Translations under genes and position numbers: made by a program
From: an uncultured Planctomycetota bacterium
GTDB lineage: Bacteria; Planctomycetota; Planctomycetia; Isosphaerales; Isosphaeraceae
Assembly (NCBI GenBank): GCA_963823665.1
Contig: CAWGMQ010000010.1
Coordinates: 928,001 to 992,000, forward strand
DNA: 64,000 nt
Reading direction: 5' to 3'
Notes under the pieces: model-generated
What the model was told of the DNA's origin: nothing
Seen by the model: only the letters and a program-made list of their open reading frames with translations
The model's database searches: none
Shown: in pieces, positions 1 through 64,000 of the stretch
Numbering within the stretch: position 1 is the first letter of the stretch
Layout of the letters: each line of letters opens with the position of its first letter

Positions 1-1017
1 CGACGTCCCCTGGAACGGCGGGCGCCCGGTCAACAGCTCGTAGAGAATGGCGCCCAGCGCATACTGGTCCGCGGGCGGTCCAATTTGATGCGTCTGTCCA
101 TTGGCTTGCTCGGGCGACATGTAGCTCGGTGTGCCCAGAATCGCACCGGTGCGGGTCTGGCTCGAGTCATCCTCGAGCCGCTTCACCAGCCCGAAGTCCG
201 TGACTTTGAATGTGCCGTCATGCGCGATCAACACATTGGCCGGCTTGAGGTCGCGGTGGATGATTCCGCGCTTGTGCGCCACTTCCATGCCGGCCGCCAG
301 GGATGAGACGATTCGCGCGGCTTCGGCCGGAGGTTGAGGTTTGCCGCCGATCAGTCTGGCCAGGCTGCCGCCGGAAAGATACTCGAGCGAGCAGAACGGC
401 ATGCCACCATGCTCGCCAATCTCGAAAATGCGCACGATGTTCGGGTGCTCGATCGCCGCGACGGCCTGCGCTTCCGCCTCGAATCGGGCCAGGTCCTGCG
501 GCCGGGCACCAGCGCCCGCCCGGATCATCTTGAGCGCGACGAACCGGCCCAGGCGATCCTGTTTCGCCTTGAACACGATTCCCATCCCGCCTTCGCCCAG
601 GACTCCCAGAATCTCGTAGCCCGCGACCTTCGGGCGAATCCGCTCGGGTTGTTCGGCCCCCGGCGGGAGCGTGCGCTCGGTGTCGTCCGCGTCGGAGTGA
701 AGCGAAAACGAAAGCGTGTTGCCGCGGTCGCCGGAGGGGGGAGTGTCGAGAGTTGCCGCGCCGGCTTTGGGTGGCTGAGTGGCTTCCTCGAAACCAAGAT
801 CATCACGCGAGATCGTCTGCCCCGCAGTTGGCCCGGGCGACACGTTGCCGGCTCCGGAATGCTCCGTATCTGGCAGCGGCGGAATGAGGCCGGTCTCGTG
901 CGCCGCGCTTGCGCTCCGCTCACGCTGCGTCGCCCCACCACGAGCGGCGTCTGGCGCAGTCGGCGCCAGGTCCGCTGTTTGCTGTAAGTCCGTAGGGTCA
1001 GGCTGAGTTTTCTTCAT
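1..1017 (-). CDS. Serine/threonine protein kinase (Hanks type), 3' end runs off the window
   Basis: My translation of the minus strand from ATG 1017 ([15 protein letters not shown]...) gives [24 protein letters not shown] and [19 protein letters not shown]. The start overlaps the upstream glycosyltransferase stop (ATGA). It is missing from the ORF track because no stop codon lies in the window. Confidence 0.93.
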
Positions 1018-2759
1018 CGAGCTGGCCCCTCCACCGGGCGGTCCCCAAAATCCGCACGAAGTAGATCGTACTTGAGCATCCACGCAACTGTCGACCGGCC
1101 AAGTCCCTTTTCGACGCCGCACTGAAACCAATATCGGTCGAAGTCTTCGATCGAGCAAGGAGCAAGCGAAAGCGCCCCGCGAATGACCTCCGGATCGCTC
1201 ACCCGCCGGTGCGGTGCGTGGTTCGCCAGCGGCATGCCGAGCAGTGAATCGATCATGCCCGAAGCTCCTGGTGAGGGACTCATACGATCGTTCTCGCCCA
1301 GGCAACGAGTTGGGTAGCCGGCAAACGCCGTTTCGGGAGACGGGTAAGCCGCCGGACCCGCCGTGCCTCGCCACCGGGCTCGGCCCGCGTCCAGCCGCGC
1401 AGCCCGCAGGCGCTCCTCATTCTGACGGCGCCACAGGCCTTCATAAGCTCCGATCACCTTCGCCCACGAGAAATGCTCTCTCGCGCGCGTGCAGCCCGCA
1501 ACTCCCATGCGCAAGCGGAGATCCTGGTCGCTCACAAGCCGTGTGAGTGCGGCGGCCATCGCGGGAACGTCAACCGCGGTCGCCTGGCTGATCTCCGCGA
1601 GGAAATGGTCGTAGTTCAGCTCGCCGGTCAAGAGCCGGGCCGTGGCGCCGGCCGTGGCCTCACCGACCATTGCCGTCGGCACCAGAAACCCGGTTCGGCC
1701 GTCTTCGACCAGATCGCGGTAACCGTTCCAGTCGGAGGCGACGACCGGCAGGCCGCTCGCCATCGCCTCGATGACTGACAGGCCGAACGTCTCCTGGATG
1801 TTGTCCGACGGAGAAATGAATACGTCCGCCGCGTGCCAGACCCCCCGGCGTACGCGCGCATCCCGTCCGTCCAGGAACGACGTGCTCACATTCGGCGCGA
1901 GGCCCACCGCCCCAGATTTGAAAGCATCGAGCACTGCCGGATGCGCCGCCCAGCCCGCCAGGATCAAATGCACTTTCCGGCCCGACGCACGCACCGCGTC
2001 CGCCACACTTCGAAACATCGGAAATGGATGCGCTTTCGCGTGGTGCGAAATCCGTCCGACGTAAAGCACGGCCACCTCGTCGTCTTTGACACCCATCGAC
2101 TCCCTGGCCGCCGCTCGCTCCGCTGGACTCGCGGGCGTGTATCGATCGACGTCGACTCCCAGCGGAATCACCACTTCCATCGGAGCCGCTCTCTTGAATC
2201 CGGAGGGCGCAAGTTGACCGAACCGTTCCAGCAGATACTCCGAATACGCGGTGGTCACTTCTCGAACCATCGCCAGAACTGCGCGCGACGTGCAGACAAG
2301 TGCGTCATACGGCTCGAACGGCGCGGTGACCATGGCCCGAAGGAGCCTGACGGCCTCGGCCGAGCACAGCGTGTGCGTGACTCCCGTGAGCGAAAAGCCG
2401 TGCGGGCGCGCCTGCTGCCGAAGCCACGCGAGCGCAGGGTCGCTCGGCTGGGGGAAATGCAAGACTTCCGGCGCCCTTCCCTTTTGCAAAGTCTCGTACA
2501 GCTCGCCTCTGCCGATCAGCCGCAGGGTGCGACCAGGCTCCGCCGGCCTCGCCCGGTCGCGCCACGACTGCACCAGCGTTGCGGCGGAGTCACGCGTCCG
2601 GACAAGCGCCGCCATCTCGGAAAACGTGCCGTGCGTCAAGTACGCATCCAGAAACGATCGTCCGGCAACCTGCCGGCCCATCAGGCCGATCGCGGCGCCC
2701 CCCGCCTCGACATAGGCATCGTCATCATAGACCAGCGCGACAACCGGCTGCGCACCCAC
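1014..2759 (-). CDS. Glycosyltransferase family 4 (GT-B) protein
   Basis: 581 aa with [61 protein letters not shown], i.e. the GT4 E-x7-E motif. Confidence 0.93.
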
Positions 2760-2824
2760 GGAAAACTTTCGTCAAGAATGGTAAGAGATTGGAAACCGCC
2801 GCTCTCTTGCAACCTCCCCGCATT

Positions 2825-5800
2825 CTAACGTCCCCGCTGCCGGCGCCCGAAGGGTAAGCGGGCGGAAATCCTCCGAGCGGCTGACTTCCCGCCCAGGAGC
2901 AACCCCGCGCCGAAGCCGCAAAAGCCCCCAACCAGGAAGATCTCTGCAGGATCCTTGGACGGCTGCTCCTGAGGCCGGTCAGGTTCCCTTGACCCCAACG
3001 GGCCCGCCGGCGCCTTGGCCAACCCGGCTGCACCTTCCGGGCCGGCAACGAATTTCGGACGAACACCATTCAGCCAGGAAACCGCAACTCTCGGAGCCTC
3101 GACCGATGATGCTGCCGTGTGCGCCGCGGGAGCGACCAATCCAGCGGCTAGCTCGTCCAGATCCGAATCGAGCTCTCGGGCGGTGGAGAGCGCCGCGGCA
3201 AAGAGCGCCGAGCGATCGCAGGCATTGGCAAGATCACGCGCGAACTGCGGCAGTGATCCCGTTCGGTTGATGCTGGACTGCGGAACCACATGGCTCGAGC
3301 GCTCTGCCTGCGGTACCGCCGCAACCGACGGCCCGGCGAAGGCGAAGCTCTGAGTGTTTGCTCCGGCGGCAAACGGCGCGAAGATCAGGACCGTTGCGTT
3401 TGAAGCCGCCACCGCGGTGTGCTCGCTCACCACCGTCGTCACCGTCTGATCCTGGAACGAGGCCGAGCCGGCGCCCTGATTCGCAAGCGGCGCGTGGCCC
3501 TGTCCCGCGGCTGTGATGGTGAGGGAATCAAAGACGTTGATGACATCCGTCTCGGAGCCTTCACCGGACACCTGGCCGTCCAGGGTCGCGTCTTGTAGTG
3601 GGCCGACCTTCGCTCCGGAGTACGCCGTGCCTGCGCCCTGATACGCCACCAGGTCCGAAACAAGCAGGTTCGCGATCGGCGTGCCCAGACCGGTCACCAG
3701 GTTGTATCCTGATTCCGCATCGTATCCGTTGTTGCCGCTAGTGATGACGTTGTAATCGCTCTGCGGCAGACTGTAGAGGGCTTGTTGCACCTCGGTGGGG
3801 CTCGTGCTGTTCAAAACCGGTTGCCCGGCAACTTCCCGGCCCTGATTCACGAGTGCCAGCAAGCCGGCCCACGCAGGCGCCGACAAGCTGGTGCCGCCCA
3901 CGACCTCGAACGGGCTCGACGAGTCCGCCAGGTTGTAAGGATCCGCGATCCACGCACCCGTGGCCGGGTCTGCGACTAACGAAACATCGGGAGTGGTCCG
4001 GCCACCTGTTGCCTGGACTCCCTGCTGGTACGAAGGCTCGGGCTCGAACTGGCTGATCCCGCCTCCGGACCCGATCACCGTGCCCTGCGAGCCCGAGACG
4101 TTGCCCCAGCCGAGCTCATGATCGTAGGCCCCGAGATTGTTCAGATCGAGCGTCGTACCGCCGACCGCCAGCACATTCGGCGAGTACGCGGGATATTCCG
4201 GATCGGCAGCTCCGTAATCTCCCGTGCTCGCCACGAAGCTGACTCCGGGAACGTCGAGCATCGCGTCGTACGTGGCTTCGTCGCTCGCCGAGACACTCTG
4301 CCCTTCCGCGAAGCCCCAGCTCATCGAAACGACCGACACCCCCGGCTGGCCCGCCGCGGTGGCCACGGCCGCCATCAGGTCGGAAAGCGACTGGCTGTTG
4401 GCCTCCACCAGCACGATCTTCGCGCCCGGTGCGATGGCATGCGCCCATTCCACGTCCAGCGATTCCTCGACCTCCCAGTTGTCCGTTCCCGGGCCGTTGG
4501 GATCAGATGCCGGCAGCGATGTGCTCTGGCCGTCCTGCCCGATCACCGTCAAGAACGATGACGCCGGCCCGTACTGGTCGTAAAGCGACGGTCCCGAATC
4601 AGTGAGCCCGAACTGCGTGTCAAACGCATCGACCGCCGGGTAGATGTCTGGGTTGTCATAGGCGTCGACCAGGGCAATTGTCTGCCCGCTGCCATCGGTC
4701 GTGAGGCTGCTCACGCCGTACGCCGACCGAACCTGTGCGGGGCTGTACGCCACGGCTCCGTCTGGCGCCGACAGAGTGGCCACGTTCGTGATCGCATTAC
4801 CGCTGAGCGTGATCGTGTCGACGATGATCGACGCATTCAACTGGGCATCGCCGCTCTCGACTAGCCCGGCCGACGGAGCATAAATCGTGCCCGAAACCCC
4901 TGCCATCGCATTACCGCTGTAGGTGAGCACGTGCGTGTTGGCGGCAGGCTGGATGAAGAGCAGGTTCGCATATGTGCCCGTCGTTGCCGGAGTCAGCTTG
5001 AACGTGCCGTTGCCGCTCAAGGTGATGGCTCCCGAAGTACCGCCGCTCGAGGGGAACGCGCTGTTGGTGTTGTAGATCGTCACTCCCGTGCCGGTGACAC
5101 TCGCATTTCCGGAAACGGAGAAGCCTCCGCCTGTGATGATGTAGATGCCGGCGCTCATGGTCAGGCTGGCGTTGCCCGAGACAGCGATCGCGCTATAGAT
5201 ACCTGACTTGATCGTAGCCGTCGAGTTGCCGCTCAAACTGTACGAGCCGTAATTCGTCAGGCCCGTCTCACTCGGCACAGCGAGCCCTGAGAGCGGATCA
5301 TTCACGACGGCCGCTTTCGTCACCGCCGCCGGAGAGAAGCTCGCGTTGCCGCTCTTCGAGACGCTGCCATGCACGTCGATCACCGCCGCGTTGATCGCGG
5401 CGTTTCCACTGGCCAGAATTGCGCTGGACGAGCTGGAATCGACATACACCCCGCCCGTCAATTTGATGCTGGCGTTCCCTGAAATGCTGAGGGCTCCGCC
5501 GGCCGTGGGGTCCAGCACGATGAGCGACTGACCCATCGTGATCGTACTCGTCGCCGCGCTGCTCGTCAGGAAGTTCGAGTCGCCCGAATAAGTGACGGTG
5601 ATCGCGTGAGTACCCGATGACAACGCCGTTGTGCTGAGTGAGGCAGCTCCGCCTGAGAGAGCGACCGAGCCCAGGTCAACACTGGTCGTGGTGTCGAAGA
5701 AATCAACACTGCCGGTCGGAGTGCCCGAGCCGGGAGCGTTCGCCGTGACGGTCGCTGTGATCGTGACCGTCTGCCCAATGGAGCCGCTGGTTGTCGACGT

Positions 5801-8800
5801 CGTGGCCGCCGTGGTGGTCGTATCCTTGTTGATCGTGAGCGTGCCGGCAACATACGTGAACGAGTAATTGGGATCAACCGCCCCGCTCACGGTGATCGCG
5901 TAGGTTCCGACCGGGCTGGTGATCGTGGCCGTTGTCGACGCGGTTGGCAAGGTTGTGAGACTGCTCGAACTCTCGCCGGTCACGAAGCCAGAATAGCTCA
6001 CATTCGGAGCCGGGTTGGCCTGCCCGTAGACCTTGGACGCGTTATTGGCGGTGATGGTCAGCGGGGCGGTATTGACCGTCAGGGTGCCGTTCTTGTAGGT
6101 GATGCTGTAATTGGAGAGTCCCGAGCCGGTGGCGGCGCTGGGGGTGATGGTCCAGGGTGTGGCGCTGTAGTTGTAATTTCCGGAGCTGCTGAGCGTGGCG
6201 TTGGTGGAGAGCGTGACGCCGCTGATCGAGTCGCCGGAAATCAGGCCGGACTCGGTGAAGCCGGTGGTGCCGCTCAGGCTCACACTGCCGTAAGTGCCGG
6301 AGACGTTGTTGGCGGTGATGGCCAGCGGTGCGGCGATGATCTTGCCGTTCGAGTCGGAGAGCGAACTGGTCGTGAGGTTGTAGTCACCCGAGTCGACGCC
6401 GCCCAGGACCAGGTTGGTGTAGGTGACCGTCTTGCCGCTGCCGACATTCTTATTGTTGTAATTGCCGGTCGCGGAGAGCGTCACGACGTCGCCGGAGACC
6501 GGGGTGGACAGGGTGTAATCGCTGCCCAGGGTTGCGGTGGTGGTGCCGTCGTAGGTCTTCTGCTCGACGGCTCCGTTGAGCGCGGCGGTGATGCTGAGCT
6601 TGCTGATAGTGAGGCCGACCGGAGCGGCGTCATAGGTGATGCTGTAATTGGTGAGCCCCGAGCCGGTCGCAGCGCTGGGCGTGATGGTCCAGGGGGTGGC
6701 GCTGTAGTTATAGTTTCCTGAGCTGCTGAGCGTGGCATTGGTGGTCAAGATGACACCGCTGATCGAGTCGCCCGAGACGAGGCCAGACTCGGTGAAGCCG
6801 GTCGTGCCGTTCAAGCTCACGCTGCCATACGTGCCGGAGACGTTGTTGGCGGTGATGGCCAGCGGTGCGGCGATGATCTTGCCGTTCGAGTCGGAGAGCG
6901 AACTGGTCGTGAGGTTGTAGTCGCCCGAGTCGACGCCGCCCAGGATGAGGTTGGTGTAAGTGACCGTCTTGCCGCTGCCGACATTCTTATTGTTGTAATT
7001 GCCGGTCGCGGAGAGCGTCACGACGTCGCCGGTGACCGGGGCGGACAGGGTGTAATCGCTGCCCAGGGTTGCAGTGGTGGTGCCGTCGTAGGTCTTCTGC
7101 TCGACGGCTCCGTTGAGCGCGGCGGTGATGTTGAGCTTGCTGACGGTGAGGCCGTTCGGGGCGGTGTCATAGGTGATGCTGTAATTGGTGAGTCCCGAGC
7201 CGGTGGCGTCGCTGGGGGTGATGGTCCATTGCGTGGCGCTGTAGTTGTAATTTCCGGAGCTGCTGACCGTGGCGTTGGTGCTCAGCACGACGCTGCTGAT
7301 CGAGTCGCCGCTGACGAGGCCGGACTCGGTGAAGCCGGTGGTGCCGCTCAGGCTCACGCTGCCGTAAGTGCCGGAGACGTTCTTGGCCGTGATGGTGAGC
7401 GCGGCGGTGTCGATCTTGCCATGGGCGTCAGAGAGCGAAGTGTTGGTGAGGTTGTAGTCGCCGGCGTCGAGTCCGCCCAGGGCCAGATTGGTGTAGGTGA
7501 CGGTCTTGCCGCTGCCGGCATTCTTGGTGTCGTAATTGCCGGTGGCCGACATTGTCACGAAGTCGCCGGCGACCGGAGTGGAGAGGGTGTAATCATTGCC
7601 CAGAGCGGCGCTGGTGGTGCCGTCATAGGTCTTCTCCTCGACCGCTCCGTTGAGCGCAGCGGTGATGTTGAGCTTGCTGATGGTGAGGCCCGTCGCGGCG
7701 TTGGCATAGACGATGGTGTAATTGGAGAGTCCCGAGCCGGTGGCGTTGCTGGGGGTGATGGTCAAGGGGGTGGCGCTGTAGTTGTAATTTCCGGAGCTGC
7801 TGAGCGTCGCGTTGGTGGTCAGCGTGACGGCGCTGATCGAGTCGCCGCTGACGAGGCCGGACTCGGTGAAGCCGGTGGTGCCGCTCAGGCTCACGCTGCC
7901 GTAAGTGCCGGAGACGTTCTTGGCCGTGATGGTGAGCGCGGCGGTGTCGATCTTGCCATGGGCGTCGGAGAGCGAAGTGTTGGTGAGGTTATAGTCGCCG
8001 GCGTCGAGTCCGCCCAGGGCCAGGTTGGTGTAGGTGACGGTCTTGCCGCTGCCGGCATTCTGGGTGTCGTAAGTGCCGGTGGCCGACAGCGTGACGACGT
8101 CGTCGGTGACCAGAGTGGAGAGGGTGTAATCATTGCCCAAGGCGGCGCTGGTGGTGCCGTCATAGGTCTTCTCCTCGACGGCTCCGTTAAGCGCGGCGGT
8201 GATGTTGAGCTTGCTGATAGTGAGGCCGTTCGGGGCGGTGTCATAGGTGATGCTGTAATTGGTGAGTCCCGAGCCGGTAGCGTTGCTGGGGGTGATGGTC
8301 AAGGGGGTGGCGCTGTAGTTGTAATTTCCGGAGCTGCTGAGCGTCGCGTTGGTGGTCAGCGTGACGGCGCTGATCGAGTCGCCGCTGACGAGGCCGGACT
8401 CGGTGAAGCCGGTGGTGCCGCTCAGGCTCACGCTGCCGTAAGTGCCGGAGACGTTCTTGGCCGTGATGGTGAGCGCGGCGGTGTCGATCTTGCCATGGGC
8501 GTCAGAGAGCGAAGTGTTGGTGAGGTTGTAGTCGCCGGCGTCGAGTCCGCCCAGGGCCAGATTGGTGTAGGTGACGGTCTTGCCGCTGCCGGCATTCTTG
8601 GTGTCGTAATTGCCGGTGGCCGACATTGTCACGAAGTCGCCGGCGACCGGAGTGGAGAGGGTGTAATCATTGCCCAGAGCGGCGCTGGTGGTGCCGTCAT
8701 AGGTCTTCTCCTCGACCGCTCCGTTGAGCGCAGCGGTGATGTTGAGCTTGCTGATGGTGAGGCCCGTCGCGGCGTTGGCATAGACGATGGTGTAATTGGA

Positions 8801-11800
8801 GAGTCCCGAGCCGGTGGCGTTGCTGGGGGTGATGGTCAAGGGGGTGGCGCTGTAGTTGTAATTTCCGGAGCTGCTGAGCGTCGCGTTGGTGGTCAGCGTG
8901 ACGGCGCTGATCGAGTCGCCGCTGACGAGGCCGGACTCGGTGAAGCCGGTGGTGCCGCTCAGGCTCACGCTGCCGTAAGTGCCGGAGACGTTCTTGGCCG
9001 TGATGGTGAGCGCGGCGGTGTCGATCTTGCCATGGGCGTCGGAGAGCGAAGTGTTGGTGAGGTTGTAGTCGCCGGCGTCGAGTCCGCCCAGGGCAAGATT
9101 GGTGTAGGTGACGGTCTTGCCGCTGCCGGCATTCTGGGTGTCGTAAGTGCCGGTGGCCGACAGCGTGACGACGTCGTCGGTGACCAGAGTGGAGAGGGTG
9201 TAATCACTGCCCAGGGCGGCGCTGGTGGTGCCGTCATAGGTCTTCTCCTCGACGGCTCCGTTAAGCGCGGCGGTGATGTTGAGCTTGCTGATAGTGAGGC
9301 CGTTCGGGGCGGTGTCATAGGTGATGCTGTAATTGGAGAGTCCCGAGCCGGTGGCGTTGCTGGGGGTGATGGTCAAGGGGGTGGCGCTGTAGTTGTAATT
9401 TCCGGAGCTGCTGAGCGTCGCGTTGGTGGTCAGCGTGACGGCGCTGATCGAGTCGCCGCTGACGAGGCCGGACTCGGTGAAGCCGGTGGTGCCGCTCAGG
9501 CTCACGCTGCCGTAAGTGCCGGAGACGTTCTTGGCGGTGATGGTGAGCGCGGCGGTGTCGATCTTGCCGTTGGCGTCGGAGAGCGAAGTGTTGGTGAGGT
9601 TGTAGTCGCCGGCGTCGAGTCCGCCCAGGGCCAGATTGGTGAAGGTGACGGTCTTGCCGCTGCCGGCATTCTGGGTGTCGTAAGTGCCGGTGGCCGACAG
9701 CGTGACGACGTCGTCGGTGACCAGAGTGGAGAGGGTGTAATCACTGCCCAGGGCGGCGCTGGTGGTGCCGTCATAGGTCTTCTCCTCGACGGCTCCGTTA
9801 AGCGCGGCGGTGATGTTGAGCTTGCTGATAGTGAGGCCGTTCGGGGCGGTGTCATAGGTGATGCTGTAATTGGAGAGTCCCGAGCCGGTGGCGTTGCTGG
9901 GGGTGATGGTCAAGGGGGTGGCGCTGTAGTTGTAATTTCCGGAGCTGCTGAGCGTCGCGTTGGTGGTCAGCGTGACGGCGCTGATCGAGTCGCCGGTGAT
10001 GAGGCCGGACTCGGTGAAGCCGGTGGTGCCGCTCAGGCTCACGCTGCCGTAAGTGCCGGAGACGTTCTTGGCGGTGATGGTGAGCGCGGCGGTGTCGATC
10101 TTGCCGTTGGCGTCAGAGAGCGAATTGCTGGTCAGGTTGTAGTCGCCGGCGTCAAGGCCGCCCATGGCCAGATTGGTGAAGGTGACGGTCTTGCCGCTAC
10201 CGGCATTCTGGGTGTCGTAAGTGCCGGTGGCCGACAGTGTCACGACGTCGTCGGTGACCGGGGTGTAAAGGGTGTAATCACTGCCCAGGGCGGCGCTGGT
10301 GGTGCCGTCATAGGTCTTCTCCTCGACGGCTCCGTTAAGCGCGGCGGTGATGTTGAGCTTGCTGATAGTGAGGCCGTTCGGGGCGGTGTCATAGGTGATG
10401 CTGTAATTGGTGAGTCCCGAGCCGGTGGCGTCGCTGGGGGTGATGGTCCATGGCGTGGCGCTGTAGTTGTAATTTCCGGAGCTGCTGAGCGTGGCGTTGG
10501 TGGAGAGCGTGACGCCGCTGATCAACTCGCCGGTGATGAGGCCGGACTCGGTGAAGCCGGTGGTGCCGCTCAGGCTCACGCTGCCGTAAGTGCCGGAGAC
10601 GTCCTTGGCGGTGATGGCCAGCGCGGCAGTGTCGATCTCGCCGTTGGCGTCGGAGAGCGAAGTGTTGGTGAGGTTATAGTCGCCGGCGTCGAGTCCGCCC
10701 AGGGCCAGGTTGGTGTAGGTGACGGTCTTGCCGCTGCCGGCATTCTGGGTGTCGTAAGTGCCGGTGGCCGACAGCGTGACGACGTCGTCGGTGACCAGAG
10801 TGGAGAGGGTGTAATCATTGCCCAAGGCGGCGCTGGTGGTGCCGTCATAGGTCTTCTCCTCGACGGCTCCGTTAAGCGCGGCGGTGATGTTGAGCTTGCT
10901 GATAGTGAGGCCGTTCGGGGCGGTGTCATAGGTGATGCTGTAATTGGTGAGTCCCGAGCCGGTGGCGTCGCTGGGGGTGATGGTCCATGGCGTGGCGCTG
11001 TAGTTGTAATTTCCGGAGCTGCTGAGCGTGGCGTTGGTGGAGAGCGTGACGCCGCTGATCGAGTCGCCGGTGATGAGGCCGGACTCGGTGAAGCCGGTGG
11101 TGCCGCTCAGGCTCACGCTGCCGTAAGTGCCGGAGACGTTCTTGGCGGTGATGGTGAGCGCGGCGGTGTCGATCTTGCCGTTGGCGTCAGAGAGCGAATT
11201 GCTGGTCAGGTTGTAGTCGCCGGCGTCAAGGCCGCCCATGGCCAGATTGGTGAAGGTGACGGTCTTGCCGCTACCGGCATTCTGGGTGTCGTAAGTGCCG
11301 GTGGCCGACAGTGTCACGACGTCGTCGGTGACCGGGGTGTAAAGGGTGTAATCACTGCCCAGGGCGGCGCTGGTGGTGCCGTCATAGGTCTTCTCCTCGA
11401 CGGCTCCGTTAAGCGCGGCGGTGATGTTGAGCTTGCTGATAGTGAGGCCGTTCGGGGCGGTGTCATAGGTGATGCTGTAATTGGTGAGTCCCGAGCCGGT
11501 GGCGTCGCTGGGGGTGATGGTCCATGGCGTGGCGCTGTAGTTGTAATTTCCGGAGCTGCTGAGCGTGGCGTTGGTGGAGAGCGTGACGCCGCTGATCGAG
11601 TCGCCGGTGATCAGGCCGGACTCGGTGAAGCCGGTGGTGCCGTTCAGGCTCACGCTGCCGTAAGTGCCGGAGACGTCCTGGGCGGTGATGGTCAACGGCG
11701 CGGGTGTGATGACCTGACTGATGGGATTGGAACTCGACCCCTGATTATTCGCGTCGCCGCCGTAGACGGCAATGATCGTGTATGGGCCGCCGCTCACGGT

Positions 11801-12298
11801 CAGCGACGAAGTACTGAACGTCGCGATGTCCTGTCCGTCGACGACACCCAGCGTGCCGGTGCCGAGCTCGTCGTCCGGGTTCACTTCTCCGGTGTAGAAC
11901 GTCACGGTGCCTGTCGGCGTGCCGTAGCCCATCACTGTGGCGGTGAACGTGGCGGCCTGGCCGTAGACCACGGGCTCGGGCGCCGCCAGCACCGTTGTGG
12001 AAGCGCCGGACGAGACGATCCCGCCGGTTGCGGTGAACTGCAGCGTGGTGGTTATGTCGCCGCCGTTCTGATCGGTGATCTTGAAGGTGACAGTGTATGT
12101 CCCGGCTTCCTCCGGAGTGAACGTGAAGGTCTGGGCGGTTCCGTCGGGGATCGCCTGGTTGCCCGGAGCAACGACTTTCCAGTCAAACGTTTGGACGTCG
12201 GCGTCGTCCGGGTCGACGAATGAGCCGGTCAAGGTGACGGGCTCGCCCGCGACAACAGTGGACTGGTTGACAACCGCGGAGACGTCCAGGTAAGGCAC
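2825..12298 (-). CDS. Giant protein, C-terminal frame segment: PKD, Ig-like, MBG-like/YDG repeats, Ig-like, beta-solenoid, peptidase S53, C-terminal tail
   Basis: KTYDGTT (YDG) repeats; APLTITANNASKVYGQANP (MBG); PTGTVTF / ITVTYSGDSNF (bacterial Ig-like); EESLDVEW, SMSWG, STGDYG, GGTSLSAP (S53). Confidence 0.88.
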   Translation of the reverse strand: MPYLDVSAVVNQSTVVAGEPVTLTGSFVDPDDADVQTFDWKVVAPGNQAIPDGTAQTFTFTPEEAGTYTVTFKITDQNGGDITTTLQFTATGGIVSSGASTTVLAAPEPVVYGQAATFTATVMGYGTPTGTVTFYTGEVNPDDELGTGTLGVVDGQDIATFSTSSLTVSGGPYTIIAVYGGDANNQGSSSNPISQVITPAPLTITAQDVSGTYGSVSLNGTTGFTESGLITGDSISGVTLSTNATLSSSGNYNYSATPWTITPSDATGSGLTNYSITYDTAPNGLTISKLNITAALNGAVEEKTYDGTTSAALGSDYTLYTPVTDDVVTLSATGTYDTQNAGSGKTVTFTNLAMGGLDAGDYNLTSNSLSDANGKIDTAALTITAKNVSGTYGSVSLSGTTGFTESGLITGDSISGVTLSTNATLSSSGNYNYSATPWTITPSDATGSGLTNYSITYDTAPNGLTISKLNITAALNGAVEEKTYDGTTSAALGNDYTLSTLVTDDVVTLSATGTYDTQNAGSGKTVTYTNLALGGLDAGDYNLTNTSLSDANGEIDTAALAITAKDVSGTYGSVSLSGTTGFTESGLITGELISGVTLSTNATLSSSGNYNYSATPWTITPSDATGSGLTNYSITYDTAPNGLTISKLNITAALNGAVEEKTYDGTTSAALGSDYTLYTPVTDDVVTLSATGTYDTQNAGSGKTVTFTNLAMGGLDAGDYNLTSNSLSDANGKIDTAALTITAKNVSGTYGSVSLSGTTGFTESGLITGDSISAVTLTTNATLSSSGNYNYSATPLTITPSNATGSGLSNYSITYDTAPNGLTISKLNITAALNGAVEEKTYDGTTSAALGSDYTLSTLVTDDVVTLSATGTYDTQNAGSGKTVTFTNLALGGLDAGDYNLTNTSLSDANGKIDTAALTITAKNVSGTYGSVSLSGTTGFTESGLVSGDSISAVTLTTNATLSSSGNYNYSATPLTITPSNATGSGLSNYSITYDTAPNGLTISKLNITAALNGAVEEKTYDGTTSAALGSDYTLSTLVTDDVVTLSATGTYDTQNAGSGKTVTYTNLALGGLDAGDYNLTNTSLSDAHGKIDTAALTITAKNVSGTYGSVSLSGTTGFTESGLVSGDSISAVTLTTNATLSSSGNYNYSATPLTITPSNATGSGLSNYTIVYANAATGLTISKLNITAALNGAVEEKTYDGTTSAALGNDYTLSTPVAGDFVTMSATGNYDTKNAGSGKTVTYTNLALGGLDAGDYNLTNTSLSDAHGKIDTAALTITAKNVSGTYGSVSLSGTTGFTESGLVSGDSISAVTLTTNATLSSSGNYNYSATPLTITPSNATGSGLTNYSITYDTAPNGLTISKLNITAALNGAVEEKTYDGTTSAALGNDYTLSTLVTDDVVTLSATGTYDTQNAGSGKTVTYTNLALGGLDAGDYNLTNTSLSDAHGKIDTAALTITAKNVSGTYGSVSLSGTTGFTESGLVSGDSISAVTLTTNATLSSSGNYNYSATPLTITPSNATGSGLSNYTIVYANAATGLTISKLNITAALNGAVEEKTYDGTTSAALGNDYTLSTPVAGDFVTMSATGNYDTKNAGSGKTVTYTNLALGGLDAGDYNLTNTSLSDAHGKIDTAALTITAKNVSGTYGSVSLSGTTGFTESGLVSGDSISSVVLSTNATVSSSGNYNYSATQWTITPSDATGSGLTNYSITYDTAPNGLTVSKLNITAALNGAVEQKTYDGTTTATLGSDYTLSAPVTGDVVTLSATGNYNNKNVGSGKTVTYTNLILGGVDSGDYNLTTSSLSDSNGKIIAAPLAITANNVSGTYGSVSLNGTTGFTESGLVSGDSISGVILTTNATLSSSGNYNYSATPWTITPSAATGSGLTNYSITYDAAPVGLTISKLSITAALNGAVEQKTYDGTTTATLGSDYTLSTPVSGDVVTLSATGNYNNKNVGSGKTVTYTNLVLGGVDSGDYNLTTSSLSDSNGKIIAAPLAITANNVSGTYGSVSLSGTTGFTESGLISGDSISGVTLSTNATLSSSGNYNYSATPWTITPSAATGSGLSNYSITYKNGTLTVNTAPLTITANNASKVYGQANPAPNVSYSGFVTGESSSSLTTLPTASTTATITSPVGTYAITVSGAVDPNYSFTYVAGTLTINKDTTTTAATTSTTSGSIGQTVTITATVTANAPGSGTPTGSVDFFDTTTSVDLGSVALSGGAASLSTTALSSGTHAITVTYSGDSNFLTSSAATSTITMGQSLIVLDPTAGGALSISGNASIKLTGGVYVDSSSSSAILASGNAAINAAVIDVHGSVSKSGNASFSPAAVTKAAVVNDPLSGLAVPSETGLTNYGSYSLSGNSTATIKSGIYSAIAVSGNASLTMSAGIYIITGGGFSVSGNASVTGTGVTIYNTNSAFPSSGGTSGAITLSGNGTFKLTPATTGTYANLLFIQPAANTHVLTYSGNAMAGVSGTIYAPSAGLVESGDAQLNASIIVDTITLSGNAITNVATLSAPDGAVAYSPAQVRSAYGVSSLTTDGSGQTIALVDAYDNPDIYPAVDAFDTQFGLTDSGPSLYDQYGPASSFLTVIGQDGQSTSLPASDPNGPGTDNWEVEESLDVEWAHAIAPGAKIVLVEANSQSLSDLMAAVATAAGQPGVSVVSMSWGFAEGQSVSASDEATYDAMLDVPGVSFVASTGDYGAADPEYPAYSPNVLAVGGTTLDLNNLGAYDHELGWGNVSGSQGTVIGSGGGISQFEPEPSYQQGVQATGGRTTPDVSLVADPATGAWIADPYNLADSSSPFEVVGGTSLSAPAWAGLLALVNQGREVAGQPVLNSTSPTEVQQALYSLPQSDYNVITSGNNGYDAESGYNLVTGLGTPIANLLVSDLVAYQGAGTAYSGAKVGPLQDATLDGQVSGEGSETDVINVFDSLTITAAGQGHAPLANQGAGSASFQDQTVTTVVSEHTAVAASNATVLIFAPFAAGANTQSFAFAGPSVAAVPQAERSSHVVPQSSINRTGSLPQFARDLANACDRSALFAAALSTARELDSDLDELAAGLVAPAAHTAASSVEAPRVAVSWLNGVRPKFVAGPEGAAGLAKAPAGPLGSREPDRPQEQPSKDPAEIFLVGGFCGFGAGLLLGGKSAARRISARLPFGRRQRGR

Positions 12299-15200
12299 TT
12301 GCCGATGAAATTGACGTTGCCGGAGCCGTAGATGATGGTGTCCGCCTGAAGCTGGGCGGAGACGGTGTCGTTTCCCGTCCCGGCGACAATCGTGTCGCTG
12401 CCCGAGCCGGCATACATCGTGTCGCCCGCACTGGCGAGGCCAAGAGGCATGGTGTCGGCAGTGGAAAGGCCGCCAGCCGTAGAGGCACCCGTGGCAAACG
12501 TGTACATGAAAAGCTCGTAGGCGCCGGTCAGCGGCTCATTGAGCGACACCGATTTAGGAGACGACGTGACCATCGCGTAATAGGTGCCGGTCTCCGCCAG
12601 GGTCAGGTCGAGAATCGTCGAATCCGTGTCCTGGAACGAGTCGTCGTCGTACGCGACGACGTTGCCTGCCGAGTCGTAGATCGTGAGCGCCGTGTCGAAG
12701 GCCCCCTGGGGCCGGTTGAGCACCGCCGACATGACCTCGAAATTGATCAGGGTTCCGGCCGTGGCCGTGAACGAGTAGTAGTCCGTATACGAGTTGCCCT
12801 GGCTGTCCGTGCTCAGGTAGCCGACCACGTCGGCCGCGGTGACGTCAAACGAGCGGTCGGCGTTCACACCTTCGAGGTCGGTGTCCGGCACGACCACGGG
12901 CTCGAGCGCAACGGCCTGAGCGGTTGCCATCGTGTAGTGGGGCGCAGTCTGCTCGTTGACCGGAGACCCGTCCTCGCCGTAGGCGAGCTTGATCGCCTCG
13001 CGCTCGCCGAAGTACGGGTCGTCGATGGCGTCGAAGAGAGTGGCGTTGACCGACGCTCCGGAGGCCATGATATGCCGTACCGTCTCGGTGGCGTCGACAG
13101 GCCCGGTGAAAGCGGGGACATAAAGGTCGGGGTTCACCCCGCTGTAGATGCCCGAGCCGATCGGCCCGAACGAGTCGCCGTGCTCGAGCCCCGAAAGGTG
13201 CCCCAGCTCGTGGGCAGCGATCGTTGCTGAAAGAGCAACAAAGTCGGCGCTCGTGGCGGCGGGCTCGCCCGGGCTTCCCAGCAGGTCGTTGACGTTGACC
13301 CCGGCCTGGTCTGCCGGCGTGATCTGGAACCCCGCTTCGGTCAAGGTCGTCGAGCCGGCGATGTCCAGGTCGCGCCAGTCGATCCCCGTGGCGATGCCTC
13401 CTTCCAGGCCCGTCAGTACCGGGTCGTTGAAGTAGATCGTCGTGTAGACCCCCGACTCTGGCGGCGACAGCGTGAACACGTACGAGAAATCGGCGTAATC
13501 GGCGACGAGCTGTGACTCGATCGCGCTCTCCTCGTCCGGGGTGTAGATGTGCTGACCGGGCAGCTCGTAGTCGCTGAAGTCGAGATAGATCGTGCGCGTC
13601 ACGCCGCCTTCGAGAAGGTCGTTGCCGCCCAGCCCGGCGATCAGATCGTCGCCCCCGCCGCCGATCAACGTGTTGTCGCGAGCGTTGCCAATGATCGTGT
13701 CGTCGTAGCCGCTGCCCAGGACGTCGGCGATCCCCATCGGATTGGATAACGTCAGCGTGAGCGTGCCCGGGATCACCGCCTGAGCACCAGCCGCGCTCAG
13801 GTTGATATTGACGCCGGCCGGCGCTTGCGAGAAATCGAGCCACGCATTCGCAGTGTCGCTCGCCTCGTCGATCGTCTGGCTGCCGCTCGAGCCGCTGTTG
13901 AACGCGAACGTGTCGTTGCCGCCGCCACCGACGAGCGAGTCGTTGCCGGTACCCGAGACCAGCGTGTCGTCGTTGCTCGAGCCGACGAGCGTGTCGTTGC
14001 CGGTTCCGGCGATCAAGAGCGTGCCCCCGGAGAAGCCCGAGGCGTCGAGCGTGAAGTCGCCGGCACCCGCGGCGAGGACGGCGTTCTGGAACCCGCTGAT
14101 CGGGTCTTCGATCGCCTGCCCGGTGCCTCCATAGGCCGAGAACATGGTGTCGGTGAGCGTCATGTTGTTCGCGCCGAAGAAGCCGAACCAGGAATCGAAG
14201 CCCCCCCCGGCCGTGATCGAGTCGTATCCTGTGCCCGCGGCGATCGTCGCATTGCCGGTGCCGCCATCGATCGTGTCGTTGCCCGGCCCTCCGTAGATGA
14301 TGTCGTTGCCCGAGCCGCCGGTGATCGAGTCGGCGCCGTCGCCCGCCGAGATCGTGCTGTTGCCCGAGCCGCCGTAGATCACGTCGTCGGCCTTGCCGCC
14401 GTTGATGTAGTCGTCGCCTGATCCGCCGGTGATCGTGTTGTCGCCGGCACCGCCGTAGATGATGTCATTGCCCGAGCCGCCGGTGATCGAGTCGCTGCCG
14501 GATCCACCGGTGATCGTGGTGTTGCCGCTGCCGCCGTAGATGATGTCGTTGCCGGCGCCGCCGTTGATCGAGTCGTTGCCGCTGCCGCCGGTGATCGTGC
14601 TGTTCTGTGAGCCCCCGTAAATGATGTCGTTGCCGCTGCCGCCGGTGATCGAATCATTGCCGCCGCCCGCTGTGATCGTGTTGTTGCCCGAACCGCCATA
14701 GATGATGTCGTTGCCGCCCCCACCGACGATCGAATTGTTGCCGGATCCGCCGGTGATCGTGTTATTGCCCGACCCACCATAGATGATGTCGTTGCCCGTG
14801 CCGCCCACGATCGACTCGCCGCCTGATCCGCCGTTCAAGGTGCTCCCGTTCGACCCGCCGTAGATGATGTCGTTGCCCGTGCCGCCGATCAGCGTGCTGT
14901 TGCCGCCCCCACCCGTGATCGTGTTGTTGCCCGAACCGCCATAAATGATGTCGTTGCCCGATCCGCCGATGATCGAGTCGTTGCCCGATCCGCCGACAAT
15001 CGTGTTGGTGTTCGAGCCGCCGTAGATGATGTCGTTGCCGGTGCCGCCCACGATCGATTCGCCGCCCGATCCACCATTCAAGGTACTCGGGTTCGATCCG
15101 CCGTAGATGATGTCGTTTCCGGTGCCGCCGATCAGCGTGCTGTTCCCGCCGCCGCCGGTGATCGTGTTGTTGCCCGACCCGCCGTAGATGATGTCGTTGC

Positions 15201-18200
15201 CCGAGCCACCGATGATCGAGTCGTTGCCGCTTCCGCCGGTGATCGTGTTGTTGTTCGACCCGCCGTAGATGATGTCGTTGCCCGAGCCGCCGATGATCGA
15301 CTCGCCGCCCGACCCGCCGGTCAAGGTGCTCGGGTTCGAGCCGCCATAGATGATGTCGTTTCCTGAGCCGCCGATCAGCGTGTCGCTGCCGCCGGCGCCG
15401 GTGATCGTGGTGTTGCCCGATCCGCCGTAGATGATGTCGTTGCCCGACCCGCCGATGATCGAGTCGTTGCCACTTCCGCCCGTGATCGTGTTGTTGTTCG
15501 ACCCGCCGTAGATGATGTCGTTGCCGCTTCCGCCGACGATCGACGCGTTGCCGTTGCCGCCGGTGAGCGTGGTATTCCCCGTGCCGCCGTAGATGATGTC
15601 GTTGCCGGTTCCGCCGACGAGCGTCGAATTTCCGCCGCCCCCGGTGAGCGTGGTGTTGCCCGATCCGCCGTAGATGATGTCGTTGCCCGATCCGCCGACG
15701 ATCGACTCGTTGCCGCTTCCGCCGGTGATCGTCGTATTGCCCGACCCGCCGTAGACGATGTCGTTGCCCGACCCGCCGATGATCGAGTCGTTGCCGGAGC
15801 CGCCGGTCAACGTCGAGGAGCTCGATCCGCCGTAGATGATGTCGTTGCCCGATCCGCCCACGATCGAGTCGTTCCCGGTGCCGCTCGTGATCGTCGTGTT
15901 GGTAGACCCGCCATAGATCACGTCGTTGCCCGAACCGCCCACGATCGAGTTGTTTCCCGATCCGCCGGTGATCGTGGTGTTGCCTGAGCCGCCGTAGATG
16001 AGATCGTCTTGGTCGTTGCCGATGACGTTGTCGCCGTTGGGCGAGGCGACGTAGCCGTCGAAGCTTCCAATGAGCGTCACGACGGCGCCATCGGAATTCA
16101 CCTGCTGCGGCTGGCCGGTTTCGAGGGCGAGATTGATCGTGATCGCCACCGTTGAGATCGAGAAGTTGAGCGTGTTGAAGCCGGACAGATCGTCGACGAG
16201 CGGGTCGGTACCCGGGTTGATGAAGTAGGTGTCGTTGCCCGTGCCGCCGTACAGCGAGTCGTCGCCCTGATTGGAGTAGAGCGTGTCGTCGCCCGGCCCG
16301 CCGACCAGGCTGTTGGCCCCGCCGTTTGCCACCAGGATGTCGTTCCCCGAGCCACCCGTGAGCGATTCACTGTTGCCGTAGCCGTCAAGCTCGACGGGGG
16401 CCGTCATGGTATGCGCATCGACCGTGACCTGGTTGCCCAGGATGAGAGCCATCACTTCGGTCTCCGGGGACTGAATGGGCGCATTCGACAGCACACTCGT
16501 GCCCACGGAGACCGTGATCCCCGTCGTGGGATCAATCGTGACGTTCACCTGATTCTGGTCGATCACCACGATCTGCACGCTGTCGCTTCCCTGACCGCCG
16601 TCGCTGTCGGTGGCAGTCGCGGTTGCCACCAGCACACCGATCGACGTCGGGGTGTTGAAACTGATCGTCGCGCCCGTGCCGGAGTCGATCTGCACGCCGT
16701 TATTTGTCACGTTCCAGACGACCGTTTCGGTGTCGAGGATGCCGGGGTCCGTGACAACACCCTTGAGGCTGATCATTCCCGAAAGGGGGCTGCCAGCGCT
16801 CTCGATGCGGACCGAGGGCGCGGCGTTATCGACCTCGATCGAAGTGGTCGCTGTGGTCGTGCTCACGTCGTCCGAGACGGAGACCTGGATCGCGAAGGAG
16901 CCGCCGGTGGGCTCGCCGGGTGGATTGTTCAGATACAGATGCGAAGCGGTGTACGTATACTGTCCGGGCGAAGTCTCCTCGATCTGACCCAGCATGCCGA
17001 CCAGCGTGGTGGAGGTCGAGCCGTCGCCCCAGTTGATCGTGACCGTGTGCGGGTCGAGCGTGCCCGGGTCGGTGAACGAGCCATCGAGCGTGACCGTGCC
17101 CCCCTCGAAGATCTTGGAAGACGACAGCTCCAGGTTGCTCGAGTTGAACTGCGGAGGAACGTTCGAGACCGTCACCTCGGTCGAAGCGCTCCCGCTCTTC
17201 TCTTCCTCGTTGATCACGCTGGCGCTGATGGTGTACTCGCCGCTTGCGACGCCAGGGGGGTTGTTCAGATACGTGTGCGACGTCGAGAACGTGTCGTCTC
17301 CCGGCGGCAGCACGATCGTCGTGAAGAGCGAGCCATCGCCCCAGTTGATCGTGAGCGTGTTGGTGTGGATGCCTCCGGGGCTCACGATCGTGCCGCTCAA
17401 CATCTCCGTGCCATTCTCGAGGATGCTGTTCGATGAGAGCACCAAGCCCGGCGCGGCGAATACGGGAGCCGGATCACTGATCAACAGCGGCGTTTGAGCA
17501 AACGCAGTCAAGTCGGTGCCGTCGGAGAGCGTGACGCCGATGTTGTACTTGTAAGACGCATCCGTTGTGTACTCGTGGGGTGCCGAGAATGCGTATGAGC
17601 CGGCTGGAAGCGGCACGGTCGTGGGGCTCGAGCCGTCGCCCCAATCGATCGTCGCGGTGAGCGCGGCGTCGGGGTTGACGTCCATGAACGTGCCGCTGAC
17701 GATCACCGAGTCGTAACTGAGCGTGGCATACGTCGTGGTCGCGGAGACCGACAGCGACGCACTGGGCTGATACAGGTCGACAGCTCCCGCGGCCGGTGCA
17801 CCGACCACGATCGCGCCGTCGTCGATTCCCACCGCCGTTCCGAAGGCGTCGCCGGTGGTCGGGGTCGGTTCCTGGAAGGCGCCGATCGCATTGCCGAAGG
17901 TCGGGCTCGACGGGTCGGCGTCGAAGAGATACGCGGCCCCGGCGTCGTGTGTACCGAGGTTTGCTCCGGGCGCACCGATCAAGGCCTGGTTGCCCGTGCC
18001 TGCGACCGAAGCACCGAATTCACCGCCGCCTCCGTCAGGCTGGACGAACATCTCGGGCGATCCGGGCGAGTTAAAGCTGGGCGAGCTAAAGAACAGGAAC
18101 GCTGCACCGGCGCCGCCATCATCGAGCGGCGACCCGATCAGGACGTTCGATCCGACCGCCGCGACGGCCGCCCCGAACTCGCCGCCACCGTCGGGAGGCA

Positions 18201-21200
18201 AGAACGTCTGGAGCATGCTCCCGGAAGTGCCGTAGAGAAACGCCGCGCCCTGCGGGCCGGCGTTCGCATCCAGCGGCGATCCAATCAGCACGTCGTCTCC
18301 CACGGCCGCGACCGCAGCCCCGAAACTCTTCGTCTCGTAGTCGGGGTTGGCTATCGTCGTCAACAAAGCGCCGGTCGTATCGTCGAACAAATAGACCTTT
18401 CCGAGTGTCGGATTCATCGGTGAATCGGCGTACGGTGCTCCGACGGCAACCTCGTTCCCCAGCCCCCCTACGGCCGCGCCGAACTGTGCGGGAACAAGGC
18501 CGGTATTACCCGGGAACGACAACGTCAAGAGCAGCGAGCCGAACGTGGTGCTATCCGGGTTCGCATCGAACACATACGCCACGCCCTGGCCCGCGCCGGG
18601 CGCCCGACGATCAGATCGTCGCCGAAATCCGCGACCGATGCGCCGAACAGATCGCCGGCCGTCGCGCCCGGATCCTGGAAGACGTGGATCAGCGAGCCGT
18701 ACCTGTATGGCGTCGACACGCCATCGTCGGTGGGTACGCCATCATAAAGATCGACTGCGCCACCGTTGCCAGCCTGGGGCGCCCCGATCACCACGTTGCC
18801 GTCGATCGCAGCCACAGCCGTTCCGAATCCGTCGCCGGATGTCGAGCTCGAGAATGTCTCGGGCGGCGTGAACGAATCCGGCGTGAAGACCGGCGGCACG
18901 TCGCTCACAGTCACGGTAGCCGTCGCGGTGCTCACGCCGCCAAAGCCGTCGTCGACCGTCAAGGTCACCGTCTCGACTCCGGGCTTGGTGTAGGCGTGAA
19001 TCGGGTCCGGCCCGGTCCCCGTGGCGCCGTCGCCGAATGTCCAGAAATAGCTGAGCGAACCGTTGTTGGGGTCAATTGAGCCCGAACCGTTGAACGGGAT
19101 CGACACCCCTTCGTCGACGGTCAGCTTCGTGAAGCTAATCTTCGCGGTGGGGGGAATGTCGGAGCCGAACGCTTGAGAGAATTCCGAAGTATTGCCGGCG
19201 GGGTCAGTCGCCGTCGCGGTGACGAACTGCACCCCCGTTGCCGGGGTCGGGAACGAGAACGTGAAGTGGGCTGTTCCGCTTGCATCAATGGGAACCGGTC
19301 CTGAGCCCAGCACGTAACGCCCTTCGCCGTAGCCCGAGGCATTACTCGACGAGAGCGTGTAAAAGTCGAGCATGAACGTCGTGTTCGCGGTGCTCTCGAG
19401 AGAGCCCATGACCGTCGTCATGCCGCCGGTGCTCGTCACCGCGGTGATGACCGGGTAGTTCTCATAGTTGTTGGGGCCCGTAAGTGGCGTCGCCGAAATC
19501 GGGGTCACCACGTTGCCGCCCAGACCGATCCCGAGACCATGATTCGAGAAAATCGAGTTCAGCCGGATCGTGTTGCCGGTGCCGGCAGACGCGTCGACGT
19601 CGACTCCAAGGCCGGTGTGGAGTGACGTGCCCGTACTGAACGCGATCGTGTTGCCGGCTGCCGCCGCGCTCCCGCCGATCGTGTTGTCCGATGATCCGTA
19701 CTGGATGAGGATGCCGGTGCCGTTGCCCAGTGCGACCGATCCCGTTGGATCGGTGCCGATCTTGTTGGCCTGGATGAGCACACCGCTGTCGCTCCCCACC
19801 AGGTCGATGCCGGCGCCCGAGTTGCTCGAGATGACGTTGCCCACGCCCGCCGCGGTGCCGCCGATCGTCACGTCGCTCACATCGCCGAGCTCCAGTCCAT
19901 CGCCCAGGTTGCCGAGAGCGATTTTCCCGGTCTTGTCGGTGCCGATGTAGTTGCCCAGCACCAGGGCTCCCGAAGAGGCGCTCCCCTGGATCGAGACGCC
20001 CACATAGGCGTTGGCCGAGATCACGTTCCCGGCCCCCTCCGCCGTGCCGCCGATGGTCGTGCCGGGGGAGGCGATGTCGACTATGCCCGAGCCGGTATTG
20101 GCTAGCGGTCCCGTTCCATCTTGATTCACACCGATGTAGTTTCCCTGAATCAGCGTACCGGAGGCACCACCCTCAACCTCGATGCCGTTGATGCCATTGT
20201 TCAGGCCGCCATTGCCCGAGATCACGTTGAGGGCGACGGCGGTCGTGCCGCCGATCGTGGTGTTCAAGGCACCCGTGACGGCGATGCCGGAATTCGTGTT
20301 GCCGACGGCAGAGATACCGTTTGCATCGGTTCCAATCAGGTTCCCGGCGATCAGGGTTCCGGTTGCCCCGCCGCTCACCGACACGCCTTCGGCATTGCCC
20401 GAGAGGACGTTTCGCCCGCCGCCGGAAACCCCGCCGATCGTGCTGTCCGTCGCACCCGCAACGTCGACGCCTGCGCCCGCGTTGCCAAGCGGCGTCTCTC
20501 CGGTTGTGTCGGTCCCGATCTGGTTTCCCGCGACCACGTTGTCCGCAGTGGCCGCGCCGTTCAACAACACTCCGTCGCCAAGATTGCCCGAGATGAGATT
20601 GCCGTCGCCGGCGGCCGTGCCGCCGATCGTGTTGCTCGACGCGCCGGAAGCGATCTCGACGCCCGTGGCGTTGGCGATCGCGACCGTGCCGCTCGGGTCG
20701 GTGCCGATCATGTTGCCTTCGACCACGTTGCCTGTAGCACCGGAGCCGGTGATCTGAACCCCATAGCTCGCGTTGCCCGAAATCACGTTGCCCGCCGGAG
20801 CGGACGTGCCGCCGATCGTATTGCCCGATGCACCGGCGCCGATCACAATGCCGATCTGGTTGGGCGCGGCGGCCGTGCCCGAGGCATTCGTGCCGATATA
20901 GGAACTCTGGACAACGTTGCCCGAGCTTTCGATCAAGATTCCGTCCTGGCTGAAATCGCTGATCACCACTCCGCTGATCTCGCTCCCGGCGGACCCGGCC
21001 GCCAGCACGAGCCCGCTCGCGCTCCCCGTACTCGTGCCATCCAGTTGGATGATCGGCGCGCCCGCGTATCCCGGCTGGGTCGTCGCGTCGAGATCGACCA
21101 CAGCGGTGATGAACGGCAGCGGCGAAAGCGGCGAGATCAATTGCACGCCGCCTCCAGGAATATCGAAGTCGATCGCAAACGGGCCGGACGATAGGTCGGC

Positions 21201-24200
21201 GGCCTCGATCGCGGCCCTCAATGAACCGTCGCCCATGTCGGCAGTGGTGGTGACGATGTACGATTCGATGACGTCGAGGTCGAATTGCGTCGGGTTCGTA
21301 ACCGGGCGGAAATTCAGGCTGCTGCTGATCTCAAGGCCGGATTCCGAGCTGAACGCGCCGGTGACCGAGCCGTAGTTGATGATCGGGAAGCTGTTGCCGA
21401 GAACGGGTGTGAATCCACCAAGCAGGGTGACGTCCAGTGCCCCGCCCAGGGTGAGCTGGCCGGTGACGTTGAGCTGGCTGAACCCGCTGCCCGGACTGTA
21501 GCCCCCGACTCCCACGTCGAGCTGGCCGCCTGCTGCTAGCGTGAAATTGCCTTCTATGTTCAGGATGCCGGGATCGGCGACGTTGATCGTTCCCTGGTTG
21601 AGCAGGCTGGTGGTCGTTGTGAACGATGCGCCGTCCGAGAGCTCCAGGGTGCCGCCCGGCGCGATGTACGCGAGCGACGAAAGAGCGGGGAAGCTTGCAC
21701 CCGGTCCGTCCAGGATGATCGTGGCGGCGTCGGTCGCGATATTGCCCCCGGGGAAATTGAGCGTGCTGTCGGCCCCCACGCTCCAGGTGCCGCCCGTCAG
21801 CAGGCCCGGCGTAAAATTCGACGGGGCCGTTTCAAGGTTGATCGTGCCGCCGTTCGTTGCTGCGATTGTGCCTGAGCTGGTCCAGTCGGTGCCGTAGATC
21901 TGTACGCTGCCCCCGCTCGTGTTGGCGTCGATGGTGCCCTCGAGGACGATTGGAGTCTCGGGGCCACCGTGGTCGTATCCGATAACCCCGTCAGTCCCCT
22001 GGACGGTGATGTTCGGCCCGATGGTTAGGGCTCCCGAATCGCCGCCGCTCGAGGCGGTGTTGATCTGGTCGCCTTCGTAGAAGTTGCCGAAGACGATCGA
22101 GCCGGTGCCTGAGAGGGTTTGTGCGCCCTGGAAATTGAGTTCGCTGATTCCGGAGGCGTCAGTGGGTCCGAGGTCGATGGTGCCGTTGAGTGTCAATCCC
22201 TGGGTCACGGTGATGGTGTCCCCGATTGTGGTCATGTCGACGGTGCCGTCGATCGTGACGCCGTCCAGGGTGCCGGCGCCGCCGACCAGGGTGGCGCCAT
22301 TGGTCGTTTCGACGGTGCCGCCATCGATAGTGCCGCCATCCAGAGCGAACTCGAGCGCGGGATCATCAAGACTCAAGGTGTCGCCGTTGTTATCGAGAGT
22401 GCCGTTGAGAAAGACATCGCCGGCCCCGGCAAAGGACGATCCGGGAAGAGTGGAGCCCGTACCCAGGAGGTAAACGCTGGCACCGGCGCCCCCGGAGACC
22501 ACGCCGTCGTCGCTCCAGGTGCCTTCGACAACGGCAAATCCGCCGTTCGTCGCCGCGATCGTCCCCGAGTTGGTCCAGTTGGTGCCGTTCAAGACGAGTT
22601 GGCCGCCGTCGGTGGTCTCGATCGTGCCGGTGTTCGTCCAGCTCGTGCCGATGATCTGAATGTAGCTCGCGCTGGTGCTCGCGTCGATCGTGCCCTCGAG
22701 GACGAGCGGGGTCTCGGTGCCACCGCCGTTATACCCGATGAAGGCCGCAGTCCCGTCGATCGTGATGTTGGGTCCGATGGTGAGGGTGCCCGAATCACCG
22801 CCGCTCGAGGCTGTGTTGATCTCTTCGGGCTCGTAGCCGGCGCCGCCCAGAACGATCAAGCCGGTGCCACCGAGGGTTTGTGCGCCCTGGAAATCGAGTG
22901 TGCTGCTTCCATTCGCGGGGTCAATGGGCCCGAGGTCGAGCGTGCCGTTGAGCGTCAATCCGTCGGTGACGGTGATGGTGTCTCCGTTTTCGTTCTCGTC
23001 GAGGGTGCCGTCGATCGTGACGCCGTCCAGGGCGCCGTCGCCCACCAAGGCAGCGCCGCCCGTCGTTTCGACCGTCCCGCCATCGATCGTGCCGGCATCG
23101 AGCGTGAAGGCCAGTGTGGGGTCATTGAGCGTCAATATCTCTCCGGTGTTGTCGAGCGTGCCCGCAAGATCGATGAGGCCGCTGCCTGCGAAGGACGAAT
23201 CCGAGCCGACGGAGAAGGTTCCCTCAAGATTGACCTGGGAAGTGGAATCGGCGGAGATGACGCCGTTATCGGTCCAGGTGCCGCTCGCGGTGACGTAGCC
23301 GCCACCGGTCGCCTCAATCGTGCCCGAGTTGGTCCAGTTGGTGCCACTTAAGCCGAGTTGGGCGCCGGCGGCGGTGGCTTCGATTGTGCCTGAGTTGGTC
23401 CAGTTTGTTCCGAAGATCTGAATGTAGCTCGCGCTGGAATTCGCGTCGATGGTGCCCTCGAGGACGAGTGGGGTTTCGGTGCCAGGGCCGCTGTCATACC
23501 CGATGGAGGCCGCAGTTCCGTCGATCGTGATGTTGGGTCCGATGGTAAGCGTGCCCGAATCGCCGCCGCTGCTGACTGTGTTGATCCTTTCGGGGTACGA
23601 GCCGTCGCCGCCTAGAACGATCAAGCCGGTGCCACCCAGGGTTTGTGCGCCCTGGAAATCGAGTGTGCTGGTTCCATTCGCGGGGTCAGCGGGCCCGAGG
23701 TAGAGCGTGCCGTTCAAGGTCAATCCGTCGGTGACGGTGATGGAGTGCCCGCCATTGTTCACGTCCAGTGTGCCGTCGATGGTGACGCCGTCCAGGGTGC
23801 CGCCGGCGAGACTGGCGACCAGGGCGGCGCCGTCCGTCGTTTCGACCGTGCCGCCATCGATCGTGCCGCCAACGACAGCGAAGGAGAACTCGGGGTCATT
23901 GAGAGTCAAGGTCTCACCGGTGTTGTCGAGAGTGCCCTCGAGATAGACATCGCCGGCGCCTGCGAACGACGAACCCGAGTCGACCGAGAAGGTTCCCTGG
24001 AGGTTGATCAAGGAGGTGGAATCCACGGACATGAGGCCATCATCAGTCCAGGTGCCTGAACTTACGACGTAGCCGCCATTGGTGGCCTCGATCGTGCCCG
24101 AGTTGGTCCAGTTGGTGCCACCCAAATCGAGTTGGGCGCCGGCGGCGGTGGCTTCAATTGTGCCTGAGTTGGTCCAGTTTGTTCCCGCGATCAGAATGTA

Positions 24201-27200
24201 GCTCGCGCTGGAATTCGCGTCGATGGTGCCCTCGAGAACGAGTGGGGTTCTCGGTGCCAGGGCCGCCGTCATACCCGATGGAGGCCGCATTCCCCTCGAT
24301 CGTGATGTTGGGCCCGATGGTCAGGGTGCCCGAATCGCCGCCGCTTGAGGCTGTGTTGATCGATTCAGCGTAGCTGCCCGAGCCGCCTAGAACGATCATG
24401 CCGGTGCCACCCAGCGTTTGTGCGCCCTGGAAATTGAGTGCGCTGGCTCCATCCGCGGGGTCAGCGGGCCCGAGGTAGAGCGTGCCGTTCAAGGTCAATC
24501 CGTCGGTGACGGTAATGGAGTGCCCGCCATTGTTCACGTCCAGAGTGCCGTCGATGGTGACGCCGTCCAGGGTGCCGCCGGCGAGACTGGCGACCAGGGC
24601 GGCGCCGTCCGTCGTTTCGACCGTGCCGCCATCGATCGTGCCGCCAACGACAGCGAAGGAGAGCTCGGAGTCGTTCAGAAGCAAGGTCTCACCGGTGTTA
24701 TCGAGAGTGCCCTCGAGATAGACATCGCCGGTGCCTGCGAAGGACGAACCCGAGTCGACCGAGAAGGTTCCCTGGAGGTCGATCAAGGAAGTGGAATCCA
24801 CGGACATGAGGCCATCATCAGTCCAGGTGCCTGTCGTTGCGACGTAGCCGCCATTGGTGGCCTCGATCGTGCCCGAGTTGGTCCAGTTGGTGCCACCCAA
24901 GTCGAGTTGGGCGCCGGCGGCGGTGGCTTCGATCGTGCCCGTGTTGGTCCAGTTGGTGCCGTTGAGTTCGATTCCGCCGCCGCTGGCCTCGATCGTGCCC
25001 GAGTTGGTCCAGTTGGTGCCGTAGACCCCTATGCTGCCCCCGCTGATGTTCGAGTCGATGGTGCCCTCAAGGACGAGTGGAGTCTCGGTGCCACCGTTGT
25101 CGGCTCCGATCGAGCCGCTATTCCCCTGAATGGTGATGTTCGGGCCGATGGTGAGGGTGCCCGAGTCACCGCCGCTCGAGGCGGTGTTGATCGCGTTGCC
25201 GGCGGAGCCAAAGACGACCGAGCCGGAGCCGCCCAGGGTCTGTGCGCCTTGGAACACGAGCGTTCCCGATGGGCCACCGGCGACCGGGGCGCCGATGTCG
25301 ATCGTGCCGTTATCAAGTGTCAGTCCGCCGGTGACGTCGAGCGTGGGTTGGTACCCGGCCATGTTGAGGGTGCCATCGAGAGTGACCCCATCCAAGGTGC
25401 CGCCAAGGTAGGTGGCGGAGAGCGCGGCGCCGCCCGTCGTTTCGACCGTGCCGCCATCGATCGTGCCGCCAGCGACAGCGAAGGAGAGTCCAGGGTCATC
25501 GAGAGTCAAAGTCTCGCCGGTGTTGTCGAGAGTGCCCTGGAGATAGACAACGCCGGTACCGGCGAATGAGGCGCTGGATTGGACGGAGAAGGTGCCATTG
25601 AGATAGATGGTGGACGTCGAATCCGCGTTGATGGTGCCGTCATCGGTCCAGTTACCCTCGAGGTAGCCGGTGCTGCCGCTGCTGGCTTCGATTGTGCCTG
25701 AGCTTGTCCAGTTGCCTTCAAGGTACACGGAGCTGCTGTTGCTGGCTTCGATCGTGCCTGTGTTGATCCAGTTGGTGCCGTAGACACGTATGGTGCCCCC
25801 GCTGATGTTCGCGTCGATCGTGCCCTCGAGGACCAGCGGGGTCTCGGTGCCACCGCCGTCATACCCGATGAGGCCCGCAGTCCCGTCGATCGTGATGTTG
25901 GGCCCGATCGTGAGGGTGCCGGAGTCGCCGCCACTGGATTCGGTGTCGATGAAGTTGTCGCCGTCGGAGCCAAAGACGACCGAGCCGGAGCCGCCCAGGG
26001 TCTGTGCGCCCTGGAATGTGAGCGCGCAAATGTGCCGCCGGCGACCTGGCTGCCGAGGTCGATCGTACCGTCATCAAGTGTCAGACTGCCGGTGACGTCG
26101 AGCGTGGAATAGGCCCCGGTCATGTCGAGGGTGCCGTCGAGGGTGACGCCGGCGAGCGTGCCGGCCGAGTTGGGGGCGATGAGCGTGGCGCCGCCCGTCG
26201 TTTCGACCGTGCCGCCATCGATCGCGCCGCCGTCGAGCATGAAGGCCAGTCCGGAGTCATCGAGAGTCAAGGTCTCGCCGGTGTTATCCAGGGTGCCCCT
26301 GAGATACATGACCCCGGTGCCTGCGAACGACGAGCCTGAATCGACGGAGAACGTCCCATCGAGGTAGATCTGCGAGGTCGAATCCACCGAGATGACGCCG
26401 GGATCGATAAAGGAATTCTCGAGATAGGCGGTGCTGCCTGTCGTGGCCTCGATCGTGCCCGCGTTGGTCCAGTTGGTAGGGGAGACATCGAGTGTGGCGC
26501 CGCCGGTGGCCTCGATTGTGCTTGAGTTGGTCAAGTCGGTGCCGGTCAGGCCGAGACTACTGCCGCCAGTGGCTTCGATCGTGCCCGAGTTGGTCCCGGT
26601 GGTGCCATTGAGGCCGAGTTGGGAGCCGGCGGCAGTGGCCTCGATTGTGCCTGAGTTGGTCCAGTTGCTGCTGGTGGCGGTTACAATGCCGCCGTTGGCG
26701 GCTTCGATTGCGCCTGAGTTGGTCCAGTTGGTGCCATTCAAGCCGAGTTGGGCGCCGGCGGCGGTGGCTTCGATCGTGCCGGAGTTGGTCCAGTTTGTTC
26801 CGTAGATCTGAATGTAGCTCGCGCTGGAATTCGCGTCGATCGTTCCCTCGAGGACGAGCGGGGTCTCGGTGCCACCGCCGTCAGACCCGATGGAGCCCGC
26901 AGTCCCGTCGATCGTGATGTTGGGCCCGATCGTGAGGGTGCCGGAGTCGCCGCCACTGGATTCGGTGTCGATGTAGTTGTCGCCGTCGGAGCCAAAGACG
27001 ACCGAGCCGGAGCCGCCCAGGGTCTGTGCGCCCTGGAATGTGAGCGTGCCAAATGTGCCGCCGGCGACCTGGCTGCCGAGGTCGATCGTACCGTCATCAA
27101 GTGTCAGACCGCCGGTGACGTCGAGCGTGGGATAGGCCACGGTCATGTCGAGGGTGCCGTCGAGGGTGACGCCGGCGAGCGTGCCGCCCGGGTTGGTGGC

Positions 27201-30200
27201 GACCAGAGCGGCGCCGCCCGTCGTTTCGACCGTGCCACCATCGATCGCGCCGCCGTCGAGCATGAAGGCCAGTCCGGGGTCATTGAGAGTCAAGGTCTCC
27301 CCGGTGTTATCGAGGGTGCCTCTGAGATTGACTGCGCCGGCTCCGGCGAACGACGAGCCTGAGTCGACCGAGACGGTTCCATCGAGGTAGATCCGGGAGG
27401 TGGCATCCACGGAGACGGCGCCGGGATCGGTAAACGAGCCCTCGAGGTAGCCGACGCCGCCGGTCGTGGCCGCGATCGTGCCCGAGTTGGTCCAGTTGGT
27501 CGGGTAAATATCGAATTCGCCGTCGCCGGCGGCCTCGATTGTGCCTGAGTTGGTCAAGTTGGTGCCGGTCAGGTCGAGAGTGCCGCCGCCAGTGGCCTCG
27601 AGTGTGCCCGAGTTGGTCAAGTTGGTGCCGAAGATCCGTATCAAGCCCCCGCTCACATTGTCATCGATGGTTCCCTCGAGGATCATGGGGTATTCGGTGC
27701 CACCGCCGTCGAGTCCGATGAAGCCGTTCTGGCCTTCGATGGTGATTCCGGAACCGATTGTGAGCGTGCCCGAATCACCGCCCGAGGATGCGGTGTCGAG
27801 CCGATTGTTGTAAGCACTGCCGCCGCCGAAGATGACAGTGCCGGTGCCCCCCAAAGTCTGAGCACCCTGGAACGTGAGGTCGCCAGACGAGCCCGACCCA
27901 TTTCCGATCAAGATCGAGCCATTGCTCAGCGTAAGGCCGCCGGTAACCGCGAGGACGGAACTGTACGTCGCCATGTCGAGGGTGCCGTCGAGCGTGACGC
28001 CTGCGAGCGTGCCGCCGGTCCCGAACAGCGCCGCACCATTGGTGGTGACAATGTCGCCGCTATCGATTTCTCCGCCATCCATCTCGAACGTCAGTGCGGA
28101 ATCGTCTAGGGTCAATGTGCTGCCGGAATTGTCGAGGGTGCCTGAGACCGCGACGGTGCCTGTGCCGGTAAAGGACGCACTCGAGCCGACTGAGAAGGTT
28201 CCCCCGAGGTAAACCGTGGAAGTGGAATCGGCGGAGACGACGCTGTTGTCGGTCCAGGTTCCTTGGGCGAAGACGCTGCCGCCGGAAGTCGCCGTGATCG
28301 TGCCGGAGTTCGTCCAGTTGGAGCCAAGAACCTGGATTTGGCCGCCGCTCACATTGTCATCGATGGTTCCCTCGAGGATCATGGGGTATTCGGTGCCACC
28401 ACCGTCGAGTCCGATGAAGCCGTTCTGGCCTTCGATGGTGATTCCGGAACCGATTGTGAGCGTGCCCGAATCACCGCCCGAGGATGCGGTGTCGAGCCGA
28501 TTGTTGTAAGCATTGCCGCCGCCGAAGATGACAGTGCCGGTGCCCCCCAAAGTCTGAGCACCCTGGAACGTGAGGTCGCCAGACGAGCCCGACCCATTTC
28601 CGATCAAGATCGAGCCATTGCTCAGCGTAAGGCCGCCGGTAACCGCGAGGACGGAACTGTACGTCGCCATGTCGAGGGTGCCGTCGAGCGTGACGCCTGC
28701 GAGCGTGCCGCCGGTCCCGAACAGCGCCGCACCATTGGTGGTGACAATGTCGCCGCTATCGATTTCTCCGCCATCCATCTCGAACGTCAGTGCGGAATCG
28801 TCTAGGGTCAATGTGCTGCCGGAATTGTCGAGGGTGCCTGAGACCGCGACGGTGCCTGTGCCGGTAAAGGACGCACTCGAGCCGACTGAGAAGGTTCCCC
28901 CGAGGTAAACCGTGGAAGTGGAATCGGCGGAGACGACGCTGTTGTCGGTCCAGGTTCCTTCGGCGAAGACGCTGCCGCCGGAAGTGGCCGTGATCGTGCC
29001 CAGATTCGACCAGTTGGTGCCATCCACCTGGATTTGGCCGCCGCTCACATTGTCATCGACGATACCCTGGAGGATCAGCGGGTATTCTGTGCCACCGAAG
29101 TTGAATCCGATGTAGCCGCTCTGGCCTTCGATGGTGATCCCGGAACCGATGGTGAGTTTGCCCGAATCACCGCCGCTGGATGCGGTGATGATCTCATCTG
29201 TGTTTAAGGTGCCGTCGAAGACGACAGTGCCGGTGCCGCCCAAGGTCTGCGCACCTTGGAACGTGAGGTAGCTATAAGTCAAGCCCGCGCTTCCCATCAA
29301 GATCGAGCCATTACTCAGCGTGAGGCCACCGGTGACCGCGAGCTGGGAATTGAACGTCGCCATGTCGAGGGTGCCGTCGAGCGTGACGCCTTCGAGCGTG
29401 CCGCCATAACCGGATCCGAACAGCGCGGCACCATTGGTCGTGACAATGTCGCCGCTGTCGATTGCTCCGCCACCCATCTCGAACGTCAGCGCGGAATCGT
29501 CCAGGGTCAATGTGGTGCCGGAATTGTCGAGGGTGCCAGCGACCGCGACGGTGCCTGTGCCGGTAAAGGACGCACCCGAGCCGACTGAGAAGGTTCCCCC
29601 GAGGTAAACCGTGGAAGTGGAATCGGCGGAGACGACGCTGTTGTCGGTCCAGGTTCCTTGGGCGAAGACGCTGCCGCCGGAAGTGGCCGCGATCGCGCCC
29701 AGGTTCGACCAGTTGGTGCCATCCACCTGGATTTCGCCGCCGCTCACATTGTCATCGATGGTTCCCTGGAGGATCAGCGGGTATGCGCCACCGCTGTCGG
29801 GTTCGATCGAGCCGCTCTGGCCTTCGATGGTGATTCCGGAACCGATTGTGAGCGTGCCCGAATCACCGCCCGAGGATGCGGTGTCAAGCCGATTGTTGTA
29901 AAGATTGCCGCCGCCGAAGACGATCGTGCCGGTGCCGCCCAGGGTCTGAGCACCCTGGAACGTGAGGTCGCAATAAATCGAGCCCGCGCCATTTCCGATC
30001 AAGATCGAACCATTACTCAGCGTGAGGCCACCGGTGACCGTGAGGCGCGGAATAGTTCGTCGCCATGTCGAGGGTGCCGTCGAGGGTGACGCCATCCAAG
30101 GTGCCGCCACTGTTGGTGGCGAACAGGGCAGCGCCGCCCGTCGTTTCGACCGTGCCGCCATCGATCGTGCCGCCGGCGATACCGAAGGAGAGCTCGGGGT

Positions 30201-33200
30201 CGTTGAGAGTCAAGGTCTCCCCGGTGTTATCAAGAGTGCCCTCGAGATCGACAACGCCGGAGCCTGCGAACGATGAGCCCGAGTCAACGGAGACGGTTCC
30301 CCGGAGGTAGCTCACGGAGGTGGAATCCACCGAGACGACGCCGGGATCGGTGAGCGAGCCGGCGAGAACGGCGATGCCGCCGCTCGTGGCCTCGATCGTG
30401 CCCGAGTTGGTCCAGTTGGTGCCGGTGGCGCTGACCATCCCGCCGGTCACCTCGATCGTGCCCGAGTTGGTCCAGTTGGTGCCGTAGAAGTTCAGGTTGC
30501 CGCCGTTCGTGCCCTCGATCGTGCCTGTGTTGATCCAGTTGGTGCCGTGGATCTGGATGGTGCCCCCGCTCAAGTTGGCGTCGATGGTGCCCTCGAAGAC
30601 GAGTGGGGTCAGGGCGCCACCGTTGTTGTACCCGATCGAGCCGCTATCCCCCTGGATGGTGATGTTCGGGCCAATGGTGAGTGTTCCCGAATCGCCGCCG
30701 CTGGAGGCGGATTCGATCTGGTTGTAGCCAGAGCCGAGACTGATCGTGCCGGTGCCGGATAAGGTCTGCGCACCGACGAAAATCAGGGCGCTACCGGTCG
30801 AGCCCATCGCATTTCCGAGCAAGATCGTGCCATCCAGCGTCAAGCCGCCGGTCACCGCGAGCAGGCCATCGTAAGTCGCCATGTCGAGAGTGCCGTCGAT
30901 TGTGACGTCGTCTGCGAGCGTGTTGTAAGGATCGGACACGAAGAGCGCGGCTCCGTTCGTCGTGACAACGCTGCCCCCGTCGATCTCTCCAGAATAGAGC
31001 TCGACCGTCAGTGCGGAATCATTCAGGGTCAACGTTCCGCCGGAGTTGTCGAGTGTGCCACTCAACTGAACGAGGCCCGAGCCGGAGAACGTCGCGCTCG
31101 AGCCGGCTGAGAAGGTTCCAGAGAGGTCGACCATGGAAGAGGAATCGGCGGAGACGACGCCGTTGTCGGTCCACGTGCCGGTCGCGTAGACGGAGCCGCC
31201 GGAAGTGGCTGAAATCGTGCCCGAGTTGGTCCAGTTGGTACCCTCGGCTTGGAGTGTGGCGCCGCCGGTGGCCTCGAGCGTGCCTGTGTTGGTCCAGTTG
31301 GTGCCGAAGATCTGGATATTCCCACCGCTGGTATTCGCGTCGACGACGCCCTGGATGATGAGCGGGGTCTGTGGACCGCCATCGTTGCCCCCGATCCCCC
31401 CGTTGTCACCTTCGATCGTGATGCCCGCGCCGATGGTAAGCGTGCCGGTATCGGCGCCGCCGCTGGATGCGGTATTGATCTGGTTGCTATCGATCAAGCC
31501 GAAGACGACCGTGCCGGTGCCGCCCAAGGTCTGCGAGCCCACGAAATTGAGGATGCCCGTGTTGGGGCTCGATGGGTTTCCGAGGAGAATGCTACCATTT
31601 AATGTCAGCCCGCCGGTCACCGTCAGCTCGGGTGCGTACTCACGGCCGTCGTCGATGGTTCCGTCGATCGTCACGCCGTCTGCGAGTGTGCCATTATTGG
31701 TGATGAAGAGGGTGGCTCCGTTCGTCATGACAACGGTGCCGCCGTCGATCTCTCCATTGTCCAGTGAGACTTCCAGCGCGGAATCGTCGAGGGTCAACGT
31801 GCCGCCGGAATTGTCGATCGTACCTTCCACGAGGACGTTGCCGGTGCCGGCGAACGAGGCATTCGACCCGAGGGAGACGGTACCGCGGAGGACGACTACT
31901 GACGTGGAATCGGCGGAGACGACACCATTATCGGTCCATGAGCCCACGCCTTCCGCGTAGCCGCCGTTCGTTGCGGCGATGGTTCCGGTGCTCGTCCAGT
32001 TGGTACCGAAAAGGTCGAGGTATCCACCCGAGGCCTCGAGAGTGCCCGAGCTCGACCACCCGCTGCCATAGACCTCGATCGATCCATTGCTCGTATCGGC
32101 GTCGATGGTTCCCTGGATGATCATCGGGGTCCCGGCACCACCGCCGTCGTACCCGATCTCGCCGTTATTACCTTCGATCGTGATGTTCGGTCCGATCGTG
32201 AGCGTGCCGGTATCGGCGCCGCCGCTGGAAGCTGTGTTGATCTGGTTGTCGCTGGCCAAACCGAAAACGATCGAGCCCGTACCGGAGAGGGTCTGGGAAC
32301 CCACAAAGTTAAGGACGCCCGTGTTGTAGCTATTCTGGTCCCCGAGGAGCATCGTGCCATTCAAATTCAGGCCGCCGGTCACAGTGATGACCGGTGCGAG
32401 CAACGTGCCGGCGTCGACGTCGCCATCGATTGTGACACCGTCTGCGAACGTGCTGTTCCGAGAAACGTAGAGCTCGGCTGCATTCGTGGTGACAACGTCG
32501 CCGCCGTCGATCTCTCCGCCATTGAGTGCGACGACCGTTCCAGAATTGTTGAGGGTGATTGTCCCGCCGGAATTGTCCACCGTCCCATTGATGTCAACGG
32601 TGCCGCCGCCGGAGAATGACGCGTTCGAGCCGACTGAAAAGGTCCCGTCGAGGGAGACAATCGAGGAGGGATCTGCCGAAACGACGCCGTTGTCGGTCCA
32701 CGTGCCGACCGCTTCAACGTAGCCGTAGGACGTGGCTGAGATCGTGCCCGTGCTCGTCCAGTTGGTGCCGAACAGGTCGAGTGCGCCGCCGGTCGCTTCG
32801 AGAGTACCAGAGCTCGACCAGCCGCTGCCGTACATCTCGATATCTCCACCGCCCGTATCCTCGTCGACGGTGCCCTGGATGACGATCGGAGTTTGCGCGA
32901 TGCCGCTATCAAACCCGATCAGGCCGCTGTTGCCGTCGATGGTGATGTTTGGTCCGACGGTGAGGGTGCCGGTATCGCTGCCGCCCGACGAAGCGGTGTT
33001 GATCTGGTTGTCGCCACTCAAGCCGAACAGGATCTCGCCGGTGCCGCCCAAGGTTTGCGAGCCCGTGAAATTGAGAATCGCCGGTTGGCTGACCTGCCCG
33101 CTCCCCAGCAAAATCGTTCCGTTCAATGTCAAACCACCGGTGACGTCGAGAACGGGACTGTTCTCGACCATGTGGACAGTACCGTCAACGGTGACACCGT

Positions 33201-36200
33201 CTGCGAAAGCGCTGGTGCCATAGATGGTGAGTTCGGCTCCATTCGAGGTGACAACGGTGCCGCCATCGATCTCTCCACCCGACAGCACGAACGAGAGCCC
33301 TGAGTCGTTCAGGGTCAATGTTCCGCCGGAATTGTCGACCGTGCCGCTTACCTCAACAGCGCCCGAGCCGGCGAACGAGGCGCTCAAGCCGACCGAAAAG
33401 GTTCCGAACAGGCCAACGGAGGACAAGAAATCGGTGGAAATGGCCGCATCGTCGGTCCACGTGCCGTTCGCTTGAACGTAGCCTCCGGAAGTGGCTGAGA
33501 TCGTGCCGGTGGTCGTCCAGTTAGTCCCGAAGAGGTTGAGCTGGCCCGTGCCCGTGGCTTCGAGTGTGCCGGAGCTCGTCCAGCCCGTACCGAAGATGCT
33601 GATAGTTCCTGCCGTCGCATCCGCGTCGACCGTGCCCTGGAAGACGAGCGGGGTTTGTGTGCCGCCGTCGTCGTACCCGATGTAGCCGCTATTTCCCTCG
33701 ATCGTGATGTTCGGCCCGATGGTCAGTGTGCCGGTGTCGCTGCCGCCTGAAGATGCAGTGTTGATCTGGTTGAAGCCGCTATAGCCAAAGACAATCGAGC
33801 CGGTGCCGCCCAGGGTCTGCGTACCCACGAAATTGAGGATGCCATTCGTGTTGTATCCCGACTGGTCTCCCATCAAGATCGTGCCGTTAAGCGTCAGACC
33901 GCCCGTCACGGTGAGCTGCGCTGCGTTGTTCGTCGCCATGTCGACCGTGCCGTTGATCGTGACGCCGCCTGCAAGGGTGTTATTACCGTTGCCGGTTACC
34001 ACGAGCTCGGCCCCATTCGTCAAATTGATCGTGCCGCCGTCGATCTCGCCGCCGTTGAGCGTCATGGCTGCGCTCAAGTCCGCGGTGGTTCCGATTGTGA
34101 GACTGCCGGCGAGGAGCATGATCGGATCCGAGCTCGTCAGGCTGTTCACGGCGTCGGCGACTGCGGAACTGTGAGTGATCGGGTTCGACACAGCGATGGA
34201 GATCGAGACGTCGTTGCCCGCCGTGGGAACGGTATCGTCCGACCAGTTGCTGGGGTCGTCCCAATCACCGCCGCTCGGGTTGATCCACGAGACAGAATTG
34301 CTTTGAGCGACGATCGTGTCTGCCGAGAACTCCGAAGTATTGCCAGAAAGATCCGTCGCCGTCGCCGTCACGTAATTGCCGGGCGCAATCTCACTCGGAG
34401 CCCCAACCGAGAATGCACCCACGCCCATGTAATTCGTCATCACGTCGGCAGAAGTGAGATAGGTCTGTCCCTGGCCATATCCCGAGGGGTCGGCCGCGGG
34501 GTTGCTGAAGAACTGGAGGAGGTAAGTCGTGTCCGGCGTCTCGGTGATCGTTCCATCGAGCGTTGTCATGCCGCCGACCGTGACGGCCGACGTGATCACC
34601 GGAAAATCCTGGAACAGGTTCGGTCCCGTGTGGCCGCTCGAGTCGTTGAGCACGACGACGCCTTCATCGCCCAGGTTGATCCCGAGCCCGGAGTTCGCGT
34701 AGATTTCGTTTGTGAGAATGGCGTTGCCGGTCGCATTGTCGCCCGCACCGTAGCCGACCACGACGCCGTCGCCCCCGCAGTAGGCGATGATGTTGCCGTC
34801 GCCCGCGGCTGTTCCGCCGATCGTGTTGTCCGACGAATTGTCGCCGATGGATATGCCGAATCCAACACTTCCCACGGCAATGGTACCGCTTCTGTCGGTG
34901 CCGATCTCGTTGCCCTCAACGAGGTTTCCGGTGGTGGCTGTTCCCTGAATAAGGATTCCCTCGCCGCCGCCCGAGATGACGTTGCCCGCCAGGGCGGTGG
35001 TGCCGCCGACCGTGACGTCGGACGTGCCGCCGCCGATTAACATTTCGGGCTTCCCGTTGCCCAGCCGGAGCGTCCCGGTGATGTCGGTGCCGATGTTGTT
35101 GCCGGCGATCAGGATATTGGAGGTGTCGTTCAAGTCGACGCCGTACGAGTAGTTGCCCGAGATGACGTTGCCCGCGCCCGCGACAGTGCCGCCGATCGTG
35201 GTGCCCGACGTACCGGACAACAGGTACACGCCAACTCCCTGGTTGCCCAGCGCGACATCACCGGTCGCGTTCGTGCCGATCAAGTTACCTTCAATCAGGC
35301 TGCTTCCCGCCAGGAGTGTCAGTCCGCCGGCGTCATTTCCGGAGATGACATTTCCGGCTCCCGCGCTTGTCCCGCCGATCGTGTTCCCGGTGCCGGATTG
35401 GATCTCGATGCCGCCGCTGCCATTGGGGATGGCGAACGTGCCGGTCGGGTCGATGCCGACGTAGTTTCCCGCCACCAGGTCCATGATCCCGCTGGTGATA
35501 AAGATTCCGCCGGCTCCATTCCCCGAGACGACGTTACCCGCGCCGGATCCGGTCCCGCCGATCACGTTGTGTCCTGTGTGTGTTCCCTGGCTGGAGACGG
35601 AACCGCTCGACGATGATCCGCCTGGCGATGATCCGCTCTGCGATGATCCGCTCGACCCGTCGCTGACGAGAATGCCCGTGCCCGCATTGGAGAGTGCAGA
35701 CGTGCCGCTTTCATTGGTGCCGATTCGATTGCCTTGCACCACGTTGTCAAATGTGTCCAGAAGCTCGACGCCTGTGCCGGTGTTGCCGGAAATCAAGTTG
35801 CCCGCGCCGGCCGCGCTGCCGCCGATCGTGTTCTGCGACGCTCCAGCTTCGACCGCGACCCCACCCGCATTGGGGACCGCGCCGCCGCCACTCACGTCGG
35901 TGCCGATCAGGTTGCCTTGGACCAGGTTGTCCGTGGTGCCCGAGCCGGTGATCTCGACCCCGTCGCCGGCGTTGCCCGAGATCAGGTTGCCCGCACCAAG
36001 GGCGGTGCCGCCGATCGTGTTGCCGGAGGCGCCGGTATCGAGCTCGACGCCGGCGCCGTTGCCGATCGCGAGCGTGCCCGTGAAGTCGGTGCCGATCTTG
36101 TTGCCCACGATCAGCGTGAAGCCCGAGCCCGTGAGAATGATGCCGTCCTGGGTGTTGCCCGAGATCACGTTGCCCGCGCCTGCGGCCGTGCCTCCGATCG

Positions 36201-39200
36201 TGGTGAGGCTCGCGCTGCTGGCGACCTCCACGCCGCTGGCGGCGTTGGCAACCGCGAAGGTGCCCGTCGGGTCGGTCCCGATAAAGTTGCCCTCGACCAG
36301 GTTGGCACTGGTGCCGTTGTCCGAGATGATGACGCCGTCGCCGTCGTTGCCCGAGATCACGTTGCCGGCACCTGTGCCGACACCGCCGATCGTGTTGTTC
36401 GTCGCGCCGGCGTCGATGATCACACCCAATCCCTGACCACCCAATGCGACGGTGCCGGTTTTGTCCGTACCGATGAAATTGCCTTGAACGAGGTTGTCGG
36501 TGGCCCCGCCGGCGCCGTAGATATCCAATCCGCCGGTAACATTACCCGAGATCACGTTCGAGGCGCCTGTAGCCGTGCCGCCGATCGTGTTGTTTGATGC
36601 TCCCGAATAGATGTCCACGCCGTAACTGTTATTGGCCAGGACGACGGTGCCGGTAGAGTCGGTCCCGATGTAATTTCCCTCGACAAGGTTGTTGTTGGCT
36701 CCCTGACCGACGATGCTCAAGGCGTAGCCGCTGTTGCCCGAGATCACGTTGCGTGCGCCTGCGACCGTGCCGCCCAAGGTATTCATCGCGCCCTGGATCA
36801 GCACGCCTCCAGCGCCGCCGAGCGCGACGGTGCCGGTCGCATCGGTGCCTAGGAAGTTCTCCGCCACGACGTCGGCCGTGTCAACAATGGCGAGATTGAA
36901 ATTATTATTGCCGGCGACGACATTGCCAGAGCCGGACACTGTGCCGCCGATCGTGTTCCCGGTGCCGTCCCGCGTCATGATGCCGCTGCCATTGGGGATG
37001 ACGAACGTGCCGGTCGGGTCGACGCCGACGTAATTACCCGCCACCAGGTCCATGATCCCGGCGGTGATAAAGATTCCGCCGGCTCCATTCCCCGAGACGA
37101 CGTTACCCGCGCCGGATCCGGTCCCGCCGATCACGTTCGAGCCCGTGTTCGAGCCGGGACCCGATGTGTATCCTCCGCTGGTCGTTTGGGCCGCGGAATG
37201 TTGCGAAAGCGAAATGCCGTACGCGGAATTCGCCAGCGCCGATGTGCCGCTTCGATCGAGCCCGATGCGGTTCCCCTGTACGTAATCCTGATAACCGTCG
37301 ATGATCTGGACGCCGTCGCCTTCGTTGCCCGAGATCAGGTTGCCCGCACCTGAGGCAGTACCGCCGATCGTATTCTGCGCCGCCCCACCGTAAATCTTCA
37401 CGCCTGCGCCGTTCTCAAATGCCACGGTGAGCGTGCCGTCCGCATTGGTGCCGATCAGGTTGCCCGCGACGACGTTGTCGGTGGTCCCGTGCCCGTAGAT
37501 GATGACGTCTCCAACGGCGTTGCCCGAAATCAGGTTTGCAGCGCCGGCCGTGGTTCCGCCGATCGTATTGCCGGTCGCGAAGTACTCGATTAAGACGCCG
37601 AAACCGGCGCCGTTGCCAAGTGCAGAAGCTCCGTCGAGCGTTGTTCCGATCCTGTTGCCTTCGACAACGTTGTCGGTCGCCGTGCTGCTCGAAATCTGGA
37701 TGCCGGCACTCATGTTTCCCGAGATCAGGTTTTGCGCCGCGGCGACTGTGCCGCCAATCGTGTTGGAACCTCCGGCGACCACGACGCCGAACACGTCGTT
37801 CGGCAAGGCGACCGTGCCAGTGATATCGGTCCCGATCATGTTGCCTGCGACCACCTCGCCGCTGTTCTCGATCTCGACACCGTTCCCCGAGTTGCCTGAG
37901 ATCAGGTTGCCGGCCCCCGCGGTTGTTCCACCGATCGTGTTGTCGCCGGCATCAATATCAATGCCGTCGCCGTCATTGGCCAGGGCCGCGCTGCCGTCGA
38001 AGTTGGTTCCAATCTTGTTCCCTTCAACCAGGTTGCCGGTGGCCCCGATATACAGAGTGATCCCGGCCGAGCTGTTGCCGGAGACGACGTTGCCCGCGCC
38101 GGCCGTCGTACCGCCAATCGTGCTCCCCGTGCCGACCGAGAAAATCCCCTCGGAGCCGGGCACCGCGACGGTTCCCGAAATATCGGTGCCGATCAGATTG
38201 CCGGCGATCAAGTTGGACCCGGCGTCATCGATGCCGTACAGGCCGTTGCCCGAGATGACGTTGCCCGACCCGGCAGCCGTCCCGCCAATCGTGTCGCTAA
38301 AAGCGAAGATGCCATAGCCGTCGTTGGCCAGGGCCGTCGTTCCTGACACACTCACACCGATCAAGTTGCCGGCGATCAAGTTAGACCCGTTGGCGTCGTA
38401 GATGCCGCTGAAGGTATTGCCCGAGATCACGTTGCCGGCGCCCGTGCCCGGCGTGGCCGTCAATCCGCCAATCGTGTTGCCGGAGGAACCTCCCCTTATC
38501 CCCACGCCGTTGCCGCCGTTGCCGATCGCCGCATCACCAGTGACGCTGGTGCCGATGAAGTTGCCCGCGATCAGGTTGTCGCTGCCGTCCAACAGGACGC
38601 CGTCGTTCGTGTTGCCCGAGATCACGTTGCCCGCGCCGGCGGCCGTGCCGCCGATCGTGTCAGCGCTGGCAGAACCGTCGATGCCGTCGCCGATGTTAGC
38701 CAGGGCCACAGTGCCGGCAGCGTCCGTGCCGATCAGGTTGCCTGCGATCAAGTCGGACCCGCCGAGGTCGTTGATGCCGGCCCGGGTATTTCCCGAGATC
38801 AGGTTGCCCGCGCCTGTGCCCGGCGTGGCCGTCAATCCGCCGATCGTGTTCCCGGTGGCACCGCCACCGATCCCGATGCCATAGACGCCGTTGGTGATCG
38901 CCACCGTGCCGGTAATATCGGTGCCGATCTTGTTGCCCGCGACCAGGTTGCCGGAGCCGCCGACATAGATGCCGTAGTGCCCGTTGCCCGAGATGACGTT
39001 GCCCGCTCCGGCAGCCGTCCCGCCGACCGTGTCGTCGTTTGAAACGTCGATGCCGTCGGTCGCGTATGCCAGGGCCACGGTGCCTGCGGCGTCTGTACCG
39101 ACGAGATTGCCTTCAATCAGGTTGTCGCCGCTAGACAAGTCGATGACGCCGGCACCGTAGTTGCCGGTGAGCAGGTTGCCGGCTCCGGTTCCCGGCGTGG

Positions 39201-42200
39201 CCGTGAGTCCACCGATCGTGTTGCCGCTGGCATCAAGAATGATGCCTTGGCTGGTGTTGGCCAGGTCCGCGGAGCCGTCGCTGTTGGTTCCAATCTTGTT
39301 CCCTTCGATGAGGTTGGCTGAGGCATAGACCATGATTCCACCATGGATGTTGCCTGAGATGACGTTGCCCGCGCCGGCCGTCGACCCGCCGATGGTGCTC
39401 CCCCCGACCCAGATGTAGATCCCCGGATAGTCGTTCGGCACCGCGATGGTCCCCGAGGAATCGGTGCCGATCAGATTGCCGGCGATCCAGTTGGCCCCCG
39501 AGTCAGAGATTCCGTCCCCGAGGTTGCCCGAGATGACGTTGCCCGCCCCGGCGGCCGTGCCGCCGATCGTGTCGCCCCCGGCGTCTAAATCCATGCCGTC
39601 GCTGGCATTGGCCAGGGCCACGGTGCCTGAGGCGCTCAAACCGATCAAGTTGCCGGCGATGACGTTGGACCCGCCGCGATCGCCGATGCCGACGCCGTCA
39701 TTGCCCGAGATCACGTTGCCGGCGCCCGAGCCCGGCGTGGCGGTCAATCCGCCGATCGTGTTGCCGGAGGCACCGGAATCGAGCCCGACGCCCCAGCCGT
39801 TGGCGATCGCCACCGTGCCGGCAATGTCGGTGCCGATGTAGTTGCCCATCACGGAGTTTCCTGTGGCGCCTGAGCCAACAAAGCTAACGCCCGCGCCGGT
39901 GTTTCCCGAAATCACGTTGCCCGCGCCGGCGGCCGTCCCACCGATCGTGTCACCGCGGGCATAGACATCGATGCCGTCCCCCTTGTTGCCCACGGCCACG
40001 GTGCCGCTCGAGTCGGTGCCGATCAAGTTGCCGGCGATCCAGTTCGACCCGCCAAGGTCGGCGATACCGGCCGCGTTGTTGCCCGAGATCAAGTTGCCGG
40101 CGCCTGTGCCGGGAGAGGCCGTCAATCCGCCGACCGTGTTGCCGGTCGAGCTGCTATAGAGATCAACGCCGCCGTCGACGTTGGCGATGGCTGCCGTCCC
40201 CGTCACGTCGGTGCCGATCTTGTTGCCCGCGAGCAGATTGTCGTTGCCGTCGAACAGGATTCCTACAGCAATATTGCCCGAGATGATGTTGCCGGCCCCG
40301 GCGGCCGTCCCGCCGATCGTGTCGCCTGCATTCACCTGCACGCCGTTGCCGTTGTTGGCCAGGGCCACCGTTCCACCGGCGGCCAAACCGATCAAGTTGC
40401 CGGCGATCAGGTTGGAGTGGCCAAGGTCGTTGATGCCGAAAACGTTATTGCCCGAGATCACGTTGCCGCCGCCTGTGCCCGGCGTGGCCGTCAATCCGCC
40501 AATCGTGTTGCCGGAGGCACCCGGATCGATCTCGACGCCGCCTTGGCCGTTGGCGATCGAAACCGTGCCGGTTATGTCGGTGCCGATCAGGTTGCCTTCG
40601 ACCACGTTAGCCGTGGTTCCGGTTTCGCTGATTTCAATGCCGTAGTCGGTGTTGCCCGAGATGACGTTGCCGGCCGCGGTGCCCGGCGTCGCCGTCGTGC
40701 CGCCGATGGTGTCGCCCGTCGTCCCGCCCTGGAGCAGGATCCCGTCGATGCTGTTGCCCAGGGCCGCCGAACCGGCACTCGAAAGCCCGATGAGATTTCC
40801 CTGGACCACGATGTCGGTTGCGCCGTCCAGGATGTTGATCCCGTAGACATTGCCTGAGATCACGTTGCCCGCACCGGCTGCGCTGCCGCCGATCGTATTC
40901 GCCTGGGCATAGGCGACGACGATGCCTTCGCCGGTGTTGCCCAGCGCGACCGTGCCTGACTGATCCGTGCCGATCAGGTTGCCCTCGATGATGTTGCCGG
41001 TCGCACCCACCTCGTTGATGTCGATGCCACGCAGGTTGCCGCTGATCACGTTGGCGGCGTCGGCCGATGTTCCACCGATCGTGTTGTCGGTCGCGCCGTC
41101 GACGAGGATCCCGGCGTTGGTGGTGTTGCCGAGGATGTGCTCGCCGGTCGCGTCCAGGCCGATCAGGTTGCCCTCGACCACGTTTCCAGTGGCGGCGGGG
41201 CCGTCGAGCCAGAGACCCCATCCGGTGTTGGGGTCGCCGCCCCCGTAGCCGATGTTGCCCGAGATGATGTTGCCGGCCCCGGCGGCCGTTCCGCCGATCG
41301 TGTTGCTGGCGCCGACGATCAGCAGTCCATTCAGGTTGTACAGCGAGACGGTGCCGGTGATATCGGTGCCGACCTTGTTTCCTTCGATGAGATTGGCGGT
41401 GGACGTGTTACCAATGACCAGGCCGTCGTCGCTGCTGGAGATCACGTTGGCGGCGCCTGGGGTCGTACCGCCGATCGTATTGAGAGTGGCGCCTCCGGTG
41501 ATCGAAATCCCGGCGCCCCCGTTGCGAATCGAAACGGTACCGGTGATGTCGGTGCCGATCAGGTTGCCTTCGACGAGGTTGCCGGTGGAACTCGTGCCGA
41601 TCAAGTCCAGCGCGTCGCTGCTCGAGCCGGCGAGCACGTTGGCGGCTCCGGCGGTCGTCCCGCCGATCGTGTTGTCCGGACCGTCGACCTCGATGCCGGC
41701 ACCTCCGGTCGTCAACTTGACCGTACCGGTGATATCCAGACCGCTGATATTGCCCTCGACCAGGTTGTCCTGGGCCCCGTGCTCAAGCCAGATGCCGGTG
41801 TTGGTCAGAATGTTTCCCGCGCCTGAGACGATGCCGCCGATCGTGTTGCCCGAATCGATCAAGTCCGCGGCGGTCGTGCCGATGACGATGCCTTGCGTTT
41901 GTCCGACGACGGCCGTCCCGGTCGGGTTGGAATCGATCAAGTTGCCCTCGACCAAGGTGTCGCTGGTGAGGAACATCGCATACGCGGTGGGATTTCCCAC
42001 AATGACGTTGGCGGCGCCTGAGACGGTGCCGCCGATCGTGTTCCCCTCCGCGGCGTTCAGCTCCCAGATGTCGAAGTTGTAGTTGGCCACGACGGCGGTG
42101 TCGGCGACGTTTGAGCCGATGTAGTTGCCCTCGATCAGGTTGGCGGTGGCTCCCGAATAATCGAGGCTGATGCCCTCACTCCCCGCCCCGGAGATCACGT

Positions 42201-45200
42201 TGCGAGCCGCGCCGATCGTGCCGCCGATCGTGTTGCCCGCCGATTCGATCTGGAGGTCCACCGGGGTCGCCGAAGAAAGCGAGGTGGTGCCCGCAACGTC
42301 GAGGCCGACAACGTTGCCTTCGACGACGTCGTCGGTCGCGCCCGAGCCGTCGAGCAGGATGTTTACATCGGCGTTCGCCGAAATCACATTGAGCGAGCCG
42401 GCCGCGGTGCCGCCGATGGTGTTGCCGATGCTCAGCACCTCGACGCCGAAGCCGCTGTTGGGAAGGGCGTTTTCTCCGGTCACATCCGTGCCGATCAGAT
42501 TGCCGAGCACCACGTTGTCGTCGGCGGCCACCTGGATCTCGACACCATCATTCGTGTTGCCCGAGATCACGTTGCCGGCGCCGGTGCCGGCCGTGGCGGT
42601 TACACCGCCGATCGTGTCGCTTCCGGAGAACGACCCGATCACGACGCCGTTGTAGTTGGGAAGGGCCACGGTCCCGGTGATATCCGTGCCGATCAGATTG
42701 CCCACGACGAGATCGCCGCTGCTGTTGAACTGGACGCCGGCATTCGTGTTTCCCGAGATCACGTTGCCCGCGCCCGTGACCGTGCCGCCGACCGTGTTCG
42801 ACGCCGTGCTGGAGCTGTAAAGCTGGACGCCGTAGGCATTCGGTATGGCGAATGTACCGCTCGCGTCCGTGCCGATCAGGTTGCCCTCGACGAGGTTGTC
42901 GGCTGGGGCATTGATCGTGTCGATCTCGATGCCGATGTTATTGCCCGAGATGAGATTGCCCGCGCCGGAGGCTGCACCGCCAATCGTGTTGGTGTTGGAC
43001 TGAACCCGCACGCCGTGTTCGTAGTTCCCCAACGCCGCCGTTCCCGCGCTGTTGGTGCCGATCTTGTTGCCTTCGACCAGGCTGCCGCCGGCAAGGAGGT
43101 CCACGCCGTCGACGTAGCTCGCGGAGATGACATTGCCCGCCCCTGCGGCCGTGCCCCCGATCGTCAAGCCCGTTGCGTCGGGGCTCACGAAAACGCCATA
43201 GTCATTGGCCAGACCCGCCGCGCCGCTTTCGGTCGTTCCGATCAGATTGCCCTCGATCAGGTCGTTCGCTCCGGTGACATCGATTCCGTTATCGGTATTG
43301 CCCGAGATCACGTTCACGGCGCCGGAGGCCGTTCCGCCCACGGTGTCGTTTGAACCGCCGACATACACGCCATCACCGCCATTGGGGATGGCGAAGGTTC
43401 CGGTTGAGTCCGTCCCCACCAAGTTGCCCGCGATCAGGTCAAATTGATCGCTGTCCCCGATTCCGGCGTATTCGTTCCCGGAAATGACATTGCTTGATCC
43501 GGCCGCCGTGCCGCCAATCGTGTTTTGCGACGCACCCGTGAAGTCAATTCCGTCCTCGTTGGCGAGCGCCGCGTTGCCGGCCGCATTCGTGCCAATCAAG
43601 TTCCCCAGGACGACGTTGCCCGTGGTTCCGGAGTCGTAGAGCGACACGCCGTCGCTCGCGTTCCCGGAGATAACATTGGCCGCGCCGAGGCCGCGCCGCC
43701 GATCGTGTTGTCCGTGGCGCCGTCGAAGATGCCCACACCGACTCCGTCGTTCGCGATTGCGACGGTGCCGGTGACATCGGTGCCGATATAGTTCCCCAGA
43801 ACGACGTTTTCCGACGCTCCGGCCCCTACGATGTCGACGCCATCCAGGGTGTTGCCCGAGATCAGGTTGCCCGCGCCGGCCGCCGTGCCGCCGATCGTGT
43901 TGGCCGTTGGACCCAGGTAGATGTCGACGCCAACGACGGTGTTGGGCACCGCGACGGTGCCGGCCAGGTCGGTGCCGATCTTGTTGCCCAGCACAACGTT
44001 GCCCGTCGTGCCTGTGCCGTCGATGGCAATGCCATCGCCGACATTGCCGGAGATCAGGTTGCCGGCGCCCGAGGCGGTGCCGCCGATCGTGTTGTCGATT
44101 GCGCCGCCATCCACGATCATCCCGGCTTCCGTATTGCCCAGCGCCACGGTGCCGGTGATATCGGTTCCGATCAAATTCCCCTCGACCAGATTGTCGTCTG
44201 CTCCGATGTAGACGCCGGTGGCGTTCCCTGAAATCACGTTACCGGCGCCCATGGCCGTGCCGCCAACCGTGTTGTCTGCCGAGTAAAGGTCCACACCGTC
44301 GCCGTAGCCGTTGCCGATCGCGACTGTGCCGGTATAGTCGGTGCCGATCAGGTTGCCCACGATCACCTCGAAGGCGCCTTGGACGCTGATCCCCGAGTAT
44401 GTGTTGCCTGAGACCACGTTGCCTGCGCCCGCCGCCGTGCCGCCGATCGTGTTGCCCGAATTGCCGAAGAAGAAGAAACCGTAGGAGTTGGCAAGCGCCG
44501 CGGTGCCCGCCTCGTTGGTACCGATCAAGTTCCCTTCGAAGACGTTGGCGCTGGCTCCCGTCCCCGTGAAATAGATCCCGTATTGGCTGTTTCCCGAGAT
44601 CACATTGGCGGAAAACCCGCCGATCCCACCGATGGTGTTGTCCGACGCGCCCAGGTCGAATGTGATCCCGAAGGCATTGGGCAGCGCAACGGTGCCGGTC
44701 ACGTCGGTGCCGATCAGGTTGCCCGCGACCACGTTGCCGTTGGAGGTGTTCCCTGTGATCTCGACGCCGTTCGTCGTGTTGCCCGAGATCAAGTTGCCCG
44801 CGCCGGAAACCGTGCCGCCGATCGTGTCCGATAGGCCCCCATTAAGCTGCACGCCGTCGGCGCCGCCGCCGAGGGCGACCGTGCCGGTCTTGTCGGTGCC
44901 GATGTAGTTGCCCGCCACGACATCAGCCGTGTCGGAATCGATTTCGACATTGTTCGATCCATTTCCGGCGATGACGTTGCGTGCGGCGGAGGTCGTACCC
45001 CCGATGGTGATGCCGGTCCCGTTGCCGCTATCGATGCCGTCCAGAGTGTTCGAGATCGCCACGGTGCCGGCGGCATCGGTGCCGATGTAGTTCCCGGCGA
45101 TGAGGTCGTCCGTGGAGTCGAAGAGATAAATCCCGCCGCCGCTATTGCCGGAGATGACGTTGCGGTAGCCGGCGCTGGGGCCGCCAATGGTGTTTGCGGA

Positions 45201-47094
45201 CGCGCTCGAGACGATGTCCACGCCAACGCCGCCGTTAGCAAGCGCCGTGCCGCTCGAGTTGAGGCCAATCGTGTTCCCCGCCACGACATTGTCGCTCGTG
45301 CCCGAGTCGGTGATCTCGATCCCTTTTTGCGTGTTGCCCGAGATGATATTGGCGGCGGCCGATGTGCTTCCGCCGATCGTGTTGGCGGTGGCGCTGGCCC
45401 CAATTATCACGCCGTTTACGTTGGCCAGCGCGACCGTTCCCGCGGTGTTCGTGCCGATCAGGTTGCCCGCGACCACGTTGTCGGATGTACCCGTGTCGTA
45501 GATGCCGACCCCGGCGTAGGTGTTGCCGGAGATGATATTCTTGGGGCCAATCGTGTTGTCTGTCGGGCCGCCATCCGCGTCGCCGAAAAAGAGGATGCCG
45601 GTGGAGTTGCCCAGCGCGGTGTCGTTCGCGGAATCCGTACCGATGTAGTTATACTCAACCACGTTGCCCGACGTTCCCGTGTTGCCGACGGTCATTCCGT
45701 CTACCGTGTTGCCCGAAATGACGTTGGCTGACGCATACGAACTGCCGCCGATCGTGTTACTGGTCGAGCCTGCCTGCACCAGCACGCCAGACTGGTTGGC
45801 CAGAACCATCCCGCCGGTGGCGGCTGTGACGCCAACGAGATTCTGCATTACCAGGTTGCCGGAAGCCCCGTCAAGCGAGATCCCGTAGACATTGCCGGCG
45901 GCGATATTGCCGGTGATCGTGTTACCGGTGCTGGATCCGTACACGCTGATCCCGGAGCTCGCGTTGCCCACGGCGGCCGTTAAAGCTTGATTCGTGCCCA
46001 GGTCGTTGCCTTCCACGAGGTTGTCGGTTGTGCTTGACCCGTCAATATCGATGCCGTCGGTCGCGTTGCCGGAAATGAGATTCCCGGCGCTGCCGGTCCC
46101 CCCGATCGTGTTGTCGGTCGCGCCGTTCCAGATGTTCACACCGAGGCTATTCGGAATGCCCGCGGTGCCCGCGGCGTTCGTGCCGATGTAGTTGCCCACG
46201 ACCAGGTTGTTTGACGCGCCGCCTGACCCGTTGATCACCACTCCGTACTTCGTGGCGTTTCCTGAGATGATGTTCCGCGCAGTGCTCGTAAGACCGCCGA
46301 CCGTGTTGCCGCTTGAGCCGACGACCTGCACGCCGCTCATGCCGTTAGCAAGAGCCACGGTTCCCGTGACATCGGTTCCGATCAAGTTTCCCTCGACGAG
46401 ATTGCCGCCGGCCGGGTCGTCGAGATACACTCCGCTCGCGGTGTTGCCGGAAATCAAATTGCCGGCGCCGGTGCCCGGAGTGGAGGTCAGGCCGCCGATC
46501 GTGTTGCCCGATCCGACGTAGACCTCGATTCCGGCTGCCGCCGTTGGCCTCCGCCGTCTCGCCGTTGAAGTCGGTGCCGACGTAGTTGTTCGTGATCTGC
46601 CATCCCGAGCCCGCCACCAGGATGCCGTTGTCCGAGAATTCATTAATCACAAGCCCCTTCACCACGCCGCCACTGGCGGAAAGCAAGAGTCCGTTTTCTC
46701 CTGCGCCGGCGCTTGAGCCGACGAGCTCGATGATGGGAGTGCCGGTGTATCCCGGCTGGGTGGTGCCGTCGATGGTCACCGAAGCCGTGATGTCCGGCAG
46801 CGCGGAAAGCGGCGTGATGACCTGCGGGCCGGTGCCGATGCTGAAGTCGATCGTCGACCCGGCGTTTCCATTGGCACTCGTGATCGCCTGGCGCAGTGAA
46901 CCGGGCCCGCTGTCGGCCGTCGTGTTGACGGTATACGTCGACGGCATCATCCGTCTTTCCAGCCCGTGGAGCTCGGGCTGGAACGGCTCTGCCTTCTTCC
47001 GCTTCTTCAGCTCGAAGCGCCAGCGGCTCGTCTTCCGCCGCTTGTGTTTCCCGTGACCATAGCCGCCCGCACCCGGATCATGAGCAGTCGACAT
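2825..47094 (-). CDS. Giant multidomain secreted/surface adhesin-protease (~14,750 aa reconstructed across 7 single-base frameshifts)
   Basis: Eight overlapping minus-strand ORFs join in mid-repeat or mid-motif at ~46533, ~43686, ~30045, ~26027, ~24249, ~18603 and ~12299. Each junction is repaired by one base. Only the first piece has a signal-like N-terminus and only the last has a terminal tail. Confidence 0.82.
3650..4760 (-). other. Peptidase S53 (sedolisin/kumamolisin) catalytic domain within the giant protein
   Basis: YSPAQVRSAYG...GSGQTIALVDAY...WEVEESLDVEWAHAIAPGA (catalytic Glu/Asp), ASTGDYG (oxyanion Asp), PDVSLVAD, VGGTSLSAP (catalytic Ser), YNLVTGLGTP. Confidence 0.9.
6065..11703 (-). 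repeat. Tandem array of ~10.5 x 537-bp (179 aa) near-identical units, each an MBG-like domain plus a YDG domain
   Basis: The YDG marker gtc(a/g)taggtcttct recurs at ~6548, 7085, 7622, 8159, 8696, 9233, 9770, 10307, 10844 and 11381, a 537-bp spacing. Confidence 0.95.
12229..18603 (-). CDS. Giant protein, frame segment: FG-GAP repeats, PKD-like domains, RTX calcium-binding repeats, zinc metalloprotease, PPC domain
   Basis: FGAAVAAVG...LIGSP...GAAFL (FG-GAP); TI(D/N)WGDGS (PKD-like); GGSGNDIIY repeats; AHELGHLSGLEH; DYYSFTATAG...DTALTIYDSAGNVVAYDDDS (PPC). Confidence 0.88.
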   Translation of the reverse strand, partial: APGAGQGVAYVFDANPDSTTFGSLLLTLSFPGNTGLVPAQFGAAVGGLGNEVAVGAPYADSPMNPTLGKVYLFDDTTGALLTTIANPDYETKSFGAAVAAVGDDVLIGSPLDANAGPQGAAFLYGTSGSMLQTFLPPDGGGEFGAAVAAVGSNVLIGSPLDDGGAGAAFLFFSSPSFNSPGSPEMFVQPDGGGGEFGASVAGTGNQALIGAPGANLGTHDAGAAYLFDADPSSPTFGNAIGAFQEPTPTTGDAFGTAVGIDDGAIVVGAPAAGAVDLYQPSASLSVSATTTYATLSYDSVIVSGTFMDVNPDAALTATIDWGDGSSPTTVPLPAGSYAFSAPHEYTTDASYKYNIGVTLSDGTDLTAFAQTPLLISDPAPVFAAPGLVLSSNSILENGTEMLSGTIVSPGGIHTNTLTINWGDGSLFTTIVLPPGDDTFSTSHTYLNNPPGVASGEYTISASVINEEEKSGSASTEVTVSNVPPQFNSSNLELSSSKIFEGGTVTLDGSFTDPGTLDPHTVTINWGDGSTSTTLVGMLGQIEETSPGQYTYTASHLYLNNPPGEPTGGSFAIQVSVSDDVSTTTATTSIEVDNAAPSVRIESAGSPLSGMISLKGVVTDPGILDTETVVWNVTNNGVQIDSGTGATISFNTPTSIGVLVATATATDSDGGQGSDSVQIVVIDQNQVNVTIDPTTGITVSVGTSVLSNAPIQSPETEVMALILGNQVTVDAHTMTAPVELDGYGNSESLTGGSGNDILVANGGANSLVGGPGDDTLYSNQGDDSLYGGTGNDTYFINPGTDPLVDDLSGFNTLNFSISTVAITINLALETGQPQQVNSDGAVVTLIGSFDGYVASPNGDNVIGNDQDDLIYGGSGNTTITGGSGNNSIVGGSGNDVIYGGSTNTTITSGTGNDSIVGGSGNDIIYGGSSSSTLTGGSGNDSIIGGSGNDIVYGGSGNTTITGGSGNESIVGGSGNDIIYGGSGNTTLTGGGGNSTLVGGTGNDIIYGGTGNTTLTGGNGNASIVGGSGNDIIYGGSNNNTITGGSGNDSIIGGSGNDIIYGGSGNTTITGAGGSDTLIGGSGNDIIYGGSNPSTLTGGSGGESIIGGSGNDIIYGGSNNNTITGGSGNDSIIGGSGNDIIYGGSGNNTITGGGGNSTLIGGTGNDIIYGGSNPSTLNGGSGGESIVGGTGNDIIYGGSNTNTIVGGSGNDSIIGGSGNDIIYGGSGNNTITGGGGNSTLIGGTGNDIIYGGSNGSTLNGGSGGESIVGGTGNDIIYGGSGNNTITGGSGNNSIVGGGGNDIIYGGSGNNTITAGGGNDSITGGSGNDIIYGGSQNSTITGGSGNDSINGGAGNDIIYGGSGNTTITGGSGSDSITGGSGNDIIYGGAGDNTITGGSGDDYINGGKADDVIYGGSGNSTISAGDGADSITGGSGNDIIYGGPGNDTIDGGTGNATIAAGTGYDSITAGGGFDSWFGFFGANNMTLTDTMFSAYGGTGQAIEDPISGFQNAVLAAGAGDFTLDASGFSGGTLLIAGTGNDTLVGSSNDDTLVSGTGNDSLVGGGGNDTFAFNSGSSGSQTIDEASDTANAWLDFSQAPAGVNINLSAAGAQAVIPGTLTLTLSNPMGIADVLGSGYDDTIIGNARDNTLIGGGGDDLIAGLGGNDLLEGGVTRTIYLDFSDYELPGQHIYTPDEESAIESQLVADYADFSYVFTLSPPESGVYTTIYFNDPVLTGLEGGIATGIDWRDLDIAGSTTLTEAGFQITPADQAGVNVNDLLGSPGEPAATSADFVALSATIAAHELGHLSGLEHGDSFGPIGSGIYSGVNPDLYVPAFTGPVDATETVRHIMASGASVNATLFDAIDDPYFGEREAIKLAYGEDGSPVNEQTAPHYTMATAQAVALEPVVVPDTDLEGVNADRSFDVTAADVVGYLSTDSQGNSYTDYYSFTATAGTLINFEVMSAVLNRPQGAFDTALTIYDSAGNVVAYDDDSFQDTDSTILDLTLAETGTYYAMVTSSPKSVSLNEPLTGAYELFMYTFATGASTAGGLSTADTMPLGLASAGDTMYAGSGSDTIVAGTGNDTVSAQLQADTIIYGSGNVNFIGKCLTWTSPRLSTSPLLSRASPSP
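12980..13600 (-). other. Metzincin-like zinc metalloprotease domain within the giant protein
   Basis: HELGHLSGLEH (HExxHxxGxxH) at ~13180-13212, a downstream Met-turn-like HIMASG at ~13060, and an upstream TIYLDF strand. Confidence 0.82.
13610..16350 (-). repeat. RTX / hemolysin-type Ca-binding nonapeptide array (dense core ~14230-15995)
   Basis: Roughly 65 consecutive GGxGNDxxx-type nonapeptides in the core (GGSGNDIIY / GGSGNNTIT / GGSGNDSII). Confidence 0.95.
18525..24290 (-). CDS. Giant protein, frame segment: beta-solenoid repeats, second parallel beta-helix module, PKD, start of FG-GAP
   Basis: WTNSGTIEAT repeats; YIVTTTADMGDGSLRAAI; NTIGGT...GNVISGN repeats; LSYFWTFGDGATGTGPDPIHAYTKPG (PKD). 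Confidence 0.85.
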   Translation of the reverse strand: MRPPSGMTAALAPRTPLVLEGTIDANSSASYILIAGTNWTNSGTIEATAAGAQLDLGGTNWTNSGTIEATNGGYVVSSGTWTDDGLMSVDSTSLINLQGTFSVDSGSSFAGAGDVYLEGTLDNTGETLTLNDPEFSFAVVGGTIDGGTVETTDGAALVASLAGGTLDGVTIDGTLDVNNGGHSITVTDGLTLNGTLYLGPADPANGTSTLDFQGAQTLGGTGLIVLGGDGSYPERINTVSSGGDSGTLTIGPNITIDGTAASIGYDSGPGTETPLVLEGTIDANSSASYIQIFGTNWTNSGTIEATAAGAQLGLSGTNWTNSGTIEATGGGYVTASGTWTDNGVISADSTSQVNLEGTFSVGSDSSFAGSGLIDLAGTLDNTGEILTLNDPTLAFTLDAGTIDGGTVETTGGAALVGDGALDGVTIDGTLDENENGDTITVTDGLTLNGTLDLGPIDPANGSSTLDFQGAQTLGGTGLIVLGGAGYEPEEINTASSGGDSGTLTIGPNITIDGTAAFIGYNGGGTETPLVLEGTIDASTSASYIQIIGTSWTNTGTIETTDGGQLVLNGTNWTNSGTIAATNGGFAVVEGTWSDDGVVSGGAGASVYLLGTGSTLPGSSFAGAGDVFLNGTLDNNGDTLSLDDPALEFALDGGTIDGGTVETTNGATLVGGAGTLDGVTIDGTVDMTTIGDTITVTQGLTLNGTIDLGPTDASGISELNFQGAQTLSGTGSIVFGNFYEGDQINTASSGGDSGALTIGPNITVQGTDGVIGYDHGGPETPIVLEGTIDANTSGGSVQIYGTDWTSSGTIAATNGGTINLETAPSNFTPGLLTGGTWSVGADSTLNFPGGNIATDAATIILDGPGASFPALSSLAYIAPGGTLELSDGASFTTTTSLLNQGTINVADPGILNIEGNFTLAAGGQLDVGVGGYSPGSGFSQLNVTGQLTLGGALDVTLLGGFTPVLGNSFPIINYGSVTGAFSSESGLEISSSLNFRPVTNPTQFDLDVIESYIVTTTADMGDGSLRAAIEAADLSSGPFAIDFDIPGGGVQLISPLSPLPFITAVVDLDATTQPGYAGAPIIQLDGTSTGSASGLVLAAGSAGSEISGVVISDFSQDGILIESSGNVVQSSYIGTNASGTAAAPNQIGIVIGAGASGNTIGGTSAPAGNVISGNASYGVQITGSGATGNVVEGNMIGTDPSGTVAIANATGVEIASGASSNTIGGTAAGDGNLISGNLGDGVLLNGAATADNVVAGNQIGTDTTGETPLGNAGAGVDVAGATDSTIGGVSGGGRNVLSGNAEGVSVSGGATGTLIAGNLIGTDANGISAVGNTNSGIAVTGALNTTIGGTTAVALNVISGNGGLNNGINGIEVEGGASGTLIQGNYIGVNQDGTGPLANTGSGIVDIASPGTTIGGTAEGAGNVISANAYVGVSIQGSASSGALVLGNYIGTDKTGKIALGNLGDGLELGDVSDVTIGGTAAGVGNVISSNSGAGIDLVGSDSGVLIQANKIGTDPTGSVALGNGTGILIQYGSSDNTIGGSAAAAGNTIAFSTGTSLHTGLGVDVDASAGTGNTIRLNSIFSNHGLGIGLGGNVVTPISATPLTGPNNYENYPVITAVTSTGGMTTVMGSLESTANTTFMLDFYTLSSSNASGYGEGRYVLGSGPVPIDASGTAHFTFSFPTPATGVQFVTATATDPAGNTSEFSQAFGSDIPPTAKISFTKLTVDEGVSIPFNGSGSIDPNNGSLSYFWTFGDGATGTGPDPIHAYTKPGVETVTLTVDDGFGGVSTATATVTVSDVPPVFTPDSFTPPETFSSSTSGDGFGTAVAAIDGNVVIGAPQAGNGGAVDLYDGVPTDDGVSTPYRYGSLIHVFQDPGATAGDLFGASVADFGDDLIVGRPARARAWRMCSMRTRIAPRSARCS
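24154..26027 (-). CDS. Giant protein, frame segment: beta-solenoid repeats
   Basis: Same repeat family as the neighbouring segments. Bounded by indels at ~26027 and ~24249. Confidence 0.75.
25506..30161 (-). CDS. Giant protein, frame segment: beta-solenoid repeats (true frame ~30045-26027)
   Basis: The in-frame repeat text LTVTGGLTLSNGSILIG... is flanked by out-of-frame R/P/S-rich ends. Confidence 0.75.
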   Translation of the reverse strand: MAARSKRRAALPCSPPTVAAPWMASPSTAPSTWRRTIPRLTVTGGLTLSNGSILIGNGAGSIYCDLTFQGAQTLGGTGTIVFGGGNLYNNRLDTASSGGDSGTLTIGSGITIEGQSGSIEPDSGGAYPLILQGTIDDNVSGGEIQVDGTNWSNLGAIAATSGGSVFAQGTWTDNSVVSADSTSTVYLGGTFSVGSGASFTGTGTVAVAGTLDNSGTTLTLDDSALTFEMGGGAIDSGDIVTTNGAALFGSGYGGTLEGVTLDGTLDMATFNSQLAVTGGLTLSNGSILMGSAGLTYSYLTFQGAQTLGGTGTVVFDGTLNTDEIITASSGGDSGKLTIGSGITIEGQSGYIGFNFGGTEYPLILQGIVDDNVSGGQIQVDGTNWSNLGTITATSGGSVFAEGTWTDNSVVSADSTSTVYLGGTFSVGSSASFTGTGTVAVSGTLDNSGSTLTLDDSALTFEMDGGEIDSGDIVTTNGAALFGTGGTLAGVTLDGTLDMATYSSVLAVTGGLTLSNGSILIGNGSGSSGDLTFQGAQTLGGTGTVIFGGGNAYNNRLDTASSGGDSGTLTIGSGITIEGQNGFIGLDGGGTEYPMILEGTIDDNVSGGQIQVLGSNWTNSGTITATSGGSVFAQGTWTDNSVVSADSTSTVYLGGTFSVGSSASFTGTGTVAVSGTLDNSGSTLTLDDSALTFEMDGGEIDSGDIVTTNGAALFGTGGTLAGVTLDGTLDMATYSSVLAVTGGLTLSNGSILIGNGSGSSGDLTFQGAQTLGGTGTVIFGGGSAYNNRLDTASSGGDSGTLTIGSGITIEGQNGFIGLDGGGTEYPMILEGTIDDNVSGGLIRIFGTNLTNSGTLEATGGGTLDLTGTNLTNSGTIEAAGDGEFDIYPTNWTNSGTIAATTGGVGYLEGSFTDPGAVSVDATSRIYLDGTVSVDSGSSFAGAGAVNLRGTLDNTGETLTLNDPGLAFMLDGGAIDGGTVETTGGAALVATNPGGTLAGVTLDGTLDMTVAYPTLDVTGGLTLDDGTIDLGSQVAGGTFGTLTFQGAQTLGGSGSVVFGSDGDNYIDTESSGGDSGTLTIGPNITIDGTAGSIGSDGGGTETPLVLEGTIDANSSASYIQIYGTNWTNSGTIEATAAGAQLGLNGTNWTNSGAIEAANGGIVTATSSNWTNSGTIEATAAGSQLGLNGTTGTNSGTIEATGGSSLGLTGTDLTNSSTIEATGGATLDVSPTNWTNAGTIEATTGSTAYLENSFIDPGVISVDSTSQIYLDGTFSVDSGSSFAGTGVMYLRGTLDNTGETLTLDDSGLAFMLDGGAIDGGTVETTGGATLIAPNSAGTLAGVTLDGTLDMTGAYSTLDVTGSLTLDDGTIDLGSQVAGGTFARSHSRAHRPWAAPARSSLAPTATTSSTPNPVAATPAPSRSGPTSRSTGLRASSGMTAVAPRPRWSSRARSTRTSAGAPYVSTAPTGSTQARSKPATAAPCTLKATGQAQAQSKPAAAAPATSRVTGPMTAPSTRIRRPPSISMAPSPSNPAPHSPVPALSISRALSTTPARL
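30013..43686 (-). CDS. Giant protein, frame segment: right-handed parallel beta-helix repeats, then beta-solenoid repeats
   Basis: 4544-aa ORF with dozens of NTIGGTAAGAGNVISGN...GNLIGTDxTGT units, a cap GPNLFQDFPVIT...TATATDLSGNTSEFS, then VSWINPSGGDWDDPSNW. Confidence 0.88.
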   Translation of the reverse strand, partial: GAANVISGNASDGVSLYDSGTTGNVVLGNLIGTNAAGNAALANEDGIDFTGASQNTIGGTAAGSSNVISGNEYAGIGDSDQFDLIAGNLVGTDSTGTFAIPNGGDGVYVGGSNDTVGGTASGAVNVISGNTDNGIDVTGANDLIEGNLIGTTESGAAGLANDYGVFVSPDATGLTIGGTAAGAGNVISASYVDGVDLLAGGSLVEGNKIGTNSAGTAALGNYEHGVRVQSNTNTIGGAASGAGNLISGNNIGIEIDTINAPADNLVEGNLIGTDASGTFAIPNAYGVQLYSSSTASNTVGGTVTGAGNVISGNTNAGVQFNSSGDLVVGNLIGTDITGTVALPNYNGVVIGSFSGSDTIGGVTATAGTGAGNVISGNTNDGVEIQVAADDNVVLGNLIGTDVTGENALPNSGFGVEVLSIGNTIGGTAAGSLNVISANADVNILLDGSGATDDVVEGNVVGLDVAGTTSLSSATPVDLQIESAGNTIGGTIGAARNVISGAGSEGISLDYSGATANLIEGNYIGSNVADTAVVANYNFDIWELNAAEGNTIGGTVSGAANVIVGNPTAYAMFLTSDTLVEGNLIDSNPTGTAVVGQTQGIVIGTTAADLIDSGNTIGGIVSGAGNILTNTGIWLEHGAQDNLVEGNISGLDITGTVKLTTGGAGIEVDGPDNTIGGTTAGAANVLAGSSSDALDLIGTSSTGNLVEGNLIGTDITGTVSIRNGGAGISITGGATLNTIGGTTPGAANVISSSDDGLVIGNTSTANLIEGNKVGTDITGTVSLYNLNGLLIVGASNTIGGTAAGAGNIISGNIGYGGGDPNTGWGLWLDGPAATGNVVEGNLIGLDATGEHILGNTTNAGILVDGATDNTIGGTSADAANVISGNLRGIDINEVGATGNIIEGNLIGTDQSGTVALGNTGEGIVVAYAQANTIGGSAAGAGNVISGNVYGINILDGATDIVVQGNLIGLSSAGSAALGNSIDGILLQGGTTGDTIGGTTATPGTAAGNVISGNTDYGIEISETGTTANVVEGNLIGTDITGTVSIANGQGGVEIDPGASGNTIGGLTATPGTGGGNVISGNNVFGINDLGHSNLIAGNLIGLAAGGTVALANNGNGVQVNAGDTIGGTAAGAGNIISGNIAVGILFDGNDNLLAGNKIGTDVTGTAAIANVDGGVDLYSSSTGNTVGGLTASPGTGAGNLISGNNAAGIADLGGSNWIAGNLIGTDSSGTVAVGNKGDGIDVYARGDTIGGTAAGAGNVISGNTGAGVSFVGSGATGNSVMGNYIGTDIAGTVAIANGWGVGLDSGASGNTIGGLTATPGSGAGNVISGNDGVGIGDRGGSNVIAGNLIGLSASGTVALANASDGMDLDAGGDTIGGTAAGAGNVISGNLGDGISDSGANWIAGNLIGTDSSGTIAVPNDYPGIYIWVGGSTIGGSTAGAGNVISGNIHGGIMVYASANLIEGNKIGTNSDGSADLANTSQGIILDASGNTIGGLTATPGTGAGNLLTGNYGAGVIDLSSGDNLIEGNLVGTDAAGTVALAYATDGIDVSNDDTVGGTAAGAGNVISGNGHYGIYVGGSGNLVAGNKIGTDITGTVAITNGVYGIGIGGGATGNTIGGLTATPGTGAGNLISGNTRAGINDLGGSDLIAGNLIGTDAAGTVALANIGDGIDGSASADTIGGTAAGAGNVISGNTNDGVLLDGSDNLIAGNFIGTSVTGDAAIGNGGNGVGIRGGSSGNTIGGLTATPGTGAGNVISGNTFSGIYDANGSNLIAGNLIGVSVSGTTALANDGYGIFAFSDTIGGTAAGSGNVISGNGLYGIDDAGSNLIAGNLIGTDISGTVAVPGSEGIFSVGTGSTIGGTTAGAGNVVSGNSSAGITLYIGATGNLVEGNKIGTNFDGSAALANDGDGIDIDAGDNTIGGTTAGAGNLISGNSGNGVEIENSGEVVAGNMIGTDITGTVALPNDVFGVVVAGGSNTIGGTVAAAQNLISGNMSAGIQISSSTATDNVVEGNRIGTTLDGASALGNGAGFGVLIEYFATGNTIGGTTAGAANLISGNAVGDVIIYGHGTTDNVVAGNLIGTNADGTLTVAFENGAGVKIYGGAAQNTIGGTASGAGNLISGNEGDGVQIIDGYQDYVQGNRIGLDRSGTSALANSAYGISLSQHSAAQTTSGGYTSGPGSNTGSNVIGGTGSGAGNVVSGNGAGGIFITAGIMDLVAGNYVGVDPTGTFVIPNGSGIMTRDGTGNTIGGTVSGSGNVVAGNNNFNLAIVDTADVVAENFLGTDATGTVALGGAGGVLIQGAMNTLGGTVAGARNVISGNSGYALSIVGQGANNNLVEGNYIGTDSTGTVVLANNSYGVDIYSGASNNTIGGTATGASNVISGNVTGGLDIYGAGGATDNLVQGNFIGTDKTGTVALGGQGLGVIIDAGATNNTIGGVGTGAGNVISGNDGDGVIISDNGTSANLVEGNFIGTDPTGTFAVANAASGVEVASSASLTTIGGTAAGAGNVISGNTQDGIILTGSGFTLIVGNKIGTDFTGTLAIGNGAGVELDTGASGNTIGGTALGAGNLISGNAGDGVEITGSGTTDNLVQGNLIGTDVSGGGAVPNAGGVAVEAGASQNTIGGSAAGAGNLISGNTGTGVELLDTFDNVVQGNRIGTNESGTSALSNAGTGILVSDGSSGSSQSGSSPGGSSSSGSVSSQGTHTGHNVIGGTGSGAGNVVSGNGAGGIFITSGIMDLVAGNYVGIDPTGTFAIPNGSGGIEIQSGTGNTIGGTSAGAGNVISGNDAGGLTLLAGSSLIEGNLIGTNATGDVALGNQGVGVYLLSGTSGTTIGGTVAGAGNVISGNYSYGVDLNDTSNILIAGNNIGTDITGTLRLGNGKPEMLIGGGTSDVTVGGTTALAGNVISGGGEGILIQGTATTGNLVEGNEIGTDRSGTIAVGSVGFGISIGDNSSDNTIGGTAAGDGNIIAYCGGDGVVVGYGAGDNATGNAILTNEIYANSGLGINLGDEGVVVLNDSSGHTGPNLFQDFPVITSAVTVGGMTTLDGTITETPDTTYLLQFFSNPAADPSGYGQGQTYLTSADVMTNYMGVGAFSVGAPSEIAPGNYVTATATDLSGNTSEFSADTIVAQSNSVSWINPSGGDWDDPSNWSDDTVPTAGNDVSISIAVSNPITHSSAVADAVNSLTSSDPIMLLAGSLTIGTTADLSAAMTLNGGEIDGGTINLTNGAELVVTGNGNNTLAGGVTINGTVDMATNNAAQLTVTGGLTLNGTILMGDQSGYNTNGILNFVGTQTLGGTGSIVFGYSGFNQINTASSGGSDTGTLTIGPNITIEGNSGYIGYDDGGTQTPLVFQGTVDADATAGTISIFGTGWTSSGTLEATGTGQLNLFGTNWTTTGTISATSGGYVQANGTWTDDAAISTDFLSSVGLFGTFSVGLSASFAGSGAVEVSGTVDNSGGTLTLNDSGLSFVLSGGEIDGGTVVTSNGAELTIYGTSAFADGVTVDGTVHMVENSPVLDVTGGLTLNGTILLGSGQVSQPAILNFTGSQTLGGTGEILFGLSGDNQINTASSGGSDTGTLTVGPNITIDGNSGLIGFDSGIAQTPIVIQGTVDEDTGGGDIEMYGSGWSSSGTLEATGGALDLFGTNWTSTGTISATSYGYVEAVGTWTDNGVVSADPSSIVSLDGTFSVGSNASFSGGGTVDINGTVDNSGGTITLNNSGTVVALNGGEIDGGDVVTTNAAELYVSRNSTFADGVTIDGDVDAGTLLAPVITVTGGLNLNGTMLLGDQNSYNTGVLNFVGSQTLSGTGSIVFGLASDNQINTASSGGADTGTLTIGPNITIEGNNGEIGYDGGGAGTPMIIQGTIDADTSNGSIEVYGSGWSSSGTLEASGGYLDLFGTNWTSTGTIAATNGGYAEGVGSWTDNGVVSADSTSVVVLRGTVSLGSNASFAGTGNVLVEGTIDNSGGTLTLDDSALEVSLDNGEIDGGTVVMTNGATLFITNNGTLADGVTIDGTIDDGREYAPELTVTGGLTLNGSILLGNPSSPNTGILNFVGSQTLGGTGTVVFGLIDSNQINTASSGGADTGTLTIGAGITIEGDNGGIGGNDGGPQTPLIIQGVVDANTSGGNIQIFGTNWTNTGTLEATGGATLQAEGTNWTNSGTISATSGGSVYATGTWTDNGVVSADSSSMVDLSGTFSAGSSATFSGSGLVQLSGTLDNSGGTLTLNDSALTVELYSGEIDGGSVVTTNGAALFVSDPYNTLADDVTIDGTLDMATYDGLLAVTGGLTLDGTILLGNAMGSTGSALIFVGAQTLSGTGTISLGSGYNQIESASSGGDSGTLTIGPNITIQGDSGSIGYNNGGALTPLVFEGTIDANLSGGTIQIHGTNWINTGTIEGTNGGNLNFYGTNWTNSGTIEVTGGMVSATGTNWTNSGTIEATSGGIAVLAGSLTDPGVVSVDSTSVSYLRGTVSVDSGSSFAGSGVVDLEGTLDNTGETLTLNDPELSFGIAGGTIDGGTVETTGGAALFATNSGGTLDGVTLDGTLDMATNYSAPHGHRWPHAE
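43596..46643 (-). CDS. Giant protein, frame segment: right-handed parallel beta-helix repeats
   Basis: GNTIGG...GNLISGN...GNLIGTD repeats in frame from ~46533 to ~43686. Confidence 0.82.
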   Translation of the reverse strand: MNSRTTASWWRARDGRSRTTTSAPTSTARRRRPTAAAGIEVYVGSGNTIGGLTSTPGTGAGNLISGNTASGVYLDDPAGGNLVEGNLIGTDVTGTVALANGMSGVQVVGSSGNTVGGLTSTARNIISGNATKYGVVINGSGGASNNLVVGNYIGTNAAGTAGIPNSLGVNIWNGATDNTIGGTGSAGNLISGNATDGIDIDGSSTTDNLVEGNDLGTNQALTAAVGNASSGISVYGSSTGNTITGNIAAGNVYGISLDGASGNLVMQNLVGVTAATGGMVLANQSGVLVQAGSTSNTIGGSSYASANVISGNTVDGMTVGNTGTSGNVVEYNYIGTDSANDTALGNSTGILFFGDADGGPTDNTIGPKNIISGNTYAGVGIYDTGTSDNVVAGNLIGTNTAGTVALANVNGVIIGASATANTIGGSTSAAANIISGNTQKGIEITDSGTSDNVVAGNTIGLNSSGTALANGGVGVDIVSSASANTIGGPSAGYRNVISGNSGGGIYLFDSTDDLIAGNYIGTDAAGTVAISNTLDGIDSGNGTGITIGGTTSAARNVIAGNGSNNVEIDSDTADVVAGNYIGTDKTGTVALGGGADGVQLNGGLSDTIGGTVSGAGNLISGNTTNGVEITGNTSNGNVVAGNLIGTDVTGTVALPNAFGITFDLGASDNTIGGIGGFSANVISGNSQYGIYFTGTGASANVFEGNLIGTNEAGTAALANSYGFFFFGNSGNTIGGTAAGAGNVVSGNTYSGISVQGAFEVIVGNLIGTDYTGTVAIGNGYGDGVDLYSADNTVGGTAMGAGNVISGNATGVYIGADDNLVEGNLIGTDITGTVALGNTEAGMIVDGGAIDNTIGGTASGAGNLISGNVGDGIAIDGTGTTGNVVLGNKIGTDLAGTVAVPNTVVGVDIYLGPTANTIGGTAAGAGNLISGNTLDGVDIVGAGASENVVLGNYIGTDVTGTVAIANDGVGVGIFDGATDNTIGGAASARPMLSPGTRATACRSTTPEPRATSSWGT
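46345..47094 (-). CDS. Giant protein, N-terminal segment with a planctomycete LEPRxLL-like signal and a CSLREA-like start
   Basis: Basic leader (KHKRRKTSRWRFELKKRKK), FQPELHGLERRMMPS, then TYTVNTTADSGPGSLRQAITSAN. Confidence 0.85.
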   Translation of the reverse strand: MSTAHDPGAGGYGHGKHKRRKTSRWRFELKKRKKAEPFQPELHGLERRMMPSTYTVNTTADSGPGSLRQAITSANGNAGSTIDFSIGTGPQVITPLSALPDITASVTIDGTTQPGYTGTPIIELVGSSAGAGENGLLLSASGGVVKGLVINEFSDNGILVAGSGWQITNNYVGTDFNGETAEANGGSRNRGLRRIGQHDRRPDLHSGHRRRQFDFRQHRERSVSRRPGRRQSRRGKLDRNRCHGNRGSC

Positions 47095-47896
47095 CGCTCG
47101 GCTCTTTTCGGCGAAGAAGAAGATGCGTCTTGGGTGTATGTCTGATTCAAACGCCGGCCGTCACCTCGCGGAACCGACCGGAAACTGCATCGTGACGATT
47201 CAGGAATTCGTTGCTGCTTTGCATACTGATGGTTCAGAAGACGTTCACTGCTTTCGCGAGAAACATACTCGCTCTCAAGGGTTCTCGAGCGCAGCAGAAC
47301 CTCGACCCCCTGATCACAAGGCTCCATCGGCGGAAAAATGTGACGCGCACCGCCAAAAAAAATCCGCGCCTCGGCACGCGGGCCTTCATGCAGTCCTCCC
47401 CGACTCTCTCTTGCGCTCGATCGTCGTCGTTCATTTGGTGATGCGAGATACCTTCATGCATCGGCCTCTTACCGGCAACTCCCCAGCGATTGAGCAAACC
47501 GGGTCCGGACCTCGCTACACATCCGCAAAGCCTTGACCCGTCGAGGCATCGGGAGAGCAGTATAATGAGTGGCTCACCTGAATCACTACTCCATAACGGT
47601 GATGACTCAACAAACCTGGACGCATGAGGTTTTTTTTCAACCCTTCGTCGATCCTCAATCCTCGAAGCGCAAGATAGTGCGAGCATGGATTGACGTTGAT
47701 GGGGACTTCGATCATAGTTTGGCAGGGGTCGGCTCATTAAAAGGCGAGTGCGTACCTTAGCCCGGACCGCACCTACGGCCTCTATAGTTGTATTAGGGTC
47801 CGAGATCCCGAATCTAACTCGCTTTGTCGATTGTTGTGGTTGTTTTCGGGTTGAGCGGCGCCGGCGATCCCCCGGCTCGGCTCGAGAGCGTACGCG

Positions 47897-48718
47897 ATGG
47901 AGGTCGCTTTCCTGGTGGCGGACCTTTGCTTCGTGACCACGTGTATGGGAAGGTTGGGCGCTTTGCGGCGATCGCTGCCGGCGATGCTCGCCCAGAGCGG
48001 AACGTGCATCGTGGTCGACTATTCCTGCCCTGAACATTGCGGCGATTGGGTCGAGGCCTGCCACCCGCGGGCTCGCGTCGTTCGCGTGCCGGGCCAGGAT
48101 CGATTCAACGCCTCCGCTGCGCGGAATGCTGGAGCGCGACATGCCGACGCCCCGTGGATCTGCTTTGTCGATTCCGACGTCGTTCTCGCACCCGAGTTTT
48201 CCGGCGTGGTGCCGCCCGCGCTGGCACCCGGCGGATATTACCGCGCATTCGCGAAGGACCGAGGCCTCGGAGGCACGTTCGTCTGTACCCGGGCCGATTT
48301 CGAGCGGATTGGCGGCTACGACGAAATCTATCCGTGCTGGGGCGAGGAAGACAACGACCTTTACGACGCCCTCCAGTTCGCCGGTCTCGAGACCCGCGAG
48401 CTGCCGGAGGCGCTGCTCCGCCACCTCGCCCACTCCGACGACGAACGGACGCGGCATTATGCGATGACCGACGTCGTGCTCGGCCATGCGATCAACCGTG
48501 TGTACCGCATCATCAAGTGGGACGTCGCCCGCCTGAACCGTGAGCTGCTCGATTCGCCGTCCCGGCGCGCCTTCTACGAGAAGATCTCCGAAGTCTTTGC
48601 CGACTCGATCAAGACCGGCCGCCCCGGCGATTGGACGGTCAGTTTGCCCATCGGACTCGTGCCCGGTGGCCGGTCTCTCTCCAGGCAGATCACCTACCGT
48701 CTCACGAAGGATGATTGA
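47897..48718 (+). CDS. Glycosyltransferase family 2 (GT-A) with galactosyltransferase-like C-terminal motif
   Basis: IVVDYSC, ARNAGA, WICFVDSDV (DxD), IGGYDEIYPCWGEEDNDL. Confidence 0.9.
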   Translation: MEVAFLVADLCFVTTCMGRLGALRRSLPAMLAQSGTCIVVDYSCPEHCGDWVEACHPRARVVRVPGQDRFNASAARNAGARHADAPWICFVDSDVVLAPEFSGVVPPALAPGGYYRAFAKDRGLGGTFVCTRADFERIGGYDEIYPCWGEEDNDLYDALQFAGLETRELPEALLRHLAHSDDERTRHYAMTDVVLGHAINRVYRIIKWDVARLNRELLDSPSRRAFYEKISEVFADSIKTGRPGDWTVSLPIGLVPGGRSLSRQITYRLTKDD

Positions 48719-48785
48719 GGGATCTCGCTCGCCCGCGTCGCCGGCAGTCAATCGTACGATGCCCCGATTGTCGCCCTTCGCTCCG

Positions 48786-50436
48786 AGGCTGTGATTTTTT
48801 CGGCGTTGGGGTTGATTTTGTATAGTGTTCACGTTCTAATACCATGCATGTAGTCCGCCGCATGAGCCCCACGCAGCCCCGGTGTTGCAGGACGAGCGTC
48901 ATGACACTTCCTCTCTTTAGCCCAGAAGACTTGCCCGATCAGCCCTCTCCCGCCCAGGCTGCCCAGTCGATGCCAACTGGCAAGCCGCGGCTGCGGTGTC
49001 CCGTACGCGACCAGATCGAGATGCGCTGGGCATCGCTCGATGAATTGCTCGAGGCCGACCATCCGGCCCGGGTCGTCTGGGCGGCGGTCTGCAAGCTCGA
49101 TCTGAAAGCCTGGCTCGGCGAGATCAAGGCCGTCGAGCGACATGTCGGCCGAGATGCCACCGACCCGCGCTTGCTGGTCGGATTGCGGGTTTTCGCCACA
49201 TTGAAGGGAGTCGGCAGCGCCCGTGAAATCGAACGGCTGTGCGAAAAGAACCAAGGGAGTCTGCCGTACCAGTGGCTGTGCGGCGGCGTAACCGTCAACC
49301 ACAGCATGTTGTCCCACTTCCTCGCTTGTGGGGGCGAGAAGTTGAACGAACTGCTCACGCAGATCGTGGGCACCCTGCTCCATGCCGGGTTGGTGAAAAT
49401 GGACCGGGTCGCTCAGGACGGAATGAGAGTGCGTGCCAGCGCGGGCAAGAGGCTCGTTTCGTCGTCGCGGTAGCCTGGAGGAGTGCCTGAAAGCGGCGAA
49501 GGAGCAGGTTGAGGCGCTGAAGAAACTGGCCGAGGAGGACACAGCAGAGCTGACTCGACGGCAGCGAGCGGCGCGGGAGCGTGCCGCCAACAAGCGACAG
49601 CAACGGATCGAAGAAGCGATGCGGCAGTGCGAGGAGCTGCAACGCGAACGTGACGAGTCCTACGGCCGCAAGGGGCGGGAAGCGCGTGCTTCGACCACCG
49701 ACCCCGACGCGAGGATCATGAAGTTTCCAGACGGAGGATTCCGGCCGGGATATAACGTTCAATTCACAACAGACACCGAAAGCGGTGTGATTGTGGGTGT
49801 GGAGGTGACCAACGCAGGGAACGATGGCGAAGAACTTCCGCCCATGCTCGACCAGTTGGAGGAGCGTTACGAACGAATTCCGGATGAGGCATTGGTTGAC
49901 GGTGGCTTCACGACCAAGGACTCGATCGATCAGGCGGCCCAACGCGGCTGCATCGTATACGGGCCGATCAGAGACGAGAAAAAGAAACAGGCAAATGGAG
50001 AAGATCCCTACACCGCAAAGAAGGGCGACAGCGAAGCGGTTGCCGCTTGGCGGATCCGAATGGGGACCGAGGCCGCGAAGCTGATCTACCGGCTGCGAGG
50101 CCAAACAGCCGAGTGGGTCAACGCCCAGGCTCGCAATCGAGGATTCTGGTTTATGCCCGTGCGTGGCCAACCGCGTTGCCGCGCCGTCGCATTGTTGTTT
50201 GCAATTGCTCACAACCTGGTTGTCGCAGGGAGACTGCGCCGAGCGATGGGCAAACTGGCGGAATGAGCGGTACTTTGCAAAAAAGGGACAAAATAGGAAA
50301 GCGCGTTTGCGTCAACGGCTGGGCTATTGGAGAACTGGCGTGAATCGGCGGCACTAACCGAGCGACCAAGCGGTGAATCACAGCCGACTAGGCCCAACGG
50401 CCGAGTTACCGCAACGCGGCCAAAAGATGACAGCCT
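48786..50436 (+). mobile_element. IS1182-family insertion sequence
   Basis: Imperfect terminal inverted repeats AGGCTGTGATTTTTT... / ...AAAAGATGACAGCCT, flanked by the 5-bp direct repeat CTCCG (48781-48785 and 50437-50441), with a transposase inside. Confidence 0.85.
48901..50266 (+). CDS. IS1182-family DDE transposase (one +1 frameshift at ~49450)
   Basis: SLDELLEADHPARVVW, SAREIERLC, YQWLCGGVTVNH, VAQDGMRVRASAG, then ASTTDPDARIMK, GYNVQ, LVDGGF, YRLRGQTAEWVNA. Confidence 0.9.
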
Positions 50437-50472
50437 CTCCGCGAAGGGATTTCCGCGCCCCGCCGCCGGCAG

Positions 50473-51363
50473 TCAATCGTGCGATGGCCCGAAATCTCGC
50501 CGGCGGCGAAGATTGTCGAGGAAGCCCGTTCCGAAATGCTCGATCTCGAGGAATCCCGCACTCTCGGGGGCTGGCTTGTAAACCCGAAACGTGCGCATCA
50601 GGCCCAGCGTGGCGGCGCTCTCGAGCTGCCCGATGAAGCGAGTGTCGCGATCGAGAAAGTAAGGCTGCCTCGACCAGGTCTGCATCTGGGCCGCACTCAG
50701 GAAGAAGCAGCCGGCGTGCGGGTTCTTCGTTCGCTGAAAGGTAACGGTTGTGCCCAGCAAGCTGCCCGTCGCCGAGGGATTGACGTGCACATCCTGAAAC
50801 TTGGCAGTCGCGTCCTCGGGAAGGTCGCCGTCGATGTACGCCTTGTGCACCAAGCCCAGCAGCGGCCCAACCTCATAGCGGTTCGGCTGAAGCACCACCT
50901 CCTCGCCGAGCTGCTTCAGAAACCATTCCAGCTTGACGAACAACCAGGGATCGCGCGAGATCAGGTCGTCTTCCAGGTACGCGTAATAGTCGTACTCGCC
51001 GAGCCCGTCACGAAGGACGGCGTGGCACTCGAAGCCCAGCAGAGCAGGGGGGCAACTGCTCGGTTGCCGTCGAAACGAGCCGTGCGGGAGCCGCAGACGG
51101 CCCAGCAAATGGTCTTCGCCCGCAGTGCAGATGACCACGTCAACCTGGCCGTTGGTCCGCGCATTGGCCGGCAGTGCCACCCGCGTCGCCTGGTCAATGA
51201 TATGTTGGGCAGGTCCATAAAGCTGGTGCAGCGAGCCGACGCACGCGGTGAGAGCAGCGACGCGCGATTCGGCGTGCGGCCCGGCCGACCCGTGCTCCCG
51301 GCCGTCCGGCGTCGCCGTCCTGGCGTTGTTATAAAAGTGAGGGATAGCAACCAGGATGCGCAT
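50473..51363 (-). CDS. Conserved hypothetical protein, possible GT-A-fold glycosylation accessory enzyme
   Basis: Likely start MRILVAIPHFY at 51363. Contains YDYYAYLEDDL (EDD, DxD-like), PNRYE, NPHAGCFFL and LESAATLG, and lies among glycosyltransferase genes. Confidence 0.7.
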   Translation of the reverse strand: MRILVAIPHFYNNARTATPDGREHGSAGPHAESRVAALTACVGSLHQLYGPAQHIIDQATRVALPANARTNGQVDVVICTAGEDHLLGRLRLPHGSFRRQPSSCPPALLGFECHAVLRDGLGEYDYYAYLEDDLISRDPWLFVKLEWFLKQLGEEVVLQPNRYEVGPLLGLVHKAYIDGDLPEDATAKFQDVHVNPSATGSLLGTTVTFQRTKNPHAGCFFLSAAQMQTWSRQPYFLDRDTRFIGQLESAATLGLMRTFRVYKPAPESAGFLEIEHFGTGFLDNLRRRRDFGPSHD

Positions 51364-51630
51364 GGAACCCGAGCCTTCTCCAAAACCTGGAGCGATACTC
51401 GAGTATGGCAATCAGTTCCCACCACCGGCAAGACTGGGCTGTTCGTCGCTGTACTGGCAATCCTCGACGGCCACCGACCGCCGCACAGGGATCTCGCCGA
51501 GCCTCGTGGCCGAGCCGTCAATCGCCGCGTTCAAGGACAACCGCGATCCGGGCCTGGAGTCGATTTTCACGTACATCGACTCGCATTCGGGCGCGAAAGA
51601 GTAGGCAGCGCAAGCTTGGTGCGCAGCCGC

Positions 51631-53388
51631 TTACTGACCCTCGAGTGCAGCCCGAATCGCACTAACCGTCTTTTCGCTATCGCAAAGAGCCCGGAACTGC
51701 TCGCGATCGAGCAAGGTTTTCACCCGGCATCTGATCGTCACGGGGCGGGCCAGGGGATACTTGGCGTCGTCCCAGACGATCTCGGGATGGACCGGTCGAC
51801 CCAGCCTGTCGCGCACAGCGACTGTCGGGCATTCGACGAAGCTAGCCTTGAGGGTTCGTTGCTCGTAGCCGAGCGTCGCGAGGACGTGGAACTCGTTCCG
51901 CTCGATGTCCTTGAAGAGCGGCACCATCAGCCGAACGTCTTCGCTCAGATCGGGATCGTCGCGGTAGCGCACGATCCAGGAACGGGTCGTCGCCCTGGCT
52001 GTCGCGAACCTTCGTTTGTCTTCGGGCTTCAAATCGCAGCCGATTCCCAGTTCGTCGTCCACGACGGCCGCAGCACCGGTGAATAACTGTTCGATCAAGA
52101 GCATTTCCTCTAGCAAGGATCTGTCGGTCTGCCCCGTCGATGTCACGATCTTTCTCGAAAACAGCACATCTTCGCCGAGCGTCGCCACGAGCCTTTCCCG
52201 GACAAAACAGTAGGATTCCGCGCGGCGGCGGTAGTACTCCGCGAGCGGTTCCACCGTCAGGCAGGGCGCGATGACAAGCGGACATCCACCCGCGGAAAGG
52301 GCTTCGAGCTGCTTGACGTGGCTCTCTCGGGCTGAGCCAAGAAGCGATTCGAACAACTGGCGGAGATCCTCTCGGTAGCTCTCCGCAAGCTCGAGCTTCG
52401 CGGCCTCGGGAGCCTGATCGGGCAGGAGGAGTGGCTCGAGGGAGTAGAGGACATGGTCGTACCATCCGCTCGCGCCCGTGATTGCCAGGCTCAGCCGGCC
52501 GTCGCTGATTCGTGCGATCAGCTCGCCGATCAGATTAAAGCCGGGCGGTACCCTGTTGGGCCCGACCAGCCGCTTGAGCAGACGTCCCTCGAACGAGTCA
52601 GAAGGTGGAAAGAGGGAGGGCCGCTCGCCCGATCGCGACAGAACGCTCGATCCGACCAGCGGGTTGGTGATGATCGCAAGCGCGATGTGCGTCTCGTAGG
52701 CGGAGCACATGGTTTCGTCGGCTTCCAGAACGGCGGCCATTGTCGATGCGACATTCTCGGAAAGCCCTTCCTGAAGCGCCTTGGCTTGCCGGTAAAGCCC
52801 GGCGAGCCGCGTGCTCCACGAATAAACTCCGAGCGGAACATCAACCTCCTGTCGCTTCCGGAACTCGCTGAGCCAGCGGCTGCGGTGAAGCCGTAGCTCT
52901 GGCGGAGGGTTGGTTGTGATCTTCGAGTCTTCGGTTCCGGCAAGCGCGCGAGCCGCCATGAGCAGGCCGATCGCCTCCGCTTGCGCCTCGTCGCCAGGCG
53001 ATCGATCCCATCCGTCTCGGAGTCGGACCAGTAATCCCTGGATCAGGGCAGAGCGGCCCATGACGCTCATAGTGCCGTCGTCGAGTAGCAGCTCCAGCGT
53101 CGCCACGATGCTGTCGTCGACCGACTTCGCTTTTTGAGCGAGCACCGCCGCCGACACGAATGGATCTTCAACAGGGAGCGAAGAAACGCTCGGGAACAGC
53201 GGCGCTTGAAATTGCTGTTGAATGTCGTATTCAAAAGTGCGGAAACCGCCGGTATCAGTGCGAGTGCGCAACGGTAGGAGGCGCATTTCTTGCAACGAGG
53301 CGGTCTGGTCCATCTCCAGGCGCAGAACCTGCGGCGATGGATCCACGTAAACCTGAAGATCGTTCCAATGGAAGAATCTGATCGACAT
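51631..53388 (-). CDS. Hypothetical protein, 585 aa
   Basis: Long ORF with globular composition filling the gap between neighbours. No family confidently recognised. Confidence 0.75.
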   Translation of the reverse strand: MSIRFFHWNDLQVYVDPSPQVLRLEMDQTASLQEMRLLPLRTRTDTGGFRTFEYDIQQQFQAPLFPSVSSLPVEDPFVSAAVLAQKAKSVDDSIVATLELLLDDGTMSVMGRSALIQGLLVRLRDGWDRSPGDEAQAEAIGLLMAARALAGTEDSKITTNPPPELRLHRSRWLSEFRKRQEVDVPLGVYSWSTRLAGLYRQAKALQEGLSENVASTMAAVLEADETMCSAYETHIALAIITNPLVGSSVLSRSGERPSLFPPSDSFEGRLLKRLVGPNRVPPGFNLIGELIARISDGRLSLAITGASGWYDHVLYSLEPLLLPDQAPEAAKLELAESYREDLRQLFESLLGSARESHVKQLEALSAGGCPLVIAPCLTVEPLAEYYRRRAESYCFVRERLVATLGEDVLFSRKIVTSTGQTDRSLLEEMLLIEQLFTGAAAVVDDELGIGCDLKPEDKRRFATARATTRSWIVRYRDDPDLSEDVRLMVPLFKDIERNEFHVLATLGYEQRTLKASFVECPTVAVRDRLGRPVHPEIVWDDAKYPLARPVTIRCRVKTLLDREQFRALCDSEKTVSAIRAALEGQ

Positions 53389-53518
53389 GGCTTAGCTCGC
53401 GGGAGGGGTTCGCGGAGACGACCAGCATGGCGCAATGCGCACCAATGTGGTTTCAGGTCACGAAATTACGTATGCTGGCCAACTGTGATTATCCCGGAAA
53501 GCTGAGGCCCGCCGGAAG

Positions 53519-54731
53519 ATGCACGTCCTGTTCGTCCACCAGAACTTCCCTGCCCAGTTCGGGCACATCGCCCGGCACTTGATCCGCACCCGAGGGTGGA
53601 CGTGCACGTTCGTCTCGAAGACGCCTGCCGGCAAAGTTGACGGCATCGAGAAGGTCGCCTACACGACCACCGGCGGTGCCCGCGAGACCACGCACTATTG
53701 CAGCAGGACCTTTGAGAACGCGGTCTGGCATGCCCACGGCGTCTACGAGGCATGCAAGGCCCGGCCCGATCTTCGCCCCGACTTGATCGTCGGCCACAGC
53801 GGCTTCGGGTCGACCGTGTACTTGCCCGAGCTCTACCCCGACGTGCCGATCATCAACTACTTCGAGTTCTATTATCACTCGCATCAGTCGGACATGGATT
53901 TCCGGCCCGAGTTTCCGCCGTCGGAGCTTGATTTTCTCCGCGCACGATCGCGGAACGCGATGCTGTTGCTCGACCTCGAGACCTGCCGCCGCGGATATAG
54001 CCCGACCCGCTTTCAGCAGACGCGCTTCCCGGAGATCTACCAGCCCAAGATCGACGTCATTTTCGACGGAATTGAGACCGATATCTTCCAGCGCCGGCAA
54101 GGCGTGCCCCGCAAGATCGGCGACCGCATCATCCCGCCTACGACGCGCGTTGTAACCTACGTTAGCCGCGGCTTCGAGGCAATGCGCGGATTCGACATCT
54201 TCATGCGGGTCGCCAAGCGAATTTACGAGCAATTTCCCGACGTTGTCTTCGCCGTCGTGGGGAGCGACCGGATCTGCTACGGAGGTGACGAGAAGCACAT
54301 CGAGCACAGGACGTTTCGCGAGCACGTGATGGCGCAAGCCGCCTACGACCGCGACAAGTTCATCTTCACGGGATTGCTCGGCGTCTCGAAGCTGGTGGAT
54401 TTGTGGAGCATCAGCGATCTTGCATCTCTATTTCACCGTTCCGTTCGTCTTGAGCTGGTCGATGGTGGATGCGCTCGCCTGCGGCTGCACGGTGCTCGCG
54501 TCGGATACCGAGCCAGTGCGCGAGATGATCGACGACGGCCAGAACGGGCTCCTCTGCGGTTTCTACGACGTCGAGGGTTTTGCAGCGAAAGCGGTCGAGG
54601 TGCTGCGCGATCCCGGGGCGTTCCGGCACCTGGGCGAGACGGCCGTCGCGCGCGTGCGCGACGCCTATGCCATTGACGTCATTTTGCCCCGCCTCGTGCG
54701 GCTCTTCGAGCAAACCGCGCAGGGGGCTTGA
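53519..54731 (+). CDS. Glycosyltransferase family 4 (HQNFPAQF / Glyco_trans_4_3 type), +1 frameshift at ~54420
   Basis: MHVLFVHQNFPAQF, PDLIVGHSGFG, YFEFYY, TYVSRGFEAMRGF. Continues in a second frame as HLYFTVPFVLSWSMVDALACGCTVLASDTEPVREMI. Confidence 0.9.
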
Positions 54732-54802
54732 CATCGGAATGTTCATGCTCGATCCTGAACGCTGTGGGATGCTGGTGATCGGTAATCCCGCGTGCCGGCT
54801 AT

Positions 54803-54843
54803 GAAGGCTCCGCCGTGCGGCTCGCACCGGTGGGGCTTTTTTT
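54803..54843 (+). terminator. Intrinsic terminator-like hairpin
   Basis: AAGGCTCCGCCG...CGGTGGGGCTT stem (with G-U pairs) followed by a T7 run. Confidence 0.6.
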
Positions 54844-54878
54844 ATCGCCTCGTTCGCTCGCCTGCGAGAAGCGATCAG

Positions 54879-55202
54879 ATGAGTGTATTTGCGTCGGTCA
54901 TTCTCTACTACTACATTATGAAGGCGGTCTTTCTGTTCAGCCTGGTTCGAATCCTCGTCAAGTTCGACACGATGAAGGATCACTGGCTGTTTCTGGGCAT
55001 TCTATACACGGCGGGTATCGCATTTCTGAGTTATGTGTTCCTCATGGCCCCGCAGGACGTTCCGGACTGGCGGAGCTGGCAAATCTGGCTCGCAAAGTTT
55101 TTCGCCCTGTCGACGCTTTACTTCTGGCTCTTGGCGAAGTTCGATGAGGGCGTGATTTTCTGGACTGTTCTCCTGCTCGGAATGTTGCTGGTGTGGTTCT
55201 GA
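54879..55202 (+). CDS. Small hypothetical membrane protein (~4 TM)
   Basis: MSVFASVILYYYIMKAVFLFSLV... has several hydrophobic segments. ATG 54879 is preferred because the longer ORF overlaps the terminator. Confidence 0.75.
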   Translation: MSVFASVILYYYIMKAVFLFSLVRILVKFDTMKDHWLFLGILYTAGIAFLSYVFLMAPQDVPDWRSWQIWLAKFFALSTLYFWLLAKFDEGVIFWTVLLLGMLLVWF

Positions 55203-55280
55203 AGCGACCGCAATGAGCCACGGGGCGCGGGCGCTCTGGCGAAATCGCCGGTTTCCGGTTGTGAGGAAGGGAAGGGCCCG

Positions 55281-56416
55281 ATGGGCGTGGTGTTTTTCTG
55301 CCAGAGCTGTGGCGCTCGATTCGAGGTGGAAGCTCGACTGGCGGGCAAGAAGGGCCGTTGCAAGCACTGCGGTCAGTATATGACGGTCCCCAAGGCAGAG
55401 CACCTGACGTCGATGGGGATGCCGGCCCTGGCCATGGGCGCCGGGGCTGCCGCCGCGGGGGTTGCCGTGCCCAGGCCCAGCTCGCTCGCCAAGGCCGATC
55501 CCATGGTCGGCCCGGGCCGCCGCACGGCCCGCTCGATGAACGATTGGTTGAACGCCAGCATGAGCAAGATCGGCCTGGCGCCCCTCTCGGCTCCGGCCAT
55601 TCCCAAGCGACCGATCCTGCCTTCGGCGCTCGATGACGCGGCAGACTCGAAGCCGTACAGCTCGAAAAGCCCGACCGCCGCGACGCCCGGCACAAGGGCG
55701 GCGGGCCTCCCAACGTGGTGCTCGCCGCCTGGCGGCATGAAGTCGGCGTCGTCCAGCGGATCTTTCGCTGGTTGAATGAAAGCGCTTACCTCGTCTCTAT
55801 TCCATTCATCATCATCCTGCTTTTCGGTATCGCGGTGAAAGCCAACGCGATCGCCATCTTCGGCGCCGCGTTCGTGGTGCTGCTCAACATCGGCAGGATC
55901 GTCGCCGGAGTCGCCAACCTGGCGGTCATTCCCCTGCGCGACGGGTTCAACGTGCGGAAGTACAAGAAACCGCTCCGCCGGGTGATCGAGCCGGTCGTGA
56001 CGATTGCGGTCGTGGTGCTCGCGTTCACGTTCATCCCCTGGCTTTCGAAAGGCAAGGCCAGCACGGGATCGATCTCGCAGCGGATCCGCGCGACGGCCGA
56101 AGAGCTCGAGCGTGATATCAAGGGCGAGGTCGACAAGGTGTCGGAAAAGGCCAAGGACTTGAACATCGACAAGCTCGGCGCCCAGGCGAAAGACAAATTC
56201 GATCGCGTGGTCGAGAAAGCCAAGAACATCGATCTCAACAAGCTCGGCACGCAAGCCGAGGAGAGTGGGCCCGGATCTTCGTCCGGCGACCCAAAGGCCA
56301 AGCCGGCGCCGGAGGGCGCCGGCGCTGGGCAGCCGCAGTCTACGCAGGTGCGCGACCTGCTCAAGGACGTCCAGCGCGGCCGCGAGGCGCTCAAGGAGCT
56401 TCAGAAGGACCAGTGA
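55281..56416 (+). CDS. Zinc-ribbon domain membrane protein (frameshift at ~55658)
   Basis: N-terminal CQSCG...GKKGRCKHCG after a GGAAGG RBS. The second frame gives 3 TM segments and a charged coiled-coil tail. Confidence 0.75.
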
Positions 56417-56480
56417 CGGGTTGGCTTGAACGAGAGATCGGAGACGATTTCGCTGATTTAATTCAGGTAGAGACCGCCTC

Positions 56481-58188
56481 ATGTCCACATCCACCGCCGA
56501 CGAAGAGCTCGATGCCGAGGTGATCGATCTCGAGCCCACCGCACACATCACGGCCGAGCCCTGGGCGAGCAGGGCGGCTTCATCCAGCTTCGCGCAAGAC
56601 CCTGTGATGGCCGCGGGCGAGGCGGGGCCACGCCAGCTTGGCCGGAGAGATCTCGCACGATTCTGCGCCCGAGGCTTGCCGCGGCTTCGCTGCTTGCTCA
56701 CTGTCGCGTACGCGGTCTTGCTGATCTGGCATCTCTTCGTTGGGGCAGGACACAGCCCGTTCAACTGGGCGCTCCTGCTCGCTGCGCTTCGTCCTTCCGG
56801 CCGCTGTCGCGGGCTTGATCCTGAGCCCCATCGAGTTCTCGACTACCGGGCTGCGGCGGCTCGAATACGTGCTCTTCGGCGGTCTGACCGTACTGCTCGT
56901 CATTTCCCAGTACAACATCAATCTCGCGCTCATGCAGCGTGATGAATATCCGGCGATGGTCGCGTTCGTCAAGAACGGCGTCATTCAGATGGTCGTCCTG
57001 ATGTTCCTGTATGGAACGTTCATTCCCAACCGCCCAAGGACGGTGGCCTGGGTCGTGCTGGCCATGGCGCTGGCGCCCTTGTTCACGCTCGCCCTCTTGA
57101 CCGAGCACCCCGATGCGGACGAGGCGATCCAACATTTCAGGTCGGCAGAGCAGACCGGCACGAACGCTCTTTTTCTCTTCATTGCCGCCGGGATGTCGAT
57201 CTACGGCTCGATGGTGCTCTCCGGCCTGCGGGCCGAGCTGCATGTCGCTCGCAAGTTCGGCCAGTACCAGCTCGTGCGCAAGCTGGGCGAAGGCGGGATG
57301 GGCGATGTCTACCTCGCCGAGCACAGTCTGCTCAAGCGCCCCTGCGCCCTCAAGTTGATCAAGCCCGAGGCGGGGTCCGACCCGGTCGCCATGGCGCGAT
57401 TCGAGCGCGAAGTGCAGTCGGCAGCTCGGCTTGCTCACCCCAACACGATCGAAATCTTCGATTATGGCCTCACCGGCGACGGCACGTTCTATTATGTGAT
57501 GGAATACCTTCAGGGCCAGAGCCTGGGCGACCTGGTGCGCAGCCACGGCCCGTTGCCCGCCGGACGTGTCATTTACCTGATGCGCCAGGTGTGCGCCGGG
57601 CTGGCCGAGGCGCACGGCATCGGGCTGGTGCACCGTGATCTGAAACCCCAGAACGTCTTCGTGGCGGTGCGCGGGGGAGAATCCGACGTGTCCAAGGTGC
57701 TCGACTTCGGGCTGGTCAAGCTCACGAGCGACCCGGGCGCCGCCAATCTCACGAGCGACATGACCGTCAGCGGCACGCCGATGTTCATGGCACCCGAGCA
57801 AACGGTGGGCGACCGCTCGCTCGATGCCCGGGCCGATATCTACGCCTTGGGTGCCGTGATGTACCACGCGCTCACCGGGCAGCCTCCATTCGTGGGTGAG
57901 AATGCCTTCGCCATCATGATGGCACATTCGCGAGATCCGGTCGTGCCACCCTCGCAGCTCAACCCGGACGTACCGGCGGATCTCGAGCAGGTGGTCCTCC
58001 GCTGCCTGGCCAAGAAGCCCGAAGATCGATATCCCAGCGCCAAGGCGCTGGGCCAGGCCCTCGCGTCCTGCGCCGCCGCCTCCGACTGGGGAGCCAACCG
58101 CGCGGAGGCCTGGTGGGCCGCCGAGGGTTTGTTCGTCCAGCCCGAGGATGCACCGTCGGAACCGGCACCGGCCGAGGTGAAGACTTGA
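56481..58188 (+). CDS. Membrane-anchored serine/threonine protein kinase (frameshift at ~56780)
   Basis: Multi-TM N-terminus, then LGEGGMGDVY, CALK, HRDLKPQN, DFGLVK, GTPMFMAPEQ. Confidence 0.92.
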
Positions 58189-58234
58189 CTGCGTCGTTTC
58201 CAATCGCCGAGTCCAATCCTGGGAGAGAACTTCA

Positions 58235-59314
58235 ATGCCAACTCGACCCGCCAGCCGGATCGGACGCCGCACTGGCCCTTCTGACGATAGCGGCCTGCAT
58301 CGCCTTTTCGAGTGGATGGGTGGGTTTCCGGTCTGCCCGATCCGCGCCGGTTGCCGGGCCGGAACCGTCGACGCAAGAGCCGCCGCCCGCCGCCAAGCTA
58401 CGACGCCGGCCGCAGCCCCGGCGCCCCAGTCCGCTCAAGAAAAGGAAATCCGGGCGTTTGATGAACTATACGGGAGGGATTTCAACAGCGCGAACGCCAA
58501 GGCCCTGGCCGCCCGGTTCACCGAGGATGCCGAGGTGATCGAGGCGGATGGCCTGCAATACGAGGGCCGGACGCTGATCGAAGAGCGGTTGGTCGAGACC
58601 TTCGCCGCGAGCCCGGGCGCAAAGATGGCGATCGAAGTCGAATCGATCCGATTGCTCAGCCCGGACGTCGCCAAGGAAGAGGGCCATACGATCGTCACGG
58701 CCTCGAGCGGCGGCCCGGCGACCCACCGCCGATACACCGCGCTGCTCGTCAAACGCGACGGAAACTGGTTGCTCTCCAGCGTGCGCGAGGAAACCGATCC
58801 GACGATCAGCCCGCATGACCGGCTCCAGCCGCTGTCGTGGATGCTCGGCGATTGGATCGACGAGGGAGCCGACTCGGTCATCCGGGTGAACTGCCGCTGG
58901 TCCGAAGACGGCAACTTCCTCTTTCGGAACTTCACCGTGAAGCATCAAGGCAAGGACGTGATGACAGTCAATCAGCGCATCGGCTGGGACCCGGTGACGC
59001 GGCAGATCCGATCGTGGGAATTCGATTCGCAAGGGGGCTTCGGCGAGGGAAAGTGGGGCGGTGAGGGCGGCCGCTGGGTCATCAAGCATACGGCCACCCG
59101 CCCCGATGGCACGACCGTCACGGCGACTAATACGATGATCAGGGATGGCGCTCACCTGGTTCGCTGGACCTCGACCGACCGCTTCATCGGCCACGAGCCG
59201 ATCCCCGACGAGCTAGCCTACGCGTTTGTCCGGGTTCCGGCACCGCCGGGCGGACCAGCGAATACCCCGGCGACGCTAGCCGTCCCCGACCAGAATCAGA
59301 GGAGCCCACGATGA
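58235..59314 (+). CDS. SnoaL/NTF2-like (YybH / SgcJ-EcaC / DUF4440-type) protein
   Basis: FNSANAKALAARFTEDA, YEGRTLIE, SIRLLSPDVAKEEG, LVKRDGNWLLSSVRE, then LSWMLGDW...QRIGWDP...IRSWEFDSQGGFGEG. A hydrophobic signal lies in an alternative frame at ~58260-58395, implying compensating indels. Confidence 0.82.
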   Translation: MPTRPASRIGRRTGPSDDSGLHRLFEWMGGFPVCPIRAGCRAGTVDARAAARRQATTPAAAPAPQSAQEKEIRAFDELYGRDFNSANAKALAARFTEDAEVIEADGLQYEGRTLIEERLVETFAASPGAKMAIEVESIRLLSPDVAKEEGHTIVTASSGGPATHRRYTALLVKRDGNWLLSSVREETDPTISPHDRLQPLSWMLGDWIDEGADSVIRVNCRWSEDGNFLFRNFTVKHQGKDVMTVNQRIGWDPVTRQIRSWEFDSQGGFGEGKWGGEGGRWVIKHTATRPDGTTVTATNTMIRDGAHLVRWTSTDRFIGHEPIPDELAYAFVRVPAPPGGPANTPATLAVPDQNQRSPR

Positions 59315-59326
59315 CTGCGCAAGATC

Positions 59327-61036
59327 TTGAGCGTCGCGCTCGGCGCGACCATGTCGATGGCGTTCGCATGCGGAGCACTGTTCGCCCACGGCGGCGGCGG
59401 CGGCGGCTTCCGCGGCGGCGGCGGCGGTTTTGGTGGCGGCGGCTTCCGCGGCGGCTACGGCGGCGGTGGTTATGGAGGATTCCGTGGCGGCTATGGCGGC
59501 GGGTACGGCGGAGTCCGCGGCGGCTACGGCGGCTACGGAGGCTACGGAGGAGTCGCGCGCACGCCGACTTTCGGCAACTACGGGCATTATGGCGGCAACT
59601 ATGGCGGCGGGATCTCGTATGGTGCCCGCACCGGGTCGTACACGACTAATCGCGGCACAAGCATCAACTATGGCGCCGCGGGCATCGGGGGCCGGGGCCC
59701 GGCCGGGGGCGTGGCGGGTCGCGGGGTCGCCGGCGCAAGAGTGACCGGGGCCGGAGGCCGCAGTTTCACCGATGTCGGCCGCGCCGGCGGAGCTATCGGC
59801 CCGCGTGGCAATGCCGTGGGCGGCCGATCGAATCTCGCCGTGGCCTCCGGAACCCGCGGCACAGCCGTCGCCGGCCATTCGGCATGGGGGGCCTCCGGCG
59901 GCAGGCCTTACGGATTCAACGCCTATGGCGGCTATCACTCCGGGTGGGTTCACGGCTACTGGAATGGGCACAACAGCGCAGCCTGGGGCTGGCGCAACCC
60001 ATACTGGGGAGGCTACGGCGGCTGGGGCTGGGGAATGGGTTGGGGCCTAGGCATGGGCTTGGGGTATGGCTTGGGCTGGGGGCTCTCATCCTGGGGCTTC
60101 GGCTCCGCGCTCTACGGAATGGGCTACATGCCGTATAACAACATCTATTATGTCGATAATTCCGTCGTAGGCGCGCCTTACGACTATTCGCAGCCGATCG
60201 ACACGGTCAGTGCCCCTGCGGATGAAGCCGTGGCTGACCCGGCGATGGCCCTCTTCGACGCCGGCCGGCAGTCATTCCACGACGGCGACTACGCCGGAGC
60301 CCTGCAGCAGACCGACCAGGCTCTGGCGAAACTACCAACTGACACGACCCTGCACGAATTCCGCGGATTGTGCCTCTTCGCGCTCGGGCGCTACGACGAG
60401 GCCGCGGCTACTCTCTACGCCGTGCTCTCGGTCGGCCCGGGTTGGGACTGGACCACGTTGATCAGCCTTTATCCGAATGTCGAGACCTACACAACCCAGC
60501 TTCGAGCACTCGAAGACTACGTCAAAGCCCAGCCGCAGGCAGCCAGCGCCCGGTTTGTGCTCGCTTACCACTACCTCACCGAGGGTTTCACCGACGCGGC
60601 CGTGCGCATGCTCAAACAGGTCGCGACACTCAAGCCTGGCGACGCGCTCACGGCCAAGCTGGTCAAACAGCTCGATCAGCCGGCGGAAACGCAGGCGCCC
60701 GCAGCGGCGCCCGTCGCGGCGCCCGCCGGCCCAGACGACACGACGCCGCCCCAGGGTGCGACGATCGAAGGCAACTGGACGGCGCGACCCGTCGAGGGCA
60801 CGACGATTGAGCTGGCGATCAAGCCCGGCGACACGTTCGACTGGACCGTGACGCAAAAGGGAAAAATGCAGCACTTCGCCGGAACCTCCACGTACGGTAA
60901 CGGGATCCTGACGCTTGCCCAGGACAAGGGCGGACCGGTCCTGGTCGGTCGAGTGAGCTGGCAAGGCCCAAGCGAAATGACGTTCCGGATCGTCGGCGAT
61001 GGACCGGATGATCCGGGCTTGAAGTTCGCAAAATGA
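59327..61036 (+). CDS. Secreted Gly/aromatic-rich protein with TPR-like domain
   Basis: Signal-peptide-like start (the true start may be ATG 59311 with an indel), GGYGG/GWGWG low-complexity region, then FHDGDYAGAL...LHEFRGLCLFALGRYDEAA...GPGWDWTTL...RFVLAYHYL. Confidence 0.85.
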   Translation: MSVALGATMSMAFACGALFAHGGGGGGFRGGGGGFGGGGFRGGYGGGGYGGFRGGYGGGYGGVRGGYGGYGGYGGVARTPTFGNYGHYGGNYGGGISYGARTGSYTTNRGTSINYGAAGIGGRGPAGGVAGRGVAGARVTGAGGRSFTDVGRAGGAIGPRGNAVGGRSNLAVASGTRGTAVAGHSAWGASGGRPYGFNAYGGYHSGWVHGYWNGHNSAAWGWRNPYWGGYGGWGWGMGWGLGMGLGYGLGWGLSSWGFGSALYGMGYMPYNNIYYVDNSVVGAPYDYSQPIDTVSAPADEAVADPAMALFDAGRQSFHDGDYAGALQQTDQALAKLPTDTTLHEFRGLCLFALGRYDEAAATLYAVLSVGPGWDWTTLISLYPNVETYTTQLRALEDYVKAQPQAASARFVLAYHYLTEGFTDAAVRMLKQVATLKPGDALTAKLVKQLDQPAETQAPAAAPVAAPAGPDDTTPPQGATIEGNWTARPVEGTTIELAIKPGDTFDWTVTQKGKMQHFAGTSTYGNGILTLAQDKGGPVLVGRVSWQGPSEMTFRIVGDGPDDPGLKFAK

Positions 61037-61083
61037 TCTGACCCGCGCCGGAGTACCCACCGTCGGCCCGAATCGTGGATAAT

Positions 61084-61111
61084 CTCGTCCCCGCGCTCCG
61101 CGTGTGAACGC
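61084..61111. repeat. Degenerate REP-like palindrome between convergent genes
   Basis: CGTCCCCGCGC-TCC-GCGTGTGAACG imperfect stem-loop, with the same CGCTCCGCG core as the IS target hairpin. Confidence 0.5.
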
Positions 61112-61160
61112 TTTGCGGCGCGCTCACGTTGATGTCCAGAAGTGGTTGCGCACCGACTCC

Positions 61161-63039
61161 TCAATGTTCAACCAGCAGATCAGGCCGAGCTTGCTTGAGC
61201 GCCTGAATTCCCCCCTCCGTTACTCGCGTTCCGCTCAAAACCACGAACTTCAGACTGCGGATGGTCTTGAGGGCGTCGAGCCCGCGATCGGTGATCACGG
61301 TTCCTTCGAGATTCATCGAAAAGATGTTCGACAAGCCTCTGAAGTGCTCGAGCCCGGCGTCGGTGATTCGTGTGTTCTGAAGATGGATGCCGGTGATCAG
61401 CTCGATCTGCTTGAGGTGCGGAACGAGTTTTGTGATTACGTCGTCTCCCGCTGCTTTATCGGCAAGCTGGACGTAGATTTGATCCACGCCGCCACCAGCT
61501 CCGGCACGAATCGCCGTTCCCCCCAGTTCTTCGATCTTTTGGAACACGCTGGGCTCGTCGGCCAACAGCGTCGGTCGGGACTCGTCGGCATCGAAGCCCG
61601 CAGGCACCTTGAGCTCGGGACGCTCGAGGGCCTTGCCTGCCAGCAATGTTTCGATTTCCTTGCCCAGCGCACCCCTCAATTCTTCACCCGTTCCAGTGTG
61701 AGCGGCTTGCACGATGCCCTTGCCATCGAGCAGCACGATCGCCGGCAGTCCGGCAACCTGAAGAATCTCGACGATCGCCCCTCTTGGATCAACAGCGATC
61801 ATGCAGCCGCGTGAGTCCTCAATTCCGACCCTCTTTTCCGCGAGGGCGTGCCTGGCACGAGCGGCCGACTCCTTGATATTCTCCGGATCTTCATCCACGT
61901 TCAGCGCAATAAGCACGACTTTATCGTCCGGGCTCGCGGCCTGGATGATCTTCCGGACCTCTCGCAGCTCGTCGAAACATGGTTCGTGGTGGATTGACCA
62001 GTACGCGATGGCGATGACCTTGCCGGTCAGGTCGGCTTTCGAGACCTTGCGGCTCGAACCCGCCTCGTCGACGACGTTCAATGTGAAGTCGGGGACCGGC
62101 GTGCCCAGGAGGGGTACGAGCGGTTGAGCCCACATTTCCCTGGCGAGCAGCACCGCGCGTTTGAAGTTGCCGACTTGTTTGAAATCCTTGGGCGGCCGGT
62201 AACTGAACACCTCCGCCGGAGCGGCTTTGGTCTCGATGTTCGTAGCGTTCCATGACCTTTCTACGATCCAGCGCCTCGGCCAGTCCTCCGCGTCCGGCCG
62301 TGCGAGGTCCTCGGGGGGATTCGGATAGATCTCCTGGATTCGCTTGACTAGCTTCGTGTCTGATTCGATGAGGACGCGCAGCTTGCTTTCTCCGCCGCGC
62401 TCGACGACCAGCGAACGGAGCGCCTTCCCATCGACTCTCTGATCCGGTTCGATGATGAATCGTGCGCCGGGTTCCAAAGAACCCGTGCGGCTGAGCCTCG
62501 CCGGAAAGTAAGGCCATGATGAAGGCGAAGTGCAGCTCATCGCCCGACAGCGCGGCCATTCGCGTTAGCTCGTCCATCCGGCGAGTGAAGGTTGAGAGGG
62601 TGATGGCCTCGGGCGCCTTGATCGAGACGTAACGGCCGAACGGCAGCCACGCGATCGACAGCCGTTGGCCGTCACAGCCAAGCTCCGTCATCGCCGAGCG
62701 CAATAGCAGTTGATTCGGCCGCGAGAACGCCAGGCTCACGGGCGACGTCTTGACACGCTGCCTGCCGCGGTAACTCGTCACGTCGGAAAACTGCCCTGTG
62801 TCGACGTAGGCAGGGAACGCGCGATAGGATTTGACGACCTCCTCGAAGAGCCCTTTGGCGCGGGCATCATCTACTTCGCGCGGTGGGGCGGCGACTCCTG
62901 CCTGCGCCCACAAGACGATGACGACCGCGGAGAACGCGCTCCCAAGAACGGCACCCGCAGTTTTCACGCAGCAAGTCGAGCCAGCCGCGTATGCTCCTTG
63001 GCGCAACAGCGCTCGGGACGAAGCCTCGTGAAATCCCAT
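61161..63039 (-). CDS. Exported redoxin (TlpA-like) protein with N-terminal LolA/DUF2092-like region and C-terminal leucine-rich repeats (frameshift at ~62478)
   Basis: Hydrophobic signal; LAFSRPNQL...FSYRPPKD; LLGTPVPDFTL...LTGKVIAIAYWSIHHEPC...GLPAIVLLDGKG; LQNTRITDAGLEHF / LEGTVITDRGLDAL / LSGTRVTEGGI. Confidence 0.8.
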
Positions 63040-63169
63040 CGGGGCCTCCTCGAACCGTGGATTGTTGTTGTTTCGCCAGTCTCAGCCTTGTCGCGGGCAT
63101 CAACGTGTGTCAAGCGTCGAGTGTCTTTCAGCCATAACTGAAACCCTGAAGTTCACAAGCGACGATTCG

Positions 63170-63469
63170 TTGACGTGGCGGACCGTGAGATCAGGTCGAC
63201 TCGAGCTGGATGCACCGCCTGACTGGCCGGAAGGTACCGAGGTGCTGATCGTACCCATGAATCGCCGGGGCGAAAAGATCGGAATCGATGAATCCGAGTG
63301 GAGCGACGACCCCGCCAGTCTCGCCGATTGGGAAGCCTGGATCCACACGATCGAGCCGCTGGAATTCACGTCTGAAGAATCCGAGCGGGCCGCCGAGTTC
63401 GACAACGTGATGCGCCTGTACAACTTCGACGCCGTCCGGCGCCAGATGCAAGAAGAGACCCTCGGATGA
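63170..63469 (+). CDS. Antitoxin-like hypothetical protein (start uncertain, possibly 5'-eroded)
   Basis: VRSGRLELDAPPDWPEGTEVLI resembles small antitoxin-type beta-hairpin N-termini. Its stop overlaps (ATGA) a PIN-like stub. Confidence 0.55.
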   Translation: MTWRTVRSGRLELDAPPDWPEGTEVLIVPMNRRGEKIGIDESEWSDDPASLADWEAWIHTIEPLEFTSEESERAAEFDNVMRLYNFDAVRRQMQEETLG

Positions 63470-63546
63470 GTCGTTTCTTGCTGGACACGGAGATCGCGCG
63501 TTCCTGTGTTGATCGACCTGGGACATTCTGTTCGAATGTCGGCTGA
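63466..63546 (+). pseudogene. Truncated PIN/VapC toxin remnant
   Basis: MSRFLLDTEI matches the VapC N-terminal LLDT motif, but the ORF stops after 26 codons. Confidence 0.5.
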
Positions 63547-63625
63547 TCTCACCGGATGGAACGACCGAGCGGTTCGGTCGCGACGCGCCCGGGAAATCCC
63601 GGCTCGACAACAGGGAGAACAGCTC

Positions 63626-63844
63626 ATGCCCCTCGTCCAGGTCAAACTCATCGAAGGCGTATTCTCCGACGCGCAGAAGCAGGAGATGATTCGGAAGCTC
63701 ACCGACGCGATGGTCTCCATCGAGGGCGAAAAGATGCGCGACATGACCTGGGTGGTGGTTGAGGAAGTCAAGAGCGGGTGCTGGGGTATCGGCGGAAAGG
63801 CCCTGACGACGGGTGATATCAAGGCCTTGGCGGGAGGTGGATGA
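63626..63844 (+). CDS. 4-oxalocrotonate tautomerase family protein
   Basis: MPLVQVKLIEGVFSDAQKQEMIRKLTDAMVSIEG...WVVVEEVKSGCWGIGG with catalytic Pro1 and a GGGAG RBS at ~63613. Confidence 0.93.
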   Translation: MPLVQVKLIEGVFSDAQKQEMIRKLTDAMVSIEGEKMRDMTWVVVEEVKSGCWGIGGKALTTGDIKALAGGG

Positions 63845-63876
63845 CCCGAGATCCAAGCAACAGAAACGACGAATTG

Positions 63877-63905
63877 AACCACGAAATACACGAACGACAC
63901 GAAAA
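63877..63905. repeat. Short intergenic direct repeat, 3 x CACGAA at 9-bp period
   Basis: AACCACGAAATACACGAACGACACGAAAA. Confidence 0.55.
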
Positions 63906-64000
63906 AGACTCAGCGGACAGATGATCTGGGTCCCCAGTCGTCCGCACACTGACGTCTTGGGTGCGGGCCCGCGCTCGATTAGACTGTCACCACTTCTTGA

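Follow-up and report, generated by a model that had tools for sequence, protein, structure and literature searches.

A probable giant gene for a predicted surface protein of about 14,750 residues, seen as eight reading frames in a soil planctomycete assembly

Reading frames and domain anatomy

The window, the whole 64,000-nt stretch of DNA analyzed here (G000:C10:928001-992000), comes from the 16.46 Mb genome of a soil planctomycete of the family Isosphaeraceae, assembled in 12 contigs and 92% complete. On its minus strand, eight long open reading frames (ORF1 to ORF8) tile the interval from 47094 down to 2825. The stop-free frames of adjoining ORFs overlap by 302, 643, 197, 565, 167, 217, and 307 nt, and a codon model places a one-base frame switch in each overlap, every time in the middle of a motif. 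These coordinates, overlaps, and switches agree with the original prediction that the eight ORFs join mid-motif by a single base; the four DNA strings it quoted are present at 24244 (given there as 24245), 23470, 26021, and 27043. A Viterbi pass over the full span returned the same seven switches and an eighth at 2887, in the low-complexity tail, which was rejected because the tail of the sister-species orthologue (G001, see below) aligns there in an unchanged frame. Joined in frame, the pieces make 14,751 aa and 1.435 MDa (~1.44 MDa), and the predicted single polypeptide of 1.4–1.5 MDa, in the giant size class, is the best reading. No piece contains an in-frame stop across the 44 kb, and GC3 is uniform from piece to piece (0.79–0.86). 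Past each join, the ORF continues into a tail of 10–171 residues of out-of-frame sequence. That internal segments might have ribosome-binding sites and starts of their own was not borne out: an SD-like motif precedes one of the eight ORF starts, and that ORF begins out of frame, while the N-terminal leader is confined to ORF1 and the C-terminal tail to ORF8. We therefore regard it as very probable that the eight ORFs are one gene encoding one polypeptide. The expectation that gene callers would report eight unrelated hypothetical proteins held in part. Public catalogues do hold fragments, such as ORF4, stored as a 1,498-aa protein that includes its out-of-frame tail, but four of the eight ORFs have Pfam matches above cut-off.

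The chain consists of 18% Gly, 13% Thr, 10% Ser, 9% Ala, and 7.5% Asn, with only four Cys and 3,413 Ser and Thr together. Acidic, Gly/Thr/Ser-rich, Cys-poor repeats combined with adhesin domains are the composition of a giant surface protein. The joined 14,751 aa likewise surpass the size that marks such proteins (a single non-NRPS/PKS ORF above 5 kb or 5,000 aa), pieces 1–4 exceeding 5,000 aa only by way of joins J1–J3, and the DNA of piece 3 alone measuring 13.6 kb. Table 1 gives the coordinates of the domains, joins, and neighboring genes.

Table 1. Positions in the window of the giant gene, its domains from N- to C-terminus, its seven joins, and its neighbors
Feature	Position	Strand	Evidence or remark
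Probable single giant CDS, about 14,750 aa, seen as eight ORFs in the assembly	2825..47094	-	ORF list, codon model, contigs, homologues
N-terminal basic leader ending in LE.R(M/L) motif	46939..47094	-	Conserved in 8/8 aligned N-termini
CSLREA-like start and parallel beta-helix block 1, about 4,100 aa	34300..46932	-	NosD/Beta_helix, TIGR03804
About 16 repeats of ~250 aa, predicted right-handed beta-helix	21300..34290	-	Structure model, pLDDT 92.6
Second CSLREA-like and beta-helix block	19160..21260	-	Translation
PKD domain	18906..19154	-	PF18911, E 2.4e-20
FG-GAP repeats (putative propeller), then PKD-like domains	16500..18854	-	PF14312, E 7e-18; PKD_4
RTX Ca-binding nonapeptide block, internal	13633..16356	-	PF00353, 30 stretches; 41 GGxGxD motifs
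Metzincin-like Zn protease	12960..13600	-	HExxHxxGxxH at 13180-13212; Met-turn candidate 13057-13074
PPC (pre-peptidase C-terminal) domain	12562..12786	-	PF04151, E 7.8e-9
Tandem YDG/MBG stalk, 10 units of 537 bp, 88–94% identical	6096..11700	-	YDG x10, MBG_2 x12; self-BLAST
Big_3_5 Ig domain and DUF7305-like domain	4796..5803	-	DUF7305, E 9e-5, below cut-off
Sedolisin-type (S53) serine-carboxyl protease	3677..4747	-	PDB search, E 1e-16; missed by Pfam
C-terminal tail: PAGP motif, hydrophobic segment with GFCG, basic cluster	2825..3010	-	Alignment of tails; linker precedes
Join 1 (J1), extra base in assembly	46530..46536; switch ~46533 (+1)	-	X1 contig
Join 2 (J2), missing base	43686..43694; switch ~43690 (-1)	-	G001 orthologous DNA longer by one base
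Join 3 (J3), extra base	30043..30048; switch ~30046 (+1)	-	X3 contig and G001
Join 4 (J4), missing base	26022..26027; switch ~26023 (-1)	-	G001 85% identical, one base longer; paralogous repeat at 27043
Join 5 (J5), extra base	24240..24246; switch ~24243 (+1)	-	G001 repeats; paralogous repeat at 23470
Join 6 (J6), missing base	18600..18605; switch ~18601 (-1)	-	Read through in five G000 paralogues and G033
Join 7 (J7), missing base	12295..12300; switch ~12299 (-1)	-	G001 reads through
GT4 glycosyltransferase, 65 nt behind giant gene, same strand	1014..2759	-	Conserved neighbor
GT2/GT7C-like glycosyltransferase, divergent from giant gene	47897..48718	+	Syntenic in G001
Unnamed ORF	50473-51411		Also near giant gene in G001 and G033
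Second GT4, frameshifted near 54417 in assembly	53519..54731	+	Also near giant gene in G001 and G033

The basic leader has no Pfam match, is hit by the LEPR-XLL and CSLREA models only below cut-off, and, being of low hydropathy, is no classical hydrophobic signal peptide. Behind it, pieces 2–3 carry 48 GNxIGT-type motifs of the first beta-helix block. The ~250-aa repeats that follow match no Pfam or NCBIfam model. The nearest folds to their predicted structure are TibA (Z 14.8, rmsd 4.2, 210 residues aligned), EtpA (Z 14.0), UpaB (Z 13.7), Ag43 (Z 13.0), and SRRP (Z 12.4), the rmsd for the first four ranging from 3.6 to 4.8. The predicted beta-helix thus resembles the passengers of autotransporter and TPS adhesins, a common fold that in itself proves no function. 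The internal RTX block was also considered as part of an RTX toxin and rejected as such, the toxin models scoring far below their cut-offs and matching the nonapeptide repeats only.

Two putative proteases lie toward the C-terminus. The zinc motif of the metzincin-like domain recurs in 83 of 102 homologues; its fold matches are of archaemetzincin type, at middling Z values of 7.9–8.8 from a low-confidence region of the model, and karilysin is found at E 0.04. At the Met-turn candidate, the homologue alignment has a consensus Met, in a region with pLDDT under 50. The adjacent PPC domain matches the collagen-binding domain of ColG (Z 12.8, rmsd 2.0, 114 residues aligned). In the S53 domain, the oxyanion Asp and Ser motifs align with those of sedolisin, and the Glu and Asp of ExxxD were located by inspection; an N-terminal activation prodomain had no match in 4700-5701, which is occupied by the Big_3_5 and DUF7305-like domains. 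The chances that both protease domains are active are about even. A search of 61 relatives, its own genome counted among them, located the protease module in 14. At least five more giant chains of this kind, about 6,200–10,100 aa long and each broken a few times, are encoded in G000.

Conceivably, a single giant gene could serve mainly enzymatic or predatory ends, its product being a scaffold that presents proteases, perhaps along with beta-helices of polysaccharide-lyase type, to the surface of a substrate or prey. The presence of a PPC binding domain and of two protease domains that carry catalytic motifs would suit such a role, as would the pectate lyases and tailspikes among the fold neighbors of the beta-helix (Z 10–12), and the available text of West-Roberts et al. 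(10.1101/2023.11.21.568195) proposes it for the giant proteins of Omnitrophota. However, enzyme domains make up less than 6% of the chain and the top fold matches are adhesins. Moreover, the features typical of the Omnitrophota giants (a glycoside hydrolase, a membrane region of many helices, a SecA-like domain) were not found. An enzymatic scaffold is thus unlikely. A surface adhesin-type rod is the favored reading of these domains, held with reasonable confidence as a prediction from sequence.

Origin of the seven breaks

Contigs from four public soil runs (X1–X4), which may include the source sample, were compared with the window over 29900-49800, a span that contains three of the seven joins (J1–J3). 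At J1, an X1 contig of 396 nt spans 397 window bases at a low depth of 3.7; at J3, an X3 contig of 151 nt spans 152 bases at a depth of 2, likewise low. Each shows no substitution and a single gap, whose position within the contig is unlisted, and both joins are ones where the codon model calls an extra base in the window. The suggested check of the joins against reads, thus run for three of seven, finds J1 and J3 one base shorter and J2 bridged by none of the contigs listed; among these, runs X2 and X4 have no join-bridging contig. Elsewhere inside the gene, 14 other zero-substitution contigs among those listed carry no gap. Three runs also lack one base at 49451, in a split transposase.

A syntenic orthologue in a sister species of the same genus (G001:C4:1349976-1387953) is colinear including its flanks, shares 72–87% DNA identity, and encodes ~12,650 aa. 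At six joins it either continues uninterrupted or aligns in frame, with a net one-base difference at J2, J3 (93% identical, with a one-base gap at the site), J4, J5, and J7; at J1, its repeats also differ by a net one base. Of the 21 switches predicted for the orthologue itself, all except one fall elsewhere. The uninterrupted homologues that the single-gene reading led one to expect do exist in relatives. Homologues run in frame and without stops across all seven joins, 52 of 102 homologous proteins align across J7, and one contig (G034:C128) is filled entirely by a single open frame of 6,533 aa.

How frequent are such breaks in this genome? Background error was gauged from five housekeeping family searches and selected stretches. 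Frameshifts were found in five of eight long genes, namely rpoB, rpoC (three shifts in about 150 nt), ileS, the C4 copy of gyrA, and a second secA-like gene; the main secA, the C11 gyrA/parC copy, and the ileS paralogue are intact. Genes flanking the giant gene are broken near 54417, 55657, and 56782 and at about 62500. At seven breaks in 44 kb, the giant gene does not exceed this background. A decaying pseudogene with real frameshifts might be suspected from the seven breaks and from the IS element 2 kb upstream, but breaks are as frequent or more so in essential genes, other contigs correct two of the joins, and the gene retains an open frame and even GC3 throughout; this explanation is already largely refuted, and its probability is close to nil.

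The sequence around the switches is itself distinctive. GCGC occurs in 16 of 21 switch contexts in G001, 6 of 10 in G033, 33 of 74 in G000 (a count that includes the much noisier contig-end stretches C6:1-7500 and C8:1-7100), and four of seven in the giant gene, versus 15% of random 27-mers. Methylation was considered as the cause of the GCGC-linked errors, but a search of the 92% complete genome found no PF00145 C5-methylase. Some sites break repeatedly: G001 is broken at J6 with the same missing G, a 90%-identical protein (P0001) ends just past J7, and a different protein (P0227) ends at a J4-type repeat site. These recurrences at J6, J7, and J4-type sites are read as motif-linked errors. 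Nor do the data point to programmed frameshifting, as the extra base at J1 and J3 is gone in other contigs and homologues stay in frame.

J6 is the least certain of the seven joins, lying in a GCGC string, a context where breaks are enriched. Were the gene truly split at one or more joins, J6 would be the most plausible site, yielding two proteins, of ~9,500 aa (beta-helix) and ~5,250 aa (FG-GAP/RTX/protease), or else a genus-wide recoding site. The shared lesion in G001 and the end of P0001 would fit such a scheme, and the contig comparison, covering J1–J3, gives J4–J7 no read support. Yet the reading frame continues unbroken through this FG-GAP motif in five paralogues from the same genome and in the G033 homologue. 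At J6, a run of G precedes CGCC, and GCGC is enriched in switch contexts; neither an X XXY YYZ heptamer nor an A/T run was seen there. Furthermore, ORF7 has neither leader nor SD-like motif, and the out-of-frame tails are unalike in G000 and G001, both in length and in sequence. A true split or recoding is accordingly improbable. Taken together, one-base errors of an error-prone assembly are strongly supported as the origin of all seven breaks, and directly shown for two. Since the gene is then hidden by assembly error and not by recoding biology, the hiding itself is of lesser interest.

Mis-assembly of repeats or paralogues could instead have inflated the span or made it chimeric. The gene does contain a 447-bp exact repeat at 27818/28514, its 537-bp tandem array is missing from G001, and the genome holds many paralogues. 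Against this, colinearity with G001 extends from the GT4 downstream of the gene to the genes upstream of it, the copies of the tandem repeat have diverged (88–94%), and the G033 homologue carries a YDG array of its own. We consider an inflated or chimeric span highly improbable.

The C-terminal tail and the neighboring glycosyltransferase

The C-terminal tail contains the highest hydropathy window of the protein (1.71), its hydrophobic part being short, about 15 aa, and matches no Pfam or NCBIfam model. Within the family, it was found in 22 of 121 genomes, at one to five copies each; in a phylum-wide sample of 200 other genomes, the tail motif had two marginal matches. A Cys motif, [GAS][FLWY]C, lies within the hydrophobic part at 18 of 30 loci. 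At the loci listed, the protein portions upstream of the tail mostly have DUF7305-like or S53 domains in common. On balance, the tail is a predicted anchor that would hold the protein in a membrane.

Close homologues of the GT4 gene behind the giant gene are present in 26 of 121 family genomes. The 30 loci taken represent 28 distinct genes, 27 of them with upstream DNA. At 17 of these 27, the GT4 is directly beside such a surface-protein gene: 13 (in 12 genomes) lie 15–233 nt behind the tail, six of the 13 having helped build the tail model, two lie right behind other surface-protein ends, and two are convergent with such ends. The remaining 10 loci have no directly adjacent gene of this kind. 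Seen from the tail, 12 of 30 loci have a GT4 within 1.5 kb and 18 do not. All of these linkage counts are among kin and not independent. The GT4 matches GtfA-type Gtf1 weakly (E 4e-4). That it acts on the giant protein is a possibility to which we assign equal weight for and against.

Upstream, the GT2 gene is found near the giants of G001 and G033 too. The IS element mentioned above is a further occupant of this flank. Scanning 1-3200 for promoters and terminators gave results at chance level. Sixteen flanking ORFs were scanned and include no type I secretion system (T1SS) genes.

Known giant proteins and a proposed role

The closest functional parallels are glycosylated adhesins. TibA, Ag43, EtpA, HMW1, and the serine-rich repeat proteins share with the giant protein a right-handed beta-helix, a Ser/Thr-rich body, and a glycosyltransferase next door, the dedicated transferases of these adhesins being TibC, EtpC/HMW1C, and GtfA/B. 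The giant protein differs in being 10–15 times longer, in carrying two proteases, and in having no detected LPxTG. It has the right-handed beta-helix passenger of autotransporter and two-partner systems without their pore, as neither an autotransporter beta-barrel nor an adjacent TpsB was matched by Pfam or NCBIfam in the last piece, the tail, or the flanks. LapA, SiiE, and MpIBP are giant RTX adhesins that leave the cell by type I secretion. They and a Chlorobium chlorochromatii protein resemble the giant in size class, RTX repeats, Ig-like stalk, and beta-helix, but its RTX block lies about 3,600 aa from the C-terminus and is not C-terminal as in the T1SS adhesins. The C-terminal sorting signals MYXO-, JDVT-, Synerg-, and CGP-CTERM, as far as they are described in the available text of their source, are like the tail in their C-terminal position, a hydrophobic segment followed by a basic cluster, a frequent Cys, and perhaps the presence of several copies in some genomes; in contrast to their invariant Cys before the helix, the tail has a variably present Cys that sits within the short hydrophobic segment (10.1101/2023.06.07.544157). 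The protein would work like a giant adhesin, yet on the features tested it is not a member of the T1SS RTX, autotransporter, or Cys-CTERM groups.

Published giants set the scale, as reported in the accessible portions of the sources. The largest planctomycete gene among 29 genomes is 36,239 bp (PMC5177795), and a single gene of Paludisphaera borealis exceeds 10 kb (PMC5352709). Proteins of 10,000 aa or longer are frequent in Planctomycetota; the same source counts 7,478 database proteins that are 10,624 aa or longer (10.1101/2023.11.21.568195). Another corpus contains 3,650 proteins of 10,000 aa and above, and its source also names the 36,806-aa beta-helix protein of C. chlorochromatii (10.64898/2026.06.07.730766). 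The planctomycete giant genes described (PMC5177795, PMC5352709, PMC11573180, PMC12673574) are likewise long, repeat-rich, predicted to be surface-located, furnished with RTX and Ig-like domains, and many per genome; the gene here spans 44.3 kb versus the 36,239-bp maximum, and the available text of those papers mentions no dedicated glycosyltransferase or such a tail. The Omnitrophota giants, also of the PVC superphylum and above 10,000 aa, with peptidases that might process the chain, reach 85,804–147,155 aa and have many membrane helices and metabolic enzymes, whereas the present protein is largely a scaffold of repeats with a single hydrophobic tail (10.1101/2023.11.21.568195; 10.64898/2026.06.07.730766; both as far as available). 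Giant surface proteins being already known in Planctomycetota, size alone does not make a new class.

How might such a protein work? The basic LE.R leader would route it to export, and the hydrophobic–basic tail would retain it in a membrane. In between, ~9,000 aa of N-terminal beta-helix together with the RTX, PKD, and YDG/MBG repeats would form a rigid, calcium-stiffened rod, which general beta-helix geometry roughly puts at a few hundred nm. This rod may bind surfaces, polysaccharides, or neighboring cells, while the two proteases near its anchored end could trim contact-site proteins or release the rod. The neighboring GT4 is proposed to glycosylate the Ser/Thr-rich body, in analogy to the glycosylated adhesins of beta-helical fold. 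The product is thus most likely a membrane-anchored, glycosylated adhesin, a function we infer from its parts. As a whole, one intact gene for a ~14,750-aa surface filament, with assembly errors as its breaks and the mechanism just outlined, is the probable explanation of the locus. More tentatively, and with the odds somewhat against it, a subgroup of large-genome soil Isosphaeraceae could possess a dedicated and so far undescribed route for building megadalton, protease-bearing beta-helical filaments, with an LE.R leader, a hydrophobic–basic C-terminal sorting tail specific to the lineage, and a partner GT4 that would glycosylate the filament; the genes of these filaments (at least six of 6,000–14,750 aa in G000) would be largely invisible in databases, cut in short-read assemblies and frameshifted in long-read ones.

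The elements that seem new are the family-restricted C-terminal tail and the GT4 beside such genes; in the literature covered, which excludes subscription journals, no published description of the architecture, the tail, or the GT4 linkage was found. If the reading is right, the tail motif and its partner glycosyltransferase offer a handle on the role of planctomycete giant genes. The gene would also be larger than the 36.2 kb planctomycete maximum given in the available text of PMC5177795 and far below the Omnitrophota giants. No size record is claimed, as the lists of West-Roberts et al. and of Amaral and Devos may hold larger planctomycete proteins. The reading also points to a bias of the public catalogues, whose best 150 representative matches to the repeat profile include no protein above 5,922 aa. 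Unless frameshifts are corrected, tallies of huge proteins in such genomes probably fall short.

Stalk modules and giant paralogues

Because the YDG/MBG array is missing from the syntenic orthologue in the same-genus genome G001, and a YDG array is present in the homologue of the relative G033, the stalk of the giant protein varies in length by module swap. The genome holding the window (G000) carries further giant paralogous genes of ~6,200–10,100 aa at six stretches, several of which end in a dockerin-like C-terminus in place of the hydrophobic-basic tail.

Features of the giant-gene locus and paralogue stretches in G000
Feature	Position	Strand	Remark
Ser/Thr kinase, first	window 1-1374	-	
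YDG/MBG array	window 6096-11700	-	537-bp unit
DUF772/DDE transposase	window 48844-50266	+	frame split by extra base
Shorter ORF in glycosyltransferase cluster	window 50473-51411	-	conserved in G001
Longer ORF in glycosyltransferase cluster	window 51631-53388	-	conserved in G001
Ser/Thr kinase, second	window 56481-58188	+	split near 56782
SnoaL/DUF4440 protein, then Gly-rich TPR protein	window 58235-61036	+	conserved in G001
Giant paralogue	C8:523442-548495		
Giant paralogue	C8:790417-812115		
Giant paralogue	C5:237766-256484		
Giant paralogue	C6:527244-554868		
Giant paralogue	C6:1-31459		
Giant paralogue	C3:1870000-1905158		

Neighbouring genes

Neither ORF tabulated within the glycosyltransferase cluster had a match in a Pfam search; the shorter also lies close to giant genes in L040 and L124. 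The transposase, for which high contig depth suggests many copies, is absent from the corresponding site in G001, and the base that splits it (49451) is missing from the contigs of three public soil sequencing runs. A Ser/Thr kinase lies on each side of the locus; the one at 56481-58188, broken in the window, is whole in G001.

Frame breaks and genome size

Frameshifts also occur in essential genes of the G000 assembly, namely rpoB/rpoC (C3) and ileS and gyrA (C4), and GCGC strings are enriched at the frame breaks of G000, G001 and G033. At ~16 Mb each, G000, G001 and another genome, G105, exceed the 12.4 Mb given as the upper planctomycete genome size in a published abstract.
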